Origin: Chthonomonadales bacterium
GTDB taxonomy: Bacteria > Armatimonadota > Chthonomonadetes > Chthonomonadales > CAJBBX01
Length of the DNA stretch: 64,000 bases
Assembly: GCA_037443035.1 (NCBI GenBank)
Contig: JBBIPC010000002.1
Coordinates: 128,001-192,000, forward strand
Reading direction: 5' to 3'
Part shown: piece by piece, positions 1 through 64,000 of the stretch
How the letters are laid out: every line of letters begins with the position of its first letter
Numbering within the stretch: the first letter of the stretch is position 1
Notes under the pieces: model-generated
Seen by the model: the letters and a program-made list of their open reading frames with translations, nothing else
Told to the model about the DNA's origin: nothing
Databases searched by the model: none
Position numbers and translations under genes: made by a program

Positions 1-1183
1 CGAACGCAGCGGCAGGAGGGCACCACGTTTCGAATCGCACGTGATTCAGCCCATATTGTTTCGCCTTCGTAAAGAACTTCCGCCAGGCCGCAGCAGACGT
101 TGGCGGGTATCCGGAACGTGGGAATACCGCCCGATCCACTGCACCTCTCAGAAGAACGGGGAAGTCGTTCAGGAGGAACCGGCCGTTCTCAGCTCTGAAA
201 GACCGGAGAGCCGTAGGCGTTTCGCAGCTGTGGACCCACGTGGTCCGGCCATCGGTTGCTTCGAGATCCGTTCGGATGGTGTAGACCTCAGGATCTTCTG
301 TACTCCAAGAACGCGCATTAGCGCCAAGCGGTAAGGTGCATGTCACCCAAGCGAAGCCCTGTCCGACATTGCCTGCTGTCCGCGTAACAACCGCAGCCAT
401 CGAGGATCGAGGAGCGTTCGCCGTATGCAGGAGCTTCACGGACACCCGCCTGCCCGTGAGGTTGCCTATGCGCGTCCGCACGGTGATGCTCTTGCTGGGA
501 ACGCTTGGGAGATTCTGGACTTCCTCGATCCAGACCCTTGCCGTGCCGTGCAGTTCTATCCGACCGACGATGCCGTTCCAGTTCGTCTGCGTTTCCTCGG
601 ATACAGCATTGCATAGCTCCCCGAGGTCGAGCTCGAGCCTGTTGTCTACCCGGATCGTGAGCCGATGCGTGCCGGGGGTGGCCATGTTGGTCAGGTCGTA
701 GACGTGAGGAGACGATAGGCTGTTCTGGGAGCCCACAGAGCGTCCGTCCAGCCAAACTCTCGTCTCCCAGTGACAACGCTCCAGGAACAGGGTGACGCGG
801 CGTCGGCGCCATGCGTAGGGCACCGCAATATCGCGCTGGTACCATGCTGGGCCGACGTAGGGAAACACGCGGGAGCGCAGGCTGCGGACCGGCATACTGG
901 GGCTGCCCATGCCGTAGCGACCCGTGTCTGTGCTACCGGGAAGTCTGATACGATCCGGCAAGCGTGTCTGCCACACCCTGTCGGCAACTCCGCGGTCTTG
1001 TGCGTCTAGCAGGAAACGCCACTCGCCAGCGAGATCTAATACCCGGCCAGTGGTAGCCGGCGACACTGGCTGCCCAGCAGCGGAACGCCCTCCGGCGACC
1101 GCAAGGATCATGACCGCCAAGCACAGGTACATCCATGGCCACGTCAACCCCGCGATCCGATCTGGCCTCGTGGCGCGGCACAT
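1..1183 (-). CDS. Glycoside hydrolase family 2 protein, N-terminal part (runs off the left edge)
   Basis: Not in the ORF track because it has no stop in the window. Manual translation of both ends in one frame: signal-like MYLCLAVMILAVAGG, then LDLAGEWRF...LPGS...YVGPAWYQRDI...LFLERCHWETRVWLDG (GH2 sugar-binding domain), and FLLNDFPVLLRG...FPRSGYPP...YGLNHVRFETWCPPAAAF (start of the GH2 barrel). In-frame starts at 1222 (GTG), 1183 and 1132 (ATG). Confidence 0.85.
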   Translation of the reverse strand, partial: MCRATRPDRIAGLTWPWMYLCLAVMILAVAGGRSAAGQPVSPATTGRVLDLAGEWRFLLDAQDRGVADRVWQTRLPDRIRLPGSTDTGRYGMGSPSMPVRSLRSRVFPYVGPAWYQRDIAVPYAWRRRRVTLFLERCHWETRVWLDGRSVGSQNSLSSPHVYDLTNMATPGTHRLTIRVDNRLELDLGELCNAVSEETQTNWNGIVGRIELHGTARVWIEEVQNLPSVPSKSITVRTRIGNLTGRRVSVKLLHTANAPRSSMAAVVTRTAGNVGQGFAWVTCTLPLGANARSWSTEDPEVYTIRTDLEATDGRTTWVHSCETPTALRSFRAENGRFLLNDFPVLLRGAVDRAVFPRSGYPPTSAAAWRKFFTKAKQYGLNHVRFETWCPPAAAF

Positions 1184-1224
1184 CGCAACGACAGTTGCCC
1201 TCAACCCGTATCCGGAGGTCACTC

Positions 1225-2427
1225 CTATCGCCGCGGCGCCCTCGGTGCCGGAAACTCGGCAGCCCTGATGTTGCGGAAGCTCAGGTTCGTCGTGGGATCA
1301 TGTCCCTGAATGCTGATCACTCCTGGTTCCGTCCTGGCTCCACGACGGGCGTTGGTCTGGTCAAGGGGACGGGTATCCGTAAAGTCCGTTACCTGATAGC
1401 CGTTGACCCATGTGGCCATGTGCGTTCCCCGGGCCACGAGCGTCAGAGTGAACCATTCCCGATCGGTGGACACGACCTTGCGGGCAGGTTGCCGGTTGTA
1501 GATTCCACCTGTGCCGAAGTCCACAGGATCGGCGCGGTTCTCCCCATTCCACTGATTGCGAATCTGCACCTCGTATCCGCTCCAGAAGCCCCCAGGGTTC
1601 GCCCGGAAGAAGATGCCACTGTTCAGGTGATCTCCATGCGAGATGGCATCCATCTGGAGGACGAAATCGCCGAGGCTCTTCTCGGTTTGCAGATCCCCGC
1701 GGCCATTCCGTACATTGAGCCAACCTTCCTTCGTTACGGAGTAGGTCGCCTGGGTTCCCTCGACCACCTTCCAACCGGAGAGATCCTTGCCATTGAAGAG
1801 AGGCTGTAAGCCGAGCGGTTGCAGCTTGATTTTCCTGAAGCGCATCGTGCCTGACCCGCCGTAGACTAGAGCTATGCAACCGGCGTTCAAGGCTTCGTGG
1901 GTGAGCCGCGCGGCCGGCCGGCCATCCACTCTGACCCGGATCTGCCTTCCCTCGCAGCGCACCTCCATGGCGGTCCAGTGGCCAGCAGTGGCACCGCGGT
2001 ACTCGCTCTTCACCTGACCGGCGATAGAACCCGTGGGCCAGAGCGGATGACCATCGCTGATCTTGACCATATAGCTGTTGGTATCGGTGACGGGTCCTGC
2101 AGCGGGTGCTCTGACGGCGACGCCACCGTTCGCGTCCTCGTCTGCCCAGAACTCAAGCGTGAGCGTGAAGTTCGCGAACTGGGAGGTCGTTACCAGTGCA
2201 CCGACACCACCGCTGGAGACTTGCAGAACATCGCCTGCCACCCCCCACTTGGCATCGCCTTGCGTCGCCCACCCGAAACTCGTCTCTCCATCGAACAGAG
2301 CGATCCATCCTTGGTTGATCTCCTCAGGTCTGAGGATGCGCGGCTGAGCCGGCTGCGCGTTCGACGCAATAGCAATGTACGCGGCGATAACCATCGTCAC
2401 GAACACGTGAGACCCTGAAGCCCTCAT
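1225..2427 (-). CDS. Exported protein with two DUF1080 (3-keto-disaccharide hydrolase-like) domains
   Basis: Signal peptide; two repeats beginning WIALFDGETSFGW and LFNGKDLSGW, with NSGIFFR, YEVQI, TGGIY and ISIQGHD...FRNIR motifs. Confidence 0.9.
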   Translation of the reverse strand: MRASGSHVFVTMVIAAYIAIASNAQPAQPRILRPEEINQGWIALFDGETSFGWATQGDAKWGVAGDVLQVSSGGVGALVTTSQFANFTLTLEFWADEDANGGVAVRAPAAGPVTDTNSYMVKISDGHPLWPTGSIAGQVKSEYRGATAGHWTAMEVRCEGRQIRVRVDGRPAARLTHEALNAGCIALVYGGSGTMRFRKIKLQPLGLQPLFNGKDLSGWKVVEGTQATYSVTKEGWLNVRNGRGDLQTEKSLGDFVLQMDAISHGDHLNSGIFFRANPGGFWSGYEVQIRNQWNGENRADPVDFGTGGIYNRQPARKVVSTDREWFTLTLVARGTHMATWVNGYQVTDFTDTRPLDQTNARRGARTEPGVISIQGHDPTTNLSFRNIRAAEFPAPRAPRR

Positions 2428-2572
2428 GACAAACCCTCCTGCACGATCGCACGAACCTTTCGGCGCCAGTCACCTCGCTCCTGCTCCATCTGCCGGACGA
2501 TGCATTTCCGCAGGACTTCGGCGCTTCCGCACCGAATCAACACGCGAAATATCGTCGCCAAGGAGTGATTCT

Positions 2573-5500
2573 GTGCGCCCCCTCATTGTCCAGCCATTGT
2601 GGATACCACCGGCCGCTGCGGTCTGGTTCCTGGTGGCCACGCTCGCATTCCCTACCAGTGCCGACGCCAAGGAGAGTCCGACGATGCAAGGACGACCGCC
2701 CGAACTCCTCTACAAAGGGGAGCTTGTCGCTTTCCCCGGACCCTGGGCCTTCCAGATCGGACGTGCCCATATCATACTCGTCAGCGACCAAGAGCTGAGG
2801 GACTTGTCGGACCCCGATAAGGTCCTCGACCTATCGCTCACCTTCGACAAGCACACCGCAAGCTTGCGCCAGATCTGTGAACGCGCTCAGGCTGCGGGCC
2901 AACGTACCCTGATCCTGGCGTTCGACCATTTCTTCAGCCAGTACCGTCCTGGGCAGCACAAACCGCGCGAGCTCACGCCGGACATGGACGAGTATATCCA
3001 GCGAATCGCTGCCATCAGCAAGTTCGCTCAGCAATACGGCCTGGGGCTCGAACTAAGTCTGCTGAGTCCCTTGGAGATAGGACCGGCATACTCCAGAGAG
3101 ACGGGCGAAAGTGGCGTCTGGATGCACTATCGCAAGGGAGTGCGCGACCCTGCCACAGGCGCATTCAGCGTCCAGCTCTGGCGCCAGCGCCAATGGGCCC
3201 ATAACAAGGGGGTTGTTGCCATCGAGGACGCCGGGGTGCGCGTTTTCGCGTTCCGAGAACAAGCCGTAAGCGGTACTCCTTACCGCGTTGTGCCTCCTGC
3301 GAGCCTGGTAGAGATAACGGACGTGGCCCAGGTAGAGGCCATGGATGACGCCGCGGCAGACCGTCCCATGAACCGCATCCGCGTCTTCGGAAGGGGGAAG
3401 ACGGATATCGGCCCCCTGAATCGGGTCCTCGTTGTACAGCAGTACAAGACACCCGAGATGGATTACTTCAGCCCTAGGGCGCTTCCGTATCTGAAGTCTC
3501 TCGTGGACAAGTATGCCAGGGCTGGAGTGAAGCTCCATGGTCTCTATGCCGACGAGATGCACATCCAACAGGACTGGAACTACTTCGGTCATCACGAGAA
3601 CGGCGAGTTCGCCATGCGCTACGTCAGTCCTGGTCTGGCCCAACGCTATGCCGAGCTGTACGGCGCCGAGTACGCCGATTTCGCGCGCTACATGATCTAC
3701 TTCGCCTACGGACAGGAGGACTGGTCATCGGACGTCAACGCGAAGGAGCATGTCATGCACGTGTTCGGACCATCGCCGGAGGACATTCGCCGAACCGCTC
3801 TGTTCCGAGCACGGTATTACCGGCTCTTGCAGGACACCGTGACAGACCTCTTCACTTCGGCCAAGCACCACGCTGAGCAGGCGATGGGCCACCGCCTGGA
3901 GTCCCGGGCCCACGCGACATGGGCCGAAAGCCCCACCATCGATCGTTGGCGCACCGGCCGGGAGAACATGTTCCGGCACTCCTACGAGTACACGAGCAAC
4001 TTCGTCTGGTCCAACACCGTCCATCAGGCTGCGTCCGCGTGCTATGACTACTTCAAGTGGGGCGACTTCCTCACGGGTAACGGCAACGACCACGCCGAAG
4101 GGGGCTGGCTGGACCGCAACTACTACGCCATGGCCCTTGCCTGTTCCACGGGCATTCTGAATGAAGTCCCCTACTCGTACGCTGCACACTGGGGCATGCC
4201 TGATGCTATCTCCCATCGGCGCACTGCCCTCCAGACCGTCTTCGGCGCCGCCGGTTCGCCGCTCTACGGCCTTGTGCAGGACATGCAGCACCGTGACGTG
4301 GACGTTCTCATGCTCTATCCCATGGATCTCGTAGCTGTCGAGGAACGATTCGGGAGCTGGATGACCCAGTATGGCTACGCCAACTTCATCTCCCAGGACA
4401 AGCTCGTGGAGATGGGCAAGGTGGTCAACGGAGCCATCGAGGTCGGAGGACGTCGCTTCAGCACGATTGTCGCTACGTTCGAGCCGTTTCCCACGGAACG
4501 GACGCTCGCGATTCTGCGTGAGATGCTGGCCCAGGGCGGTCGCGTGATCTGGTCCGGACCGCCACCGGTCTTGAGTCGAGAGGGGAAGTCCGTACTGACT
4601 ACGTGGTGCGATATGTTCGGTGTGGACTACGCTCCAGGTCCGGAGGAGGGGTTCATGGCCCCTGGCCGAATCATCCAATTCACCGGCTCGCTCGCCAGCG
4701 TCTCTCCCCAGACGGTGCTCACGGACTTCCTGGTGGACCACATCTATCCCGTAACTCCACGCGAGAAGACAGAGATCGTGGCGACTACCCCAGCCGGCGT
4801 CGTGGGCACCGTGAGAACGGCACCCAACGGAGGACGAGCTGTGTTTCTGGGGTTCAGACCTCGTGACGACCAATCGAAGAGCTTGGGCTACGAAGTCGCT
4901 ACGTGGTTCGAGATACTGAACGCATTTGGAGCGTACAGCCCATCCGGGAAGTTCGCCGGTATCAACGATAACACGGAGTACCTCTCCCGCACGACTCCCT
5001 ACCTGTTCAGCCGTTTCCCGAATGGCGCTGTATCGGTGGCGCCTCACTTCCGAGACGTCGCAGAGGACTGGGAAGGCGGCTTCGCGCGCAATCGCGAGCG
5101 GGATGCCGAGGCCATGAAGCGGATCACGCTACCATCAGATGAGATCCACCTGAAAGATCAGCGTGTGAACGGTCATCGGGTGACCTTCGATGGAACGTGG
5201 GCTATGGCGTTCCGCTTGGGCAGACGATCTTCTCCATCTGGGGCCGAGGAACCATACCTGGAAGCATTCGCGGGTAGCGGGTGCAAGGGCATCACTGTAG
5301 ATGGTGTAGAGTACGTCTTCGCGGAACAGCCGGTTGGGCAGGTAGCCTGGGCGCCGGTTCAACGGGAGCGACGGGTGCCGGGAGGCGCCGTCCTGCAGAT
5401 CATGCTCTACGGTTCCGGCAAGCTGCGGATCCCAATCTCAACTAGGGCCAGGACCGTCAAGCTCTATGCCGAGGGGCCTAAGCCCGGTTCGAAAGGCGCG

Positions 5501-5590
5501 GAGGTACCCGCCCAGCTCCAAGACGGCACGCTGGTATTCGAGGTGATGCCTCAGTTCTCGGGTCGCTGGCTCTATGCTGTGGAGCTCTAG
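2573..5590 (+). CDS. Large exported putative glycoside hydrolase (GH106-like architecture, uncharacterised)
   Basis: Long ORF. AGGAG at 2561-2565 precedes an in-frame GTG at 2573, followed by a signal-like AAAVWFLVATLAFPTSADA. Contains YADEMH and a C-terminal DVLMLYP...GGRVIWSG segment like trimerisation/GATase-fold domains of glycosidases. Family uncertain. Confidence 0.55.
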   Translation: MRPLIVQPLWIPPAAAVWFLVATLAFPTSADAKESPTMQGRPPELLYKGELVAFPGPWAFQIGRAHIILVSDQELRDLSDPDKVLDLSLTFDKHTASLRQICERAQAAGQRTLILAFDHFFSQYRPGQHKPRELTPDMDEYIQRIAAISKFAQQYGLGLELSLLSPLEIGPAYSRETGESGVWMHYRKGVRDPATGAFSVQLWRQRQWAHNKGVVAIEDAGVRVFAFREQAVSGTPYRVVPPASLVEITDVAQVEAMDDAAADRPMNRIRVFGRGKTDIGPLNRVLVVQQYKTPEMDYFSPRALPYLKSLVDKYARAGVKLHGLYADEMHIQQDWNYFGHHENGEFAMRYVSPGLAQRYAELYGAEYADFARYMIYFAYGQEDWSSDVNAKEHVMHVFGPSPEDIRRTALFRARYYRLLQDTVTDLFTSAKHHAEQAMGHRLESRAHATWAESPTIDRWRTGRENMFRHSYEYTSNFVWSNTVHQAASACYDYFKWGDFLTGNGNDHAEGGWLDRNYYAMALACSTGILNEVPYSYAAHWGMPDAISHRRTALQTVFGAAGSPLYGLVQDMQHRDVDVLMLYPMDLVAVEERFGSWMTQYGYANFISQDKLVEMGKVVNGAIEVGGRRFSTIVATFEPFPTERTLAILREMLAQGGRVIWSGPPPVLSREGKSVLTTWCDMFGVDYAPGPEEGFMAPGRIIQFTGSLASVSPQTVLTDFLVDHIYPVTPREKTEIVATTPAGVVGTVRTAPNGGRAVFLGFRPRDDQSKSLGYEVATWFEILNAFGAYSPSGKFAGINDNTEYLSRTTPYLFSRFPNGAVSVAPHFRDVAEDWEGGFARNRERDAEAMKRITLPSDEIHLKDQRVNGHRVTFDGTWAMAFRLGRRSSPSGAEEPYLEAFAGSGCKGITVDGVEYVFAEQPVGQVAWAPVQRERRVPGGAVLQIMLYGSGKLRIPISTRARTVKLYAEGPKPGSKGAEVPAQLQDGTLVFEVMPQFSGRWLYAVEL

Positions 5591-5626
5591 GCCCTAAGCG
5601 CGGTTTGCCCTAAGTAGGCGATTCTC

Positions 5627-5648
5627 GGGGGCACGGTGGAGTGCCCCC
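5627..5648. terminator. Hairpin between convergent genes (possible bidirectional terminator)
   Basis: GGGGGCAC-GGTGGA-GTGCCCCC, a perfect 8-bp stem between stops at 5590 and 5662; no clear U-tract. Confidence 0.5.
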
Positions 5649-5661
5649 TCTCACCATGAGG

Positions 5662-5946
5662 CTACTGGAGGTTCTTCGGCGTGGCATTGACCCACTGGTT
5701 GGGTGTCGTCGCCGGGTCTTGCTCGCCAACCCAACGGCAGTACACGGCCTCCACATTGCCGTTGCTCCATGCGCGGTAGAGGTACTTCTGATCCAAGGCG
5801 ATGGCAACGACGTGCGGAGGTGATCCCTGGGACCCCTGGGCCATAGCTGGCGGCGAAAACGTCCTGACGAGGTCAACGGCCAAATGGACAGCCAGAAGAA
5901 CGGCTATCAGGGCAAGAAGCGGTCTCAATGCACGGTCGGTCTGCAT
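5662..5946 (-). CDS. Small exported or membrane hypothetical protein
   Basis: GAAGGGAG RBS before ATG at 5946; hydrophobic N-terminus LLALIAVLLAVHLAV...PPAMAQ. Confidence 0.65.
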   Translation of the reverse strand: MQTDRALRPLLALIAVLLAVHLAVDLVRTFSPPAMAQGSQGSPPHVVAIALDQKYLYRAWSNGNVEAVYCRWVGEQDPATTPNQWVNATPKNLQ

Positions 5947-6045
5947 AGCATTCTCCCTTCGGTCGGGCGACCCATTCCACCTGACCATTCTATTCGACCC
6001 ATCCTCTGACGGACACGTGCGTTGGGCAAAGAGCGCACGCAGCTT

Positions 6046-6708
6046 CTAGGCGACCTCGTCCGCTGCCCCATCACGTACCGTCCTACCGATGTACCTGTCC
6101 AGCTCGGCTTTCTCTTGGCGGGTCAGGTGCCTTCCTCCGCCGAGCTGCCGTACCATGAGCGTCAGCCTCGCCGCTTCCTCCAATAGCTCCATGCGGACGA
6201 AAGCCTGCAGCAAGCTCGCGCCAGTCGTGACCGCGCCGTGGTTCTCCAGCAGAACGCACGTGCTTTCCGCCACGGCATTGGCAACAGCTTCGGCCAGATC
6301 CACCGACCCTGAACGCATGTAGGAAACCCTCACCGGAGGATCCACGAGCGCATACGTTTCGCAGGCCAGATCCAGCTCGATGGGCACCTGCGCGGTTGCG
6401 AATGCACTGACGCACGTGGGATGGGCATGGATGACAGCGCGCACCTGCGGGTAGGTCGTGTAGACGAGCTGGTGCATGACCATCTCGGAGCTGGGGGCAA
6501 TCTCGGGCGTCAGATTCTGCCCCTGCGTCGTAAGTACCGCCACATGCCGAGCGTGCATGGTCGCCTTGTCGTACGCACCAGGCGTGATGACGAATACGTC
6601 TTCCTCGCATCGCAGGGAAACGTTGCCGCCCGAGGTGGTCGTCAGGTGTCGTGCATAAAGCCTACGGAGCGTGGACGCTACGCAGCGCCGCTCGTACTCG
6701 TATTCCAT
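6046..6708 (-). CDS. Class II aldolase/adducin family protein
   Basis: TSGGNVS, PSSEMVMH, AVIHAHP and LLENHGAV motifs. Confidence 0.92.
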   Translation of the reverse strand: MEYEYERRCVASTLRRLYARHLTTTSGGNVSLRCEEDVFVITPGAYDKATMHARHVAVLTTQGQNLTPEIAPSSEMVMHQLVYTTYPQVRAVIHAHPTCVSAFATAQVPIELDLACETYALVDPPVRVSYMRSGSVDLAEAVANAVAESTCVLLENHGAVTTGASLLQAFVRMELLEEAARLTLMVRQLGGGRHLTRQEKAELDRYIGRTVRDGAADEVA

Positions 6709-6816
6709 AACGCTCTCCGTACGAACTTCACCATCACGAGCGACGACGCGTGCCTCCCCCGAGAGCGACCCTCACGCGACCGCGCTAGACTTGTGTCCGT
6801 GCGAGTTGTCGTAGCC

Positions 6817-7425
6817 TCAGGACTTGCGAGGCTTGGCAGGCTTCGCAGGTGTCGGGCCTGGCACGATGTGCATCGAAACGATACGATCGCCCACACGTAT
6901 CGTTCGGACGACATCCATCCCCTTGACGACTTTGCCGAAAACGCAGTAGTCACCATCGAGCTGATGGTTCGACTCGAGATTGATGAACCACTGACTGTCG
7001 CCCGTATCCGACCGGGGCGCTGAGAGTGCCATGGCTATGGTGCCGGGTACATGGGTCAGACTGTTCGTCTCGAATGGGATGGTCTTGCCAGATCCGCCAG
7101 CGCCGATGGCCAGCTCCCGTTTCTTCTGTTCGCTCATCGTTGCCAGCTCTCTGGGCTTCAGGGTCTTCGTCTTCGGATCTCCGGCCTGGACAACGAAGCC
7201 CGGCTCCACACGATGGACCAGTATCCCGTCATAGAATTTCCGTTTGCACAGCGCCAAGAGATGCTGCACAGTCTTCGGAGCCTCGCGCGGATACAGATGC
7301 AGGAGGACCTTCCCACGTCCCTCTACAACTAGTTCCACCTTGACGACCTGAGGCTGCGCCTGAAGCGCCCCGCCAGCTCCTGCCAGCAGCAGGAAAACGA
7401 ACCCGATCCGCCATAGCTTGTGCAC
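6817..7425 (-). CDS. Cyclophilin-type peptidyl-prolyl isomerase with signal peptide
   Basis: APKTV, FYDGILVHRVEPGFVVQAGDP, GTIAMA, SQWFIN, LDGDYCVFGKV. Confidence 0.93.
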   Translation of the reverse strand: MHKLWRIGFVFLLLAGAGGALQAQPQVVKVELVVEGRGKVLLHLYPREAPKTVQHLLALCKRKFYDGILVHRVEPGFVVQAGDPKTKTLKPRELATMSEQKKRELAIGAGGSGKTIPFETNSLTHVPGTIAMALSAPRSDTGDSQWFINLESNHQLDGDYCVFGKVVKGMDVVRTIRVGDRIVSMHIVPGPTPAKPAKPRKS

Positions 7426-7426
7426 G

Positions 7427-8128
7427 TCACTTCTCCTTGACCGAGACGATTGGATCTCCCTGAGCTACCTTGTCCACGACCTCCATCCCCTGGATGACCT
7501 TGCCGAAAACGCAGTAGTCACCGTTGAGACCAACGTTGTCTTTCAGGTTGATGAAGAACTGGCTATCACCCGTGGCAGAGCGTGGCGCATTCAGGGCCAT
7601 CGCCACTGAACCCCGAATGTGTGCCAAGTCGTTGTTCTCGAACGGGATGGGATTGCCGGACCCTCCGCTCCCGATGCCCAGGGCGACCTTCTGCTGCTCA
7701 CTCATGCCTGCCACTTCCTGCACGCTCATCTGCCGCGTCTCGGGATCACCTGCCTGGATGACAAAGTCCGGCACGACGCGGTGAAACTTGATGTCGTTAT
7801 AGAATCCCTTGCGAGCGAGATCGAGGAAGTGCCTCACAGTCTGCGGTGCCGCCTTGGGATAAAGCTCCATCACGATGTCGCCCTTGCCCCCTACCGTCAT
7901 GGTTACGGTTACCACGCCTTCTCTGGGAGGGTTGAAGGTCCGCTTCGCGTTGCGTTCTCTGGCACGCTGTTCCTCGTCCGCCTTCTTCCAGGCCGCCATC
8001 TGTTCCGCTTCCTTGGCCTTGGCAGCATCCTCTTGGGGAGCTGGAGAGAGACGTTTGCTGTCCTGTATGAGGATGGACACTACCAGAGCGATAATGGCTA
8101 TACCCAGGACGGCAAGAACCGATCGCAT
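7427..8128 (-). CDS. Cyclophilin-type peptidyl-prolyl isomerase with N-terminal membrane anchor
   Basis: Hydrophobic N-terminus; APQTV, FHRVVPDFVIQAGDP, GSVAMA, SQFFIN, YCVFGKV. Confidence 0.93.
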   Translation of the reverse strand: MRSVLAVLGIAIIALVVSILIQDSKRLSPAPQEDAAKAKEAEQMAAWKKADEEQRARERNAKRTFNPPREGVVTVTMTVGGKGDIVMELYPKAAPQTVRHFLDLARKGFYNDIKFHRVVPDFVIQAGDPETRQMSVQEVAGMSEQQKVALGIGSGGSGNPIPFENNDLAHIRGSVAMALNAPRSATGDSQFFINLKDNVGLNGDYCVFGKVIQGMEVVDKVAQGDPIVSVKEK

Positions 8129-8366
8129 GCTGACCTCCTGCTGAAGTGATCATCATGTGGACCGCGCCGCGGCACCGCGGCATTCCACATACCGATAGCC
8201 TAGCGCGGCGACGGCCCGTCCGTCACGGACGCCACTGACCGCACCGAACTTCGCTGCATTCGTGCGCCGGCTACTCCTATTACGCAGAAAATGATCGTCT
8301 CAGTGGCATTCTACCTAAGCCCATGGGGACTGTCAACGCGCGTCAGCGGTGCGACTCTTCCCGTTG

Positions 8367-8375
8367 TGCTACAAT
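8367..8375 (+). promoter_or_regulatory. Extended -10 promoter element upstream of hisF
   Basis: TG-C-TACAAT about 60 nt before the hisF ATG; no convincing -35. Confidence 0.45.
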
Positions 8376-8434
8376 GCGCCTCGTTCCTGGGTTCGCCCCC
8401 ACCTGCGGGAGCTGCTCCGGATCTCTACCGCAAG

Positions 8435-9205
8435 ATGCTAGCCCGACGTGTCATACCGTGTTTGGACGTTCGCGCCGGTCGCGTCGTCAAGGGGGTCAAC
8501 TTCGTAGGCCTCCGTGACGCTGGCGATCCGGTGGAGCTCGCCAAGCGCTACGACTACATGGGAGCCGACGAACTCGTGTTCCTCGATATCACCGCCAGCC
8601 ATGAGGACCGAGACATCATCTACAGTGTCGTAGAACAAGTGGCCCGTCACGTGTTCATCCCTTTCACCGTGGGCGGGGGCATTCGGACGACGGACGATAT
8701 TCGAAGGCTCCTAGGTGCGGGCGCTGACAAGGTGAGCCTCAACACAGCACCCGTGCTCCGACCCGACCTAGTCGCAGAGGCTGCGGAGATGTTCGGCAGT
8801 CAGTGCATTGTTGTCGCCATTGACCCGAAGCGCATCGGTACGAACGCTGATGGTAGCCCGATCTGGGAGGTCTACACGCACGGCGGCAGACGTCCGAGTG
8901 GTCTCGAAGCTGTGGCATGGGCGAAGCGGGTGGAGCAGCTCGGCGCGGGAGAGATCCTCTTGACGAGCATGGATCGGGATGGTACGCAGATCGGCTATGA
9001 CATTCCGCTGACGCGGGCTGTAGCCGAGGCCGTTGGCGTACCGGTCATTGCCTCAGGAGGAGCAGGTACCCCGCAGCATTGCCTGGAGGCCATCACCGAG
9101 GGGCGAGCCGATGCTGTGCTGGTCGCCTCCATCGTCCACGACGACAAGTACAGCATCGCTGATATCAAGCGCTATCTGGCGCAGCATGGAGTGTGCACGC
9201 GGTGA
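8435..9205 (+). CDS. hisF: Imidazole glycerol phosphate synthase cyclase subunit
   Basis: [12 protein letters not shown]...[50 protein letters not shown]; start moved to ATG 8435. Confidence 0.97.
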
Positions 9206-9594
9206 GTTCTGCGGAGTTTGCGACAAGTCTGAAATACGATTCACAGGGGCTGATACCCGCCGTGGTCCAGGACGCTGCCAATCATCAGGTTCTCATGGTC
9301 GCCTACATGAACGAAGCCGCCGTGGTGCGGACGCTGGAGACCCGACGTGTGACGTACTGGAGTCGATCACGGAAGGCATTCTGGGTAAAGGGAGAGACTT
9401 CGGGCAACACACAGACCCTTGTCGAGGCTCGCGTCGACTGCGACCTGGACTGCCTGCTCCTGTTCGTCGAACAAGAGGGTGAGGCCTGCCATGAGGGATA
9501 CCGTTCGTGCTTCTACCGTCGCGTCAATGACGCGGGCGGTCTGGATGTCATCGAAGAGCGTCTGCGCCTTCCTCAAGAGATCTACCGGTCCTGA
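9202..9594 (+). CDS. hisI: Phosphoribosyl-AMP cyclohydrolase
   Basis: [44 protein letters not shown] overlaps the hisF stop (GTGA). Confidence 0.95.
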
Positions 9595-9631
9595 GTTCGG
9601 CTCTGTCAGGTCCCGTCCACGGCGGGTTCCT

Positions 9632-12600
9632 ATGCGTTGGCCGTTCTCCAGGGGGTCCGGCTGCTGCTCGGTCCGCCACCCCGGGACACGCCACCTCGTA
9701 CGCGTTGCTGCAGGGAGCCTTTGTGTTCTCGTCCTGCTCGGCGGTCTCTCGCTGGGGGTTCTCGCTGCTCCAACGTATCCCGACATACTTCCCCTATCCC
9801 AGGTCAAGCCGGGCATGAGCGGTTACGGACTCACAGTGTTCCGTGGCACGAAAGTGGAGCGTTTCGGTGTCACGGTCGTTGCTGTGGTGCGAAACGGCAG
9901 CTTGGTAGCGCCTGGTCACGACATGATCCTCGTCCGCCTGTCTGGCGGACCTATGACGACCCGCAAAGCCAACCTCATCCGTGGCATGAGCGGGAGCCCC
10001 GTCTATATCCGTGGCAAGTGCATCGGTGCGTTCTCGCAAGGCGAACCAAGCACCAAGGAACCCCTCGGTGGAGTGACTCCCATCGAGGACATGCTGGAAG
10101 CATGGGATCCGAAGCTCCCCGACAAGCCTGAGGCTGCTGGGTTGTTTCGATGGGATACGAGCCATCGTTCGTCGCGAGCGTTAGCGCTGCGGACGCCGCT
10201 TCGCATTGGCGCACGAGTGGTTCGACGGATCGTGTTCGACGCTGGCACTGCCGGCATCCCCAGCGGAACCGATACCGTCTACCTGCGGCCGTGCGCGACC
10301 ATGGTGACGGTGTCGGGCTTTTCTCGGCACGCTCGGAAGCGTCTGGCGGACTTGCTGCGTCCGTACGGCGTAGAGGTAGTTCAGACCGCCGGTGGCGGCA
10401 AATCCGTCCAGTTCGCGGGAGCATCGCTACGCCCAGGCGCTTCGTTCTCGGTGATGCTCATGCGGGGGGACCTGACCAGCGGTGCGACAGGCACCGTGAC
10501 CTACCGCCGTGGAGACAGGTTTCTGGGCTTCGGTCACCCCTTCATGGGGATCGGTCCCCTGCCAGCCCCCGTATGCGCGGCGTATGTGCATGACGTCTAC
10601 CCACTGAACTCGGGATCGTACAAGATCACGACACCCGGGCCAGTGCTCGGATCGCTGGAACAGGACCGGCCGTTCTGCGTGAGCGGACATGTCGGTTCCG
10701 GACCTCCTATGATCCCCGTTACCGTCGAAGTAGAGGACCGCACCATACATCGGAGCAAGACGTACCGAATGCAGGTCGTGCGCCATCCCCGCTTGTACGC
10801 TGGCCTGGTGGGTCTGGCCGTCGGCTCGGCCATCGCGGACCTTCACAGCGTGCCAGGTCCGGTGACCGCCGGGGTCGAGACAGCAGTGGAGACCGAGCGG
10901 CTCGGCACCGTCCACCGCACGAACGAGGTCTATGACGCAAACATGATCGATGTGGCCGTCACGGGGGATCTCGAGTCCATTCTCAACGTGCTCGCGTCCA
11001 ATCCCTTCGAGCCCATGCTCATCTCCGGTGCACGTGTCCGTGTCACCCTCAACCCGGGCCGCAAGACTGCTACGATCGAACAGGTAGCAGCTACGGCAAG
11101 CAAGTACGAGCCTGGTCAGACGGCCGAGATCGCCGTCACGCTGAGGCCGTTCGGCAAGGAACCGGTCGTCCGGACGCTCCAGATCCCGATTCCCGCGCAC
11201 TGCCCTGCGAGCCGGCTGACCTTGACGGTTCAGGGCGGCGCTCCTGCTCCCAGTGTGTCCATCGGAGGGCTCGTGTTCAGGCCATCGCAGCCTGCCCCGA
11301 CCGAGAAGGCACCACCTACCAACGTTCGACAGATGCTAGACCAACTGCTGCGCCGAGAGGCCGGCAATGAGATCGCCGCTATTCTCAGCCTTCCCTCTAC
11401 CTCCGTCGCCGTGAACGGCGAACCGCTGCGCGGGCTGCCGCCGACGCTGGATGCAGCACTGCGCTCCAGCCGCTTATCATCGGTGAAGACGGATCGTGAT
11501 GAGGTTCGAGTCGTGCTGCCCACGGAGTGGGTCGTGAGCGGCCGTCAGACGCTCACTATCAACGTCGAGAAGCGTGGCACACGGCAGGGCTCCAGCGCAG
11601 CCTCGCCCCAGCCATCGTCTTCTCCGGGTTCCGGAACCAGCTCCTCACCAAGACAGAGTCTCGACATGGACTTCGCCATGTCCACGAGCACTACATCGTC
11701 TCAACGGCAGCGCGCCCCGAATACGCCCGACCGCAATACCACCGGCAGCAGCCAAGAAACGCAGCGAAGCAAGACCGAGGCGTCCCAGTCGTCCCCTGCG
11801 ACGGAGTCTCCAAGACCTTCTCCTGTTGCCAAGGTTGCGAAGACCTGGAAGCACAGCTCGGCCAAGGATTGGGCTACCGCAAAGCTCGAAAAGGTGACTG
11901 TCACCTCCACGGGCGAGGTTCGTCTCACCGAAGCGCTGGTGCCCGTGTGCCAGTTGCCCGAACCTGTCGTCTGGTGCCTCGTCTCGGATGGCCGGGGCGG
12001 AGCTTACGCTGGCGCGGGTACGAATGCGCGCGTGTTCCACATCGCATCCGACGGTAGTGTCAAGACGATCGCATCCCTTCCCGAGGTATCCGTGCATGCC
12101 CTGCTCCTGCTACCGGATGGCACATTGCTGGCCGGCACAGCGCCGCATGGCCGGACGTATCGCATTGCTCCCGACGGAACTCCCACAGTGCTTCACGAGG
12201 CCACTGAGCCCTATGTACTTGCCCTGGCTCGTGCCTCCGACGGCACCATTTTCATCGGTACCGGCGGCGGCAGTGGTGCTCTCTACCGGATCACTCCCGA
12301 CGGGAATGCAGCGGTTGTCCAGAAGAACGTAGACCAGCACATACTCAGCCTCTGCGTGGTGGGGAACAATGTCTACGCCGGTACGGCTGGCATGGGAGCC
12401 GTACTCAGGTTCTCGGCCGATGGCCACTCGACCCCACTCCTGGACGCAGCCGGAGAGTCCTTCACTTGTGTGGCGGAAGGTCGGAATGGCAACATCTATG
12501 CGGTGACATCGCCGCGGGGTGCTGTGTGGCAGATCTCGGATCGTGGGCAAGCGGTCGCGCTCATGGACAACCCGTCTTCAGGGTTCCAGACCGTCGCCGT

Positions 12601-13912
12601 GCGCCCAGATGGGACGACGGTGGCGGCGGGCGCGTCAACCGTCGTGGCGCTCGATGCAGGCGGACGCAGCGCGCCACTGGATGCTCCCACGACTGCGGAG
12701 ATCCTGTGCGCGGCGACAGGTGCGGACGGTACCATCTGGATAGGTACTGCGAACAACGGACAGGTCCTGCGAACCGCCACGTCCAGCAGCCTCTCAGGTA
12801 CGCTCGAGTCTGGCATCCTCGATGCCGGCAGTGTTGCCCGCTGGGGCCACGTGGCCATTACGGCAGCTACGCCCGAGGGTACGTCGGTTCTACTCGAGAC
12901 TCGGTCCGGCCAGGTCTCCGAGCCGGACGCGAGCTGGAGCTCGTGGGCGCGCCTGCAACCCGAGGGGAATGGAGGTCGGGTTCTGAGCCCTCCGGCCAGA
13001 TACTTGCAGTATCGTCTGACGCTGACCGCCGGGCCCGATAGATCTACCCCAGCGGTTCAGGCTGTCACCGTTTCCTACCTTCCGGCAAACCGTGCTCCGA
13101 CCGTAGCGTTCCAGGTGCCGACGGGGGGCGAAGAGTGGTCTGGCGTACAGACGCTGAAGTGGCAAGCGTCGGATCCAGATCAGGATGCACTGGCCTACGC
13201 TGTCGAGTACTCCAGGGACGGAGGTAGGACGTGGCAGGCTCTGCCTGAAACCGCGCTCCAGCCTGGAGAGAAGAAGGAAGGTTCCACCTCGACCTCAGCC
13301 CCTACTCAACCAACGAGTCGCAAGCCCCTGACCGTCGCCCAGGTCACGGCCGAACTGGACCGCCATCCTGACCTTCCACCTGCGCTTCGTCAGGAGATCC
13401 TGGATAGGACCCGTGCCCTCAACGCTGAAAGCGGACAGACGCAGGTCGCCCCTGCCACCTCTCAGCCGCGCATTTCCCGCGAGACATCGCGGTCTCTAGA
13501 CACTAAGCGCCTCGAAGACGGTGTCTACATGTTCCGGGTAACGGCCACCGATGCACCATCCAACTGGACCGATGTTGCCTCGACTTCGGCGTTGTCCAAG
13601 GAAGTGGTGATCTGCAACACCCCTCCCGTCGTGTTCTTGCTGCATGCGACGAAAAGCCTTGCGAAGGACGGGGTCCTAAGTCTGGAGTGCGCGGCCGTTC
13701 AGTCAACGGTGATCGTGACAGCTGCACAATGGCGTCTAGATGGAGGCGACTGGAGCGCCGCAGCTCCAGTGGATGGTCTCGCGGACAGTCGGATGGAACG
13801 GTTTCTCGTCACGACGCCGCCCATTCCGCCAGGCAAGCACACTCTAGAAGTGCAGGTCTTCAACAGCGCAGGTCTGTCAACAACCGAGAAGCTCGTTCTA
13901 GAGATCCCGTAA
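9632..13912 (+). CDS. SpoIVB-type peptidase S55 domain fused to beta-propeller and Ig-like domains (exported)
   Basis: PGMSGYGLTVFRG, GMSGSPVY, GTVTY and FGHPF motifs; Ser/Gln/Thr-rich linker; repeated DG.I.(A/I)GT propeller blades. Start uncertain (ATG 9632 chosen). Confidence 0.85.
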   Translation: MRWPFSRGSGCCSVRHPGTRHLVRVAAGSLCVLVLLGGLSLGVLAAPTYPDILPLSQVKPGMSGYGLTVFRGTKVERFGVTVVAVVRNGSLVAPGHDMILVRLSGGPMTTRKANLIRGMSGSPVYIRGKCIGAFSQGEPSTKEPLGGVTPIEDMLEAWDPKLPDKPEAAGLFRWDTSHRSSRALALRTPLRIGARVVRRIVFDAGTAGIPSGTDTVYLRPCATMVTVSGFSRHARKRLADLLRPYGVEVVQTAGGGKSVQFAGASLRPGASFSVMLMRGDLTSGATGTVTYRRGDRFLGFGHPFMGIGPLPAPVCAAYVHDVYPLNSGSYKITTPGPVLGSLEQDRPFCVSGHVGSGPPMIPVTVEVEDRTIHRSKTYRMQVVRHPRLYAGLVGLAVGSAIADLHSVPGPVTAGVETAVETERLGTVHRTNEVYDANMIDVAVTGDLESILNVLASNPFEPMLISGARVRVTLNPGRKTATIEQVAATASKYEPGQTAEIAVTLRPFGKEPVVRTLQIPIPAHCPASRLTLTVQGGAPAPSVSIGGLVFRPSQPAPTEKAPPTNVRQMLDQLLRREAGNEIAAILSLPSTSVAVNGEPLRGLPPTLDAALRSSRLSSVKTDRDEVRVVLPTEWVVSGRQTLTINVEKRGTRQGSSAASPQPSSSPGSGTSSSPRQSLDMDFAMSTSTTSSQRQRAPNTPDRNTTGSSQETQRSKTEASQSSPATESPRPSPVAKVAKTWKHSSAKDWATAKLEKVTVTSTGEVRLTEALVPVCQLPEPVVWCLVSDGRGGAYAGAGTNARVFHIASDGSVKTIASLPEVSVHALLLLPDGTLLAGTAPHGRTYRIAPDGTPTVLHEATEPYVLALARASDGTIFIGTGGGSGALYRITPDGNAAVVQKNVDQHILSLCVVGNNVYAGTAGMGAVLRFSADGHSTPLLDAAGESFTCVAEGRNGNIYAVTSPRGAVWQISDRGQAVALMDNPSSGFQTVAVRPDGTTVAAGASTVVALDAGGRSAPLDAPTTAEILCAATGADGTIWIGTANNGQVLRTATSSSLSGTLESGILDAGSVARWGHVAITAATPEGTSVLLETRSGQVSEPDASWSSWARLQPEGNGGRVLSPPARYLQYRLTLTAGPDRSTPAVQAVTVSYLPANRAPTVAFQVPTGGEEWSGVQTLKWQASDPDQDALAYAVEYSRDGGRTWQALPETALQPGEKKEGSTSTSAPTQPTSRKPLTVAQVTAELDRHPDLPPALRQEILDRTRALNAESGQTQVAPATSQPRISRETSRSLDTKRLEDGVYMFRVTATDAPSNWTDVASTSALSKEVVICNTPPVVFLLHATKSLAKDGVLSLECAAVQSTVIVTAAQWRLDGGDWSAAAPVDGLADSRMERFLVTTPPIPPGKHTLEVQVFNSAGLSTTEKLVLEIP

Positions 13913-13945
13913 CTACCTGTCCGTAACACGACGAGGAGAAGGATT

Positions 13946-15292
13946 GTGAAGCACATCTGGCTCTATCTCAGCAAGAGCGATGTCGAAATCGAGCGCAGGC
14001 AATGTCTCGAGGAGGGCCGCGACATCCGTGGCCTGGAAGACCGGTTCGAGCGGGTCCTCGCCCTGGACCTCGAGGATCCGGTCAACCAGCCGGAGGCAGA
14101 GGCCTTGCTGGATGCCACGATACGTCAGCCCTTACGGGCGGACTACCCTTACGTAGAACCTTCGGACTTGGCGGGCATTGTCGCGCAACGTCCACGAAAA
14201 GCCGTACACATTCAGCCCCCTCGCCTGACGCCTGCTGAGCTCGAGGACAAGATCTACGGCGCTTGGACTGGAAGATGCGTGGGATGCCTTCTCGGCAAGC
14301 CCGTGGAAGGATGGCGACGCCCCCGCATGTGGGGCTACCTGAAGGACACAGGCCGCTGGCCTCTTAGCGACTACTTCCGCTATGACATCGCCGATCCAGC
14401 GATCAGACAGCGATACGACCTGCGACCAGGCGCCGCATTCGCCGACCTCGTGGACCACATGCCGGAGGACGATGACACGAACTACACCACGACGGGACTG
14501 GCCGTGATGCAACGGTATGGGCCTGACTTCACTCCTGAGAACGTCGCCGATTTCTGGATGAGCGATATCCCCATTCTCCACACGTGCACTGCTGAGCGTG
14601 TGGCCTACCGGAATTTCGTAAGGCTCATACCACCCCCTCGCTCGGCAACTTTCCGCAATCCTTACCGCGAATGGATTGGGGCGCAGATCCGTGCCGACTT
14701 CTGGGGCTATGTCGCCCCCGGCAGACCTGAGACAGCCGCAGAGTTCGCGTGGCGTGATGCGTGCGTCAGCCATGTGAAGAACGGTATCTACGGCGAGATG
14801 TGGGCGGCTGCCATGGTATCGGCGGCCTTCACCACCACGTCGGTTGCAGAGTTGCCCGAAATCGGCCTTAGATACGTCCCCGAGCGCAGTCGCCTCGCTG
14901 AAGCTATCCGGGAAGTCATCCAGTGGCGCAAGGACAGGATCGTCTATGACGAGGCGGTAGATCGCGTGCATGCGGGTTGGGACGAGAACCACGGCCACGA
15001 CTGGTGCCACACGATCTCCAACGCCATGATCGTGTCTATCGGTCTGCTCTGGGGTGAGGAGGATTTCGCCCTCTCGATTTGCCGCGCTGTTCAGCCCTGC
15101 TTCGATACGGACTGCAATGGTGCTACGGTCGGATCCATCATGGGTGCGTACCTGGGACGCAAGGCCCTGCCAGCGTCATGGGCCGACCATATCCACGACA
15201 CGCTCCATACCGGCGTGACCGGCTACCACGTGGTGCACCTTCGGGACATCACGCGCGATACATTGCGGCAGATCGAGAGGGTCGTCTCTTAG
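13946..15292 (+). CDS. ADP-ribosylglycohydrolase family protein
   Basis: GAWTGRCVGCLLGKPVEG, EDDDTNYT, REWIGAQIRAD, DTDCNGATVGSI. Confidence 0.9.
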   Translation: MKHIWLYLSKSDVEIERRQCLEEGRDIRGLEDRFERVLALDLEDPVNQPEAEALLDATIRQPLRADYPYVEPSDLAGIVAQRPRKAVHIQPPRLTPAELEDKIYGAWTGRCVGCLLGKPVEGWRRPRMWGYLKDTGRWPLSDYFRYDIADPAIRQRYDLRPGAAFADLVDHMPEDDDTNYTTTGLAVMQRYGPDFTPENVADFWMSDIPILHTCTAERVAYRNFVRLIPPPRSATFRNPYREWIGAQIRADFWGYVAPGRPETAAEFAWRDACVSHVKNGIYGEMWAAAMVSAAFTTTSVAELPEIGLRYVPERSRLAEAIREVIQWRKDRIVYDEAVDRVHAGWDENHGHDWCHTISNAMIVSIGLLWGEEDFALSICRAVQPCFDTDCNGATVGSIMGAYLGRKALPASWADHIHDTLHTGVTGYHVVHLRDITRDTLRQIERVVS

Positions 15293-15349
15293 CGGCGTGA
15301 CTACGGACGGATCGGCAGCGAGTCCGGGGTGGGAACGACAGGGCCCCGC

Positions 15350-16606
15350 CTAGAGGTCCTGCAATGCGGCCACGGCTTCCTCGACGGCCTCCCCGAACGC
15401 CCGAACAGCCTGGTCTACCTGGGACTCGGAAATGACCGCTGGCGGTTCGAACCGAATGACTTTCGGGTTGTTCAGCGTGTATGCGGCAATGACTCCTCGA
15501 CGCGCCATGCCGTTGATCGTCAGCTCGGCGACATCCTTCACCGCGAACTCCACACCGACCATGAGGCCCATACCCCGTACCTCTTCGAGGGCCTCGGGAA
15601 AGCGTGACTGCACCTCTCGCAAGCCTGTCATGAGCTGTTCGCCACGAGCCTTGGCCTGGGCAACCAGTCCGTCCCGTTCGATGACCTGGAGCGCAGCCAG
15701 CGCCGCTGTGCATGCCAGTGGATTGCCGCCGAACGTACTCGTGTGCACGAGGGGGTTCTCACGAAATGCCTTCTCCCAGATCTCCGGTGTGGACATCACC
15801 GCACCGATGGGCATGACGCCACCACCGAGCGCCTTAGCCAGAGTCAGGATATCCGGAGCTACACCGTAGTGTTGGCATGCGAACATGGCGCCCGTACGAC
15901 CCAAACCCGTCTGCACCTCGTCTAGAATGAGTAACACGCCTCGATCGTTGCAGATCCGCCGCAGCGTTGGCAGGTAGTCGGCATCCGGGCAGCGAATGCC
16001 ACCCTCTCCTTGTATCGGCTCCACCAATACCCCGGCAGTGTCTTCGTCAATGGCATCGGCCACCGCAGATGCGTCATTGAACGGTACATGGACGAAGCCA
16101 GGTACGAGGGGATCGAACGGCCGTCGGAAGAGCTCGCGGCCAGTGGCAGAAAGAGAGCCCATGCTCTTCCCATGAAACCCTCCCACTGTGCAGACGAACC
16201 CTGTCTTGCCGGTGGCAATCCGCGCGATCTTGATGGCGCCTTCCACCGCCTCTGTGCCGCTATTGCACACGAACGTGTAGCGCAGCTCACCCGGAGCGAC
16301 CTCGGCAAGTTTCTCGGCTAGGTTCGCGAGAGGCGCACTGAAGAAGGTGCGGCTCGAGAGCGGCATGACCTCGAGCTGTTCGCGGACGGCTGACACCACA
16401 TCCGGGTGGGCATGGCCCAGCGTGAAGACGCCATACCCGCCTAGGCAATCCAGGTACTCCGCACCAGAGGCCGTCCGCACGATGCATCCAGAGGCGCTGA
16501 CCTCCACATCACCGAAGCCACCAAACTTCATGAGGCTTGCCAACCACGGGTTGACGTACTCCTGGTACTTGCTGATGACATCCTCAATGTAAGCTTCGCT
16601 GCTCAC
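15350..16606 (-). CDS. Class III PLP aminotransferase (putrescine/acetylornithine aminotransferase-like)
   Basis: YLDCLGGYG, NSGTEAVEGA, EPIQGEGG, DEVQTGLGRTG, AKALGGG, STFGGNPLA. Confidence 0.93.
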   Translation of the reverse strand: MSSEAYIEDVISKYQEYVNPWLASLMKFGGFGDVEVSASGCIVRTASGAEYLDCLGGYGVFTLGHAHPDVVSAVREQLEVMPLSSRTFFSAPLANLAEKLAEVAPGELRYTFVCNSGTEAVEGAIKIARIATGKTGFVCTVGGFHGKSMGSLSATGRELFRRPFDPLVPGFVHVPFNDASAVADAIDEDTAGVLVEPIQGEGGIRCPDADYLPTLRRICNDRGVLLILDEVQTGLGRTGAMFACQHYGVAPDILTLAKALGGGVMPIGAVMSTPEIWEKAFRENPLVHTSTFGGNPLACTAALAALQVIERDGLVAQAKARGEQLMTGLREVQSRFPEALEEVRGMGLMVGVEFAVKDVAELTINGMARRGVIAAYTLNNPKVIRFEPPAVISESQVDQAVRAFGEAVEEAVAALQDL

Positions 16607-16989
16607 GCATCGTCCTCCGAACTGGTCTCGCCAACCTCAGCTTCGGTCTGATAGAACTCGTCCGTGTGGTGCCATGCGGGCACACCGAATACGATGGTGG
16701 TGATGTCGCCATACGCTCGATGGAATGTGCCCGGCTCGATGAGCACGGTCACTCCTGGCTCCAGATCCACCACATCATCGTTCAGTTCCATCTTGCCGCG
16801 CCCCTCCAAGATGTAGTAGTACTCCGTACACTCCTTGTGGTAGTGGCGCACAGAATCGGTGATGTGCGTGACATGCAGGTTGGCAACGGGTGTGTCGGCA
16901 GCCGTGATGATCCGCGTGCTAGCGCCACACTTGGATGCCACCACCGGCGCCTCGGACTTCTTCCTATAGATGTATCCCTTGCTGTTCAT
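16603..16989 (-). CDS. Cupin domain protein
   Basis: HYHKECTEYYYILEGRG and IEPGTFH cupin motifs; stop overlaps the next start. Confidence 0.88.
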   Translation of the reverse strand: MNSKGYIYRKKSEAPVVASKCGASTRIITAADTPVANLHVTHITDSVRHYHKECTEYYYILEGRGKMELNDDVVDLEPGVTVLIEPGTFHRAYGDITTIVFGVPAWHHTDEFYQTEAEVGETSSEDDA

Positions 16990-17026
16990 GGCGGGGTTCT
17001 CCTCTCGTTCATCCAGTCGCGTTCTG

Positions 17027-18241
17027 CTAGGGCGCCAGCCGCTTGACGACTTGCGATTGAAGCGCCTCCTCCAGCATGGCGAGCATGGCCATCAGAATCG
17101 CGTCGTTCGGTTTTCGCACGAGCTGGTTCCTCAGGTCGCGGATCGCCGCGCGCAAGTCGGACCGATCGCCTGTTCTGAGCGCTGCGGCATATGCCTCCTC
17201 GGCTCGCTGCCGATCCCCCTTGACCGCAAGCAACAACCCGAGATTGTAACGCACGTAAGCAAGACCCGAATCGAGTTGGATGGCCTTTTCGGTGCTCTTC
17301 AGGGCTTCTTCAAGCTCCCCTGACAGAAACTGGAACCATCCCAGGTTTCCCCAGACCACGGCATTGTTAGGCTGGAGAGTTAGCAGGTGGCGGCACTCCT
17401 GTTGAGCTTCCGCGTGCCGCCCCAAGCCGTCCAGCGTGGCTGCCCAGGCCAGACGCGCATCTACGTTGTCCTGGTAACGCTCCACTAGAACCTTGCAGCG
17501 GCTCTCCGCCTCTGCATAGCGGTGAGCAGCTAGAAGCGCGTTCACTACTGCCACCTTGACCTCGACGGAGGAGGGATCGAGGCGCTCAGCCGCCGCATAA
17601 CACTCCAGCGCCGCATCCCAGCGCTCCATGGCCTCGTGGATTGCTCCCAGCTCCAGATACACGGAAGGGTCTTCGGGTGCCCTACCGAGGGCTTGCACGG
17701 CTTCCCTCCGCGCGTCCACTAGCCAACCGAGCTGGCGATACGCCGCTGATAGATGCAGACGGTAGCGGGCGTTTCCTGGCTCCAGGCTTACGGCCTCCTG
17801 CAGTTCTCTCATTCCGGCTACCCGGTCTCCGCTCCGCTGCAAGACGTCTGCCAATCCTGCCCGGAATGCCGCAGATCGAGGGTTGAGAGCGATTGCCTGG
17901 CGATAGGCTCCAATGCCGCCGGCTAGATCTCCGCGCGCTGTGAGTGCTTGGGCCAGCCCGACGTAGGCGCCGATTTCCTTTGCATTTGCACGAATCAGCT
18001 CGCGGAAGATGGCCTCTGCACCCTGGATGTCGCCTGCCGCGAGAAGCGTATACGCCTGCTTCAGGCGTGTCTCCGGATTCTGTGAAGACGCTGCATCCGA
18101 GTGGGCAGGCGCATCCTGCCACGCGGCACGAGCCTTGCTCGCCACCGAGAGGAAACCGGACGCAACGATAATACACACCGCGAAAACACCACGCCAGCTG
18201 ACACGGTGTCGATCTGTCGAGGAGTGTGGTCGCTGGCTCAA
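17027..18241 (-). CDS. Exported tetratricopeptide-repeat protein
   Basis: Signal-like N-terminus; multiple TPR units (AIALNPRSA, AVSLEPGNA, LTLQPNNAVVWGNLG, YNLGLL). Confidence 0.85.
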   Translation of the reverse strand: MSQRPHSSTDRHRVSWRGVFAVCIIVASGFLSVASKARAAWQDAPAHSDAASSQNPETRLKQAYTLLAAGDIQGAEAIFRELIRANAKEIGAYVGLAQALTARGDLAGGIGAYRQAIALNPRSAAFRAGLADVLQRSGDRVAGMRELQEAVSLEPGNARYRLHLSAAYRQLGWLVDARREAVQALGRAPEDPSVYLELGAIHEAMERWDAALECYAAAERLDPSSVEVKVAVVNALLAAHRYAEAESRCKVLVERYQDNVDARLAWAATLDGLGRHAEAQQECRHLLTLQPNNAVVWGNLGWFQFLSGELEEALKSTEKAIQLDSGLAYVRYNLGLLLAVKGDRQRAEEAYAAALRTGDRSDLRAAIRDLRNQLVRKPNDAILMAMLAMLEEALQSQVVKRLAP

Positions 18242-19236
18242 CGAGTGATCCCCCGCCTGCGGAAGCTATCGTACAGGGCTGCCAGCCAGATCACGCAGCC
18301 GATGATGATCACCTGGAAGTGAGGATGGATTCCTTTCAAGTCGCATCCATTCTGAATGACGGCCATGAGGAAGGCGCCAATCAAGGTCCCTGCCACACCG
18401 CCGGATCCGCCCGAGAGGCTCGTTCCGCCGATGACCGTGGCAGCGATCGCCTGCAGCTCGAGGCCAACCCCGGCAGTGGGCTGGCCGCCTCCAGTGCGTG
18501 CAACGTGGATTATGGCCGCGAAACCGGAGAGCAGACCGCACAGAGTGAACACACTGACTGTCATCCCCTGGAGGGAGACACCGGACAGTCGCGCTGCATC
18601 CGGGTTGCCTCCGGAGGCATATACATGACGCCCCCATGCAGAACGAGCGAGGAGCAAGTGCACTCCGATGGCTGCGACCACCATCAACAGGAGCGGCACG
18701 GGTATACCTTCCGAACCACCGAACTTCAGGACATGGCCCAGCGCGAATGTCTCGAAGCCCGGCGCCAGGCCACTGATGTTCGCATCCCGCGCCACCATGA
18801 GAGCTAACCCATTGGCGACACCCATCATGCCCAGAGTGGCGATGAAGGCCGGCATGCGGCCGTAGGCCGTCAGAAGCCCGCTGCCGAGGCCGCAAACAGT
18901 GCCGCCCGCAAGTGCAGCCGCTACGCCTGCCCAGCTCCCCATGCCATGGTCTACCATGGTCGAGGCCGCCAAGACGCTAGATAGGGCAAGCACGCGGCCA
19001 ACCGAGAGATCAATGTGACCAGCGATGATGACGACAGTCTCCGCGACTGCGAGGATGGCGACAACCGCGGTGGACTGGATGATCGTGTTCCAGTTGCCAC
19101 GCGTGCGGAACCCCTCCGGCCCCGCAACCACGGACATGACGGCAATGAGAATGAGCAGCGAGGAAAGCGGCGCGACGATTCCGCTGATGCGGGCCCAGCT
19201 GATCGCTGGAGCAGAGGATCGGTCTGAATCATCCAT
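18238..19236 (-). CDS. Sugar ABC transporter permease (RbsC/BPD_transp_2 family)
   Basis: GHIDLSVG, PAFIATLG, GGNPDAARLSGV, ELQAIAATVIGGTSLSGG. Confidence 0.93.
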   Translation of the reverse strand: MDDSDRSSAPAISWARISGIVAPLSSLLILIAVMSVVAGPEGFRTRGNWNTIIQSTAVVAILAVAETVVIIAGHIDLSVGRVLALSSVLAASTMVDHGMGSWAGVAAALAGGTVCGLGSGLLTAYGRMPAFIATLGMMGVANGLALMVARDANISGLAPGFETFALGHVLKFGGSEGIPVPLLLMVVAAIGVHLLLARSAWGRHVYASGGNPDAARLSGVSLQGMTVSVFTLCGLLSGFAAIIHVARTGGGQPTAGVGLELQAIAATVIGGTSLSGGSGGVAGTLIGAFLMAVIQNGCDLKGIHPHFQVIIIGCVIWLAALYDSFRRRGITR

Positions 19237-19455
19237 TGGATAATGGCATCGTCATCGGCTGCAAGAAGTTGCGCTTACGGAAGGATTCTGGAGCGAACGA
19301 CCGTATAGCTTCCTGTTGCCATTGTACCGCAACGCCGTGTCTCGACCTTGAACCTGCGAGGAAGGCGCCGAGCGACTCCTGCGCGCCGGGCGAAGGCCGC
19401 GCTGCAGATGGAAATGGCGGAGAGGAGCCACGCGAGCACCGGGGGTCCGTATCCA

Positions 19456-19480
19456 GGAAATACGTATAAATACGTATTCC
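19456..19480. promoter_or_regulatory. Candidate operator: tandem near-palindromic 10-mers in the divergent region upstream of the CIS operon
   Basis: GGAAATACGTATAAATACGTATTCC contains AATACGTATA plus AATACGTATT (perfect palindrome), flanked by GGA/TCC; conspicuously AT-rich in GC-rich DNA. Confidence 0.5.
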
Positions 19481-19687
19481 TTAGCGTGTAGATGGCTGTT
19501 ACCATGCTGATGAGATGCACGAGACCTTCCAGGCGAGCGTGGTCTGCAGCGACTTCATGCTCGCGCGGGACATCGGGGACTGAGGGCCTGGGCGGCCCGG
19601 TCTGGTGGGATGGAAACTCTGCACAAGTGCTGAACAGCGGTCCCACCGCTGTGACCATCGTTCAGCGATCGAACGAATGAAGGGACG

Positions 19688-20971
19688 GTGCTGGTGATAC
19701 AGGACGTTGACGAGACATTGAAGCGGTTGCTTGCGACGGAGCTTGCCAAGCTGCCCGATACGCTTGTCTCGGACCCGCAACAGATCACCTTCGACTCACC
19801 GGCCACAGCCGAGGCGTCACAGCCAGATAAGTGCCGCCTGAACCTCTACTTGCACGACGTTCGCGAGAACCTCCAGTTGCGCGACCAATCGTGGGCGTTG
19901 GTGCGCAAGACGAACGAGGGCATAGCCGGTCGCAAGCGCCCACCCGTTCGTCTCGATCTGTCGTATCTTCTCACCGCCCACATGCCGCAGGACCCAGCAG
20001 CGGAGCACCGGGTCTTGGCGGACGCGCTGGGCATCCTCCTGCGGTTCCCTTACGCTCCTGAGAACTGCCTCGCAGGCTCCCTCGAAGGAAAGGGTCCCGA
20101 GGCAGTACTCATCAACGTGGTACAGCCTGATGATGTAGCGCACGGCGACGCTCACAACCTCTGGCGTGTGCTCGGAGGAAGCTTGCGACCGTCCGTGAGC
20201 ATCGTCGTCACAACCGAGTTCGATCCCTTCGAGACACGCTGGACGCGCGTGGTTCGCGAGGCAGTACTCGGGCTGGGCCAGGGGGTTCCGCCCCATGGAC
20301 CACGCCGACCTTTGGAGATGGGCGGTGTCAGGGTCAGCGCGGCCGGCGTCGTCACCACCGCCGACGGACAGAAGCCCGTGCCGGGCGCCACCGTCTCCGT
20401 AGAAGGACGTGACGAGCGTGCCACTTCGGACAGCCGAGGGTTCTGGTTCATCCTGGACCTGCCACCGGGCCCGAGGGTGCTTCGCGTCAAGAAGCGTGGC
20501 TATCATGAACAAGAGGTTCAGACGGTCTGTCCTCCCCCCGGTCGGCCGGACCAACTGGAACCCATTGTCGTGCGCCTCGAAGAGATGAGCGACGGTCAGC
20601 GCTCCGTGGAGGAACGCGTCTTGACCGAAGCCGCCCTGAACGCGCCGGATCTGGTCGAACTCGATAGGGTCTATACAGTGTCGCTCTCTGGTAGGCTCCG
20701 CTACCCGGACGGGCGACCTGCAGCGTACATCCCTCTCCGCATCGGTCGTCACCATACGACTAGCGATTCCGAGGGTGTCTACACGTTCCACGACCTCCCA
20801 CCTGGTGACCACATCCTTATCGCAGACGTGCCAGGGCGTGGGGAGATCACCGTCAAGACCGAAAACGGCGCTGGCATGCTTCAGCTCGCAGAGGCGGGCG
20901 AGACGAACAGCGCCACCCGAGACGCAAAGCCTGCTAGACGCACTAGGAAGGAGGTCGAGCCACCAGACTGA
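19688..20971 (+). CDS. Pvc16/Afp16-like (DUF4255) CIS cap protein fused to two carboxypeptidase-regulatory-like domains
   Basis: IQDVDETLKRLL, ITFDSP, LNLYLHDVREN, LDLSYLLTA, EHRVL, LRPSVSIVVT; C-terminal GVV...PVPGATV...TSDSRGF..LDLPPG repeated twice. Confidence 0.85.
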   Translation: MLVIQDVDETLKRLLATELAKLPDTLVSDPQQITFDSPATAEASQPDKCRLNLYLHDVRENLQLRDQSWALVRKTNEGIAGRKRPPVRLDLSYLLTAHMPQDPAAEHRVLADALGILLRFPYAPENCLAGSLEGKGPEAVLINVVQPDDVAHGDAHNLWRVLGGSLRPSVSIVVTTEFDPFETRWTRVVREAVLGLGQGVPPHGPRRPLEMGGVRVSAAGVVTTADGQKPVPGATVSVEGRDERATSDSRGFWFILDLPPGPRVLRVKKRGYHEQEVQTVCPPPGRPDQLEPIVVRLEEMSDGQRSVEERVLTEAALNAPDLVELDRVYTVSLSGRLRYPDGRPAAYIPLRIGRHHTTSDSEGVYTFHDLPPGDHILIADVPGRGEITVKTENGAGMLQLAEAGETNSATRDAKPARRTRKEVEPPD

Positions 20972-21065
20972 GATGTCCCGCAAGAGTGAAAGTCGCTGCA
21001 AGTAAGATCCGGGATGTGACCCGGCAACCGACCATGCAAATGAGACGAAGACCAAGGAGGTCGAA

Positions 21066-22931
21066 ATGCCTGAATACCTAGCACCAGGTGTGTTCGTAGA
21101 AGAGATCGAGAGCGGCTCCAAGCCCATCGAAGGCGTCGGCACCAACACGGCGGCCTTCATCGGCTACGCGAAGAGCGGCGAGTTCAACAAGCCCACGTTC
21201 ATCTCCAACTGGACCCAGTTCTGCCAGATCTTCGGCGAAGAAGAGAACATCATCGTGAAGGCCCTCTGCGACGAGCTGGGCATGCCTGCGGCAGAGCTTG
21301 TGGCGGCCAAGCGTGCGTCCCGGAAGAGCTGGATGGACTTCGCGATGGCGACCATCACAGCGGCCATTCGCGAGCGTCAGGCCTCAGGGAAGGCCGATCC
21401 ATCCAAGTGCAAGACATGGCCTGAGTTCGTCAAGAAGTATCAGATCCCCCAGGGCAGCCTGCCATACCTGGAGGGAAGCTACCTGGCCCATGCTGTGCGC
21501 GGCTACTATGACAACGGTGGCGGACGTGCTTATATCGTGCGTGTCGCCAGGCCGGATGACATCGCTGCGCTGACCTATGTGCCGGCGGGCGCTGGCGCCC
21601 AGGCTCAGCCGTCGGTGGCACAGGTGGCCGTCGGCGGAATCACGTTCAAGGCACTGAAACCCGGTCCCGAGGGCAACGATATCAAGGTCGAGGTCGAGGC
21701 AGCCGAGGGTGATGAGTTCCGGATCAAGATCACCCATGGCAGCGACACGGAGCAGTTCGGCTATGGTAAGGACAAGCCGCTCACCGTGCAGACGCTGGCC
21801 GATGCGCTGAAACGCTCCAAGCTAGTTCAGGCCGAAGTCACCGCGACTGCCACCAAGCCTGAGGCGAAGGTCTACACGCTGACCGGAGGCGCCGCGTTGG
21901 CCACCACTGGTCCGGGTACAGCGCTAACACCTGCCGGCTCGGCCGTATCCACCAGCCTTGCGAAGGTCTCGCCCAACGATTTTGTCGGTGACGAGGCACA
22001 GCGCACAGGCTTCAACGGTCTCGCAGTGGTGGAAGACATCAACTTCGTGGCGGTTCCCGACTTGATGGCGGGGGTCTTCACCAAGGTCGAGACCCCTGGC
22101 GGCGCCGTCGAGGAGGTGCTGACCATCACCGACCAGCGCAAGCAGGCCATTCTCGATGCTCAGTGCGCCTTGGTTGCCTACTGCGAACGCATGGGCGACC
22201 GGATGGCCATCCTCGATCCCCTTCCGGGCCTCACGCCGCAGGAGATGCGGGATACGACCAACAACACCGCGTATAACTGCGACCACGGCCAGGCAGCTAT
22301 CTACTACCCGTGGATCAAGATCGCCGATCCTACGCGGAAGGGAGCGCAGATGTTCTGTCCTCCTTCGGGACACGTCGCCGGTGTCTGGGCTCGCGTGGGT
22401 GTCGAGCGTGGCGTCCACAAGGCTCCTGCGAACGAGGCGCTGCTGGGCGCGGTGGATCTCGAGGTCAAGGTAACCAAGGGCGAGCAGGAGATCCTCAACC
22501 CCGACGGCATCAACGCCATCCGTGCGTTCCCCGGCACTGGTATCCGAATCTGGGGTGCCCGGACTCTCGCCACAGTTGGCAATCCGTCGTGGAAATACAT
22601 CAACGTCCGGCGTCTGTTCAACTACCTGGAGAAGTCCATGGAGCGCGGGCTGCAGTGGGTCGTCTTCGAACCCAACGACGAGGACCTCTGGGGCCGCGTG
22701 CGGCGCAATCTGTCGGCCTTCCTGTGGACCGAATGGAAAGAGGGCAAGCTGTTCGGATCCGTCCCAGAGGAGGCCTTCTACGTCAAGTGCGACGCTGAGA
22801 CCAACCCGCAGGAGATGATCGACCTGGGCAGGCTGTATGTGGAGATCGGCGTGAACCCGGTCAAGCCCGCCGAGTTCGTCATCATCCGCATCGGCCAGTG
22901 GTCCGGCGGCGGTTCTATCTCCGAGACGTAA
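21066..22931 (+). CDS. Contractile tail sheath protein (CIS)
   Basis: AAGGAGG RBS; MPEYLAPGVFVEE, PPSGHVAGVWAR, GVHKAPANE, IWGARTL, YINVRRLF, WVVFEPND, KPAEFVIIR. Confidence 0.97.
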   Translation: MPEYLAPGVFVEEIESGSKPIEGVGTNTAAFIGYAKSGEFNKPTFISNWTQFCQIFGEEENIIVKALCDELGMPAAELVAAKRASRKSWMDFAMATITAAIRERQASGKADPSKCKTWPEFVKKYQIPQGSLPYLEGSYLAHAVRGYYDNGGGRAYIVRVARPDDIAALTYVPAGAGAQAQPSVAQVAVGGITFKALKPGPEGNDIKVEVEAAEGDEFRIKITHGSDTEQFGYGKDKPLTVQTLADALKRSKLVQAEVTATATKPEAKVYTLTGGAALATTGPGTALTPAGSAVSTSLAKVSPNDFVGDEAQRTGFNGLAVVEDINFVAVPDLMAGVFTKVETPGGAVEEVLTITDQRKQAILDAQCALVAYCERMGDRMAILDPLPGLTPQEMRDTTNNTAYNCDHGQAAIYYPWIKIADPTRKGAQMFCPPSGHVAGVWARVGVERGVHKAPANEALLGAVDLEVKVTKGEQEILNPDGINAIRAFPGTGIRIWGARTLATVGNPSWKYINVRRLFNYLEKSMERGLQWVVFEPNDEDLWGRVRRNLSAFLWTEWKEGKLFGSVPEEAFYVKCDAETNPQEMIDLGRLYVEIGVNPVKPAEFVIIRIGQWSGGGSISET

Positions 22932-22945
22932 GCAACCACACCTGA

Positions 22946-22980
22946 GGGCGGACGCCCCGAGCAGCCTGGAGTGTCCGCCC
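22946..22980 (+). other. Intergenic stem-loop between sheath and tube genes
   Basis: GGGCGGACGC (22946-22955) pairs with GTGTCCGCCC (22971-22980); no U-tract. Confidence 0.5.
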
Positions 22981-23008
22981 CACTATCAAGAGGAAGGGAG
23001 ACAACACT

Positions 23009-23443
23009 ATGGCTGAAGTAGTCGGCGCCCTGCGATGGTACCTGGAGATTGACGGCATCACCGAGGGCATCTTCCGAGAGGTCACTGGCCTCGATTCGGA
23101 AACGGAGGTTATCGAGCATCGCGTCACTGGCAAGGGCGGAAACCTCGTCGTCCACAAGGTACCTGGCGCGCTCAAGTGGCCCAACATCGTGCTCCGTCGC
23201 GGCATTACCGATGACAAGCGGCTCCACGACTGGCGCAAACAGATCGAGAACGGCGGCATCGAAGCCAACCGCAAGAACGGCTCTGTGACGCTCTATGCTC
23301 CCGACGGCAAGGTCGTCTGCAAGTACACCTTCAAGAAGGCCTGGCCCTGCAAGTTCAAGGGACCAGCCCTAGATTCGACCAAGAACGAGATCGCCATCGA
23401 GGAGCTAGAGCTGGCACACGAAGGTCTCGAGCGACAGCAGTAA
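23009..23443 (+). CDS. Tail tube protein (T4 gp19-like, Afp1/5 family)
   Basis: FREVTGLDSETEVIEHR, PGALKWPNIVLRRG, RKNGSV, AWPCKFKGP, IAIEELELAHEG. Confidence 0.95.
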   Translation: MAEVVGALRWYLEIDGITEGIFREVTGLDSETEVIEHRVTGKGGNLVVHKVPGALKWPNIVLRRGITDDKRLHDWRKQIENGGIEANRKNGSVTLYAPDGKVVCKYTFKKAWPCKFKGPALDSTKNEIAIEELELAHEGLERQQ

Positions 23444-23461
23444 GCAACAAGAGGATAGCGC

Positions 23462-23815
23462 ATGAACAAGCCTACCAAGAGCGGTCTTCAGACGGAGTTC
23501 GACTTCGTCCTGCCACGCGGATACATTGACCAGAACGGCACTCTGCACCGCGAGGGACGTATGCGCCTAGCGACAGCCATGGACGAGATCGCTCCGCTGA
23601 GAGACCCTCGCGTCAGAGCCAATCAGGCCTACCTGGTTATCATCCTCCTGGCCAGGGTGATCACGAAACTCGGCACTGTCGAGGTCATAGACACGGGTGT
23701 CATCGAGAACCTCTTCTCGGCAGACCTTGCTTACCTGCAGGACTTCTACCGGAAGATCAATGACTTGACGCCCGAGGAGACCGCGGAAGAGGAGGCTGAA
23801 CCGGCGGGGGAATAG
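23462..23815 (+). CDS. CIS tail-assembly chaperone
   Basis: LQTEFDFVLPRGYID..G.LHREGRMRLATAMDEI.PLRDPRV..N.AYL, LFSADLAYLQDFY; lies right after the tube gene; ends GGG GAA TAG. Confidence 0.85.
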   Translation: MNKPTKSGLQTEFDFVLPRGYIDQNGTLHREGRMRLATAMDEIAPLRDPRVRANQAYLVIILLARVITKLGTVEVIDTGVIENLFSADLAYLQDFYRKINDLTPEETAEEEAEPAGE

Positions 23816-23973
23816 CCCGCTACCCCTCGAGCGCGCTCTACGAGGAGGTAGCCTACATCGCCTATCACTTCCACTGGTCGTTGGAGGAGATCCTGAGCCT
23901 GGAACACCGAGAACGGCACAGGTGGGTGGAAGAGATAAGCAAGATCAACCAGCGACTGACCGGGGGCGACTGA
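23806..23973 (+). CDS. DUF6760-like small CIS ORF with no start codon (probable -1 frameshift extension of the chaperone)
   Basis: Not in the ORF track. The -1 frame reads GGIARYPSSALYEEVAYIAYHFHWSLEEILSLEHRERHRWVEEISKINQRLTGGD*. An in-frame stop lies at 23797-23799 and there is no ATG/GTG/TTG before the conserved block. Confidence 0.85.
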   Translation, partial: GGIARYPSSALYEEVAYIAYHFHWSLEEILSLEHRERHRWVEEISKINQRLTGGD

Positions 23974-24048
23974 CAGCGCAAGACATCATAGCGCCTAGGC
24001 GCCCCCGCGACCTTGTACGACCGTAGACTGCGACAAGCAACTTCCGAG

Positions 24049-27000
24049 ATGGCCAGCATCGCTGAGCACACAAAGATTGGCAGCGCCGGTATTGCCGCGG
24101 CGGAGTTCGCGCGTCAGCGGCTTGCTGGTCGCACGGCCATGGGATTCCTCACGTCAGTGGGCACGGATGTTGCCAAGATCGGAGAGAGGTCGAGCACTTG
24201 GCTGGCAAGCGTCGCCAACGCTTATTATCAGTGGCAGCAAGACAAGGCCCGCGATGGAGCGGTGACCGAACCTGCTTATCCCGACAGCTACAGGGGGCCG
24301 AAGTACTCCACGTGGGAGGAAGCGCTTCAGCACGACACGCGCACCATCCTGTTCGTCAACGGCATGAACACAACGTTCGCCGACCACGAACGGCACAAGA
24401 GGCTGCTTGCTCAGCGCACCGGTCGGCCCGTGGTGGGCGTCTACAACTGGCCCGGTACTCCCACCGCCTACTCTCGGCATGATATCGTTCAGTACATCGG
24501 CTCCCTGCTCGATGTGAAGCAACCCCTTCTGGATGCTGCAGGTAGGTCAAGCAGCAATGCCGCCACCCAGACCCTCGAGCGCCTTCTGAAGCTCTATGCG
24601 ACGACACGCACGCCAAGCGCACCGCTGCGCGTGATCGGTCACTCGCAGGGATCGCTTATCGCTGCGACTGCACTCCGAGACGTCCCTGCAGCTCGCTCGC
24701 ACGTGGATTTCGAAGCACGCGGTACCATGCTCGGCTCGGTGCCGCGCGGTCTTCACGGTTTCCATGCACATGTGCATGAGGACGACTTGGTGGCGCGGCT
24801 GAGTCGACCGTTCGTGAGCACGATCCAAAGCCCATACGTCTGGCTTGGAACGGATGAAAAGACGCTTCCGCGAACAGAGGTCGGCGGAACCGGCGGGCAC
24901 GCGCTCGAGGGGTATCCGCTGGGTCCTGAGTTCATCCCAATGGACCGTGCCACCGATGCCGGCACTCTCGAGCGTTACCTCGTGCTTGTGGGCATCCCTC
25001 GCCAGCGCGCCGTCATCATCGCTCAGCGTGTCATCCACATGCGGGAGATCATCCGTCGGTGCCGAGCTGCAGCCGGTAGCATCGTGCGTTTCGTCGCCGC
25101 CCGTGTAGTCGAGCGGTGGCTGGCAGCTCGAACACGGTCGCTCCGCGTATGGCTCTCGGTCCGGTCGCGTGTTCGTACGCTTCTCGAGGATACCCGCCGC
25201 CGTGCACAGCAGGGCTTAGCCCATGCCCTGGAATCTGGCCGGCGCCTTCTGGCGCGCGCCCGACAGATGGTCCGGAGGCTCCAACAATGGGCCCGCGAGC
25301 GGATCCGCCAAGCCGTCGCCAGAGCAGAAGCTTCTATCCGACGCGCATGGGATTGGGCTCGGAACGCCGCAAGCAACGTGTGGGCGTGGGTTCGATCGAA
25401 GACCCGGTTCCTGCCATGGGATTGGGCAGGAGAGAAGGTTCGCGGCATATGGAACGCAGCCAAGTCCGTCGCTGAGCGCGAACGCACCTTCGTGAGGAGT
25501 CTTCGTCGGGCGACGTTGGACTTTCTCCGCGAACGAACCCAGGCACTCTGGGAGTGGGCTACGACCGCGGCCGCGGATCTCTGGCACCGAGCCGTCGAGG
25601 CGGCGGGTCGGGCCTGGGACTTTGCACGAAGCCTGGCGACACGACTGTGGCACACGGCAGAAGCCATCTCCCGCCGATTGACAGAAGGCGCCCGATCATA
25701 CGCTGAACGGCTGCGTCAAGAGGCACTCGACAAGATCAACGCTTGCTGGAAGTCGCTTCCGCCTGGAGTTCGCAACTTGGTTCTCCCTGGCGTCTCCATG
25801 GTCCGACGGCTATTAGGAGCAGGCCGAGAAGGTGCGAGAACCTACCGAAGATGGATACGCAGCGCGCTCGGCCGCTTATGGTCCTTCGCTAAGGGTCCAG
25901 TCGGCAGGGCGGCCAAGTGGCTGCGGAGCGCTGCCGGAAAAGCATGGGATTTCGCGCGGAGCCTTCTCGCCCGAGGCCACGATGTTGCGCGCGGTGTTCG
26001 TACAATCGCCGGCCGCGCGTGGGATTGGGGTAGAAAGCGCCTCGGGCCCCTATGGAACATCGCCCGCTCCTCCGTACGACGGCTGTTGCAGCGCGGTCTG
26101 ACGGGCGCCCGACGACTGGCCGAGTTCGGCAGGACTGTAGCGCGAGGCATCCTGGGGCGGCTCGGCCCGGGCGCCGCTCACTTGGCACGTCAGTTGGTGA
26201 GAGTGCTCGGTCCAGTGGTCGGCGGCCCAGCGTGGGTGGCTCGACAACTGGGACGCTGGGCAGGCGAGAGGTTCGGACGGCTTCTGAGAGGGGATCCACG
26301 GGCTCGCAGTGTCGTCCGCGGCATCCGGGTGGTCTCCCAACGGTTAGCACGCTTGGCTCGCGAAGGCCCCGGCGGCATGGCGGTGCGTCTCGGACGGTTC
26401 GTAGGCCGTACGTTCGGAGAGATGCTAAGGAGCGTGACATCGGGGCACGGAACGCGAAGCTCCCGGGCCGGACGCATTATCGGTAGGCTTCTCCGCGTGG
26501 TCAGCGGCGGCTTCCTGCCGGAGGCTGCTCGGTGGGCTGGTACTCTCCTTGGTCGGCTCGTACGGCGCGCCATGGAGCGGCCAGGCATTCTGGGTCAGTG
26601 GGCTGGTCGTGTGGTGGGGCGGCTCCTCGTAACGGCTCGAAGCGCCGCACACGGTCTCGATCGGGCGACGGGCGGCATGCTTGGCCGATTGGTGAGCCGA
26701 CTCGCCCACGGCGCTGGGACTGCTGGGCAGTTCATCGGCAACCTCTTGGGGCGCGCGGCCGAAGCCGTCGCGGAAGGCCGAGACCGCCTGGGTCAATTTG
26801 TCGGCGGCCTGGTGGGCAGACTGCTCGGCACTGCATCGCGGACCGCAGACCGCGCCAGGGAGACCACGGGTCGGATGCTCGGTCGCCTCTTGGGAGCCGG
26901 CCTGCAGGCTCTCCGGCGTGCGGATTCGCTATCCGGTGGGCTCTTAGGCCGAGCTCTTGGAGCAGGGGCAAGAGGGGCGAGGATCGTGGGCAGGCTCGTA

Positions 27001-30000
27001 GGCCAACTTGCAGGACACCTGTTCGGCAGCGCGACCCAGACCGCCCAACTCGTCGGGGGACTGGCCCGCGACGTCCTGGGCCGCCTCTTCAGCCGCGCCG
27101 CGAAGGGCGCCGGAGTTCTCGGCAGACTTGCCGGAACTGTTGTAGGCAGGATCGTCGTGCGTGCCCGGGAGCGCTTCGGGGCGGTCAGTGGTACGCTTGG
27201 TAATCTGGCAGCCCGCGGCATTGGTGTACTGGTGCGTGGGATCGGAACCGCCAGGAGCGTCGGAGGAGAGCTGCTGGGCAGGGCTGTTGGGTCTGGCATG
27301 CGGGCGGTGGCGCGCCTCCGGGCGTTCATTGGCCGCGGTATGAGCATCGCCGTCCGTACCTACCGCCGAGTGCTGGTGGCCCAGAGACATCTGGTGTCGC
27401 CCATCGGTCAGGCACTTGCTGGGATCGCTGCTCGCGTGGGCCGCCTTGTAACCGGTACCGCCGAGAGGCTCGGACCGCTCGCACGGGGAGCGCTGAGGGT
27501 GGCGGGCGGCCTTGCACGTGCCGCCGGCGGAGCCATTGGCCGGCTAGCACACAGAACGGGCGACTTCGCCAGTCGCACGGCGCGGCGTGTGTTGGCCAGC
27601 GCCCGAACCTTGGCCAGACCTCTTGTGGACGCCGCGAGACCCGTTGTTCGGACAGTGAGGGCTTTGGTCGGTTCGGCTGCGACCCGTGCCAGCGACATCG
27701 GTCGCCGCGCTGCGGCACCGGCACTGTCCCTCGCGCGCCGGGTCGGATCTCTCGTCGGCGGCCTGGCGAGTGGCCTACTGGGTCCAGCTACGCGTATCCT
27801 GCCGCGACCACCTGGCGGTGCTGCGAGACCCTTTACGGGACCGCTGACGGCATCCGGCGCCGCGCTTGGACGATCGCTGGGGACGACGGCAGGCTCATTG
27901 GTCACGATCGTGGCTCATCGTTCGACGGCGCCACCGTCCGTCACTCGTACGATTGCGGGAGCTGCGTCCGCGGTCGGATCGTTCGTTGGACGAGTAGCGC
28001 GAGGGTTTGGACTGTTCCGTGATGCCCTGCCGGGCGTGGGCGGTCCGGATCAGTACCTCGATGCGGAAGCCATGCGTAGACGCTTGATCGCCGGTGGCAG
28101 CACGGGCGCCCTTCTGCATGGTCCGACGCGCCAAACCATGGAGCAACACTTCGGCCAGGACTTCTCCCAGGTGCGCATTCACACTGACCCGACGGCAGGC
28201 ACAGCAGCCTCGGCCATGGGAGCGCGCGCATTCACCATCGGCAGCGACGTCTTCTTTGGTCCAGGACGCTACGACCCCCATTCACCTCGAGGGCAAGAGC
28301 TGCTGGCACATGAGCTTACCCACGTGATCCAGCAGACATCGGGCCGCATACAGGGACTGAGCCCATTCAGCCGCCAGGGTGGCGATACGCTCGAGCAGGA
28401 GGCTCAGCTTGCTGCCAAACACGTCCTCGCAAGGGTGGGGCGCCCCAAGGGGTTGCGCGTGGACGACTACGCCCGTACCTACGAAACGGAGGATGACGCG
28501 GAGATCACCGCCGCCGACCAGAAGCGCCTCGACACGATCTCTCTCATGGCCCTCCAGATGGTCGAGCAGTCCATGTTGCAGAAGGGCTACAAGCTGGAGG
28601 CCGAAGTTCCTTCGCTGGACGTCGACATCGAGCTGAACCTAGGTGAACTCAGCGACCAACAGGCCGCCATGATCTGGGCTGATGCCATCAGTGCCAGACT
28701 TATCGAAGAGCAACAACGGCCGCGGATAGAGGTCCCCGCTCCAGCACCGCGCCTCATGCGGGCACCAGACAAACCGGAACCGCAGAAGCCTCGCCTTACC
28801 CTTACTGAGGAGGCGAAGGCAGCGATCGCCAGGGACGTGGATGCCATTACCAAGAATGTGCGCTCCTGGTGGAGGAAGCCTGCGCAGATGGTGGAGCCGT
28901 TGCGCCGGTGGTACGAGGAAGATAAGCGCCTCTTCGGCGCTCTGGGCACACCGCACCTGGACTGGCTCATCTTCCAGATGCATCAGCGCATCTTCGACAA
29001 GGGCACTGTGATCACGCGCTTCACCAGCACCCTGGACGAGGTCGAGCGATATCTCGCGGACCGACCAGAGGGCGCCGCATTCAAGTTCTACAAGAGCATG
29101 AGTCAGCGATGGAAGAGCTACACGCCCGCCAAGGAAATGGAGGGCGTTGTCAGCTACATCGCCAAGCGCGAGGCGTACGCCGGATGGATGATTCTCAAGG
29201 GGATGGGCACTGCCCTGACCGGTCTGGCGGACGTTGGACTATGGGCATTCTGGAAGACCAGCGGTTGGCCGCTTCGGAAAGTGCTCCAGAAGTTCGGCAT
29301 CAAGGATGACAAGCTGTATCTCACCCCGTACATTGACAAGAAATTCGACGAAAGTGCTGATATCATCGCTCGCGAGCTCGGCATAGATGCGAACGAGCAG
29401 TTGTTTGGCAAAGTAAGTCTCAAGACGTTCAGCGAGGCGGGTGGGAAGGTCGTCGGCGGTCTCATGACGGCCGGAGCCCTTGGCCAGGTTGCAAAGGCAG
29501 GCCAGGCGGCTCAGGTAGCCGGCAATCTCGAGAAGGCCCGCAAGATTCAGCTCGGGCTGCAGGCCGTCAATGTGACGCAGGGACTGCAGCAGGTCGAGCA
29601 GCTCCACGACAAGGTCAAGCAGCTTCGGGAAGGACCGCCACCCCTTAGTTGGAGCGACATCGTCAAACGTCCGGACGTCTGGGCGCAGGTTGTGGGGATC
29701 ATGGGCACTGCCGTCGGCGCCAAGATGAGTTGGTCCCAGGCCAAGGGCATGATCTCCAAGACGGCGGAGAAGATAGGACTGGCGCTCAACGCGGCGCAGG
29801 TGGCACTCCTCACTGGTGCTTACGCCGCCGTGGACGACGACCCCACACTCAGCCCAGACGAGAAGCAGAAGGCCAAGGCGGAGATCCTCAGCCAGATCGT
29901 AACGACCGGTGCACTCATGGCCGACTCGGTCTGGGGCGCCAAGTACGAGGCCTGGAAACAGAAGCGGGCGGAGGCACGGCAGCAGCAGGCAGAAGCGACG

Positions 30001-31641
30001 CGACAGAAAAAGCTCGCCGCACAGGAGGAGGCTAAGGCTCTACCCGAAGGCCATGCGAAGGCAGGCGCAGCAGAGGCCGAGACCGCGGCCCTGAAGGCTG
30101 CGAAAGGCGACGAGCCAGAGGCGACCGCCAAGGGCAAACCCGACAAGAGAATCGTCGAAGAAGCCGCTGCCAAGGAGAAGCCGCTCAAGGCCGCCGTCCA
30201 GCATGGCCTGGACGAGGCGAAGAAGGTAGGAGATTGGGACGCTCTACTGCAGAAGTATGGTGCAGCATCCAAGGTTGCCAAGGACGCCCACGAAGCACGC
30301 TCAGAGATCATCCGGAAGATCTGCCAAGAGCACGGAGCGACCGCAACGGGCACCAAGGGACCGGCCAGCGACATTGACGTCACATTCCCCACAGAGCGCG
30401 CGCTCCACAAAGCGAGAGCCGAGATGGAGAAGCAGTACGGCAAGAACTGGGACCGCATGTTCAAGGCCAGCTTCAACTCGGATGTCATGCGTGCGCACGC
30501 TCATCTGGATCCGCGCCTGCAGCTCACCCCAGAGCAGCGGACCGCTATCGAGGCCCAGCTATCCAAGACGAGTGAGCGGCTGATACTCCAACGGCTCAAG
30601 GAAGCAGGATCCCACAGCGACGTAGCGAGAGCAGCGTTCAAAGAAGAGGCAGCACGTCTCGGACTCCACAAGAGCGAAGTCGAGATACCGCGCCTTACCA
30701 AAGCCGAGGTCCGCACGCTCGAACTGCAGCAAGACAACGCCATGCGCAACTACGAGAAGACCCTGAAAACACTGGAAGCGGCTCGGGCACGTGGCAATAC
30801 CTCGCCTGAAGAGTTGGCAGCCCTGCAAGCCAAGGCGATCAAACAGAGCATCGCCATAACCGAGCGCCAGATGCGGATCAACCAGGCCTACCCCGACCGC
30901 TATCTGACACCCGGAGGAGTCAAGGGCACCGTCTCGGCAGAGGTGTTGGGCAAGTTCGACAGGACAGCGTATGCCCAGAAGCAGTACGAGGCCCTTGCGC
31001 GCCAGCAGGATCCTAGGGCGCCGGCGGATCCCAAAGAGCTCTGGAAAGAAGCCTACAGACGGGCGCGACAGGAAGAGAAGCGGACAGCCGAGTTCCGCGC
31101 ACAGTTCCAGGGCTTGACGCCACACGAAGCGTACCAGCGGGCTCTGATGGAACGGCTGGAGTTTGTGGAACAGATAGCCAAGGCCGAGCAGGCCATCCGA
31201 CAGGAGCTCGGCACGGGTGCAAAGGTCACCACAGAGGAAGTCCTGCAGCGCGCGGCAGCGCGCTACGAGCTGTCCAAGTACGCCTATCGAGCCATGGAGA
31301 CCGCCAAGAAGCTCGGTATCGGGGTGCCCGAGGACCTGCTCAAGACGGCCAAGGAGATCTACAAACCACCAGAGTCCGTCGGTGGCACCGCCGCGCGAGA
31401 GCAACAGATGCGGGAGGTCTTCGGCATCAAGAAGGGTTCGGCCGAGTCGGCCAAGCTGCCGTCGGAGGTGAACTCCCGCATGGTCCTTTACGCTAGTCTC
31501 CTAGACCGAACACAGAAACAGATCATCGAGAAACTGCATGGCATGGTCCAAGCCAGTATGGGTCTACCGGATCTCCCGTTCAAGCAGAGCCACGACGTGA
31601 GGAAGCTGGGCAGCAAGCCAGCCAGCCTGAAAGACCAATGA
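24049..31641 (+). CDS. Giant multidomain CIS protein: lipase-like, tape-measure-like repeats, DUF4157 and putative C-terminal toxin region
   Basis: GHSQG at 24637-24651; Trp every 11 residues around 25350-25680; DUF4157 signature FGQDFSQVRIHTD...ARAFTIGSDVFF...LLAHELTHVIQQ at about 28140-28335; GTKGPASDIDVTF at 30349-30387. Start uncertain (24013/24049/24139). Confidence 0.85.
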   Translation: MASIAEHTKIGSAGIAAAEFARQRLAGRTAMGFLTSVGTDVAKIGERSSTWLASVANAYYQWQQDKARDGAVTEPAYPDSYRGPKYSTWEEALQHDTRTILFVNGMNTTFADHERHKRLLAQRTGRPVVGVYNWPGTPTAYSRHDIVQYIGSLLDVKQPLLDAAGRSSSNAATQTLERLLKLYATTRTPSAPLRVIGHSQGSLIAATALRDVPAARSHVDFEARGTMLGSVPRGLHGFHAHVHEDDLVARLSRPFVSTIQSPYVWLGTDEKTLPRTEVGGTGGHALEGYPLGPEFIPMDRATDAGTLERYLVLVGIPRQRAVIIAQRVIHMREIIRRCRAAAGSIVRFVAARVVERWLAARTRSLRVWLSVRSRVRTLLEDTRRRAQQGLAHALESGRRLLARARQMVRRLQQWARERIRQAVARAEASIRRAWDWARNAASNVWAWVRSKTRFLPWDWAGEKVRGIWNAAKSVAERERTFVRSLRRATLDFLRERTQALWEWATTAAADLWHRAVEAAGRAWDFARSLATRLWHTAEAISRRLTEGARSYAERLRQEALDKINACWKSLPPGVRNLVLPGVSMVRRLLGAGREGARTYRRWIRSALGRLWSFAKGPVGRAAKWLRSAAGKAWDFARSLLARGHDVARGVRTIAGRAWDWGRKRLGPLWNIARSSVRRLLQRGLTGARRLAEFGRTVARGILGRLGPGAAHLARQLVRVLGPVVGGPAWVARQLGRWAGERFGRLLRGDPRARSVVRGIRVVSQRLARLAREGPGGMAVRLGRFVGRTFGEMLRSVTSGHGTRSSRAGRIIGRLLRVVSGGFLPEAARWAGTLLGRLVRRAMERPGILGQWAGRVVGRLLVTARSAAHGLDRATGGMLGRLVSRLAHGAGTAGQFIGNLLGRAAEAVAEGRDRLGQFVGGLVGRLLGTASRTADRARETTGRMLGRLLGAGLQALRRADSLSGGLLGRALGAGARGARIVGRLVGQLAGHLFGSATQTAQLVGGLARDVLGRLFSRAAKGAGVLGRLAGTVVGRIVVRARERFGAVSGTLGNLAARGIGVLVRGIGTARSVGGELLGRAVGSGMRAVARLRAFIGRGMSIAVRTYRRVLVAQRHLVSPIGQALAGIAARVGRLVTGTAERLGPLARGALRVAGGLARAAGGAIGRLAHRTGDFASRTARRVLASARTLARPLVDAARPVVRTVRALVGSAATRASDIGRRAAAPALSLARRVGSLVGGLASGLLGPATRILPRPPGGAARPFTGPLTASGAALGRSLGTTAGSLVTIVAHRSTAPPSVTRTIAGAASAVGSFVGRVARGFGLFRDALPGVGGPDQYLDAEAMRRRLIAGGSTGALLHGPTRQTMEQHFGQDFSQVRIHTDPTAGTAASAMGARAFTIGSDVFFGPGRYDPHSPRGQELLAHELTHVIQQTSGRIQGLSPFSRQGGDTLEQEAQLAAKHVLARVGRPKGLRVDDYARTYETEDDAEITAADQKRLDTISLMALQMVEQSMLQKGYKLEAEVPSLDVDIELNLGELSDQQAAMIWADAISARLIEEQQRPRIEVPAPAPRLMRAPDKPEPQKPRLTLTEEAKAAIARDVDAITKNVRSWWRKPAQMVEPLRRWYEEDKRLFGALGTPHLDWLIFQMHQRIFDKGTVITRFTSTLDEVERYLADRPEGAAFKFYKSMSQRWKSYTPAKEMEGVVSYIAKREAYAGWMILKGMGTALTGLADVGLWAFWKTSGWPLRKVLQKFGIKDDKLYLTPYIDKKFDESADIIARELGIDANEQLFGKVSLKTFSEAGGKVVGGLMTAGALGQVAKAGQAAQVAGNLEKARKIQLGLQAVNVTQGLQQVEQLHDKVKQLREGPPPLSWSDIVKRPDVWAQVVGIMGTAVGAKMSWSQAKGMISKTAEKIGLALNAAQVALLTGAYAAVDDDPTLSPDEKQKAKAEILSQIVTTGALMADSVWGAKYEAWKQKRAEARQQQAEATRQKKLAAQEEAKALPEGHAKAGAAEAETAALKAAKGDEPEATAKGKPDKRIVEEAAAKEKPLKAAVQHGLDEAKKVGDWDALLQKYGAASKVAKDAHEARSEIIRKICQEHGATATGTKGPASDIDVTFPTERALHKARAEMEKQYGKNWDRMFKASFNSDVMRAHAHLDPRLQLTPEQRTAIEAQLSKTSERLILQRLKEAGSHSDVARAAFKEEAARLGLHKSEVEIPRLTKAEVRTLELQQDNAMRNYEKTLKTLEAARARGNTSPEELAALQAKAIKQSIAITERQMRINQAYPDRYLTPGGVKGTVSAEVLGKFDRTAYAQKQYEALARQQDPRAPADPKELWKEAYRRARQEEKRTAEFRAQFQGLTPHEAYQRALMERLEFVEQIAKAEQAIRQELGTGAKVTTEEVLQRAAARYELSKYAYRAMETAKKLGIGVPEDLLKTAKEIYKPPESVGGTAAREQQMREVFGIKKGSAESAKLPSEVNSRMVLYASLLDRTQKQIIEKLHGMVQASMGLPDLPFKQSHDVRKLGSKPASLKDQ

Positions 31642-31654
31642 GGGATGTGACAGT

Positions 31655-31984
31655 ATGGCGATTCGCATCAAGCGGCTCCACTGCCGCGTAATGGTGAAAA
31701 CCGGTGGCAAGAGCCGTCCCATCCTCGCCAAGGATGAGAAGCGGCCCACGCCGTCGCTCGCTTTCGCGATGCCGTCAGCCCGGCCACGAACCGAGGGCGC
31801 TGGACAGGAGCCGGCCGTGAGCGCCATCGAGGAAAAGGGTGCCGCAGCCGGCCGGAAGCCGCGAATCGACCCGCGGCGGGTGGATCCCAAGCTCGTCGCC
31901 GACAGGGTCTACGATCTGATGATGAAAGAACTCCACCTTGCTCGCGAGCGAGGCGAGGTGAAGTACGGAGGGATGCGACCATGA
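31655..31984 (+). CDS. Small CIS-associated hypothetical protein
   Basis: Sits between the giant gene and tube 2 and overlaps the next start; C-terminal VADRVYDLMMKELHLARERG. Confidence 0.75.
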   Translation: MAIRIKRLHCRVMVKTGGKSRPILAKDEKRPTPSLAFAMPSARPRTEGAGQEPAVSAIEEKGAAAGRKPRIDPRRVDPKLVADRVYDLMMKELHLARERGEVKYGGMRP

Positions 31985-32481
31985 GATCAGGCAGTGCCAG
32001 CAGCGACCGAAGGGGACGCGACGAGCATATTGGCCTGCGCTTCTGGGTGCAGATAGACGGGGTGGAGGTGGCGGGCTTCTGTGAATGCTCGCCTATCACC
32101 ATCGAAACAGAGACGTTCGACTATCCAGAAGGCGGACTGAACACCTTCGTCCACCGTCTGCCCGTCCGCACTAAGTATGGCAACATCACCCTGAAGCGGG
32201 GTCTGGATCCTGGGCAGGATCTTTTTCGCTGGTTCATGTCCACGCTGGACGGCAATACGCGGCGCAGGAATGTCACCATCAGCATCTACGGCCCGCAAGG
32301 GAATAGTCCCGTGGAGGAATGGCACCTGCGCGGGGCCTATCCCGTGAAATGGACGGGTCCTGACCTCAAGACAGAGACCGGTGCTATCGCCGTCGAATCG
32401 CTCGAGTTCGCCTTCGAAAGCCTGGTTAGTAATAACCTGGGCACCGGGCCAGGAGCTTCTCACAGTGGCTTTCAGCGCTAA
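31981..32481 (+). CDS. Second tail tube protein (gp19-like)
   Basis: FWVQIDG..VAGF.EC, EGGLNTFVHRLP, NITLKRG, AYPVKWTGPDL, IAVESLEF. Confidence 0.93.
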   Translation: MRSGSASSDRRGRDEHIGLRFWVQIDGVEVAGFCECSPITIETETFDYPEGGLNTFVHRLPVRTKYGNITLKRGLDPGQDLFRWFMSTLDGNTRRRNVTISIYGPQGNSPVEEWHLRGAYPVKWTGPDLKTETGAIAVESLEFAFESLVSNNLGTGPGASHSGFQR

Positions 32482-32572
32482 CAACACTGCGCGAGGTTCC
32501 GCCAAGCGGCCGCCTGTATTGGGCTGGGCATGGCGGAAACTTGGCCCTTCGGGAGAGAGGAGGGCTTAGGGG

Positions 32573-35500
32573 ATGGCCCTATCGGAACAGAAGCTTCGGG
32601 AGCTCGCCGAAATCGAGCCGCCACGCTTTCTGGAGCGGATCGCGGATTTCCTCGCCGACTTGACGCTGCGCACTTCCGGCACGGCAGTGCTCGAGCGAGC
32701 TCAGGAGGGTGCAGGCCGCCCCATCGGCAGCGTTGGCTTGAACGCCGAGTCCTTCGGCATGTTGCTTTCCCACCGGGCAGCATTCCATGGCGTAGCCGAT
32801 CCTGTACAAGGCTTGTACCGCCTGATGAAACCCTACCAGGTCGGCCCTTACGAGCTCCGACAGTTCACCATGTGGCTGGTGAAGTTTCATGACAAGCTCT
32901 CTGAAACCGAGGTGCTCCGAGAGCCTCCCGTGGTGGCGGCGGCACCTCAAGCAGAGCCAGCACGCCCCGGCGTCTCACGCGAAGCCGTCGCTCCTGCCCC
33001 ATCACCGCCATCTGCGTACCGCTTGCCCGCCGTTGCCGTGGCCGGAGCTGTCGTCTCAGAGACGGAGTTGGCGAGAGGAAGCCGGCGGCGCGTTCGCATA
33101 GTTCGAGGCCCTGGACATCCCTATGAGGAAGTCGTAGAGGAGGTTCCCGCCGGATCCAGACGAGCGATTCAGAGACCTGCTGGTGGAGGAGGGGCGGAAA
33201 GTACGGCCTCAGCCGAAGCAAGGCCAGCGGCGTCACAGCCGACTCGAGAGCCGGATGTCATCAGCCGAGCATGGCAGGCTGGTCACAGGAGTGGGCCGCC
33301 CGCGGGCATACCGCCAGAAGTCGAAGTGGCGCCTTCCACTGCAAAGCGCGTTGCCATGAGGACATTGTGGCTGTCCAATCTCAGCATGGCCAGCGCTGCG
33401 GCCGGCGTCATGATCGGACGGTCTGTGGCTCCGGCCACCATGGCCGCCCGACTCACGTCGCCAGCGACACTCGGGGTGGCCGGTCCGGCGGCCACCGGCA
33501 GCATGCTTCAACCACCGTACATGTCGTTCCCGCTCAGTCATCCGCCGGTGAGTACGGCCTCGTGGCTCGGTGTTGCCCCGCCGGCCCCCTATCCAGCCGA
33601 GTTCGTGCCCATGCCGGGTGCTCCCGCTCCGCTTCGGAGTCTTGTCGTGCCCCAGCCAGCGTTCGAGCGCCCGTCCATAGTGGCCATGCCCAGCTTCGGT
33701 GTCCAGATGCCGGTCCTGCCGGGTCGTGAGGCACTGAGCATCTACGAGACAGCCCACCAGGCATATACAGGTACGGCGGACGTCCACCCGCGTGGTAGGC
33801 CACGAGGCACAAGGGGCGCGCTCGAAGACGCTCTCCAACCCACCGCAGAGGCATCCATCCACCCTAGTCCTGCCCCGCAGCGCGGACCATCACCGATACC
33901 CGGACTGCTGGCTGCGGGGCTGGCGGGATTCCTACTTGGACGACTGACGTCTCGCGGTGGCGGCCAACCTGTACTAGGTCCCCCGGTATACGATCTGTTC
34001 GCCGAGCCTGTGCCATCACGCACCGGAGTCCCTCGGCTCCGCATCTTCTCAGTTTCGCTACCAGGATCGCTCGAAGCGACGCTCGTCGCACCAGGCGCAG
34101 GTCCCACAGCCGTTGGCGGGACACCTGGCGGTGCCTTCCTCCAGGTCGGGATACCGTTGCTCGGTGCCGGTCCCTCGCTAGGACGCAGATTGGGTACCGC
34201 GCCTGGAATGACTGTGCCTTCTCCCATGGACATTCTTGGTGGCACAGTTGCTGCCCGAGGAGGGCCAGCCGCATCCGCGCCGATTCGGGTGCCGAGCCAG
34301 GTCCTGCCGCGACTTGGAGAAGTCACCCTTATCGCTCCCCCCATGGCGGTAGCATCGGAAGCTGCCGAGCGCCGAGGAAGTGCCGTGGCGTTCGATTGGA
34401 AGGCCCTCGCTCGTGCATCCGGTCCGCTGGACCAGACGGGACTTCGCCGACTGCGCGAAGCTCTGCCGGAGGGGACTCAGGCGATCTACCCAGCTATCCC
34501 TCGCCAGGACCTGCCTGCGGGAGCCGTGAACCTTCGCTTGGCACCTTCGCTGCTACGACCGTTGTTGACCCAAGCGTACGGCTCGCATGCAGCCGGCATC
34601 GCGGGAGCCGCGGCTTCGACCGCCTCCGCCATCGATGTCACACCCCTGTCTGCAGCGCCTACTCCGGCGCGTATCGTACCGGTCAGGCGACCGGCAGGGG
34701 CAGCGGAATCGGTGCTTCCGAGCCCCACACCATCCGTGGCCGGAGCGCTGCAGGAGGCCGGTGCCGGCCAGGCCAGGCGGTCGCCCATGCTCGACTTCCT
34801 GGGGGTGCCAGTCCGTCTCGCCCCCAGCCTTGCGGGACGCGCAGAGCTTCGAGATGAGCTGGCGGCTCGTGGCCTAGCCACACAGGGCGCAACCCCTCAG
34901 GTCGTGCGACCTCACCTGTTCCAGGCACTGCGGGAGCAGGTATTCCCGGGAGTGCAAGCCATTCACGCGGAACCCGACCGCTCGGCTTGGCGCAAGGCTG
35001 CGCCGCACTTCGGCCTCAGAGACTCTGAGCCGACAACGGTTCTTTCGCCTGACGCCCGCATCAAGCCTCCGAGGGCCGACGCGCCGTTGCCCCAACTCCA
35101 TACTGGCGCGCCGTCGCCGGTCCTTCGTCCGTGGCTCGCTCAGACTGTCGCCGAACGGAGTGCCGGGGCCGTACCCATGTCCTTGGCTGCCGCACCGAGG
35201 CTCGCCGAGGCGTTTGGTATGCCTTCTCACAGACCTCTGCATACAACCGGCCGGGTCTCGGAGCCACATCTCGGGATGGATGAGCGCTTCGAGCCGTTCG
35301 CCTCTCCGATGACGGTGCCAATCGGCATACGGGGCATGCCGGGTATGCCGGCTGAGCGGCCTGTACGCTCGCTATGGCCCGCGCCAGAGCCTGACCCTCG
35401 GTCCCCACAGGACCGGAGCCCAGTCCATCTGCCACCCGTGGAAGCACACGGCCGCGTGAGGATCCCAGAAAGCGCTCCCGCTGAGCACGGCGCTCCACCG

Positions 35501-36505
35501 GCACCGTTGTTCTCCGTGAGTGGAGTGCGGCTGGCCGACCGGTCGCCATTGTCGCCTGACCAACTCCCCTCGCTACCTGGCTTACCGGCGCGACCTGCCA
35601 TGCCTGCGTCAGAGCTGGCCAGTCGCCCGTTGTTACCGAGCCTGCGAACAGAATGGCACCAAGGTATCGAACTACCTGGGGCAAGACCAGAGATCCGGCC
35701 GGCGTTCAGGAGTAGTCTGCCCATGGCGATCAGTCTGCCGGGGATCACCCAAGCCCGACATCCTGCGCTCGCATCCGACTCGCTTCCGTCAGCCGGAACG
35801 CTTGACACAGCCACACGCGTGGCCGCAGGACCAATGGAGCAGAGGGTGGCGCGCCCGCTGGTTTCACCGGCACCGTTCGGCGTTCCGATGCTCGCACCGA
35901 TCCCACTGCCGATCTTCGCCAGCACGGCGCAGCGACCGGCGCTCGGCCCAATGCGAAGCGCACCAATGCACCAGACGCTGCCGCAGCCGGACAGGCGGCC
36001 CGCAGAAGGACCTGCGGCCTTACAGCTCGCCGTGCACACGGTTCTGGGCGGTCCACAGCCTTCTGCCACGCCTCTCATGCCAACGAGTCCTGTGCAGCTT
36101 CCCCTGCCGGCTGCGCGTGTGGACATTCCACCCATCGAGCCGCCGCCTATGCCCCTGCCAGGCGCCGGCGAACCGGCATCGCCAGTCGCACTGCGCAGCC
36201 GGGCATCCTCGGTTGTTTCCCACGCACCTCGGCGGTACTACGCCTCGGTGGATGCAGGTCCCGCACGACGGGTAACGGTTCAGAAAGCCACATCGGAAAC
36301 AGCAGGCATCGTTGGCGGGCCTCACCAACCGCTGCCAAGTCCGCATCGCGCCCGACAGATGCCTACCGACACGCAGCGTGCTTCCATCCTGTCCTCGCGT
36401 GAAGAGGGCATGACCGCAAACGAAGTGTTTCTCCTCGCCAATGACGTTTGGGCGATTCTCAAACGACGACTACAGTGGGAGGCGGACCGGCGTGGCCGGT
36501 GGTAA
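32573..36505 (+). CDS. Large Pro/Ala-rich CIS-associated protein with short folded-looking termini
   Basis: 1310-aa ORF co-oriented in the operon; low-complexity middle; C-terminal LLANDVWAILKRRLQWEADRRGRW. Confidence 0.75.
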   Translation: MALSEQKLRELAEIEPPRFLERIADFLADLTLRTSGTAVLERAQEGAGRPIGSVGLNAESFGMLLSHRAAFHGVADPVQGLYRLMKPYQVGPYELRQFTMWLVKFHDKLSETEVLREPPVVAAAPQAEPARPGVSREAVAPAPSPPSAYRLPAVAVAGAVVSETELARGSRRRVRIVRGPGHPYEEVVEEVPAGSRRAIQRPAGGGGAESTASAEARPAASQPTREPDVISRAWQAGHRSGPPAGIPPEVEVAPSTAKRVAMRTLWLSNLSMASAAAGVMIGRSVAPATMAARLTSPATLGVAGPAATGSMLQPPYMSFPLSHPPVSTASWLGVAPPAPYPAEFVPMPGAPAPLRSLVVPQPAFERPSIVAMPSFGVQMPVLPGREALSIYETAHQAYTGTADVHPRGRPRGTRGALEDALQPTAEASIHPSPAPQRGPSPIPGLLAAGLAGFLLGRLTSRGGGQPVLGPPVYDLFAEPVPSRTGVPRLRIFSVSLPGSLEATLVAPGAGPTAVGGTPGGAFLQVGIPLLGAGPSLGRRLGTAPGMTVPSPMDILGGTVAARGGPAASAPIRVPSQVLPRLGEVTLIAPPMAVASEAAERRGSAVAFDWKALARASGPLDQTGLRRLREALPEGTQAIYPAIPRQDLPAGAVNLRLAPSLLRPLLTQAYGSHAAGIAGAAASTASAIDVTPLSAAPTPARIVPVRRPAGAAESVLPSPTPSVAGALQEAGAGQARRSPMLDFLGVPVRLAPSLAGRAELRDELAARGLATQGATPQVVRPHLFQALREQVFPGVQAIHAEPDRSAWRKAAPHFGLRDSEPTTVLSPDARIKPPRADAPLPQLHTGAPSPVLRPWLAQTVAERSAGAVPMSLAAAPRLAEAFGMPSHRPLHTTGRVSEPHLGMDERFEPFASPMTVPIGIRGMPGMPAERPVRSLWPAPEPDPRSPQDRSPVHLPPVEAHGRVRIPESAPAEHGAPPAPLFSVSGVRLADRSPLSPDQLPSLPGLPARPAMPASELASRPLLPSLRTEWHQGIELPGARPEIRPAFRSSLPMAISLPGITQARHPALASDSLPSAGTLDTATRVAAGPMEQRVARPLVSPAPFGVPMLAPIPLPIFASTAQRPALGPMRSAPMHQTLPQPDRRPAEGPAALQLAVHTVLGGPQPSATPLMPTSPVQLPLPAARVDIPPIEPPPMPLPGAGEPASPVALRSRASSVVSHAPRRYYASVDAGPARRVTVQKATSETAGIVGGPHQPLPSPHRARQMPTDTQRASILSSREEGMTANEVFLLANDVWAILKRRLQWEADRRGRW

Positions 36506-36550
36506 CTGAAGCGCGATGCCGCCTCGAGAGAACGAAGGAAAGGTACAGCC

Positions 36551-37201
36551 ATGGGACTGACCAAAGCCAAGATCATCAACGAAGACACCCGCGAGGTCAT
36601 CGAGTGTCTGTTCAATCCCACCGAGTACACCATCGCCAAAGCCAACTCGTGGCAGCCGAAGCCGGTCGTCGGCAAGAACGTTCCGAAGCTGGACTTCACC
36701 GGCGGCGGTTCTCGCACGCTGGATCTCGAGCTATTCCTCGATGTCTTCGAGCAGAAGGGCGCCGATGTCCGCACCTACACGGACAAGCTTTGGAAGCTGA
36801 CCATGATCGACGAGTCCAAGAAGCACCCGAAAACACGTCGTTCACGGCCACCTCTGTGCACATTCCAATGGGGCGGGAACTGGAGCTTCAAGGCGGCGAT
36901 CACCAATCTCTCCATCCGCTACACGCTGTTCAGGGACGATGGTAAGCCGGTCAGGGCAGTGGCACATGTCACCATGCAGGAGGCGGAGGACGATACAGAA
37001 CAGCGGCGCACCAACCCCACCTCGGGCTCCGAACCCGGACGGAAGCGGCGCGAGGTCCGACCACACGATACCCTCGCACTGATCGCTTTCGAGGAATACG
37101 GAGACGCTGGGCAGTGGCGCCGTATCGCTCAGGCCAACAATCTGGCGGACCCCATGGACCTCCGCCCGGGTCAGATACTGACCATACCGCCCCTTACGTG
37201 A
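36551..37201 (+). CDS. CIS tube initiator with C-terminal LysM (Afp7/Pvc7-like)
   Basis: FNPTEYTIAK, PPLCTFQWG, YTLF..DG.PVRA; LysM DTLALIAFEEYGD...WRRIAQAN...DLRPGQILTIP. Confidence 0.92.
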   Translation: MGLTKAKIINEDTREVIECLFNPTEYTIAKANSWQPKPVVGKNVPKLDFTGGGSRTLDLELFLDVFEQKGADVRTYTDKLWKLTMIDESKKHPKTRRSRPPLCTFQWGGNWSFKAAITNLSIRYTLFRDDGKPVRAVAHVTMQEAEDDTEQRRTNPTSGSEPGRKRREVRPHDTLALIAFEEYGDAGQWRRIAQANNLADPMDLRPGQILTIPPLT

Positions 37202-37269
37202 GCAGCAACAGGCGATCCAGGAAGGTCGAGGCCCTTTGAGCACAGCGTTCGAGTACGGAGGCAGAAGCG

Positions 37270-39222
37270 ATGGCTGAAGAACACCACGTCTCGCACTTCG
37301 CCATGCACATAGACGGTTCACCCGCCCCCAAAGAAGTCATGGACCAGCTTCTCGACTGCACCATCGAGAATAGCCTCCACCTTCCGGATATGTGCACGGT
37401 ACGGATCCACCATGGTGAGGCAGACAAGCAGGGCATGTACAAGTTCATCGATTCGCCTCAGTTCGCTGTTGGCAAGGCGATGAAGATTACGGGTGGTGAA
37501 GGTCCGAGCGGCGATTCGACCCTGTTCGAAGGGGAGATCGTCGGCGTCGAGCTAGACCTGGCCGCACACGGCGTGCCCACTCTGGTGGTGCGATGTTTCG
37601 ACAAGAGCCACCGCTTGCATAGGGGAAGGCAGGCCCGCACGTTCGTTCAGATGAAGGACACGGACATTGTGCAGCGCGTCGCAGGCGAGGCTGGCCTGAG
37701 CGTCGAGGCCGATCAGACCAGCGAAGTCCATGACTGGGTCATGCAGAACAACCAGACCAACTGGGAGTTCCTGCAAGAACGTGCGGCCCGGAACGGCTTC
37801 CGGCTCTTCCTGAAAGACGGCAGCAAGCTGTGCTTCAAGAAGGTCGAGGATGATGGTCGGACAACCCATACCCTCGAGTGGGGCAAGGAGCTACGCAGCT
37901 TCCGGCCCAGGGTATCGGCGTCTCCCCAGGTGGACGAGGTGGAGGTGCGTGGTTGGGATCCCAAGAAGAAACAGGCGATTATCGCAAGAGCCAAGTCCGC
38001 CAAGGGCGTGCCGAAGGTACGGCAGGATCGTCAAGGTGGAGAGGTCGCCAAGCGCGCGTTTGGCAGCGCCAAGATGGTCGTCGTCGATCGTCCCGTCCAT
38101 AGCGAAGGCGAAGCTAAGGCCATCGCCCAGTCGTTGTGTGACGAGATTGGGGCCTCCTTCCTGGAAGCCGAGGGTCTCTGCTACGGCGTGCCGCAGATGC
38201 GGCCGGAGGACATGGTCAAGATCCAGAACATCGGTGATCGTTTCAGCGGTGAGTACCTGGTCACGTCCTGTACCCACACCTACACACCGGCCGAAGGTTA
38301 CGCCACCGTCTTCACTGTGAGCGGCAAGAAACCTCCGACCCTCCTTTCCGTTCTGGAAGGGGATGAGCTGTCTCGTCGTGCGCCCATCGGTGGCAACATC
38401 GTGGTTGGCGTGGTTACGGACAACAACGACCCCGATAACTTGGCGCGGGTCAAAGTGAAGTTCCCCTGGCTCACCGAGGAGCACGAGAGCTTCTGGTCTC
38501 GTATTGCCGTACCTATGTCCGGCCCAGATAGAGGAATGCTGTTCTTGCCCGAAGTCGGCGACGAGGTCCTCGTGGCTTTCGAGCATGGCGACATCCGACG
38601 CTCCTACATCATAGGCTGCCTCTGGAACGGCAAGGACAAGCCACCAAAGACGCGCAAGGACGACTACGCTAGCTCGAAAGCCGTCAATGGCGGCAAGACC
38701 ACTCGCCGGTGGATACGGACGCGCATGGGGCACATCCTGGAGTTCTTCGATGATTGCGATGGCAAGATTGGTGCCACGCTCCGAACCAACGAAGGCTACC
38801 GGATTCAGCTCCGCGAGAACGACCAGCGCATCGAGATCATCACGAAGAACAAGCACATGATGCTACTCGATGACAAGAACGATGTGATTCGGGTCGTGGA
38901 CAAGACCGACGGCAATCACATCAAGATCAGCACGAGCGACAACTCGATTCTCGTCGAAGCGAAAGGCGACATCACCGTCCGCTCCAAGCAGGGCAACATT
39001 ACCCTCGATGCTATGCAGAAAGTCGTCATTACCGCGAAGCAGGGCATCGAGGCGACTACGCCGCAGCAAGTCAAGATCGAGGGTACTGCCGGGTTCAGCA
39101 TCAAGACTGCCGCCAGCGGGTCTGTGGAAGCCACCAATCTCGATCTCAAGGGCAATGCAAAGGCCAACCTCCAGGGCGGCGCCATGGCGACGATACAGGC
39201 CGCACTGGTCAAGATCAACTAG
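37270..39222 (+). CDS. VgrG-like spike (Afp8/Pvc8 family)
   Basis: gp27-like N-terminal part (QNNQTNWEFL..RA, VEVRGWD); gp5 OB-fold GVVTDNNDP...RVKVKFPW...LPEVGDEVLVAFEHGD; beta-helix tail; no toxin extension. Confidence 0.95.
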   Translation: MAEEHHVSHFAMHIDGSPAPKEVMDQLLDCTIENSLHLPDMCTVRIHHGEADKQGMYKFIDSPQFAVGKAMKITGGEGPSGDSTLFEGEIVGVELDLAAHGVPTLVVRCFDKSHRLHRGRQARTFVQMKDTDIVQRVAGEAGLSVEADQTSEVHDWVMQNNQTNWEFLQERAARNGFRLFLKDGSKLCFKKVEDDGRTTHTLEWGKELRSFRPRVSASPQVDEVEVRGWDPKKKQAIIARAKSAKGVPKVRQDRQGGEVAKRAFGSAKMVVVDRPVHSEGEAKAIAQSLCDEIGASFLEAEGLCYGVPQMRPEDMVKIQNIGDRFSGEYLVTSCTHTYTPAEGYATVFTVSGKKPPTLLSVLEGDELSRRAPIGGNIVVGVVTDNNDPDNLARVKVKFPWLTEEHESFWSRIAVPMSGPDRGMLFLPEVGDEVLVAFEHGDIRRSYIIGCLWNGKDKPPKTRKDDYASSKAVNGGKTTRRWIRTRMGHILEFFDDCDGKIGATLRTNEGYRIQLRENDQRIEIITKNKHMMLLDDKNDVIRVVDKTDGNHIKISTSDNSILVEAKGDITVRSKQGNITLDAMQKVVITAKQGIEATTPQQVKIEGTAGFSIKTAASGSVEATNLDLKGNAKANLQGGAMATIQAALVKIN

Positions 39223-39231
39223 GAGAAGCAC

Positions 39232-39528
39232 ATGCCACCTGCAGCACGCATGGGAGATCCAACTGCACACGGAGGGGTGATCACGATGGGCTGTCCCACT
39301 GTCCTCATCGGAGGTCAACCGGCGGCCCGTCTGGGCGACATGCACACGTGCCCCATGGTCACACCTGGTACACCGCCGGTCCCCCACGTGGGCGGGCCCA
39401 TCCTTCCGCCGTGCCAGCCTACCGTTCTAATCGGCGGCATGCCAGCCGCCAGGGTCGGTGACATGGCCACGTGTGTCGGTCCCCCCGACTCGATTGTGAT
39501 GGGTTGCGTGACCGTGATCATCGCCTGA
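39232..39528 (+). CDS. PAAR spike-tip protein
   Basis: PAARMGD, PAARLGD and PAARVGD with His/Cys ligands. Confidence 0.96.
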   Translation: MPPAARMGDPTAHGGVITMGCPTVLIGGQPAARLGDMHTCPMVTPGTPPVPHVGGPILPPCQPTVLIGGMPAARVGDMATCVGPPDSIVMGCVTVIIA

Positions 39529-39551
39529 ATCCGCCGGTGAGAGGAGGCCTC

Positions 39552-39959
39552 ATGCCCGACGCAACGAAGGATTTCCTGGGATCAGGTTGGAAGTTTCCGC
39601 CGGTCCTCGATAGCCGTGGCCGCATTGCCCTTGTGCACCAAGAGCAGGACGTCGAAGAAGCCATCCAGATGATCCTCCGAACACGCAAGGGAGAGCGACC
39701 CATGCGACCGCAGTTCGGATCGGACCTGCATCTGCTCGCCTTCATGCCCAACGACGCCAGCACGCAGGGCATGGCCTGCCGGTATGTCCGTGAAGCGCTG
39801 GCATGGTGGGAACCCCGCATCGAGGTGGTCGAAGTCAATGCTCGGGCCGACGAAGCGGATCCGGCACGCATGCTCATTGACATTCGTTACCGGCTCTTAG
39901 CCACGAACTCGGAACGGAATCTTGTGTTTCCGTTCTATGTGATCCCCGGAGAGGAGTAG
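39552..39959 (+). CDS. gp25/GPW-like baseplate wedge protein (Afp9-like)
   Basis: GAGGAGG RBS; FLGSGWKFP, ILRTRKGERPMRPQFGS, WEPRI, NLVFPFY. Confidence 0.95.
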   Translation: MPDATKDFLGSGWKFPPVLDSRGRIALVHQEQDVEEAIQMILRTRKGERPMRPQFGSDLHLLAFMPNDASTQGMACRYVREALAWWEPRIEVVEVNARADEADPARMLIDIRYRLLATNSERNLVFPFYVIPGEE

Positions 39960-39968
39960 CACGCCGCC

Positions 39969-42101
39969 ATGTCCCTCCCAAGCCCCAACCTGGACGACCG
40001 AAGCTTCCAGAGCATCGTAGATGACGTCAAGCGTCAGATCGGTCTGCGATGCCCCGAGTGGACCGACCACAACGTCTCGGATCCCGGCGTCACGCTCATC
40101 GAGCTGTTCGCCTGGATGATGGAGATGACGCTGTACCGCCTCAATCAGGTTCCGGAGAAGAACTACCTGAAGTTCCTGGAGATGCTCGGCGTCTCGCTGG
40201 AGCCGCCGCAGCCGGCGCGCACTGACCTGCGATTCCGGCTTTCACGTCCCATCGAGGACACTGACGGAGAGGAGGCGTACGAAGTCACCCTCAAGCCCCG
40301 CTCCACTATCGCGGGCACCGTTCGAACAGAGACCGAGGAGTCCATCGAGTTCGCGACTGACAGTGAACTGAAGATGGTTCGGCCCCGTATGCGCTACGTC
40401 ATCATGGCACCGAAGCGCGACCTGGCTGAAGGTGAGGACGAGCTGACGCGCGACATCCAGGAGTTTCAGCCCGGCCACGGGGCGTTCCAGATTTTCAGTC
40501 CCGTACCGCGGACAGGTGACGCTCTCTACATCGGCTTCGAGAACGACGTCTCGGGGAACCTCATACAGCTAGACGTGGAATGCGTAACCGCCGCGGCTAC
40601 TGGTCTGAACGAAGACTACCCGGCTCAGGTATGGGAGTGGTGGAACGGAACAACGAACAGATGGGAGCGCCTGGAGACGCCCTTCGACGACACCTTTGGC
40701 TGGAACCGGCCTGGTTACATCGAGCTGGACATGCCGCAGAATCTGGTGCCCAGGGTCCTGGGAGGCCGGCGTGCCTACTGGGTGCGTTGCCGATATACGA
40801 TCGATCCGGAAGACGTTCCACCGAAGGGTCCACAGAACCGCGGTCCAGATGAGTACCAGAAGCCGCCTGAGATCACTTCGCTGTTCGCACGCACGGTGGG
40901 CGGCACAGCCCCCGCGAGTCAGTGCACGACGGTATTCGAAGAAGTGCTTGGTCAGAGCGATGGCACTCCCGGCCAGGTTTTCCGCCTCAAGAACGCTCCG
41001 ATCATGCCACGTCGTCCTGGAGAGACGGTTCTCGTCGGCCGCGAGGGTGCGCCGCCCGAGGAAATGCAGAAGTGGACGGAGGTCGTGGACTTCTCCGAAT
41101 CCGGACCGGACGACCTTCACTTCACTTGCGACTCCCTGACCGGGGAGGTAGCCTTCGGACCAGCGATTCCACAACCCGATGGTTCCGCTCGTCGCTATGG
41201 CGCGATACCCGAGAAGGGCATGACGATCGTGTTTTCGGCGTACCGCTTTGGAGGTGGCACACAGGGCAACGTTCGAGAGAACCAGGTCCGCGTCCTCAAG
41301 TCCTCCATACCTTATATCGCGGAGGTGACCAACCCACGCAAGGCCCATGGAGGACAGGACCTGGAGGATATCGAGAGGGCCAAGATGCGGGGCCGCGCTG
41401 TGCTCAAGATGCGCGACCGAGCCGTAACGGCCGAGGATTTCGAGTTTCTTGCCAAACGAGCATCGTCCGGCGTCGGTCGGGCGCGATGCATTCAGCCCGC
41501 CCCTCGGCATCTGTGGACCGATGAAAGCGATGTACCGCCCGGAGTCGTCAAGGTGCTCATCGTTCCGGCGCTGTCCGAGGCCGTCACCGTCCCACGTCCC
41601 GCCGATCTCCGTGTGCCAGAACGCACAAGACGCGATGTCGAGCGCTATCTGGACGAGCGACGGCTTCTCACGACGGTACTCGAAGTCGGCGAGCCGGAGT
41701 ACCTATATGTCTCGACAGACATCGTTCTGGTGGCCGACCCTCATGCCGACGCAGAGGAAGTAGTCCGTCGCGTACGGGAGAAGCTGACGGCGTACCTCCA
41801 TCCGCTCACCGGCGGACCAACGGGCGATGGATGGCCCTTCCGCCGAAGCTTCACCATCTCCGATCTCTATGCACAAGTGGGAGCAGTGGACGGCGTAGCG
41901 TTCCTTCTTGACGCCAAGATATATGTCTCGCAGGTTGCGAACCAGGAAGAGGGCATCCTCGGTCCAGAGCAGCTCGTGCCCAATACGGAAGGCGTACGAG
42001 TGGCAGGTCACCAACTGCTCACCACACGAGAGCACAGGGTACGAGCCCGATCTATCTACCAGGTGGGCGCCGAGGACAGCCCCCTACTCGATGAAGCATA
42101 G
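39969..42101 (+). CDS. Baseplate J-like assembly protein (Afp11-like)
   Basis: LPSPNLDDRSFQ, PEWTDHNVSDPGVTLIELFAW, RAVTAEDFE, LHPLTGGP.G.GWPF. Confidence 0.95.
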   Translation: MSLPSPNLDDRSFQSIVDDVKRQIGLRCPEWTDHNVSDPGVTLIELFAWMMEMTLYRLNQVPEKNYLKFLEMLGVSLEPPQPARTDLRFRLSRPIEDTDGEEAYEVTLKPRSTIAGTVRTETEESIEFATDSELKMVRPRMRYVIMAPKRDLAEGEDELTRDIQEFQPGHGAFQIFSPVPRTGDALYIGFENDVSGNLIQLDVECVTAAATGLNEDYPAQVWEWWNGTTNRWERLETPFDDTFGWNRPGYIELDMPQNLVPRVLGGRRAYWVRCRYTIDPEDVPPKGPQNRGPDEYQKPPEITSLFARTVGGTAPASQCTTVFEEVLGQSDGTPGQVFRLKNAPIMPRRPGETVLVGREGAPPEEMQKWTEVVDFSESGPDDLHFTCDSLTGEVAFGPAIPQPDGSARRYGAIPEKGMTIVFSAYRFGGGTQGNVRENQVRVLKSSIPYIAEVTNPRKAHGGQDLEDIERAKMRGRAVLKMRDRAVTAEDFEFLAKRASSGVGRARCIQPAPRHLWTDESDVPPGVVKVLIVPALSEAVTVPRPADLRVPERTRRDVERYLDERRLLTTVLEVGEPEYLYVSTDIVLVADPHADAEEVVRRVREKLTAYLHPLTGGPTGDGWPFRRSFTISDLYAQVGAVDGVAFLLDAKIYVSQVANQEEGILGPEQLVPNTEGVRVAGHQLLTTREHRVRARSIYQVGAEDSPLLDEA

Positions 42102-42113
42102 GGAAGCGGCTAC

Positions 42114-43265
42114 ATGACAACCACACTGGACGGACGAAGGACGCCGCCGGGCAGCCAGGAAGACATCGGCCAGCCCATACAGAACATCGAGGTATCGGTT
42201 ACACCGGACGCCGTTCGGGTCGAACTCCTCCCCAGGCACGCCGGTTCACCACTGGAACGCCTGCGACCACTGTGGCATGAAGTGGTGAGGCTACCGCGCA
42301 TGGTGCTGAGCGTCACGTCTTCTGACGAACGCCCACGCCTCCTCAGGCTCTCGACCCGTTCGACGGATTCAGCCTGGCGATCATGGTGGACTCGCTGGAC
42401 GTTCGCAGTTCGGACGGTACCGGAGATCCATGGAGGCGACGCCGTCGCGGCTCAGGACATCACACTCGAGGACGATACGATCCTTCAGATACTCGTTCTT
42501 CCTGGAGAGACGCGGGAGGTCGCACTGGAATTCCGTCCTGTCCTGGACGGCACGACTCACCCCGGCGACTATGTCTTCGATATAGTCTACACGGACGTGA
42601 ACGACCGCTCCGAGGGGGCCGTCTCCGCCATGCTTGTGCTCCGGCATCCCGACAGCGTCCTCGAGCGACAGCTACCAGCCATCTACGCCGAGGAGATGGA
42701 CAGACTTCAGGAGGCATCAGGAGAACCCTACGAACCACCGTTCTTCCGGCGGTACCTCCGTGGGTTCGATGATGCGCTGGAGCCCATGAAGGAGACGCTG
42801 GACAACCTGCATCGGTTTTTCGGTGCCTACGAGACGCCGCCGGACTTCCTCCCCTGGCTGGCAACGTGGGTGGACCTCGTTCTGGATCAGAACTGGCCGG
42901 AGATGAAGCGCCGTCGCCTCATACGCGAGGCGGTCGAGCTCTATCGCTGGCGCGGTACCCGGCGTGGGCTCATGCGCTATCTCGAGATCTATGCCGGCGT
43001 GAAACCGGAGATCAACGACCGTCCCTTCCGGGGCATGCGCCTCGGCCCAGACACGGTGCTAGGCACAGGTCTCGAGGATCCAGAAAAGGCCCACCAGAAC
43101 ACCGTGCTTGGTGATGTTCCCGACCATACGTTCGTCGTGACTATCGCAGTACCGGACCCTTCGGCCATTAGTGAGCAAACGGTTCGGGACATCATTGACG
43201 CTCAGAAACCTGCCCACACCGCCTATGTCGTGCGGATTGTACGACGTACATCATCGGAGGAATAG
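42114..43265 (+). CDS. Phage tail protein I-like baseplate subunit with N-terminal extension
   Basis: LPAIY, FLPWLATWV, RRLIREAVELYRWRGTRRG, IIDAQKPAHTAY. Confidence 0.9.
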   Translation: MTTTLDGRRTPPGSQEDIGQPIQNIEVSVTPDAVRVELLPRHAGSPLERLRPLWHEVVRLPRMVLSVTSSDERPRLLRLSTRSTDSAWRSWWTRWTFAVRTVPEIHGGDAVAAQDITLEDDTILQILVLPGETREVALEFRPVLDGTTHPGDYVFDIVYTDVNDRSEGAVSAMLVLRHPDSVLERQLPAIYAEEMDRLQEASGEPYEPPFFRRYLRGFDDALEPMKETLDNLHRFFGAYETPPDFLPWLATWVDLVLDQNWPEMKRRRLIREAVELYRWRGTRRGLMRYLEIYAGVKPEINDRPFRGMRLGPDTVLGTGLEDPEKAHQNTVLGDVPDHTFVVTIAVPDPSAISEQTVRDIIDAQKPAHTAYVVRIVRRTSSEE

Positions 43266-43274
43266 GAGAGTTCC

Positions 43275-44444
43275 ATGCCACTCGAGGACATGATAGCCCA
43301 CCCCATTACCGGCATCCGCCCCTTCAACGAACTCCGTATAGATGCCGAGATCTGGCGCGAAGCCCACGAGCAGCACACGCTCCATCGTCGCCTTCACAAC
43401 GTGTCGGCTCACCGGCCCGGCATCGTCTATGGATTGGAGGTCGTGGTCTCCCAGACGAAGGAGCGGACAATCGTGGTGGCGCCCGGAGTCGCCATAGACG
43501 ATGATGGCAATGTCGTCGTCCTTGGTGAGCCACCAGTGGCGTTCACGCTCGAGGAGAAAGGGCAGACCTATATCACCCTATCGTTCCTCCGCGCTACGGA
43601 CCGGCGATCGGCAGTGACAGTCGGATCCGGTCAGCAGCATTATCGCATCGTCGAAGGTCGCGACGTGCGGGCCACCAAGGAACTCCCGACAGGCCCGTAC
43701 ATCGAACTGGCGCGGATCTGGCGTACTGGCGCTGACAAGCCCGTCAAGGAGGCGGCGAACCCATTCGATCCTGGCAACGACGAGCTCAACCTCCTGAACC
43801 GGCCTATCGCCTTCCCTCATTGTTATGCTGAAGGAGCCGTGGGCGAGCTTTCGTATGTGCCGGTTTCCAATCCCGCCGCATGGAAGCCAAATAGATCCGG
43901 ACTGTGGCATCTGGTCCGGGAAGGCAACGGTCGGGGGTTTCATCTGTCGTTCACCGGTCCCATGAATCTGCGCCAGCCATCCGGGCGCGATCCCATCCTG
44001 CTCTATGTCGCAGGTTCCGAAGCTTTTCAGCCGCTCGCCGATGCCGAAGTCCAAGGCCTTCGCGAATACCTGGGTCGCGGTGGAATGCTGTTTGCCGAGG
44101 CCAGTGGCGGCTCCGAGGCGTTCGCTAAGAGCTTCGAGGAATTGGCGGGCAAGTTGGGCGCGAAGTTGGCGAAGGTCTCGAAGGGGCACCCCTTGCTGAC
44201 CGCTCATCACGTTTTCTCTGGACCACCTCCTGGCGCACAAGAGAAGGGCGTACTTACCGCGGACGTAGAAGCAGGCGTCATCTTGAGCACGTACGATTAT
44301 GGTGGTGCGTGGCAGGGCGATCTCGCCAAGCCCGATGCGGCAGATGCTCGCGACCGAATCCGCCAGGCTCAGGAGTTCGGCCTGAACGTCATCGCCTTCG
44401 CTGCACACCGACTCAGAACACGCGAACTGCGCAAGCTCGGTTAG
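43275..44444 (+). CDS. CIS baseplate/fibre-attachment-like N-terminal domain fused to a DUF4159-like domain
   Basis: N-terminus RLHN...PGIVYGLEV...VAPGVAIDDDG; C-terminus LREYLGRGGMLFAEASGG...HPLL...DYGGAW. Confidence 0.7.
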   Translation: MPLEDMIAHPITGIRPFNELRIDAEIWREAHEQHTLHRRLHNVSAHRPGIVYGLEVVVSQTKERTIVVAPGVAIDDDGNVVVLGEPPVAFTLEEKGQTYITLSFLRATDRRSAVTVGSGQQHYRIVEGRDVRATKELPTGPYIELARIWRTGADKPVKEAANPFDPGNDELNLLNRPIAFPHCYAEGAVGELSYVPVSNPAAWKPNRSGLWHLVREGNGRGFHLSFTGPMNLRQPSGRDPILLYVAGSEAFQPLADAEVQGLREYLGRGGMLFAEASGGSEAFAKSFEELAGKLGAKLAKVSKGHPLLTAHHVFSGPPPGAQEKGVLTADVEAGVILSTYDYGGAWQGDLAKPDAADARDRIRQAQEFGLNVIAFAAHRLRTRELRKLG

Positions 44445-44565
44445 GCAGTAGCCGCCGAGCGTACAGCCGCGAGCATTCATCGTCGCCTGACATAGCGGCG
44501 CAGTCTCCTTGACTGGCGTAGGACGTGAGCACGTCAGGAGCTCGCGTCACACGCCTCATGCGACG

Positions 44566-44594
44566 TTGCCGCTGGAGAGTGCGTCTGCTATAAT
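44566..44594 (+). promoter_or_regulatory. Sigma70-type promoter for the last two genes of the cluster
   Basis: TTGCCG (44566-44571), 17-nt spacer, TATAAT (44589-44594), with an extended-10 TG at 44586-44587. Confidence 0.75.
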
Positions 44595-44667
44595 GGCTGG
44601 GTATGATGCCGTGGCCGCGCGGAGAGCTTTGTAGGCGCGCACCATCCTTGGAAGATCGGAGACGCAA

Positions 44668-47091
44668 GTGGCAGCATCCGAGCAAACGAGGCAGTACCTG
44701 AACCCTCCTCCCCGCAGCGTGCTAGAGGTCGAGGCTGGTTCGGCAGTAGCACTCGCACTCGACTTCAGCAACGAGGCTCCCAACCCGCAGGGTTTCTACC
44801 TCGAAATAGACGGCCTCCCGGCTGCCGACTGGTCTACCGGTGTCGGTCCAACCAGCATGGTAGTAACGGCAGCGTTGGGAGCGGGTACGCTCAAGGCAAC
44901 GTTGCAGCCACCCGTTCGCGCTGCTGCGGCTGAGTATGCTCTGACAGTGAGGATCATCGCCGACGGCTCGGTGCTCGATCCGCCAGGAGACATAGCTCTG
45001 ACCCTCCGTGTGCTACCCGGGCCGGAACCGCCTGAGGAGGAGGTGTCTCCGGAGGCTGCCAGGATCCTGGAGGAAGTAGCCGCTGAGGAGGCGGCCACCC
45101 AAGCCACGTTAGAGACCGCCTTCGAGACATCATCCAGCGCGCCCGCTGTGGAAGTTCCCGCAGTCGAGCCGGCGGTATCCACTCCGGTTCCACCTCCTGC
45201 GCCGGAGCCTGCTCGGCCCACGGAACCGGTCGAGACGCCAACCGTCGCTGAGCCGCCGGCCGTGTCTCCACAGCCAGACATTGGGCCGCAGGTACAGCCA
45301 GCACCGCAGACTCCGGCGGCTACTTCGCCGGCCCCTGAGACACCTGCAAGTCCGCCACGGCCGACACAGCGCTCAGCCTCCGCGGCGCAGCCCCGACCGG
45401 CCGCACCACCCCGCCCTGCCAAGCCACCGGCTGCACCCAAGCCGACAGCTCCGTCGCCTCCTCCGCGGAAGCCCGACGAAGACATGCCCGTCATTGACCT
45501 CGGGGCCACGAGGCCGCACGTCGAAGAAGAGGAGGAAGAGGAACCGGCAATTGCAGAGAGGAGCGTGGTCGATCCCAAGGAGGGTACGGTCATCTCTCTG
45601 AAACCCGGTGAGACCACGCTGGTGCGCTTCAGTTTTCGCAACGAGCAGCGATCGACGCGGACATATGTCATAGACGAGGATCGGTCGCTGGAGCCAGGAT
45701 GGCTCGTTCTCGTGCAAGACCAAGTCAACATCAACGCCAACGGCACGGGTGAAGTCAGTGTGCGCCTCGCCCCACCCATCACAGCGCAGCCCGGGAGCTA
45801 TCCTTTCGTGGTGCGCGTCGGTCCGCTCGGCGCAACGCTGACACCGTGCAGCCTCGTGCTGGAAGTCCAGCCGACGCCTGCAGTGAAGTTGACAACCAAA
45901 CAAGATCTGGTGAAAGTCGGTCCCTTCGGACGGGCAGTGGACTTCGGCCTCATCGTCGAGAGCGCCGGCAACGCCGATACCTCCTTCCGGATCTCGGTGA
46001 AAGACCAGACTGTAGAGACCGATGAGCAGGGCCGCCCGAAGGGACCAGATGATCTGTACGAGACTCCTCTATGGCGGTACCTGTTCGACAAGGAGTTCGA
46101 AACACTCGAGTCCAAGGCCATAGGACGTCCGCCGAACCCCATACCTCTCCGCCTGCGAATGCTGCGCAAGGGCATCTGGTGGTTCGGTTTCAAGGAACAG
46201 CACCAGGCTCGTGTCAAGGCTGTGCCTGTTACCGACCCCACCAACGGAGGCAAGACAGAAAACTCGGTTCTACTGACGGCGATCCGCTGGCGCCTGTTGC
46301 CCATACCCGGCTTCCTGGCATGGCCACTCGCAATCGTCCTGTTCTTGCTCTTGGCTTCCGGCGCGAGCAACATGCGGGTGACCAATGCCTACAGTGTGGG
46401 CAGCTCCTATTATGTCCTGCAGATGCGAGACGATAACTGGACGGAGGGCAAGCCGCCCGTGAACATGACTGCCAAACTCCGGTGGAGCGCCCCGTGGTAC
46501 GCGCTGCTCAGGCTGAAGGCGTCAGAAGAAAACCGGACGGAGACTCACTACTTCGTACACGGGGGCTACGACGATACGATACAGGTCGAGGAATACGGCG
46601 ACAAGCGACGCCGCTCCTATGAAGTCGGTTCTCTGCTCCGTCCTGGCGGTGACCCGATACAGGTTCGGTTCGTCCCCCTGCGAACGGATATGAAATTGCT
46701 GCTCACGATCGGCCCTTCGGCAGCCCCCGTGGACGAATACGAGCGGGATGAATCCATCGGTGAGGACAAGACACCCCTCAAGACGCGAGAGGTCATCATT
46801 GACGTGCCCAGGGATGGCAGCACGCGTATCAACTTCAGCAACCTGACGGACCGAAATCGCGGTTTGAAGATACTGGTTCACCCCGTCACCGTACCCTCCC
46901 AGTTCAGAGTGGAGAACTTCACACTCAACGATTCGTCGCAGATCAACCCGGGAGAAACCCTCACGGCTAAGGTGACCTTTACGGGTACCGCGCCTCCAGA
47001 CGGCTCGAATGTGGAAGAGGATTGGCAGTTCGTCACGACAGACGCCACGCACCAGGTTCTCCATGTGCGCCTCCGGCTGAAGGTGGACTAG
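44668..47091 (+). CDS. Single-pass membrane protein: Ig-like (COG1470-type) domains, Pro-rich linker, TM helix, C-terminal beta-rich region
   Basis: LKPGETTLVRFSFRN...LAPPITAQPGSYPFVVRV; about 120-aa Pro-rich linker; TM PGFLAWPLAIVLFLLLASGA at about 46306-46368. Confidence 0.75.
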   Translation: MAASEQTRQYLNPPPRSVLEVEAGSAVALALDFSNEAPNPQGFYLEIDGLPAADWSTGVGPTSMVVTAALGAGTLKATLQPPVRAAAAEYALTVRIIADGSVLDPPGDIALTLRVLPGPEPPEEEVSPEAARILEEVAAEEAATQATLETAFETSSSAPAVEVPAVEPAVSTPVPPPAPEPARPTEPVETPTVAEPPAVSPQPDIGPQVQPAPQTPAATSPAPETPASPPRPTQRSASAAQPRPAAPPRPAKPPAAPKPTAPSPPPRKPDEDMPVIDLGATRPHVEEEEEEEPAIAERSVVDPKEGTVISLKPGETTLVRFSFRNEQRSTRTYVIDEDRSLEPGWLVLVQDQVNINANGTGEVSVRLAPPITAQPGSYPFVVRVGPLGATLTPCSLVLEVQPTPAVKLTTKQDLVKVGPFGRAVDFGLIVESAGNADTSFRISVKDQTVETDEQGRPKGPDDLYETPLWRYLFDKEFETLESKAIGRPPNPIPLRLRMLRKGIWWFGFKEQHQARVKAVPVTDPTNGGKTENSVLLTAIRWRLLPIPGFLAWPLAIVLFLLLASGASNMRVTNAYSVGSSYYVLQMRDDNWTEGKPPVNMTAKLRWSAPWYALLRLKASEENRTETHYFVHGGYDDTIQVEEYGDKRRRSYEVGSLLRPGGDPIQVRFVPLRTDMKLLLTIGPSAAPVDEYERDESIGEDKTPLKTREVIIDVPRDGSTRINFSNLTDRNRGLKILVHPVTVPSQFRVENFTLNDSSQINPGETLTAKVTFTGTAPPDGSNVEEDWQFVTTDATHQVLHVRLRLKVD

Positions 47092-47094
47092 ACC

Positions 47095-49365
47095 ATGAAG
47101 CTCTTGCAGACCGAGATCAACATCGTCCCAGGCGTAGCAGCCCAACGCCAACCGCTGCCGGAGGGCATGGTAGGACAGGGTGCCACCGTTGTCCGCCTCA
47201 CCAATAACACCAGCCAGGAAAACGCCTACACCATTCGCCTGGGCTGCGACAATCCTTACTGGCAAGAGTCTTGGTACACGCTCGTCCCGTTGCCACCGTC
47301 CGGAGCGCCGGAGAACGCACCTCCGGCAGGGAAGCCGGACCAGGTCTCCCATAACGGGCGCGTGGCTACGCTGTTCATCACGCGAGGCGGCGAGCGGGAT
47401 GTCATGGTCGTCTTCAAGGTGCCCAAGGAGTACGATGCCCGCGCAGGTCTCTACGATCTCACTATTCAGGTCGAGACTCGCGTCACGGGACAGTCCGCGG
47501 GTCTCCGGCGCAAGGACAGATTCACCGAGTTACATGCCACCGCCATCATTCGGCCGTTCGAGCCGTTCGATCAGTGGCGAATGGAGCTTCAGCCGGAGAC
47601 CCGCAAGGTGGGATTCTTCCGCCGTTCTACCGAGTTCGAAGCGGTTCTTACTAACGAATGCAATGACTGGCTATACTGCGAGCTACGCGCTCCGCGGCCC
47701 AAGGATGTCCTCATCGAGACTCCGTCGCAGTATATCGCAGTCCCGCCCCCGGAGCCTGGGCAGGAACGCACAGTGCGAACAGTGCCATTTCGTGCAGCAA
47801 GCCGGATCCGCCCGTTCCGCGGGGAACGCGTGCCATTGTCAATTCCCCTGACAGCGGTCCGCATCGCAGCGCCCACCGTAGCTCCGCTGCCCGAAGAAGC
47901 GCTCTATACCCCAGGCAGCGCGAACTGCCATGCTGCCGTCGTTGCCACCGAGACACAAGAAACACGTGTGCCGCCAGTGGAGCAGGCGCTGACGTACTGC
48001 CCACTCTTCCCTGCGACTCTCAGCGGATGTCTTGGTGCAATCGCCCAGAATGCCAAAGGGCTGATCATGACACTCATCGGCCTGATCGTGGCCGCGAACC
48101 TGGCTGTATTCATGTTCGAGCAGATGTTCCGCCACAACATTATCGCCGAACCCTATCGCACGCAGGTGGCACCTGGCGGGGTACTGACGATCGGCGGACG
48201 CTGGGTAAAGGGATCCCGCGTATACATCAATGACGAGACGCAACCCGCCGAGCAGGTTGAACCGCCCGAAGAGAAGGGTCTGCGGAACTTCTTCGCTAAC
48301 GCCCTCAAGGCCGTGCAGCCGTCCCAGTTGCAGCTGATTGCCATCAAGGTACCGGAGACGTACGACGGTAAGAAGATCCGCATTACGGTGCAGCGCGCCG
48401 GAGCGTTGCCGTTCCTCGGCCCTCTTCTACCGAAGTACAAGTGCGGCTCTATGGTGCAAGTCGGTAATCCGCCACGGCCTCCAGCGCCTGCCAAGAAGGC
48501 CTTCGCGTTTGTCGCGCCGACGGTGGCCCCTGGGCAGCAGTTCGCCATCTCCGGCAGCTCACTGGGTACTTCCGGGCAGGTCTTGATGGGATCGGAACCT
48601 GCACGCGTGGTGCGGTGGACACCAACTCGCATCGTGGCGTCACCGCCGGCCAACTTACCGGTCAATGATGCAATACCAGTGAATGTCATACCGAAGGATC
48701 ATGACCCGATCCCGGCCGGCACCATCAAGATCGTCCAGCCAGGTGCGAGCGCCGCCGAGACGCCCTCAGGCACCGCGACGCCACCGACACAAGGAGCTTC
48801 GGGCGCGACCACTCCAACGCTTCCGCCGGTGAATAGGCCCGGACCGGGTACCGTCAGGCCGCCGGTGCGGCCTCCCAGCGTCCCCAGAGGAACTGCAGCG
48901 GCAGCAGCAGCCTACACAGCCCTGCTTCGTGGCGACCCTGGCCAGACGTCGGCGAACGTCAACCGCGCACTCCAGACCAATCCTAACGATCCGCTGGCAC
49001 TCGCGGTAAAGGGCTATGCACTTCTTCGGGATGAGAAACCCGGCGACGCGGCCAGCTCCATCAGCCAGGCTCTGCGTTTGACTGCCGGACAATCCGGACG
49101 CGCGCGATCCGTGGCATTGACGGCATCGGCATGGCTCTCGGAGATGCGCGAAGACCCCACGTCGGCCGAGAGGCAATACAGGGAAGCCCTTAAGGCCGAC
49201 CGTACCTGCACTTTGGCTGCCTATAGCTACGCGTACTACCTCCTCGACAACAACCGACGAGCGGAGGCCATGGAAGTTGTGCGGACTGCGTTGCGCAACA
49301 ACGGTTCAGAGGCCCGGTCGTCCTCCCGTTTCATGGATCTGGCAGGCCAACTCGGCATCCACTAG
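47095..49365 (+). CDS. Single-pass membrane protein: Ig-like domains, TM helix, IPT/TIG-like domains, C-terminal TPRs
   Basis: VRLTNNTS...ARAGLYDLTIQV; TM LIMTLIGLIVAANLAVFMF at 48061-48117; PGQQFAISGSSLG...VRWTPTRI; TPR-like ALQTNPNDPLALAVKG. Confidence 0.75.
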   Translation: MKLLQTEINIVPGVAAQRQPLPEGMVGQGATVVRLTNNTSQENAYTIRLGCDNPYWQESWYTLVPLPPSGAPENAPPAGKPDQVSHNGRVATLFITRGGERDVMVVFKVPKEYDARAGLYDLTIQVETRVTGQSAGLRRKDRFTELHATAIIRPFEPFDQWRMELQPETRKVGFFRRSTEFEAVLTNECNDWLYCELRAPRPKDVLIETPSQYIAVPPPEPGQERTVRTVPFRAASRIRPFRGERVPLSIPLTAVRIAAPTVAPLPEEALYTPGSANCHAAVVATETQETRVPPVEQALTYCPLFPATLSGCLGAIAQNAKGLIMTLIGLIVAANLAVFMFEQMFRHNIIAEPYRTQVAPGGVLTIGGRWVKGSRVYINDETQPAEQVEPPEEKGLRNFFANALKAVQPSQLQLIAIKVPETYDGKKIRITVQRAGALPFLGPLLPKYKCGSMVQVGNPPRPPAPAKKAFAFVAPTVAPGQQFAISGSSLGTSGQVLMGSEPARVVRWTPTRIVASPPANLPVNDAIPVNVIPKDHDPIPAGTIKIVQPGASAAETPSGTATPPTQGASGATTPTLPPVNRPGPGTVRPPVRPPSVPRGTAAAAAAYTALLRGDPGQTSANVNRALQTNPNDPLALAVKGYALLRDEKPGDAASSISQALRLTAGQSGRARSVALTASAWLSEMREDPTSAERQYREALKADRTCTLAAYSYAYYLLDNNRRAEAMEVVRTALRNNGSEARSSSRFMDLAGQLGIH

Positions 49366-49399
49366 GATCACTGATTACGGATCGCCGTACCGAACAAAC

Positions 49400-49430
49400 G
49401 CGGCCCGTTCCTCGCGGAGGAGCGGGCCGC
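49400..49430. terminator. Hairpin between the convergent CIS and Ig/caspase gene runs
   Basis: GCGGCCCGTTCCTC-GCG-GAGGAGCGGGCCGC, a 14-bp stem with one G:U, between stops at 49365 and 49456. Confidence 0.7.
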
Positions 49431-49455
49431 TTCGCTTGCCGGACGACCGGTACCG

Positions 49456-50247
49456 TTACTTCGTCTTGCTCATGAGGCGCTCGATCTCGGCCTTGTCGCT
49501 CGCGGTCAGGTTCTTCAAGGCCTTCGCCTGACCCAATACTGCCCGCGCCTGGTCGGTCTTGTTCTGGGAACAGTACAGCTCGGCCAACCGCAAGTATGGG
49601 ATGACATATTCAGGCGACATCTTGATAGCATCCTTGTAGCTTGCCTCGGCAGCCTCGAGGTCTCCGTTGCTATAGGCGTCGTCGCCCTCCTGTTTCATCT
49701 TGATGGCCGTCGCGCGCTTCTCCTCTGCTGACATCGCCGCCGATCCACCTTCAGAACCACGACGTCCCCAGCTCACCTGGCGCGGTTGGAACGTCTGCCG
49801 GATGCTCGAAACCAGTTGCCTGGCGAGTCCTGCAGGACTCAGGCCCCATTCGCGTGCGAAGCCCGCGTCCGCGGTTATGACGTAGACCGACCCGTCGGAT
49901 GCCTTGGGCAGGTCTGTCGTCTTCAGTCCTGCCACGGTCACGACGACTGCCTTCCCCGCCTTGCCTACCGATAGCCGCTTCCACCAGGCCGGATCCTGAC
50001 TGTGAACAGCACGCAAGCGATCCGCCACCGTCTGGGCGCGCTTGCCGACGGGCCAACCAGGCAGGGAGCTGACTACCTCTACCACGCGCGACCGACGGCC
50101 TGCCACCTGCATATCCACCACGCCAATCCGTTTCCCGCCAGGCGTGTTGACTTCATACGCGCGAAACTCCGGCTGTTGCGCGGCTGCAACCAGTCGTGCC
50201 GCCAGACATGCCGCGGATAGCACCAGCGCCTGGAGCTTTCTCTTCAT
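49456..50247 (-). CDS. Exported protein with C-terminal TPRs
   Basis: GAGGAGG RBS before ATG 50247; signal MKRKLQALVLSAACLAARLVAAA; TPR GDDAYSNGDLEAAEASYKDAIKMSPEY..PYLRLAELY. Confidence 0.8.
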   Translation of the reverse strand: MKRKLQALVLSAACLAARLVAAAQQPEFRAYEVNTPGGKRIGVVDMQVAGRRSRVVEVVSSLPGWPVGKRAQTVADRLRAVHSQDPAWWKRLSVGKAGKAVVVTVAGLKTTDLPKASDGSVYVITADAGFAREWGLSPAGLARQLVSSIRQTFQPRQVSWGRRGSEGGSAAMSAEEKRATAIKMKQEGDDAYSNGDLEAAEASYKDAIKMSPEYVIPYLRLAELYCSQNKTDQARAVLGQAKALKNLTASDKAEIERLMSKTK

Positions 50248-50421
50248 CCTGAGCCTCCTCCTATGGCGGACACCCCGCCTCTTCCGCGTTTGCGGACAAT
50301 GATCTGAACAACAACCACTCGCCCCGCGCTGCTGCAACGAGGCACACTCGTCTAGACGTTACCACTCCCTTGCTCTGTTCCCAATCTACAGCCGACTACC
50401 TTGCGTCGGCCTTCTGGCGGA

Positions 50422-52038
50422 CTACGCGACCTGTCCCGCCACCCACAGCGTACCCCCTTCTCCGCCGACAACACAACGAGGATAGATTCCAGGCAAGGAG
50501 AAGGTACGGCACGGGCCCTGAAGCGCGTCCAATACGACGATCGCGTTGGACGACCGGGCGGGCACGAAGATGCGTCCTTGCGTATCCACGTAGAGCTGGG
50601 CGCCGCCCACTCCGCGCACGACCCTCCGAACCACCGTGCCGTCGTCCACCCCGACCGCCTCGACAACTCCGTCGCCACCTTCCTCGTGGCATGTCACGAT
50701 AGTGCCATTGGGCAGAGCGGCGATGCCAGAATACGCGATGCCGCCACCCGACGGCTGATGCTCACCCAGAACCTCGCCGTCGCTGTTCAGCACTAGGATC
50801 CGTTCGTTACCAAAGCTCGCCACGGCCATAAGGACGAGACCACGGGGAGTGGTGCCGATCTGTGCAGCTCGTCCTGGCCAGAAACGCTCTACAGTGCGCC
50901 CACCTCGCCTAAATGCCAGCACCGCCTCGGTCAGCGGGCCCGATGACACCAGGAGGCGTCCCCGGCCGTCGAACGTTAGCGTCGTGGCGCCGCTGAGCCG
51001 TGTGAGTACGTCCGTCGCGCCGTAGAACGCGCCGACCTCCCTTCCGTCGGCAGTGTACTCCACTACCTCGGACGTATTCAGCCCCCTCTGCGGCAGGCCA
51101 TCGTTGACCACATAGATGTTGCCTGGAGTGAACCCTTCCCGAGCGGCAACGTCTGGCGCGATGCATAGAGACTGCGCCATGCGCAGGCGGTCACTGCCGA
51201 AGGCCCGGAGAATCTCTCCCTGAGGGGTGATCTGCACCACGATTCCCACCTGGGGGATGTCCGCCACGTCGTCACACCGCAGCGTCATGGCCGCGGCCAC
51301 GGCTGAGAGAGTGAGCAACAGGCCGAACTGGGCCAGCCGCCGAAAGGATGGTGCCCCCAGCACCCTCTCGTCGCGTCCCGCCTCGGCTAGGAATGCGTGG
51401 AGCACCGAGAAATCACGCAGGCTGCGGTTGCTGGCTTCCCTTACGAAACCCACCGCATCGAGGTCGAGATAGCCAAGTGCCACGGCCTTCGCCACAGCCT
51501 GGACGGTCTTCGAGACGCCGAGTCGTCGGTGGATCTTCTCCAGGTGCGTCGTAACGGTACGCGGCGATAGAAAGAGCCGCTCTGCAATATCCGTGTTGGA
51601 CAGTCCTTTGCTCGCTTCTCGAAGGATCTCGATCTGCCGTCGGGTGAGCAAGGGCTTGCCATCCTGGCCGAGGTACATAGCTCCCCGGCGCCGCGGGAAG
51701 AACCGGTTGAACAAGAGTGAGAGTGTCTCGCCATCACCCAGGGCGTCCGTCAGAGCAGCAGCCAATCGCCCTCGTCCAGGCACTTCGGCAAGGCGTGTGG
51801 CAGCATGACGCGCCACGTCTAGCATCCATCCGAAGTCGGTCTCCGCCGTGTATAATCGCGGCTGAGCCTCGGCATGCACCGCACGGTTCTTCGCCCGGTC
51901 GTGGGAGCGCATGGGTGCAGCCAGCTCTTCTCCGGCCAGAAGGAGGGCCGTGACCAGCGCAGCTTCCTGCTGCGGGATCACCGCAACCTGGTGGTCCTCA
52001 ATCGTATGGCTTGCACCTGCCTCTTGGGGTGCTTTCAC
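50422..52038 (-). CDS. LuxR-type HTH regulator fused to a C-terminal beta-propeller
   Basis: AGGAGG RBS; LTRRQIEIL...GLSNTDIAERLFLSPRTVTTHLEKIHRRLGV; hydrophobic FGLLLTLSAVAAAMTL; NHL-like blades (LTFDGRGRLLVS, LYVDTQGRIFV). Confidence 0.85.
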   Translation of the reverse strand: MKAPQEAGASHTIEDHQVAVIPQQEAALVTALLLAGEELAAPMRSHDRAKNRAVHAEAQPRLYTAETDFGWMLDVARHAATRLAEVPGRGRLAAALTDALGDGETLSLLFNRFFPRRRGAMYLGQDGKPLLTRRQIEILREASKGLSNTDIAERLFLSPRTVTTHLEKIHRRLGVSKTVQAVAKAVALGYLDLDAVGFVREASNRSLRDFSVLHAFLAEAGRDERVLGAPSFRRLAQFGLLLTLSAVAAAMTLRCDDVADIPQVGIVVQITPQGEILRAFGSDRLRMAQSLCIAPDVAAREGFTPGNIYVVNDGLPQRGLNTSEVVEYTADGREVGAFYGATDVLTRLSGATTLTFDGRGRLLVSSGPLTEAVLAFRRGGRTVERFWPGRAAQIGTTPRGLVLMAVASFGNERILVLNSDGEVLGEHQPSGGGIAYSGIAALPNGTIVTCHEEGGDGVVEAVGVDDGTVVRRVVRGVGGAQLYVDTQGRIFVPARSSNAIVVLDALQGPCRTFSLPGIYPRCVVGGEGGTLWVAGQVA

Positions 52039-52090
52039 ACGAGCTGCCTACACCTCCTGATACTGCACTAGTCTGAGGCTGGCAATGCTC

Positions 52091-55000
52091 CTACCATCTT
52101 GCGAACACGTAGTGCCACACACTGCGGCCATCGGTACTCGCGCTAGACTGCGCCGCAGGATAGACAACAGGGAGAGACTGCTCCCAGCCGCGAAGGTCGT
52201 TGGTCGGGCGCAGCGATTGCCTCTCGAAGTACGGTTTCTCTGCGCTTGCGACCGCCTTGTTCTTCTCCTGAGACTGGCCGACCAGCTGGGCCAGTATGGC
52301 ATTCGCCCGCGTAATGACGTCCGGCATGCGCACGGATGCAGGTGGCAGCTCGTCCAGCGCTTTCAGGAGTGCATAGGTGAAAAAGCCGTTCTTGAAGACC
52401 TCACCGTTGTACGATATGGCAAGTTTCGGGTCGTCGTCCAGGTTCTCGTTGGCTTGCTCGCCTTTGCGGCAGGAGAACAGCGCCGAACACAGGACGGCAC
52501 CGTCGTCGCTGGATAGGTCCGGAGGTGCGGCATCGAACGGCGCCTTCGTACCATTGCGGCACGCGTCGTACACACACATCACGGTGACAGGTGTGTCCTT
52601 CGAACCCCAGTTGACAAGGTTCTTGACACGCGTGGGCCACTCCCAGACGTAGACTCTTGCTGGTGCCGACGGATCGTCGTCCGCCATGATGAGGTGGTCC
52701 ACGTTCAACGCCGTGCGCGTGCCGAGGCTCGCGGTGACGTTCGTGCCGTGTCCCGCGAAGAAGATGAGGACATGTCGCGCCTTGCGCTGCTCGAGAACCT
52801 TCAGGAAGGTATCGAAGGCTGCGGCCACGACCTTGCTTGTCGCCAAGCCGAACCGCTGCCCTGGTCGCTTCGTCTCGGACAGATCGTTTGGCGTTGTGCT
52901 CTTGACGTTCTGGAGGCCGTTCGTGCGCATCTCCGGGGTGCCTGAGTCGTTGCGGCCAACGACGTACACGATATTCTCCGGCGCATAGCCACGTTCGATG
53001 AGCTTCGCACGGATGGACATGGCATCGTCGGCCGCATGCCGCAGGGGCAACGTGCGGAACTCACCGGTACCGTAGTAGTTGATTCCGACGACGAAGGCCA
53101 CGGCCCTGACCGCCACGCGGATCTTCACATCTGCACGCGCGGGTGCCTGGGATGCGTCATCTGAATCCCACAGCCGGACGCGGATGGTATACGCCCCAAC
53201 ACTTAGCCTTCCGTCTTCGATCTGCAACTTGCCGTCCAGAGGGGGTGGCTTGGGGGTTCGCTCAGTGCCCGGGACGACATTTCCTCGGCTGTCCACCACG
53301 TCCCAGGCGATGAGCTTGATGCCCTGCGGGTCGAACTCGACGATCGTGTCGGCATTCCGGCCGGCATCGTTGGCGTTGAACACCAGGGACCGCGATCCGG
53401 TACCGTCGTCACAGTAGACGAAATCCGGCTTCTTGAAGTTGAACGCTACGGCGGCAGCAGGAAGCTCGATCGTCAGTTCCTGCTGTGCTCGTAGGGTCTG
53501 TGTACCGAACGGCACCTCCGCGGTGACCGCGACTTTCCCCTGGCTTGCACGAAGACCAGCAAGTGGGAAGCGCCATTCTCCTCCAGTACGGCTGCCCTGC
53601 AGCGTCTGATCCCCGAACTTCACAGTTACAGTATCGGCCCATGTCTTCACGCGGACCGCAGCAGCATCTGCTAAGACATAGCCGCCTGCAGGTCGTTTCA
53701 CGAGACTCACGCCCTCCACAGTGAGTCCCGGTTCGATGGCCGTGGTCAGGTTCGCCTCGGCCTTCTTCACCGCCTCCAGCGCATCCGTTCCAGCAAGCGC
53801 CGCAACGTTGTCGGCGTATTGCCGCGCAGACGCGAGAGCAGCCTGTGCTCTTGCCAGTGCGTCCGGGGGTCGCTGATCTCGTGTAACGGCGCTGATGGCG
53901 GTGTTCGCCAGAGCAAGCAAGCGTTGCAGCTTCCGCTGACACATGGCACCTACCCACTTCGGCGGTGCAGCGCCTCCGCTCGATGTGCCGCTGCGTAGGA
54001 GATCCAGGTATCCAGCAAGCGGGGCGGACAACTGTGGCAGCGCCCCTGGCGACAGCGGCACAGTGATCGTCTTCGGTACGTCACCAGCGTTTGGATACGC
54101 AACCATGACGGTGACACGCACATTGGTCGCAGAAGGTGCAGGGACAGCGAGAAGGACTAGCTCCGCTCGTGCGTCGCTGCCGCTATGGGTCACCAGACCT
54201 TCGAGATTCTCCAGATCTATGTCGTCCATGCGAACTGCTTTGACACGGCGTCCGAGAACCAGCCCGGTGACATCGAGCCGGATTGCCGCGATTCCATCAC
54301 GATCAGCGAACACCGACGAAACCACAGCGACCTCGACAGGCGTCTTCTCCAGCTTCTGCTGAGCTTCCAGTGCTTCGCGCGCCTGCTGAGCTTCCCTGGC
54401 ACGCCGCTCGGCCTCTTCGCGCTCCTTCTGCTCCTTTGCGCGCTGAGCTGCCTCGCGTGCTTTGCGCTCTTCCTCAGCTCGCCGGAGACGCTCCTGTTCG
54501 GCTTGGATCTGCGCATCCAACTGAGCGATGCGGGCATCGAGATCTTCGCCACGACCTACAGCCTTGGCAAGGAGGCGGAGTCCACTGAGATATGCCTTGG
54601 CTTCGGAAGCCGCACCTTCGGGCGTCTGGCGCAACCGGTAGTCGTAGAGGTCGTCGAGCACTTGCCGTGCCTCCGCTGCGTGGGAAGGGTCGGTAAGCAC
54701 GCCGATGTAGGCCCGTTCGCCGGCAGCGAGATCTCCCCGAGCCAGCTCCCGCTGGTAGTCAGGCAGCCTTCCCAGGCGCGGATCCGACGGCTGGATGGTC
54801 TCGGGGGAGCTTGGCCATTGGACAACCACGGGATCCGATGGACGCACCGTCCTGGCCTGCACCGTAATGGACTGTGCACCGCCCGTCCATGGTATTAGGA
54901 ACACGCTACGGCTGCGGGCTTCGCTCGATCCGGCGATCGTCTCGACCGGAGTCACATCGGCTGGGTATTCGAAGCCGTTGATCATGACGCGCGGTATTAC

Positions 55001-56497
55001 GGAGCCAAAGTCCGATACAGTGACTTCGATGAGATGCACCAGCTCATGTGCCCGGAGCACGCGCGCAGTTACAAGTGGCGTCGTCTCGGACCGGACGGCA
55101 AGCTGCTCAGTCGCCACATCCTTCTGGCCACGGCGCACGCTAACGACGACCGGCGTCTCGGCATTCGGGGACACCAGGAATCTTGGAACCGTGAAGGTTC
55201 GGTCGCCGGCCGCGGTGACCTTCTCCTGCAGGACAACGCTATCCGAAGGGCCAGAGCCGACCGCCACTCGCACTTCATCGCCGCTCCGCAATCGTTGGAC
55301 GCTGAAACCAAGACCGGCTACTGCGACGTCCTGGATCACCATGGTTCGGCTTGCCATCACGATCGTGGGCTTGGGGATATTCCACAACGCGATGGTTCCG
55401 TCATACGTTACGGAGGCGTTCGTCAGTGGGTCGTCGAGAACGAGCTTGACCGAGATAGGCTCCGGCTTCTCCTCGAGGGAGACGCGCAGATCGAACTCAC
55501 TGAGTACGTTCTTCTGCGAGGCATTTGGCAGAGCCTGGCCCGTCGCAGCATCCACCACCTTCACGGTAACCGGCGCCAGGGTCTCCACCGCTCCTCGGAT
55601 GACCTTGACGCTACCTTCTGCCTGCCACTCTGGGCTCTCCACGACCATCCTGAACCTTGGCTTCCCGGCCTCTAGCTCCGCTGCCAAGACCGTACTCACA
55701 CTCTTGTCCAGGAGTTCCAGGTAGCCGCTCTTGCCCACGATGTCCTCGACATCCGGCTGAGCGGGAACGCGTGTGAACGCCGACGGAGGAAGCTTCCTCA
55801 GGCGGTCCAGATCAGCGATCTCCGCCGTGACGCTGACGGCTGCCACCTCCGTTTCTCCAGCCTTCTGAGCTAGCTCCAGCCCTAGTCTCCGGCGGGCAAG
55901 AGCCGCAGCGACTGCCATACGCCGCACGAAGGGGGAGTCGTAGACAGGATGGATCTGGCTCGCTTTGCGCTGTTTGGAGCTTGCACCCGGTTCGTCGCCT
56001 GCGCCATGCCATAGTGACTCGTAGACGGCTGTATAGTAGGCGTACTTGCGGGCCGAGTCTGTGGCCCGTTGCGCCGCCATCCAGGAGCAGTAGGCACGAG
56101 CCAGTGTCGGCAAGTACCCTCCGACAAGGGCGTCCCCTGAGATGGTGCCGCCAGGTGGAAGGATCTTGCCGCTGGCTGGCTCGTCGTAGCCCTGAATCAG
56201 TAGGCGTGCCATCTCCGCGTGCGCCGCGAACCGCCTTTCCGCCTCTTCGACGGAGATCGCCGAGCGGTTGTCGGCGTTGCGTGTTGTGAGCATGGCCTGC
56301 CGCAACGCGATCCATGCGTCGCGTACCTCCATGGGCGACGGACGGCTAGAGGGAGCTTGCTGGGCCACCGTTGGCCACGCGACAACGAACAGCAGCACAG
56401 CTACGCCTGCCGCTGCAGTGAAACCCTTGACTTGGCTTGCCGGCGATGCCAATCCAACGCTCCGTCTCACGGTGATCCTTCCATCGAGAACCATCAC
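52091..56497 (-). CDS. Large exported protein with C-terminal caspase-family (peptidase C14) domain
   Basis: Signal-like AAAGVAVLLFVVAWPTVAQQ; central coiled coil; C-terminal AFVVGINYY, LIFFAGHG, YDACRNG, SCRKGEQANE, GFFTYALLKAL. Confidence 0.88.
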   Translation of the reverse strand: MMVLDGRITVRRSVGLASPASQVKGFTAAAGVAVLLFVVAWPTVAQQAPSSRPSPMEVRDAWIALRQAMLTTRNADNRSAISVEEAERRFAAHAEMARLLIQGYDEPASGKILPPGGTISGDALVGGYLPTLARAYCSWMAAQRATDSARKYAYYTAVYESLWHGAGDEPGASSKQRKASQIHPVYDSPFVRRMAVAAALARRRLGLELAQKAGETEVAAVSVTAEIADLDRLRKLPPSAFTRVPAQPDVEDIVGKSGYLELLDKSVSTVLAAELEAGKPRFRMVVESPEWQAEGSVKVIRGAVETLAPVTVKVVDAATGQALPNASQKNVLSEFDLRVSLEEKPEPISVKLVLDDPLTNASVTYDGTIALWNIPKPTIVMASRTMVIQDVAVAGLGFSVQRLRSGDEVRVAVGSGPSDSVVLQEKVTAAGDRTFTVPRFLVSPNAETPVVVSVRRGQKDVATEQLAVRSETTPLVTARVLRAHELVHLIEVTVSDFGSVIPRVMINGFEYPADVTPVETIAGSSEARSRSVFLIPWTGGAQSITVQARTVRPSDPVVVQWPSSPETIQPSDPRLGRLPDYQRELARGDLAAGERAYIGVLTDPSHAAEARQVLDDLYDYRLRQTPEGAASEAKAYLSGLRLLAKAVGRGEDLDARIAQLDAQIQAEQERLRRAEEERKAREAAQRAKEQKEREEAERRAREAQQAREALEAQQKLEKTPVEVAVVSSVFADRDGIAAIRLDVTGLVLGRRVKAVRMDDIDLENLEGLVTHSGSDARAELVLLAVPAPSATNVRVTVMVAYPNAGDVPKTITVPLSPGALPQLSAPLAGYLDLLRSGTSSGGAAPPKWVGAMCQRKLQRLLALANTAISAVTRDQRPPDALARAQAALASARQYADNVAALAGTDALEAVKKAEANLTTAIEPGLTVEGVSLVKRPAGGYVLADAAAVRVKTWADTVTVKFGDQTLQGSRTGGEWRFPLAGLRASQGKVAVTAEVPFGTQTLRAQQELTIELPAAAVAFNFKKPDFVYCDDGTGSRSLVFNANDAGRNADTIVEFDPQGIKLIAWDVVDSRGNVVPGTERTPKPPPLDGKLQIEDGRLSVGAYTIRVRLWDSDDASQAPARADVKIRVAVRAVAFVVGINYYGTGEFRTLPLRHAADDAMSIRAKLIERGYAPENIVYVVGRNDSGTPEMRTNGLQNVKSTTPNDLSETKRPGQRFGLATSKVVAAAFDTFLKVLEQRKARHVLIFFAGHGTNVTASLGTRTALNVDHLIMADDDPSAPARVYVWEWPTRVKNLVNWGSKDTPVTVMCVYDACRNGTKAPFDAAPPDLSSDDGAVLCSALFSCRKGEQANENLDDDPKLAISYNGEVFKNGFFTYALLKALDELPPASVRMPDVITRANAILAQLVGQSQEKNKAVASAEKPYFERQSLRPTNDLRGWEQSLPVVYPAAQSSASTDGRSVWHYVFARW

Positions 56498-56583
56498 GCA
56501 TCATCGCCGGCGGCTTGCCGGCGATGATGCGCTACCGATCTACAGTTCTATACGGCTCGATGCTAGTGCAGAGCGCCTGCTTC

Positions 56584-57990
56584 TCAGCGGCCTGTCGAGA
56601 CAGGGCGATCTTCGCCGCCTGTTCTGACCACAGCATCGAGAGCCATCTGGAATGTCAGGTTCACGAACCACGTCTTCGACTTCGTCAGATACTCGACTGT
56701 GGGTTCGATGGTCAGTACCTTGGCGTCCATTTCTCCTTTCCGCACGAACGCGAAGCCCGCCGACAGAACGTTCTCGCTGTAGGCGTACCGTACGGCTGTT
56801 TTGTTCGTCCGGAAGCCAATGCGGATCGGCGTCTCGTAGCGCCGCTCCCTCGGAATAGGGATCAGCGGTCTGGCCGGGATCCACTCGGCGCCGAAGTGGA
56901 AGTTCGTCACGGCCTTCCGAAAGTCCGTCTGGTCCTCGCTGTTCGCACCTGAGAATCGCTGGATTTCGGCAGCGATGACCACGCGATCCCGTTCGCCTGT
57001 CGCACTCTGCCCCGGAAGGAAGCTATTGTAAGCAACGCCGAGGGTCAGGCGGTCGGGCACCTCGGAAGCCATGGCCTCGCCAAAGCCCATCCCTTTCAGG
57101 TCGGCCTTGGACCGATAGCACGCCGCGAACGACCACGTTGTCGTGCTCGCTGTCAGCTTCTCGTCGCCGGTACCGAGCCCTGCTTGTGGCGGCACACCCG
57201 TCTGATAATAGACACCTAGCGAGAAACCGTCCCCATGTCCTCGGTCGACACGCTGCGTGTCCGTTTTCGACGTCACTTGCTGCTGGAGAGTGTCATCCCA
57301 AGCTGTCGTCTCCGTCTGATGGAGGCTCTGGGAATCGGACGTGACACGATAGTACGCGACGCCAACACCGAGCGTGCCCCGCTTGTTGGCCAGCGGAGAC
57401 CACTGATGCCCATAGGCGACGGTCAGATAGGAGTTGCGCATGAGCTGCCAATCGTGATCCAGGGTCTCGGAGAACGTCGTAGGATCGGCGACGGTGCCAA
57501 GGGTCCTTCGGCGCGTTGCATCGAGGTTGAAGTAGCCACCCAGAGTGTAGCTCACCCCGATCGTGCCAGTTCCCCCAGCCCACTTGGAGGAAAGCGGATA
57601 GACGAAGCTGGCAAAGGTCGGCTGCAGACCACCCGCACGACGATCCAGGGATTGTGAAAAGGTCTCCGGATCCGCAGTTGTGAGGCGCGACCAGCGAAGA
57701 TCGCTGGTTGTCTCGAGGCCAGGGCGGAAGTGCAACATTAGTTGGCGTCGTGTCAGCACGCCGAGTCGGCCGGGGTTCCAGAAGGTCGCGCTCGGGTCAT
57801 CGGCGATGGCCGAGTACGCATTGCCCATGGCCACAGACCTGGAACCCACACCGAGTGTCTGCAGAAAGTCCGGCCCTACCGTGTAGAACTCTGTGGTGCC
57901 CTGCCCGAAGCACGTGCCCGGCATGCTGACAGCGAGCACGACGACTGCGAGCAACCCCAGGTCCCGTACCCGCCGGGTAATCTCCATCAT
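56584..57990 (-). CDS. PorV/UPF0164/FadL-like outer-membrane beta-barrel protein
   Basis: Signal peptide; FLQTLGVGSRSVAMGNAYSAIADDPSATFWNPGRL; alternating amphipathic strands (LGVGVAYY, FSLGVYY, FHFGAEW). Confidence 0.8.
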   Translation of the reverse strand: MMEITRRVRDLGLLAVVVLAVSMPGTCFGQGTTEFYTVGPDFLQTLGVGSRSVAMGNAYSAIADDPSATFWNPGRLGVLTRRQLMLHFRPGLETTSDLRWSRLTTADPETFSQSLDRRAGGLQPTFASFVYPLSSKWAGGTGTIGVSYTLGGYFNLDATRRRTLGTVADPTTFSETLDHDWQLMRNSYLTVAYGHQWSPLANKRGTLGVGVAYYRVTSDSQSLHQTETTAWDDTLQQQVTSKTDTQRVDRGHGDGFSLGVYYQTGVPPQAGLGTGDEKLTASTTTWSFAACYRSKADLKGMGFGEAMASEVPDRLTLGVAYNSFLPGQSATGERDRVVIAAEIQRFSGANSEDQTDFRKAVTNFHFGAEWIPARPLIPIPRERRYETPIRIGFRTNKTAVRYAYSENVLSAGFAFVRKGEMDAKVLTIEPTVEYLTKSKTWFVNLTFQMALDAVVRTGGEDRPVSTGR

Positions 57991-58058
57991 TGCTGACTCT
58001 CCTCTCATCGTCGTTCGGAAGCGGCGGCGAGCCGCCAGGGCCCGCCGCCAGCTTGGTA

Positions 58059-61000
58059 TTACCGGGTCAGCGATACCCGGAACGTTATCTGATCGGTCGT
58101 GCCCGGGTTACCCAGCACGTCCTTCGCGTCGCTGATGCGAACCGTATACTCCTTGCCGTAGGAATAGCCCGTCCGCAGGATGGGTAGCTGCCAGATAACC
58201 ATGTAGCCATCGTCAGCACTACCAGACACGGTCGCCGAACCGTATAGCTTGTCCACCAAGTTCGGCTTGGTCAGTGCATCGGCCAGCGACAGATTGAAGG
58301 AACCGCTCGGCCCCTGAACGGTAACCGTCACGGATGGTGCGTTCAGCTCGTTGGTTCCGCTCAGCAGCTTGGCCAGCGGCGCCCGTGCTCCCGACGGCTC
58401 TCCAGCGCTATGATCCACGCGGAAGATCAGCGTGAGGATGCTCCCCATGGCTACCGACGGCGGCAGGGTCGAGCCAGGTATGGGCGAGGTGATCTTGACC
58501 ACCGGGCCTGCGTTGTCCACAATGACCGACTTCGAATCCTGGTTCGCGTTGCCGATGCGATCGGTAGCCGACAGCACGAGATCCACAGCGCCGATGGACG
58601 TCGTGGTATTCCAGCTCTGGCTGATGGCGCCCGATGCCGTGCCAGATGCCAGCGAACTCGTTCCGGCCTTCAGCTCCCACTGCTTCAGGTAGGCGTCACT
58701 AACGTTGCCGGTGACGGTTACTGTGCCCTTAACAAACACGCGAGACCCAACGACCTGGTTCGGCGTCGGGTTATCGAGGCTCACCGTCGGCTTGACATTG
58801 TCCGCGATCACTGTCACGGTCTTTTCATCGGTGAAGCCTACTTTGTCCGTCGCCTTCAGCCGGAAGGTATGCGCACCTTCGCCACTCGTCGTGTAGGACT
58901 CCGAGACTCCGCCGCTCGCCGTGCCGGTCTTCACGAAGGACGCATCGTTATCATCGGTCAGGCGCCAATCCAACAGGTTCGCGTCAATGACGCTGCCGAC
59001 AAGCCTGATGACTCCCTGAACGAAGAAGTCAGCTCCGTCCTGAACCTTCGGGAGAGCATCAATGGCTACTGCCGGTGGCGTGTTATCTACGGTGATCAGC
59101 ACGGATACGTTGTCGGTGACGTTTCCAGCCTTGTCAACTGCCACCAGTTTGATCACGTGTACGCCGTCGGCGCCCAACGTAGTGTTCAGGCTCGCGCTCG
59201 CCGAAGGCCCGCTTCCTGACCCGCCAGGTACGGGGCTGCCGTTGTCCAGCCACTGCCAGCTCGACAGGTTCGCGTCCGTCACCGTACCGGTCAGTGTGAT
59301 CGTACCCTTCACCACGGCGCCGTTTGTCGGAGCGGTTATGCTCACGCTAGGCGCAATGTTGTCTGCGATGACGGTGAATGTCGCAGGTGGGGCAGGATTG
59401 GCCGCCTTGTCGGTCGCGTTGAGTGTGAATGTGTGGGTGCCGTCTTTGCCTGCCGTGTCATAATCGAACACGAAGTTCGCGGTCGCTCCGGTCTGCACGA
59501 AACCGGCGTCACCAGTATCCGTCAGCGTCCAGGACTGGAGATTGGCGTCGGCAATCGTGCCAGCAACCTTCACGACTCCCTTGACGAAGCGATCCGACCC
59601 CACGATGACTACCGGTGCGACGGTGAGTGTCAGAACCGGTGAAGCTGTGTCAACGGTGACAGTGACCGTCGCCTCGCTGACGTTGCCCGCCTTATCGGCA
59701 ACAACGAGCTTGAGGACGTGTGTGCCGTCGCTGGCCGGGTTCCATGCGGCGTCGGCCGGAAGTGTCGTTCCCGACGCAAAGACAACGCCGTTATCGAGCC
59801 ATTCCCATTTCGCAAGGTTTGTTTCCGTCACCGTGCCTGAGGCCGTGACCGGACCAGCGATGAAGGCGCCGTTGGTTGGACTCGCGACGACCACCACGGG
59901 TGGCGTGTTGTCTACGGTAACCGAGATCGCGTCGGCTGCCGCCGCGTTGGTGTTCCCTGCTTTGTCCGTCGCCAGAACCTTGATCGTGTGGGCCCCTTCA
60001 GCAAGTGCGGTGGTGTCGAGGCTAAACGCCACGGTACTTCCAGGTACTGTACCGGGCGGGTTCAGGGTCGTCCCGTCTATCTGGATCTCGAACACGTCCG
60101 GGTTCACATCGTTGATTGCCGCGTTGAGCGCCACGACGCCACGAACGAATGCGCCGTTGGCAGGCGAAGTGATGGTCACCACGGGCGCGATGTTGTCCAC
60201 AGTGACGATGACGCTAGTGTCCACCGTGGCGCCGGCCAGGTTCTTGGCGAAGAGCTTGATCGTATGACGACCGTCTTTGCCCGTTGTGTCCCAGTCGAAC
60301 TCGAATGGGCCACTGGCATTGCCGTCGGTCAGTTTCGATGGAGAAGAATCGAGGTCGTGAAGCTCCCACTTGTCCAGAGCCGGTACCGCAACCGTGAACT
60401 TGATCTTCTTCGTGCCTCGAACGTACGCACCGTCCGAGGGGTCTGTAATGCTCACGGTACCAACCGTAACCACAGTCACCTGAATGGTGTCGGCGACCGC
60501 CGCGTTGGACAGACCCGCTTTGTCCGTGGCGAGGATCTTGAGCGTCACGACCGTGCCAGAGGCGATAGCGCTCGTATCCCACACTGCCGATACGCTGGTC
60601 GTCGTGCCAGTTGCGCCAGGGATGTCGTTGAAACCGCCACCGGTGTCGAACTGTATCTTCCAACTGTCGAGATTGCATTCGGTCACGGCACCAGTGATCT
60701 GGACAGTGCCCGTAACGAACTCGCCGTTCCCAGGCCTCGAGAATTTCACCGCTGGGACGGCGTTGTCCACCGTAACAGTGACGCTTGCCGAGCCCACGTT
60801 GAACTGAGCGTCAGTGGCCTCGAGTGTCAGAGTATGGACTCCATCCGGCACGAGGGTGGTATCCCATGTGTACGCGACCGGGCTTCCGGCGCCCGACGCC
60901 AGGACTACGCCATTGTCCAGCAATCGCCAAGTAACGCTCGAAGCATCCGTGATGGTCGCTGCAACAGCAAAGGTGGCCCCTGTTACGAATTGGGACGGAG

Positions 61001-62108
61001 TTGGTGAACTGAACGCCGCAACAGGAGCAGTACGGTCGGTGGTCACGGCGAAGGTGCCTACGGCCGGCTCTCTCCTGGTGTTGCCCGCGTTGTCCTGAGC
61101 GTAGACGACAACGTTGAACGTTCCCTCGGTAGCAGTCTCGTAGTCTACGCTCCAGGTGACATCTTTGTTGTAATCCGAGCCAAACTCGAGCTGGGCTGGA
61201 ACGACAACCGTGGGGCCTACTGGAGGCGTGATCTCCACGTCTACTGCTCGAATACCCGACGAGCCATCCGCGAAGGCGCCAGTAAGGCGGAACACGTTCT
61301 GGCGAACGAAGGAAGTGGAAATCCCTGCCTTCTTCACGGGCGGTGTCGGATCTATGATCACGCGTCTCTGGAAGATGTTCGACGTGACGCTGCCCGGCTG
61401 ACTCTGGTAGCGAACGCCGATTGTCTCGATCTGTTCCCGCAGACCAGGTCCCATCGGGTCATTGCCCAGAGCGAACACAGCCGGCAGGGCTGTACTCCCT
61501 ACCGTCTGCACGTTGAATTTCTCGTAGTTGGTTGGTGTGTAGACCTGGTTCACCGAGGTCGGGGAACTGAGCGTCACTTGGTCAATAGTCTTGCCAGCCC
61601 CAGCGTCTCCTCGCACTACAACCGGGATGAGCAGGGGTTGGGTCGGATCCCCAAGCACAGCGCCCTGGCCCGCGAAGACGTCCGTCAACAGCTCCAGGGA
61701 ACCCCCTGGGAAGAAGTTCCGGACCTTCACCGTGATAGTCTGGGCTACGCCCGCCACCCCGGCGCGGTACGGGGTGACAGTGAGGGTGACCGTATCGCTC
61801 GGTGCAACCCCGGACAGATCCCACGTCCAATACCAGACCGCGCCCTTGACGAGTGCACCTGCCTCCGGCCCCCCATTGACCGAGATCCGTACTTCGTCGG
61901 CCAGATGGCATGTTCCGTTCACGAGGTAGACAGGTGGCGATACGTTCTTGTTGATGATGGCCCCGTTGAACGGGTTCACAACCCTGACCGTGGTAGCGGC
62001 CGATGCCGCCACCGCCAGTCCAGCGGCTAGGAGAGCCGCTAGCACTGGCGCCATCGGAGGACAAATGCGTCCCATCCGTGGCTTCCTTTCCGCGCAACTC
62101 TCAAGCAT
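58059..62108 (-). CDS. Exported multi-Ig-like-domain surface protein
   Basis: AAGGAG RBS before ATG 62108; signal LAALLAAGLAVAASA; about ten ~95-aa repeats of pattern DN..P.V.I.SP.NGA.V.G...WDTT...DG.HT.KL.ATDKAGN. Confidence 0.9.
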   Translation of the reverse strand: MLESCAERKPRMGRICPPMAPVLAALLAAGLAVAASAATTVRVVNPFNGAIINKNVSPPVYLVNGTCHLADEVRISVNGGPEAGALVKGAVWYWTWDLSGVAPSDTVTLTVTPYRAGVAGVAQTITVKVRNFFPGGSLELLTDVFAGQGAVLGDPTQPLLIPVVVRGDAGAGKTIDQVTLSSPTSVNQVYTPTNYEKFNVQTVGSTALPAVFALGNDPMGPGLREQIETIGVRYQSQPGSVTSNIFQRRVIIDPTPPVKKAGISTSFVRQNVFRLTGAFADGSSGIRAVDVEITPPVGPTVVVPAQLEFGSDYNKDVTWSVDYETATEGTFNVVVYAQDNAGNTRREPAVGTFAVTTDRTAPVAAFSSPTPSQFVTGATFAVAATITDASSVTWRLLDNGVVLASGAGSPVAYTWDTTLVPDGVHTLTLEATDAQFNVGSASVTVTVDNAVPAVKFSRPGNGEFVTGTVQITGAVTECNLDSWKIQFDTGGGFNDIPGATGTTTSVSAVWDTSAIASGTVVTLKILATDKAGLSNAAVADTIQVTVVTVGTVSITDPSDGAYVRGTKKIKFTVAVPALDKWELHDLDSSPSKLTDGNASGPFEFDWDTTGKDGRHTIKLFAKNLAGATVDTSVIVTVDNIAPVVTITSPANGAFVRGVVALNAAINDVNPDVFEIQIDGTTLNPPGTVPGSTVAFSLDTTALAEGAHTIKVLATDKAGNTNAAAADAISVTVDNTPPVVVVASPTNGAFIAGPVTASGTVTETNLAKWEWLDNGVVFASGTTLPADAAWNPASDGTHVLKLVVADKAGNVSEATVTVTVDTASPVLTLTVAPVVIVGSDRFVKGVVKVAGTIADANLQSWTLTDTGDAGFVQTGATANFVFDYDTAGKDGTHTFTLNATDKAANPAPPATFTVIADNIAPSVSITAPTNGAVVKGTITLTGTVTDANLSSWQWLDNGSPVPGGSGSGPSASASLNTTLGADGVHVIKLVAVDKAGNVTDNVSVLITVDNTPPAVAIDALPKVQDGADFFVQGVIRLVGSVIDANLLDWRLTDDNDASFVKTGTASGGVSESYTTSGEGAHTFRLKATDKVGFTDEKTVTVIADNVKPTVSLDNPTPNQVVGSRVFVKGTVTVTGNVSDAYLKQWELKAGTSSLASGTASGAISQSWNTTTSIGAVDLVLSATDRIGNANQDSKSVIVDNAGPVVKITSPIPGSTLPPSVAMGSILTLIFRVDHSAGEPSGARAPLAKLLSGTNELNAPSVTVTVQGPSGSFNLSLADALTKPNLVDKLYGSATVSGSADDGYMVIWQLPILRTGYSYGKEYTVRISDAKDVLGNPGTTDQITFRVSLTR

Positions 62109-62436
62109 GGTAGCTCCTTTCGTTGCAGACTGCGTCCGCCGCGGGTTCAAGAGGGCGTGCACGGTCCACCATTGCCCACCTGGCGGCGCTTACGATCACG
62201 TCTCGAGCTCATCGCGCAATGATTTCAGACCGATCTCCCCAACCGGAGCAGATGACGCGCCCTTCACGGCGCAGAGAGCATTCTTATGATGATACGCCCG
62301 CTCTAGGCTTGTTTCCTCCGCTTTCGCGTAGGATTCTCCGTTTTCCTGCACGAACCAAGAACCACCTGCATACGTACAGGCTGGCTAAGAACCATGCTCG
62401 ATCGCAGTTGGAGACGGCGAGCGCGGGGGGATCATC

Positions 62437-63525
62437 ATGAGCGGCTCATCCATACCACAGTCAATGCGTGCCGTACGTTGCCACGCTCCGGGAGATTATC
62501 GCCTGGAGGAAGTGCCGGTACCGCAAACCGGTCCTGGCGAGGTGCTGATCGAGGTCGAAGCGTGTGGCGTCTGTGCTTCTGACGTAAAGTGCTTTGGCGG
62601 AGCGCCACTGTTCTGGGGCGATTCGACGCGTCCGAGGTACGTAGAGCCCCCCGTCATACCAGGCCATGAGTTTGTCGGCCGCGTCGTTGCGGTCGGAGAA
62701 CACGCAGATGCAGAGCATAGCATCGCGGTTGGCTCGAGAGTCATCTCCGAGCAGATCGTCCCCTGTCGGCGATGCCGGCAGTGCGCTGCCGGCCGGTACC
62801 ACCTATGCGAGGCGAACCTTGTTTACGGTTTCCGACAAGCGAGCCAAGGGGCCATGGCAGAGTACATGCTGTTTCCTTCGACCGCCATCGTACACAGAGT
62901 GCCGGATGGCTTGCCCCTTGAGCAAGCTGCTCTGATCGAACCGCTGGCATGTTCCATGCATGCCGTCGAACGGTCGCAGATGGCGCTGGGTGACGTGGTG
63001 GTCATCGCGGGGGCGGGGACTCTCGGCCTCGGCATGGTAGCTGCTGCCCGGCTGAGGAATCCAGGCAGCTTGATCGTTCTGGACCGCTTCGACCACCGCT
63101 TGGATGTCGCGCGGAGTCTCGGCGCGGACGTCGTGCTGAACGTGGTCTCTGCGGACCCTGTCGAGGAGATTCTGGCGCTGACCGATGGATACGGCTGCGA
63201 TGTCTACATAGAAGCAACTGGCCAGCCCGACGCCGTGAATCAGGGTCTGCGCATGCTCCGAAAGGGCGGCACCTTCGTGGAGTTCTCCGTCATGTCGCGC
63301 GAGACAGCCACGGACTGGACCATCATTGGTGACGGCAAGGAACTCACCATCTACGGTGCGCATCTTGGGCCGTACTGCTATCCGAAGGTCATCGGCTATC
63401 TGGAGCGCGGCCTGCTCCGAACGGACGGGATTGTGACACACTGTCTTCCCATCGAGCGGTTCCGTGAAGCCTTCGAGCTTGTTCATGCTGGCGGAGAGAG
63501 CATCAAGGTGTTGCTCGTGCCGTAG
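62437..63525 (+). CDS. Zinc-dependent alcohol/polyol dehydrogenase (erythritol/threitol dehydrogenase-like)
   Basis: CGVCASD, PGHEFVG, CRRCRQC...C structural Zn motif, IAGAGTLGL; substrate is an inference. Confidence 0.9.
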   Translation: MSGSSIPQSMRAVRCHAPGDYRLEEVPVPQTGPGEVLIEVEACGVCASDVKCFGGAPLFWGDSTRPRYVEPPVIPGHEFVGRVVAVGEHADAEHSIAVGSRVISEQIVPCRRCRQCAAGRYHLCEANLVYGFRQASQGAMAEYMLFPSTAIVHRVPDGLPLEQAALIEPLACSMHAVERSQMALGDVVVIAGAGTLGLGMVAAARLRNPGSLIVLDRFDHRLDVARSLGADVVLNVVSADPVEEILALTDGYGCDVYIEATGQPDAVNQGLRMLRKGGTFVEFSVMSRETATDWTIIGDGKELTIYGAHLGPYCYPKVIGYLERGLLRTDGIVTHCLPIERFREAFELVHAGGESIKVLLVP

Positions 63526-63531
63526 TTCACG

Positions 63532-64000
63532 ATGCATTACGACCTTATCATCGTCGGTGCAGGACCTGCGGGCGGTTCTTCGGGCCTGGCGGCGGCGCGT
63601 GCCGGGCTGCGAGTCGCCATCGTAGACCGTAGGTTACTGCCACGCCACAAGACCTGCGGTGGTGGGGTGCCCATGGGGGTGGCGCCGTATCTGGAAGGGT
63701 TCGACCCGCGCCCGATAGCCGAGGCGACCGTTCGTCGTATGCATCAGACGTTCCTGTTCGGGCGGTCGGTCATTGCGCCGATGAATGCGCCAGACGATCG
63801 CCCTCAGGTGGAACTATGGTGTGTTCGGCGCGATGTGTTCGACCATGCCTTGGCGTCGGCGGCTGCCCAGCATGGTGCGGACATCCTCGAAGGCATCCGC
63901 GTGGACGGAGTCGAAGCTAGGGGCGCGGAGATAGTCGTTACTGGACGCTCTCAGGGCAGCGGAGTTGCATGGCGGGCGTCGGCCGACCACGTCATCGCGG
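63532..64000 (+). CDS. Geranylgeranyl reductase family FAD oxidoreductase, N-terminal part (runs off the right edge)
   Basis: Not in the ORF track; manual translation MHYDLIIVGAGPAGG...LPRHKTCGGG...VRRDVFDHAL. Confidence 0.88.
   Translation, partial: MHYDLIIVGAGPAGGSSGLAAARAGLRVAIVDRRLLPRHKTCGGGVPMGVAPYLEGFDPRPIAEATVRRMHQTFLFGRSVIAPMNAPDDRPQVELWCVRRDVFDHALASAAAQHGADILEGIRVDGVEARGAEIVVTGRSQGSGVAWRASADHVIA

Follow-up and report, generated by a model that had tools for sequence, protein, structure and literature searches.

A headless contractile injection system of lineage IId in Armatimonadota, with a conserved pair of Ig-domain membrane proteins as candidate inner-membrane docking partners

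Among described contractile injection systems (CIS), those of lineage IId are closest to the locus reported here, and most loci of this subtype lack an afp12/afp13 fibre. In S. coelicolor, the bitopic protein CisA, encoded at the fibre position, is reported to be required for firing, and the same source describes IId particles as having no recognised tape-measure gene and a length control that is unexplained (PMC12237407). Effector-like behaviour is reported for Sco4256-4258, with toxicity in E. coli and about 85% of tube lumens unfilled once they are deleted (PMC10066040), and the Sco4256 family is listed with a layout of two Ig domains, a TM segment and a variable C-terminus (PMC10020575 Supplementary Data 5). 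IId particles in Roseiflexus and Deinococcota are reported as imaged free in the cytoplasm (PMC12998442), haloarchaeal CIS are described as anchored through Cis12/Cis13 feet (PMC11566945), and the Afp15 AAA+ ATPase is given as one of eight eCIS core components (PMC6899500). CisA is not known outside Actinomycetes and Sco4256-type proteins are taken as cargo, which makes the way in which IId CIS arrive at a membrane and are fired a question of interest.

The window, the 64,000-nucleotide stretch of DNA analysed here, derives from a diderm member of the Chthonomonadales (Armatimonadota), in line with the original prediction of a poorly studied diderm host. It holds 17 co-oriented ORFs from 19688 to 49365 on the forward strand, and the gene set and order first proposed, running from a cap to two membrane proteins, hold for all 17 in the ORF list of the window, with Pfam, NCBIfam, PHROG and PDB matches backing the gene identities across the cluster. 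Positions 21001-41000 also lie on a contig from an independent run at about 96% identity, save for one diverged stretch of 175 bases, and the locus is therefore no assembly artefact. We are close to certain that the cluster is a headless CIS of lineage IId in Armatimonadota, a phylum from which no phage-tail-derived CIS seems to have been described before. The features of the locus and its neighbourhood are as follows.

19688..20971, +, cap/terminator (Afp16/Pvc16) with two C-terminal carboxypeptidase-regulatory-like domains (Pvc16_N 1e-29, CarboxypepD_reg 1e-20)
21066..22931, +, sheath, single copy, lineage IId by tree (Pfam 1e-21; best PDB match Streptomyces 8bky, 3.6e-141)
23009..23443, +, inner tube protein 1 (Phage_T4_gp19 2.8e-38; TIGR02241)
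23462..23815, +, tail assembly chaperone, phage G-like (phrog_508 9e-8)
23803..23973, +, DUF6760 frame (GT-like extension) in the -1 frame, without a start codon (PF20546 3.1e-19)
23806..23812, +, putative -1 slippery site GGGGGAA, a conserved heptamer directly 5' of the chaperone stop
24013..31641, +, polymorphic DUF4157 cargo, 2542 aa (eCIS_core 9e-33)
31655..31984, +, 109-aa protein with a conserved helix motif at the C-terminus
31981..32481, +, tube protein 2, Afp5/Cis5-like initiator (gp19 1.8e-36; CIS5_fam 1.9e-31, under cut-off)
32573..36505, +, 1310-aa Pro/Ala-rich protein sharing the C-terminal helix motif of the 109-aa protein
36551..37201, +, Afp7-like tube initiator with LysM (CIS_tube 8.6e-30, LysM)
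37270..39222, +, VgrG-like spike, fused gp27-gp5 (NF033848 1.2e-123)
39232..39528, +, PAAR tip (PF05488 5.9e-25)
39552..39959, +, gp25-like sheath initiator (PF04965 2.1e-26)
39969..42101, +, baseplate J (Cis11), single copy (TIGR02243 4.3e-124; PDB 9gtp 9.7e-128)
42114..43265, +, wedge (Tail_P2_I/Cis12/TssG-like) with an extra N-terminal Ig domain (Tail_P2_I 4.5e-14)
43275..44444, +, fibre-position protein with a TssK/receptor-binding-protein-like shoulder and a DUF4159 head (DUF4159 4e-13; AF2 pLDDT 80.6)
44566..44594, +, sigma-70-like promoter match TTGCCG-17-TATAAT with extended -10, 5' of membrane protein 1 (motif scan)
44668..47091, +, membrane protein 1, 807 aa (one hydrophobic segment, 543-561)
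47095..49365, +, membrane protein 2, 756 aa (one hydrophobic segment, 323-341; AF2 pLDDT 84.2)
49456..50337, -, exported TPR protein, convergent, co-occurring with the CIS
50422..52038, -, LuxR-type regulator (GerE 2.4e-16)
52091..56497, -, exported caspase-like protein with His and Cys motifs present (Pfam, related-locus comparison)

By sequence, the cluster has genes for cap, tube, sheath and spike and for a wedge of Streptomyces type, and none for a head; the eCIS core subunits Afp1/5, 2/3/4, 7, 8, 9, 11 and 16 are all present in Pfam and NCBIfam searches, and the locus has the single afp11, contiguous afp8 and PAAR of IId and no afp14. Profile searches of the kind put forward with the original prediction bore it out, with Pvc16_N, sheath and eCIS_core matched in Pfam and the NCBIfam models VgrG_rel, TIGR02243, TIGR02242 and TIGR02241 above their cut-offs. 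So did the sheath tree: in trees that hold only loci found by IId-like queries, without named reference strains (the baseplate tree being a quick one), both sheath and baseplate fall with the IId systems of Streptomyces/Chloroflexota, and the pairing of a single baseplate J with a tail-I gene is indeed of the suggested Streptomyces/Chloroflexota/cyanobacterial type. The start of the gp25-like gene is probably the ATG at 39552, homologues aligning from residue 28 of a longer ORF, and VgrG is in two pieces in relatives G103 and G169.

An orthologue of the baseplate J protein (E<1e-200) occurs in 19 of 401 Armatimonadota genomes from four families, and membrane protein 2 (E<1e-50) in exactly the same 19, a count that leaves out 21 weak membrane protein 2 matches (E above 1e-8) and G403, which carries a broken membrane protein 2-like piece and no baseplate match; weaker baseplate matches besides the 19 came from G060, G125 and G288. 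Comparable weak matches in a separate search were two-Ig proteins of 380-570 aa with a TM segment, and FHA/kinase fusions. In the trees the Armatimonadota systems form a single clade. Baseplate J, wedge, DUF4159 and the two membrane protein genes are contiguous in 15 of the 19, with the last three together in two more at contig or sequence edges; in G321 the membrane protein pair is encoded away from the baseplate genes, and from G030, which is full of frameshifts, only gene order was taken. The congener G016 has no CIS and also lacks both flanking genes tested, so its absence is uninformative on the insertion site.

Chaperone ORF, slippery site, -1 ORF and a gene in tape-measure position together make the phage G/GT layout complete in sequence, and the Armatimonadota loci keep GGGGGAA in 15 of 17 cases and the second chaperone part in the -1 frame in 16 of 17, which suggests that the pair is made by phage-type -1 frameshifting. 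This conserved signal could bear on the length control of IId particles. A genome search of the host found no Afp15/Pvc15 ATPase, only generic AAA matches at 27-30%; an orthologue of Pvc15 stands at the locus in six of the 19 carrier genomes, at another CIS in one and nowhere in 12. Because members of the same clade keep it, the missing ATPase represents loss rather than non-membership, making this a case of repeated natural loss of the loading ATPase within one CIS clade.

The giant cargo protein, which fits the distinctive cargo originally predicted, combines an N-terminal alpha/beta hydrolase (GHSQG at 209), an Arg/Ala/Gly-rich tape-measure-like stretch, a DUF4157 core at 1369-1444 and a C-terminal domain in which an SDID motif recalls nucleotidyltransferases; for this last domain the NTP_transf_2 match is weak (E 0.019) and ESM Atlas gave no usable match. 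Its matches to tape-measure PHROGs are likewise weak (E 4.5e-4 to 8e-3), no TM segment was detected in it, and an alternative ATG start 12 codons downstream is possible; the apparent split of the gene in G014 was dismissed as an assembly gap. DUF4157 cargo is shuffled among related loci. The 109-aa protein is fused to such cargo in four of them and is probably a cargo adaptor or tag; its 1310-aa partner in helix motif has no family match in Pfam, NCBIfam or PHROG.

The wedge Ig domain matches domain 1 of membrane protein 2 at 95.9% and domains of membrane protein 1 at 84% and 79% (hhalign), against less than 1% for unrelated Ig controls, and by this profile comparison it is homologous to the Ig domains of the membrane proteins; it shows no match (0.4%) to the cyanobacterial wedge extension. 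In the T6SS, TssK connects the baseplate to the inner-membrane proteins TssL/TssM. The AF2 model of the fibre-position protein has a DUF4159 head with a GATase-like fold and no shaft; Foldseek returned 4i66 at 8e-9 and TssK at about 4e-4, and VIA Z was 21.7 against 4i66, 8.3-8.5 against shoulders of phage fibres and a middling 7.3-7.4 against TssK. Its fold and its place downstream of Tail_P2_I are compatible with an eBAP3-type fibre, and the protein shows 45-99% identity among the 120 homologues listed. No novelty is claimed for the TssK-like shoulder, such shoulders being described as general in fibres of Tail_P2_I-type eCIS (PMC12923769); DUF4159 itself is counted in nine eCIS loci from two phyla (Geller 2021).

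Membrane protein 1 is predicted to comprise an Ig domain, a Pro-rich tether of about 180 aa, two further Ig domains, one TM segment and a C-terminal Ig-like region, for which ESM Atlas gave only Ig-like leads under 0.9; membrane protein 2 is predicted to run from two Ig domains through one TM helix to two IPT/TIG-like domains, a linker and TPR, and a Foldseek search with the whole protein retrieved nothing beyond generic tandem-Ig structures at low TM-scores. The pair matches a profile of five actinobacterial and one Chloroflexota proteins in Sco4256 position (Sco4256 itself not included) at 97.0% and 96.3%, and a direct search with the membrane protein 1 profile matched one of 251 Actinomycetota genomes. 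The Sco4256 layout is reproduced beside this IId CIS: a pair of PapD-like Ig domains at the N-terminus, then a single TM segment and a variable C-terminus. Judged by profile and layout, the two are distant relatives of the Sco4256-type proteins beside other IId loci, divergent but not unprecedented: of the distinctive membrane partners originally predicted, the divergence stands and uniqueness does not, since members of the two-Ig plus TM family adjoin 15 of 22 non-Armatimonadota IId loci examined. The pair is as conserved as the structural genes, invariant and one-to-one, unlike the DUF4157 cargo.

Beyond the cluster, the exported TPR protein occurs in 16 of 19 CIS-positive and 2 of 39 CIS-negative genomes, and the LuxR-type regulator adjoins only some related loci (G014, G008 and G030). 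Caspase-domain genes recur next to related loci. Promoter and terminator scans of the locus were at chance level; the two promoter matches found against 3.5 expected are weak, and a similar site was seen only in G014 of seven loci checked.

We put the chance at about even that this CIS works in association with its own cell, where the Ig pair would dock it to the inner membrane. Its tube would be assembled by a phage-like chaperone pair arising from -1 frameshifting, around the long DUF4157 cargo, which may double as tape measure; given such chaperone-guided assembly, no loading ATPase would be needed. The particle would dock on the inner membrane, where the TssK-like stub with its highly conserved head and the wedge Ig domain would meet the N-terminal, presumably cytoplasmic, Ig domains of the pair, with membrane protein 1 providing a long flexible tether like the one described for CisA. 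A signal from the far side of the membrane might be sensed by the IPT/TPR domains, the exported TPR protein and the caspase-like proteases, and would lead to contraction and delivery of the hydrolase/nucleotidyltransferase-like cargo; the target may be a neighbouring cell, in T6SS fashion, or, as happens in Streptomyces, the producing cell. Docking is favoured by co-occurrence in 19 genomes, gene order, conservation of the pair and of the DUF4159 protein, wedge-Ig homology, the TssK-type shoulder, the CisA and haloarchaeal precedents and the lack of a lysis gene among the 40 window ORFs scanned. Co-occurrence in related genomes does not count as independent evidence, though, and would suit cargo no less than an anchor. 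Against docking stand the effector-like behaviour of Sco4256-4258, which of all characterised proteins are nearest to the pair, the free IId particles, the separation in G321, the wedge-extension mismatch, the generality of TssK-like shoulders, the middling TssK Z and a topology that is predicted.

The main rival, a somewhat unlikely reading, is a free cytoplasmic CIS as in Streptomyces, in which the pair would be Sco4256-like membrane-toxic cargo that, together with the giant DUF4157 protein, would kill the producer under stress. Profile homology to Sco4256-position proteins, the shared two-Ig, TM and variable C-terminus layout, the effector data reported for Sco4256-58 (PMC10066040), a sheath nearest to Streptomyces and the recurrence of caspase-like neighbours speak for it; the pair, however, is invariant, one-to-one and conserved where the DUF4157 cargo is shuffled, its members are proteins of 756-807 aa with several folded domains in a clade where 12 of 19 genomes lack the loading ATPase, it follows the fibre-position gene, and the same Ig type is fused to the wedge. 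Receptor-binding domains are usually far less conserved than the DUF4159 head. This conservation, with 45-99% identity of the DUF4159 protein among the 120 homologues listed, argues against a released extracellular CIS in which the DUF4159 stub would be a receptor-binding fibre and the membrane proteins would serve export, immunity or sensing, as does a Pfam scan of 40 window ORFs that found no holin, lysin or spanin. The fibre-position gene with its eBAP/TssK-like shoulder, the polymorphic toxin-like cargo and the PAAR protein favour release, yet characterised IId particles are reported as cytoplasmic and contracting upon lysis (PMC12998442); we consider this reading improbable, and the released mode implied by the original term eCIS is probably wrong.

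A prophage tail remnant or tailocin would account for the phage-type G/GT chaperone frameshift signature and the weak tape-measure matches, but a profile search of the host genome found neither terminase PF03237 nor portal PF04860 (controls were recovered), the eCIS markers Pvc16_N, CIS_tube and eCIS_core are present, both flanks are common to a genome of another genus, and the trees mostly follow host families. Gene content, flanks and trees thus largely refute this extremely improbable reading, and the original view of an Afp/PVC-related CIS rather than a prophage stands.

Returning to membrane docking, a more far-reaching version, which we hold only tentatively and think unlikely, is a new membrane-anchored T6SS-like subtype of phage-type CIS that would fire across the diderm envelope, have its cargo built in during assembly with the help of a frameshifted chaperone, no ATPase taking part, and replace TssJLM with an independently recruited complex of TssK-like DUF4159 connector, two bitopic Ig proteins and exported TPR protein. 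If true, the widespread Sco4256-type proteins would have to be seen as docking receptors, and the reading would extend to uncharacterised cyanobacterial loci of the same gene order. In any case, within a diderm phylum the clade offers a set of genes that is fixed and can be compared, namely the Ig-fused wedge, the TssK-like stub and the two bitopic Ig proteins. Homologues are annotated in Capsulimonas corticalis (CCAX7_63120, CCAX7_63140), a cultured species, and anchor versus cargo is therefore directly testable.

Compared with known systems, the locus is like the cytoplasmic CIS of Streptomyces (CIS-Sc/SLP, dbeCIS subtype IId) in having one sheath and one baseplate J, a wedge of the small Tail_P2_I type, a fused VgrG, a chaperone with DUF6760, a Pvc16 cap and nearby Sco4256-type two-Ig plus TM proteins; it differs in its diderm host, the Ig domain gained by the wedge, the TssK-like DUF4159 stub that separates the wedge from the membrane proteins, a pair that is fixed, large and bitopic, an ATPase often lost and a giant DUF4157 cargo within the operon. 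That cargo resembles Tme and Sle1/Sle2 (PMC11126660, PMC13277306) in that the ORF is the largest of its locus and precedes the tube initiator and baseplate genes, and in its DUF4157 core, toxin-like variable C-terminus and weak tape-measure similarity, but has no detected TM segment, a hydrolase N-terminus and a nucleotidyltransferase-like rather than endonuclease C-terminus. Cyanobacterial IId-type loci repeat the order baseplate J, N-terminally extended wedge, DUF4159 and Ig-repeat (two-Ig) proteins in all three loci examined, yet form a separate clade with other C-terminal regions, low identity and wedge extensions that cannot be aligned. The Roseiflexus/Deinococcota CIS are also of subtype IId, with no close CisA homologue reported there, but their particles are described as seen unanchored, and Roseiflexus has the ATPase (PMC12998442). 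Several Chloroflexota loci examined bear FHA instead of Ig on the wedge. Here the gene for a TssG-like wedge precedes that for a TssK-like shoulder protein, after which come two inner-membrane proteins and an exported one, an arrangement reminiscent of the T6SS gene order tssK-tssL-tssM. A classical T6SS is nevertheless rejected: a genome-wide search for the DotU/TssL family found it in none of five genomes tested (the control was recovered), and T6SS i-iii are described as lacking the kind of sheath (phage-type), the Pvc16 cap and the baseplate J that this locus has (PMC6899500). The anchor candidate of the haloarchaeal T6SS-like CIS differs in having six TM helices.

The cluster is a real, intact contractile injection system (CIS) of lineage IId, the dbeCIS subtype to which PMC12237407 assigns the Streptomyces CIS. 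All 17 co-oriented ORFs that the original prediction placed between 19688 and 49365 were found, in the predicted order, and Pfam and NCBIfam call a Pvc16_N cap, sheath, two tubes, a CIS_tube+LysM protein, VgrG, PAAR, gp25, baseplate J (TIGR02243), a Tail_P2_I protein (the wedge, 42114..43265), a DUF4159 protein (a stub at the fibre position, 43275..44444) and an eCIS_core (DUF4157) domain within the giant 2542-aa cargo protein (24013..31641); two membrane proteins, mem1 (44668..47091) and mem2 (47095..49365), complete the set. Every cluster protein is single-copy in a 3.76-Mb genome rated 100% complete, and a contig from an independent run matches 21001-41000 at ~96% identity, except in one diverged 175-base stretch. 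Two large ORFs with no or weak family matches bear no relation to the CIS:

2426-5590: large ORF, 1054 aa
9419-13912: large ORF, 1497 aa

On the minus strand, 56584-62162 holds a PorV/PorQ-like barrel gene together with a large surface protein of Ig repeats; these are kept next to the CIS in genomes G014 and G008 only.

The host was correctly called diderm, as its genome encodes Omp85. Its nearest named baseplate relatives are Chthonomonadales records (84-86% identity). For the accessory proteins, most of the named homologues belong to Chthonomonadales, Fimbriimonadaceae, Capsulimonas or other Armatimonadota, with one record labelled Janthinobacterium. Among solved structures, the sheath and baseplate J best match the Streptomyces CIS (8bky, 3.6e-141, and 9gtp, 9.7e-128, respectively). 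In a quick baseplate tree of 36 proteins, 14 Armatimonadota rows form a single branch (SH-aLRT 100, stem 0.81) placed among Actinomycetota, Chloroflexota and cyanobacterial loci. The proposed sheath phylogeny, a FastTree of 30 sheaths, agrees with this IId branch for 15 Armatimonadota rows and assigns two others (G017, G031) to a different CIS type. Sub-branches mostly track host families, the sheath tree showing a single departure from this. Both tested flanking genes are common to a genome from another genus; together these observations suggest vertical inheritance over a long time with many losses. Chthonomonadales also carry other CIS types, with two baseplate genes and split VgrG (G017:C44, G031:C15, G008:C14, G043:C219), and G008 has a second sheath locus.

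Baseplate orthologues occur in 19/401 Armatimonadota genomes at E<1e-200, leaving out three weaker matches, and mem2 in 19/401 at E<1e-50, leaving out one broken and 21 weak matches; both searches return the same 19 genomes, from four families. In 15 of these 19, baseplate J, wedge, DUF4159, mem1 and mem2 follow one another uninterrupted, this region being annotated in all of the 19 but G015; DUF4159 - mem1 - mem2 is visible at contig or fetched-region edges in G104 and G367, and the pair is separated from the baseplate genes in G321. A convergent exported TPR gene accompanies 16/19 CIS carriers versus 2/39 non-carriers (weak matches), and caspase-domain genes adjoin at least eight loci. Because related genomes are not independent, these counts show linkage rather than function. 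A family of 500-570-aa proteins with two Ig domains and a TM segment (P0128, P0129, P0137, P0139, P0142; one of them recorded under a Chthonomonas) is the probable source of the weak matches in CIS-free genomes. Near some loci, amid caspase genes, lies a LysM + NlpC/P60 cell-wall hydrolase (L081:13609-15672, L033:3846-5942), absent from the window, which could open the wall for firing.

The chaperone terminates in GGGGGAA-stop in 15/17 Armatimonadota loci, and DUF6760 follows in the -1 frame in 16/17; 12 of these 16 have no start codon for it. This is the phage G/GT pattern. Downstream of GGGGGAA and the stop, the window (23806-23836) and related loci conserve CGCTACCCC, which could base-pair with the run of Gs. 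IId loci of Actinomycetota and Chloroflexota likewise have a G-run ahead of the chaperone stop and a -1 frame DUF6760, and an overlapping GTG is frequent there. A literature search for a CIS chaperone frameshift gave only apparently unrelated titles.

The giant protein is modular: its DUF4157 region is conserved, and its N-terminal hydrolase, helical stretches and C-terminal domains are swapped among relatives. Its C-terminus has an SDID motif common to four other aligned loci and weakly resembles nucleotidyltransferases (E 0.019); cargo C-termini at other loci are presumably phospholipase-C-like or HNH-like, labels read from motifs. Its Arg/Ala/Gly-rich middle weakly matches tape-measure PHROGs, a similarity also described for Tme and Sle1 in PMC11126660 and PMC13277306. 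A 109-aa protein and the Pro-rich protein have a common C-terminal helix motif, and the former is fused to cargo in four loci. In G103 and G169 the small adaptor gene precedes the giant cargo instead of trailing it, and separate gp27-like and gp5-like genes take the place of a single VgrG. The Pvc15-type ATPase, required for loading in AlgoCIS according to 10.64898/2026.05.27.728243, lies at the locus in 6/19 genomes and at a different CIS in 1/19, and was not found in 12/19 carrier genomes, two of them closed. Nine of nine loci with cargo >2000 aa have no such ATPase at the locus, and all four complete loci with it carry cargo <1000 aa. In G007, G104, G128 and G234 it comes after a second short Pvc16-like ORF, in varying position, and resembles a detachable module.

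Mem1 and mem2 have one hydrophobic segment apiece. In mem1 a variable Pro-rich tether joins one Ig domain to two more, after which come the TM segment and then a C-terminal region; in the mem2 model (pLDDT 84) a pair of Ig domains leads into a long helix, followed by two IPT-like domains and, beyond a linker, TPRs. The extra N-terminal domain of the wedge is homologous to mem2 domain 1 (95.9%, profile-profile) and scores 84% and 79% against mem1 domains 1 and 2. The strongly conserved DUF4159 protein has no shaft, and its predicted fold joins a shoulder like those of phage fibres and TssK (TssK scores middling) to a GATase-like head matching 4i66; PMC12923769 already describes a TssK-like shoulder in fibres of Tail_P2_I-type eCIS. 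In the most likely reading, which we hold with roughly even confidence, particles would assemble in the cytoplasm, dock on the inner membrane through binding of the Ig pair by the DUF4159 stub, the Ig domain of the wedge or both, and then fire upon a signal. In Chloroflexota (L143-L149, L151), motif reading finds an FHA-like domain replacing Ig on the wedge in five loci, and adjoining long Ig-TM proteins of which at least one has an FHA-like stretch; the wedge add-on may mirror its membrane partner, which would hint at phospho-regulated docking.

That the pair is instead cargo like Sco4256, with the CIS free in the cytoplasm, is a possibility of lesser weight. Both proteins match those at the Sco4256 position (97.0% and 96.3%, profile-profile; controls <1%) and have the Sco4256 layout given in PMC10020575 (Supplementary Data 5). 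PMC10066040 reports that Sco4256-4258, encoded beside the Streptomyces CIS, are toxic effectors without which the tube lumen is left empty, and this is the strongest evidence against docking by the pair. The CIS may work like a T6SS, though T6SS i-iii was rejected, DotU being absent from 5/5 genomes tested, and a membrane-anchored T6SS-like reading is doubtful. Release from the cell as an eCIS is quite unlikely, and a phage remnant highly improbable; profile searches with positive controls found no terminase or portal families in the genome.

Full-text searches of papers open without subscription gave no co-mention of contractile injection with armatimonad or of DUF4159 with contractile, and none of the 15 papers listed by a further search mentions Armatimonad. 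Among the rows listed in the Geller 2021 genome table, 17/17 Armatimonadetes score no eCIS, the supplement files searched for that paper count DUF4159 in 9 eCIS loci, and those searched for PMC12210884 and PMC12923769 hold no Armatimonadota names, within a scope that excludes bioRxiv supplements and the online dbeCIS and eCIStem databases. What is new is the phylum-level clade and the fixed combination of accessory parts, every part of which has known relatives. The predicted distinctive membrane partners stand as that combination and fall as an unprecedented pair, since mem1 and mem2 profiles match Ig-repeat proteins, mostly with a TM segment, beside 15/22 IId loci of other phyla (5/10 Actinomycetota, 7/9 Chloroflexota, 3/3 cyanobacteria; several loci truncated by contig ends), and all three cyanobacterial loci keep the same order of wedge, DUF4159 and Ig protein.

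Follow-up and report, generated by a model that had tools for sequence, protein, structure and literature searches.

A Probable Programmed -1 Ribosomal Frameshift Joining a Tail Assembly Chaperone to DUF6760 in a Chromosomal Contractile Injection System

INTRODUCTION

How is a protein domain translated when its open reading frame (ORF) offers no usable start codon? The question is raised by the DUF6760 frame in a contractile injection system (CIS) locus of a Chthonomonadales bacterium, which overlaps the end of the gene for a 117-aa protein in the -1 frame. The window, meaning the whole stretch of DNA analyzed, comprises 64,000 nt (GCA_037443035.1, contig JBBIPC010000002.1, positions 128,001-192,000, forward strand). 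An initial annotation of this DNA proposed that ribosomes enter the DUF6760 frame by a -1 shift at GGGGGAA, as in the phage lambda gpG/gpGT chaperone pair. In lambda, which has a noncontractile tail and the shift site G_GGA_AAG, gpG and gpGT are made at a ratio of ~30:1, with G binding the tape measure and T binding the tube protein (PMC5009743); a ratio and binding partners can be suggested for the CIS by analogy only. Here, we present comparative sequence evidence that expression of the chaperone gene in this chromosomal, lineage-II-type CIS very probably involves programmed -1 ribosomal frameshifting akin to that of lambda G/GT.

RESULTS AND DISCUSSION

The Junction and Its Setting

The features of the locus are collected in Table 1. 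The 117-aa gene ends GAG GCT GAA CCG GCG GGG GAA TAG, with GCG at 23804-23806, and a TGA at 23797-23799 closes the -1 frame just before the DUF6760 ORF; both the final GCG GGG GAA TAG and the upstream stop are present in the sequence as first described. Read from stop to stop, the DUF6760 ORF (23800-23973) encodes 57 aa (TGGGIARYPSSALYEEVAYIAYHFHW...RWVEEISKINQRLTGGD). The list of ORFs contains none with a common start at this position, and the sole GTG sits close to the ORF end, in keeping with the description of this frame as start-less and DUF6760-like. The chaperone and DUF6760 are each single-copy in the genome, and the closest named relatives of the locus are Armatimonadota. Among 2,679 long ORFs in the genome, none terminates in GGGGGAA, and the junction is kept in homologues; the arrangement is not a product of chance.

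Table 1. Features of the CIS locus in window coordinates
Feature	Position	Strand	Evidence or remark
Pvc16_N/DUF4255 cap (terminator) gene	19688..20971	+	PF14065 E 3e-30 at 19703-20233
Sheath gene	21066-22931	+	PF04984/PF17482; TIGR02241 (sheath + inner tube region)
Inner tube gene	23009-23443	+	PF06841; TIGR02241 (sheath + inner tube region)
Tail assembly chaperone, short form (TAC-N, gpG equivalent)	23462..23815	+	117 aa
Shine-Dalgarno-like GAGGAGG, candidate -1 stimulator	23789..23795	+	10 nt 5' of heptamer
DUF6760 frame (-1), putative T-domain	23800..23973	+	PF20546 E 3e-19
Slippery heptamer G_GGG_GAA (predicted -1 shift site)	23806..23812	+	sequence
TAG, short-form stop; first half of 6-nt spacer	23813..23815	+	sequence
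Predicted stem-loop, candidate 3' stimulator	23819..23852	+	6 nt 3' of heptamer
2,530-aa DUF4157 (eCIS_core) protein	24049..31641	+	PF13699 E 9e-33
109-aa ORF, second tube, 1,310-aa ORF, CIS_tube-LysM (first part of cluster)	31655..43265	+	
VgrG-related, PAAR, gp25, baseplate J-like, P2 I-like genes (rest of cluster)	31655..43265	+	

The locus is a chromosomal, lineage-II-type CIS. Family matches place sheath, tube, spike, and baseplate genes all in one cluster, and a Pvc16_N terminator, a feature of eCIS (PMC10020575), lies just upstream of the sheath. The CIS locus as a whole spans 19688-47091. An AAA+ ATPase is described as invariable for eCIS. Two CIS ATPase queries returned weak core matches on other contigs (best 26-30%, E 2e-9), and no CIS-type AAA+ ATPase was found with them across the 61 contigs of the assembly. 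Gene content (TIGR02243, NF033848, T4 gp19-like tubes) and relatives in Chloroflexota and Streptomyces suggest membership in class IId, whose representatives in S. coelicolor, S. davawensis, and Roseiflexus share the order of cap, sheath, tube, small gene, and DUF4157 protein and continue, as here, with second tube, LysM, VgrG-related, and baseplate genes. By gene order, sco4251 of S. coelicolor, which follows the sheath and tube and is described as being of unknown function (PMC10020575, PMC10066040), would correspond to this chaperone; the accessible portions of these two class IId papers name neither a chaperone nor a frameshift.

Farther downstream, the gene at 43275-44444, after the baseplate, fuses a CIS-type N-terminal part to DUF4159. 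A convergent cluster (50422-62162, - strand) follows the CIS and encodes a LuxR-type regulator, a 1,468-aa caspase-domain protein, a 1,367-aa Ig-repeat protein, and TPR proteins.

Phase and Slippery Heptamer Are Conserved

We collected junctions from genome, metagenome, viral-contig, and plasmid loci (216 anchored, 179 distinct). Excluded before counting were 3 of 181 loci (including L120 and L135), loci L072, L131, and L154, and 7 of 48 loci with no chaperone or no DUF6760 nearby. Searches centred on G302, G303, and G305 returned one phylum and left the sample no broader; since it is rich in Armatimonadota and Chloroflexota, the junction counts are not independent.

Alignment of these junctions across eCIS loci, a check suggested in the initial annotation, bore out both the constant phase and the slippery motif. 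DUF6760 lies in the -1 phase in 178 of 179 distinct junctions, and the lone exception (L044) has an indel upstream of an intact GGGGGAA. A slippery heptamer in tandem-slip register precedes the chaperone stop in 176 of the 178 -1 junctions, under a rule (X_XXY_YYZ or G_GGG_GAN) that was set after the data were seen, allows seven offsets, and has a background of 0.0022 (0.22%) per position elsewhere in the chaperone genes. In 164 junctions the heptamer stands exactly 15 nt before a conserved Tyr codon. The short-form stop itself shifts among homologues (-8, -5, -11, and +28 relative to this codon), while the heptamer position is fixed. The heptamer classes are GGGGGAA (86), GGGGGGA (38), GGGGGGG (33), GGGAAAC (9), GGGGGAG (6), and five singletons. 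On a tree of the 178 chaperones the class switches at least 30 times and stays slippery, indicating that slipperiness rather than one particular sequence is kept. The two junctions outside the rule are L009, with C_CCT_TTG further upstream and an open -1 frame, and L186, with an ATGA overlap and no heptamer.

The site occurs in Armatimonadota, Chloroflexota, Actinomycetota, Bacillota (Paenibacillus), Cyanobacteriota (Nostoc, Brasilonema, Pseudanabaena, Kovacikia), and Pseudomonadota (Burkholderia, Paraburkholderia, Rhizobium), as well as in two haloarchaea (G_GGA_AAT, G_GGA_AAC). It is absent from six chaperone copies that have no DUF6760 behind them (two from Deinococcus, one each from Treponema and S. 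xanthophaeus, and extra copies in Pseudanabaena and Kovacikia). The Deinococcus plasmid loci (L200:1495-2147, L212:656-1463) lack both DUF6760 and the slippery site in CIS operons that otherwise look intact. Eleven loci were added later, of which nine could be parsed; the heptamer is present in seven, and in two G_GGG stands directly before TGA (L235:3430-3460, L239:2630-2655), where a single-tRNA slip at the stop codon is possible.

G-runs are prone to sequencing error, and indels do occur near the junction in L044, L120, and L206, which raises the question of whether the arrangement is an assembly indel or the relic of a dead gene piece. The same arrangement is found in finished plasmid records of many phyla, and DUF6760 is conserved at the protein level, with invariant E, W, H, and R residues. 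Contigs from all three public DNA runs examined (two studies) cross the junction without insertion or deletion, so that the sequencing indel that the initial annotation had wished to see checked is not present. A single contig of 65.8 kb carries the whole stretch in one piece, with 32 substitutions and 0 gaps over 901 nt; the best-matching run may be related to the source sample, yet it differs by 3.5%. An artefact or relic is thus an extremely remote explanation.

Runs of 5-9 G in 165 of the 178 junctions also invite transcriptional slippage, in which RNA polymerase would add a G within the run and yield some mRNAs with a fused frame. Five G are short for this process. Moreover, every one of the 165 runs starts at codon position 3, a register that polymerase does not need, a long run is missing from the GGGAAAC/T and CCCTTTA/G variants, and the hairpin described below lies on the coding strand at ribosomal spacing, which suits translation. 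We consider transcriptional slippage very unlikely and ribosomal slippage the better reading of the heptamer.

Candidate Stimulators: A Downstream Hairpin and an Upstream Shine-Dalgarno-like Site

Two candidate stimulators, neither of which figured in the initial annotation, flank the heptamer. The predicted hairpin (-18.9 kcal/mol, z -2.1, equalled or bettered in 9 of 200 shuffles) has the basal stem GCTACC...GGTAGC. Across 176 loci, this region folds at -20.3 kcal/mol versus -11.8 kcal/mol for synonymous re-coding (mean z -2.9), whereas a control region further into DUF6760 is flat (-9.5 versus -8.9 kcal/mol re-coded). Codon choice in the stem points in the same direction, with TAC for Tyr in 132 of 135 loci versus about 50% elsewhere and GTA for Val in 127 of 135 versus a background of 6-7%. 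The main stem is used in 145 loci and GTACGC/GCGTAC in 14 (mainly Actinomycetota-type), with neither in 17 of 176; Burkholderia and Rhizobium use a third stem. Covariation in the main stem, which is nearly invariant, is not significant (2 two-sided changed pairs; 37 of 500 shuffles as high), and the compensatory stem change expected in L045 was not found. By folding energy and codon choice, the predicted hairpin is conserved and held at the nucleotide level.

The GAGGAGG site is predicted to form a duplex of -14.1 kcal/mol with the anti-Shine-Dalgarno (anti-SD) sequence. Across homologues, the corresponding value is -9.4 versus -7.9 for synonymous re-coding, compared with -4.5 versus -4.9 in a control region, a modest signal that overlaps Glu codons. 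Its distance from the heptamer falls inside the 9-14 nt given for SD sites that stimulate -1 shifts (PMC5009743), and the site is perhaps such a stimulator.

A Separate Start for DUF6760?

Translational coupling is a real rival because an ATGA or GTGA overlap would yield the identical -1 phase. DUF6760 would then be a separate small protein, made by re-initiation at a stop-overlapping codon (ATA in this locus). RefSeq does annotate 4-nt overlaps in haloarchaea, Nostoc, Burkholderia, and Streptomyces plasmids. An ATG, GTG, or TTG lies within 12 nt of the Tyr codon in 55 of 178 junctions, often as an ATGA/GTGA overlap, and some table-11 start, mostly ATH, lies within 30 nt in 149. However, the -1 frame contains no ATG, GTG, or TTG at all in 87 junctions and has one only far upstream in 36, and 14 junctions lack a table-11 start of any kind. 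On the tree, starts are gained or lost 24 times.

At the position corresponding to ATA 23812, the codon counts are ATA 51, ATC 37, ATG 25, GTC 12, GTA 11, GTG 8, CTA 7, ATT 6, and other 7. Coupling can draw on the ATA, ATC, or ATT found at 94 of 164 such codons, but 33 of 164 are non-starts (GTC, GTA, CTA, GTT, other); these counts indicate that a hydrophobic residue is retained and a start codon is not. The heptamer is present in 53 of the 55 start-bearing loci as well, and its fixed register is left unexplained by coupling. The hairpin would hinder initiation, and the SD-like site, 16 nt from ATA 23812, is too distant to support it. L186 looks like a true separate gene, and coupling may act beside frameshifting in some lineages. 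As the explanation of this junction we judge coupling to be quite improbable, and frameshifting is retained as the preferred reading.

The Short Form Resembles Phage Tail Assembly Chaperones

The 117-aa protein matches PHROG 508, "tail assembly chaperone" (E 9e-8), and its gene is placed after the tube gene. An AlphaFold model built on a 66-sequence alignment reached a pLDDT of 85, versus only 56 with a shallow alignment. Its best PDB matches are YqbN (3KLU; Z 6.5, rmsd 6.2, 97 aligned) and the HK97 chaperone (2OB9; Z 6.0, rmsd 7.0, 94 aligned), modest Z-scores that lie below the tool's caution line of 8 yet above unrelated rows. Foldseek matches in a viral library (E 2e-5 to 9e-3) include Mu FS-gp41 and T4 gp26-like proteins, the latter at TM 0.63-0.68. 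At the sequence level, the chaperone profile matched neither P2 gpE nor Mu gp41 and found nothing among PDB sequences. Searches of annotated phages with the chaperone and DUF6760 sequences gave nothing useful, and Pfam returned only sub-threshold Gp41_Mu matches (10 of 44). The PHROG match and the model mark the 117-aa protein as a tail assembly chaperone with the phage chaperone fold.

A zinc-ribbon-like CxxC...CxxC tail precedes the shift site in 113 of 178 chaperones (Chloroflexota and Actinomycetota loci); Armatimonadota chaperones have an acidic tail in its place. Cyanobacterial and some other loci (L232:2498-3255, L206, L154, L203/L242) encode two chaperone paralogues, just one of which carries the slippery site and DUF6760.

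DUF6760 as a Probable T-Domain

The initial annotation took DUF6760 for the gpT equivalent, and profile comparisons lend this weak but consistent support through homology to the -1 extension of P2 gpE, E'. Phage_P2_GpE (PF06528) is matched by 15 of 43 DUF6760 members (best E 8e-4), and an hhalign comparison of the DUF6760 family profile with the E' segment of P2 gave a probability of 77% (E 2e-5), whereas the Mu extension gave no match. These results support DUF6760 as a probable T-domain.

Natural in-frame chaperone-DUF6760 fusions appear among the best 150 profile matches (P0210, a cluster of 3, and P0239, from one contig). The apparent fusions P0210, P0279, and P0239 are 150-159 aa long and are known from protein sequences alone; a scan of viral contigs yielded no relatives of P0210. 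Four other long DUF6760 proteins (P0128, P0220, P0223, P0268) read like indel artefacts and were rejected as fusions.

Comparison with Known Frameshift Sites

The assignment of GGGGGAA as the mycobacteriophage L5-type site proved correct: in L5 gp24/gp25 this heptamer stands close to the 3' end of the short gene, in an identical register. Among ~1,000 SEA-PHAGES sites, GGGGGAA is the only "five-two" motif encountered (PMC10885494). L5 also has a strong 3' hairpin (-28 kcal/mol), with a spacer of 4 nt versus 6 nt here. L5 differs in being a siphophage, whereas the CIS is a nonviral contractile machine, and its T-part is long and shows no obvious likeness to DUF6760.

P2 gpE/gpE+E' shares the gene order seen here (sheath, tube, chaperone, -1 extension), and E' aligns with DUF6760 over an FHW motif. 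Unlike the G-rich heptamer, the P2 slip site is a U-run (TTTTTTG). In P2 a true tape-measure gene comes next, and gpE has no sequence match to the chaperone described here. Among haloarchaea, the Haloferax CIS site is the same G_GGA_AAC as the g-t site of the virus HCTV-1 (PMC5009743), and the Halogeometricum CIS has G_GGA_AAT; these CIS, in contrast to the virus, are plasmid-borne, with an ATGA overlap and no clear hairpin. The two haloarchaeal loci (L194:8998-9800, L195:1998-2794) combine G_GGA_AAY and ATGA with a 50-aa ORF between tube and chaperone.

Is There a Tape-Measure Client?

A position just upstream of a tape-measure gene, as put forward earlier for such shifts, is not general: in this locus the DUF4157 protein follows, with no tape-measure family match. 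The N-terminal part of this 2,530-aa protein gives weak alpha/beta hydrolase matches, DUF4157 occupies residues 1369-1444 (numbered from 24013), about 1,050 residues are rich in Arg, Gly, Ala, Leu, and Trp, and the C-terminal part has no assignment. No good ribosome-binding site is predicted for the gene, and in Armatimonadota relatives the protein differs greatly in both length and content. The Arg-rich stretch and DUF4157 resemble S. davawensis Tme (PMC11126660), and the protein may be a tape-measure-like client. In 33 of 69 long loci, a second tube gene starts within 350 nt after DUF6760.

The 109-aa ORF (31655-31984) and the 1,310-aa ORF (32573-36505) end in similar C-terminal helices (ADRVYDLMMKELHLARERG; ANDVWAILKRRLQWEADRRGRW), and small ORFs after the Deinococcus chaperones (L200, L212) carry a C-terminal motif of the same kind. 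This shared helix could mark tube-lumen or tape-measure ends.

Proposed Mechanism

We infer the slip itself, its rate, the roles of the stimulators, and the binding partners as follows. Termination at TAG 23813, the fate of the majority of ribosomes, would yield the 117-aa chaperone. The remaining minority would slip from G_GGG_GAA to GGG_GGA_A and continue into DUF6760, adding 53 aa to give a predicted long form of 170 aa. On GGGGGAA, the P-site tRNA re-pairs perfectly and the A-site Glu tRNA re-pairs via a G:U pair (PMC10885494). The hairpin 6 nt ahead would pause the ribosome, and the SD-like site 10 nt behind would perhaps pull on it. The predicted junction reads ...EPAG[E or G]IARYPSS..., where residue 117 would be Glu or Gly according to the timing of the slip, and the corresponding junction peptide would be INDLTPEETAEEEAEPAG[E/G]IAR. 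The Gly of the originally proposed junction, EAEPAG-GIARYPSS, is therefore one possible outcome; a tandem slip after GAA decoding would put Glu in its place. By analogy with lambda, the short form would coat a tape-measure-like protein, and the DUF6760 domain would recruit the tube subunit.

The proposal that this CIS keeps the G/GT mechanism thus gains support from the conserved phase, the heptamer, the lack of a conserved start, and homology. The mechanism, the lambda G/GT trick, is known; its occurrence in CIS we found unreported, with no published report in a search that covered literature outside subscription papers. The word "frameshift" is absent from the accessible portions of PMC10020575, PMC10066040, PMC12237407, PMC11126660, bioRxiv 2025.11.06.686954, and PMC12998442, and in those of PMC8718954, PMC13222765, and PMC9022992 frameshift and chaperone terms are unrelated or stand in references. 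No paper on DUF6760 was found. New here are the predicted hairpin, the candidate SD-like site, the probable homology of DUF6760 to P2 gpE', the modeled phage chaperone fold, and the rare in-frame fusions.

Implications

If DUF6760 is a T-domain, a broader reading follows, in which the tubes of lineage-II CIS are assembled around a tape-measure-like protein. Taken as a whole, we give this broader reading even chances. It holds that lineage-II CIS of at least six bacterial phyla and of haloarchaea share a hairpin-stimulated -1 frameshift that annotation has missed and that would rank among the most widespread programmed frameshifts of cellular genes; that the client is most likely the long DUF4157 protein or adjacent low-complexity cargo proteins; that G/GT serves as a cargo-loading and length-setting device of cytoplasmic CIS; and that lineages retune it by stem swaps, part fusion, and chaperone duplication.

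The finding suggests both a function and a mode of expression for DUF6760, which databases either overlook or list as a gene of its own with invented starts. CIS papers call the tape-measure gene absent, and the result bears on how S. coelicolor CIS particles can nevertheless be of a single length (PMC12237407), as well as on the tape-measure-related cargo Tme and Sle1, for which no loading mechanism is known (PMC11126660, bioRxiv 2025.11.06.686954). A conserved G/GT pair leads one to expect a tape-measure client. It also provides a genetic handle, as a single synonymous change would abolish the long form alone. The junctions supply a natural set of G-rich slippery sites, for which three stem solutions have arisen independently, and, in haloarchaea, a candidate cellular -1 frameshift.
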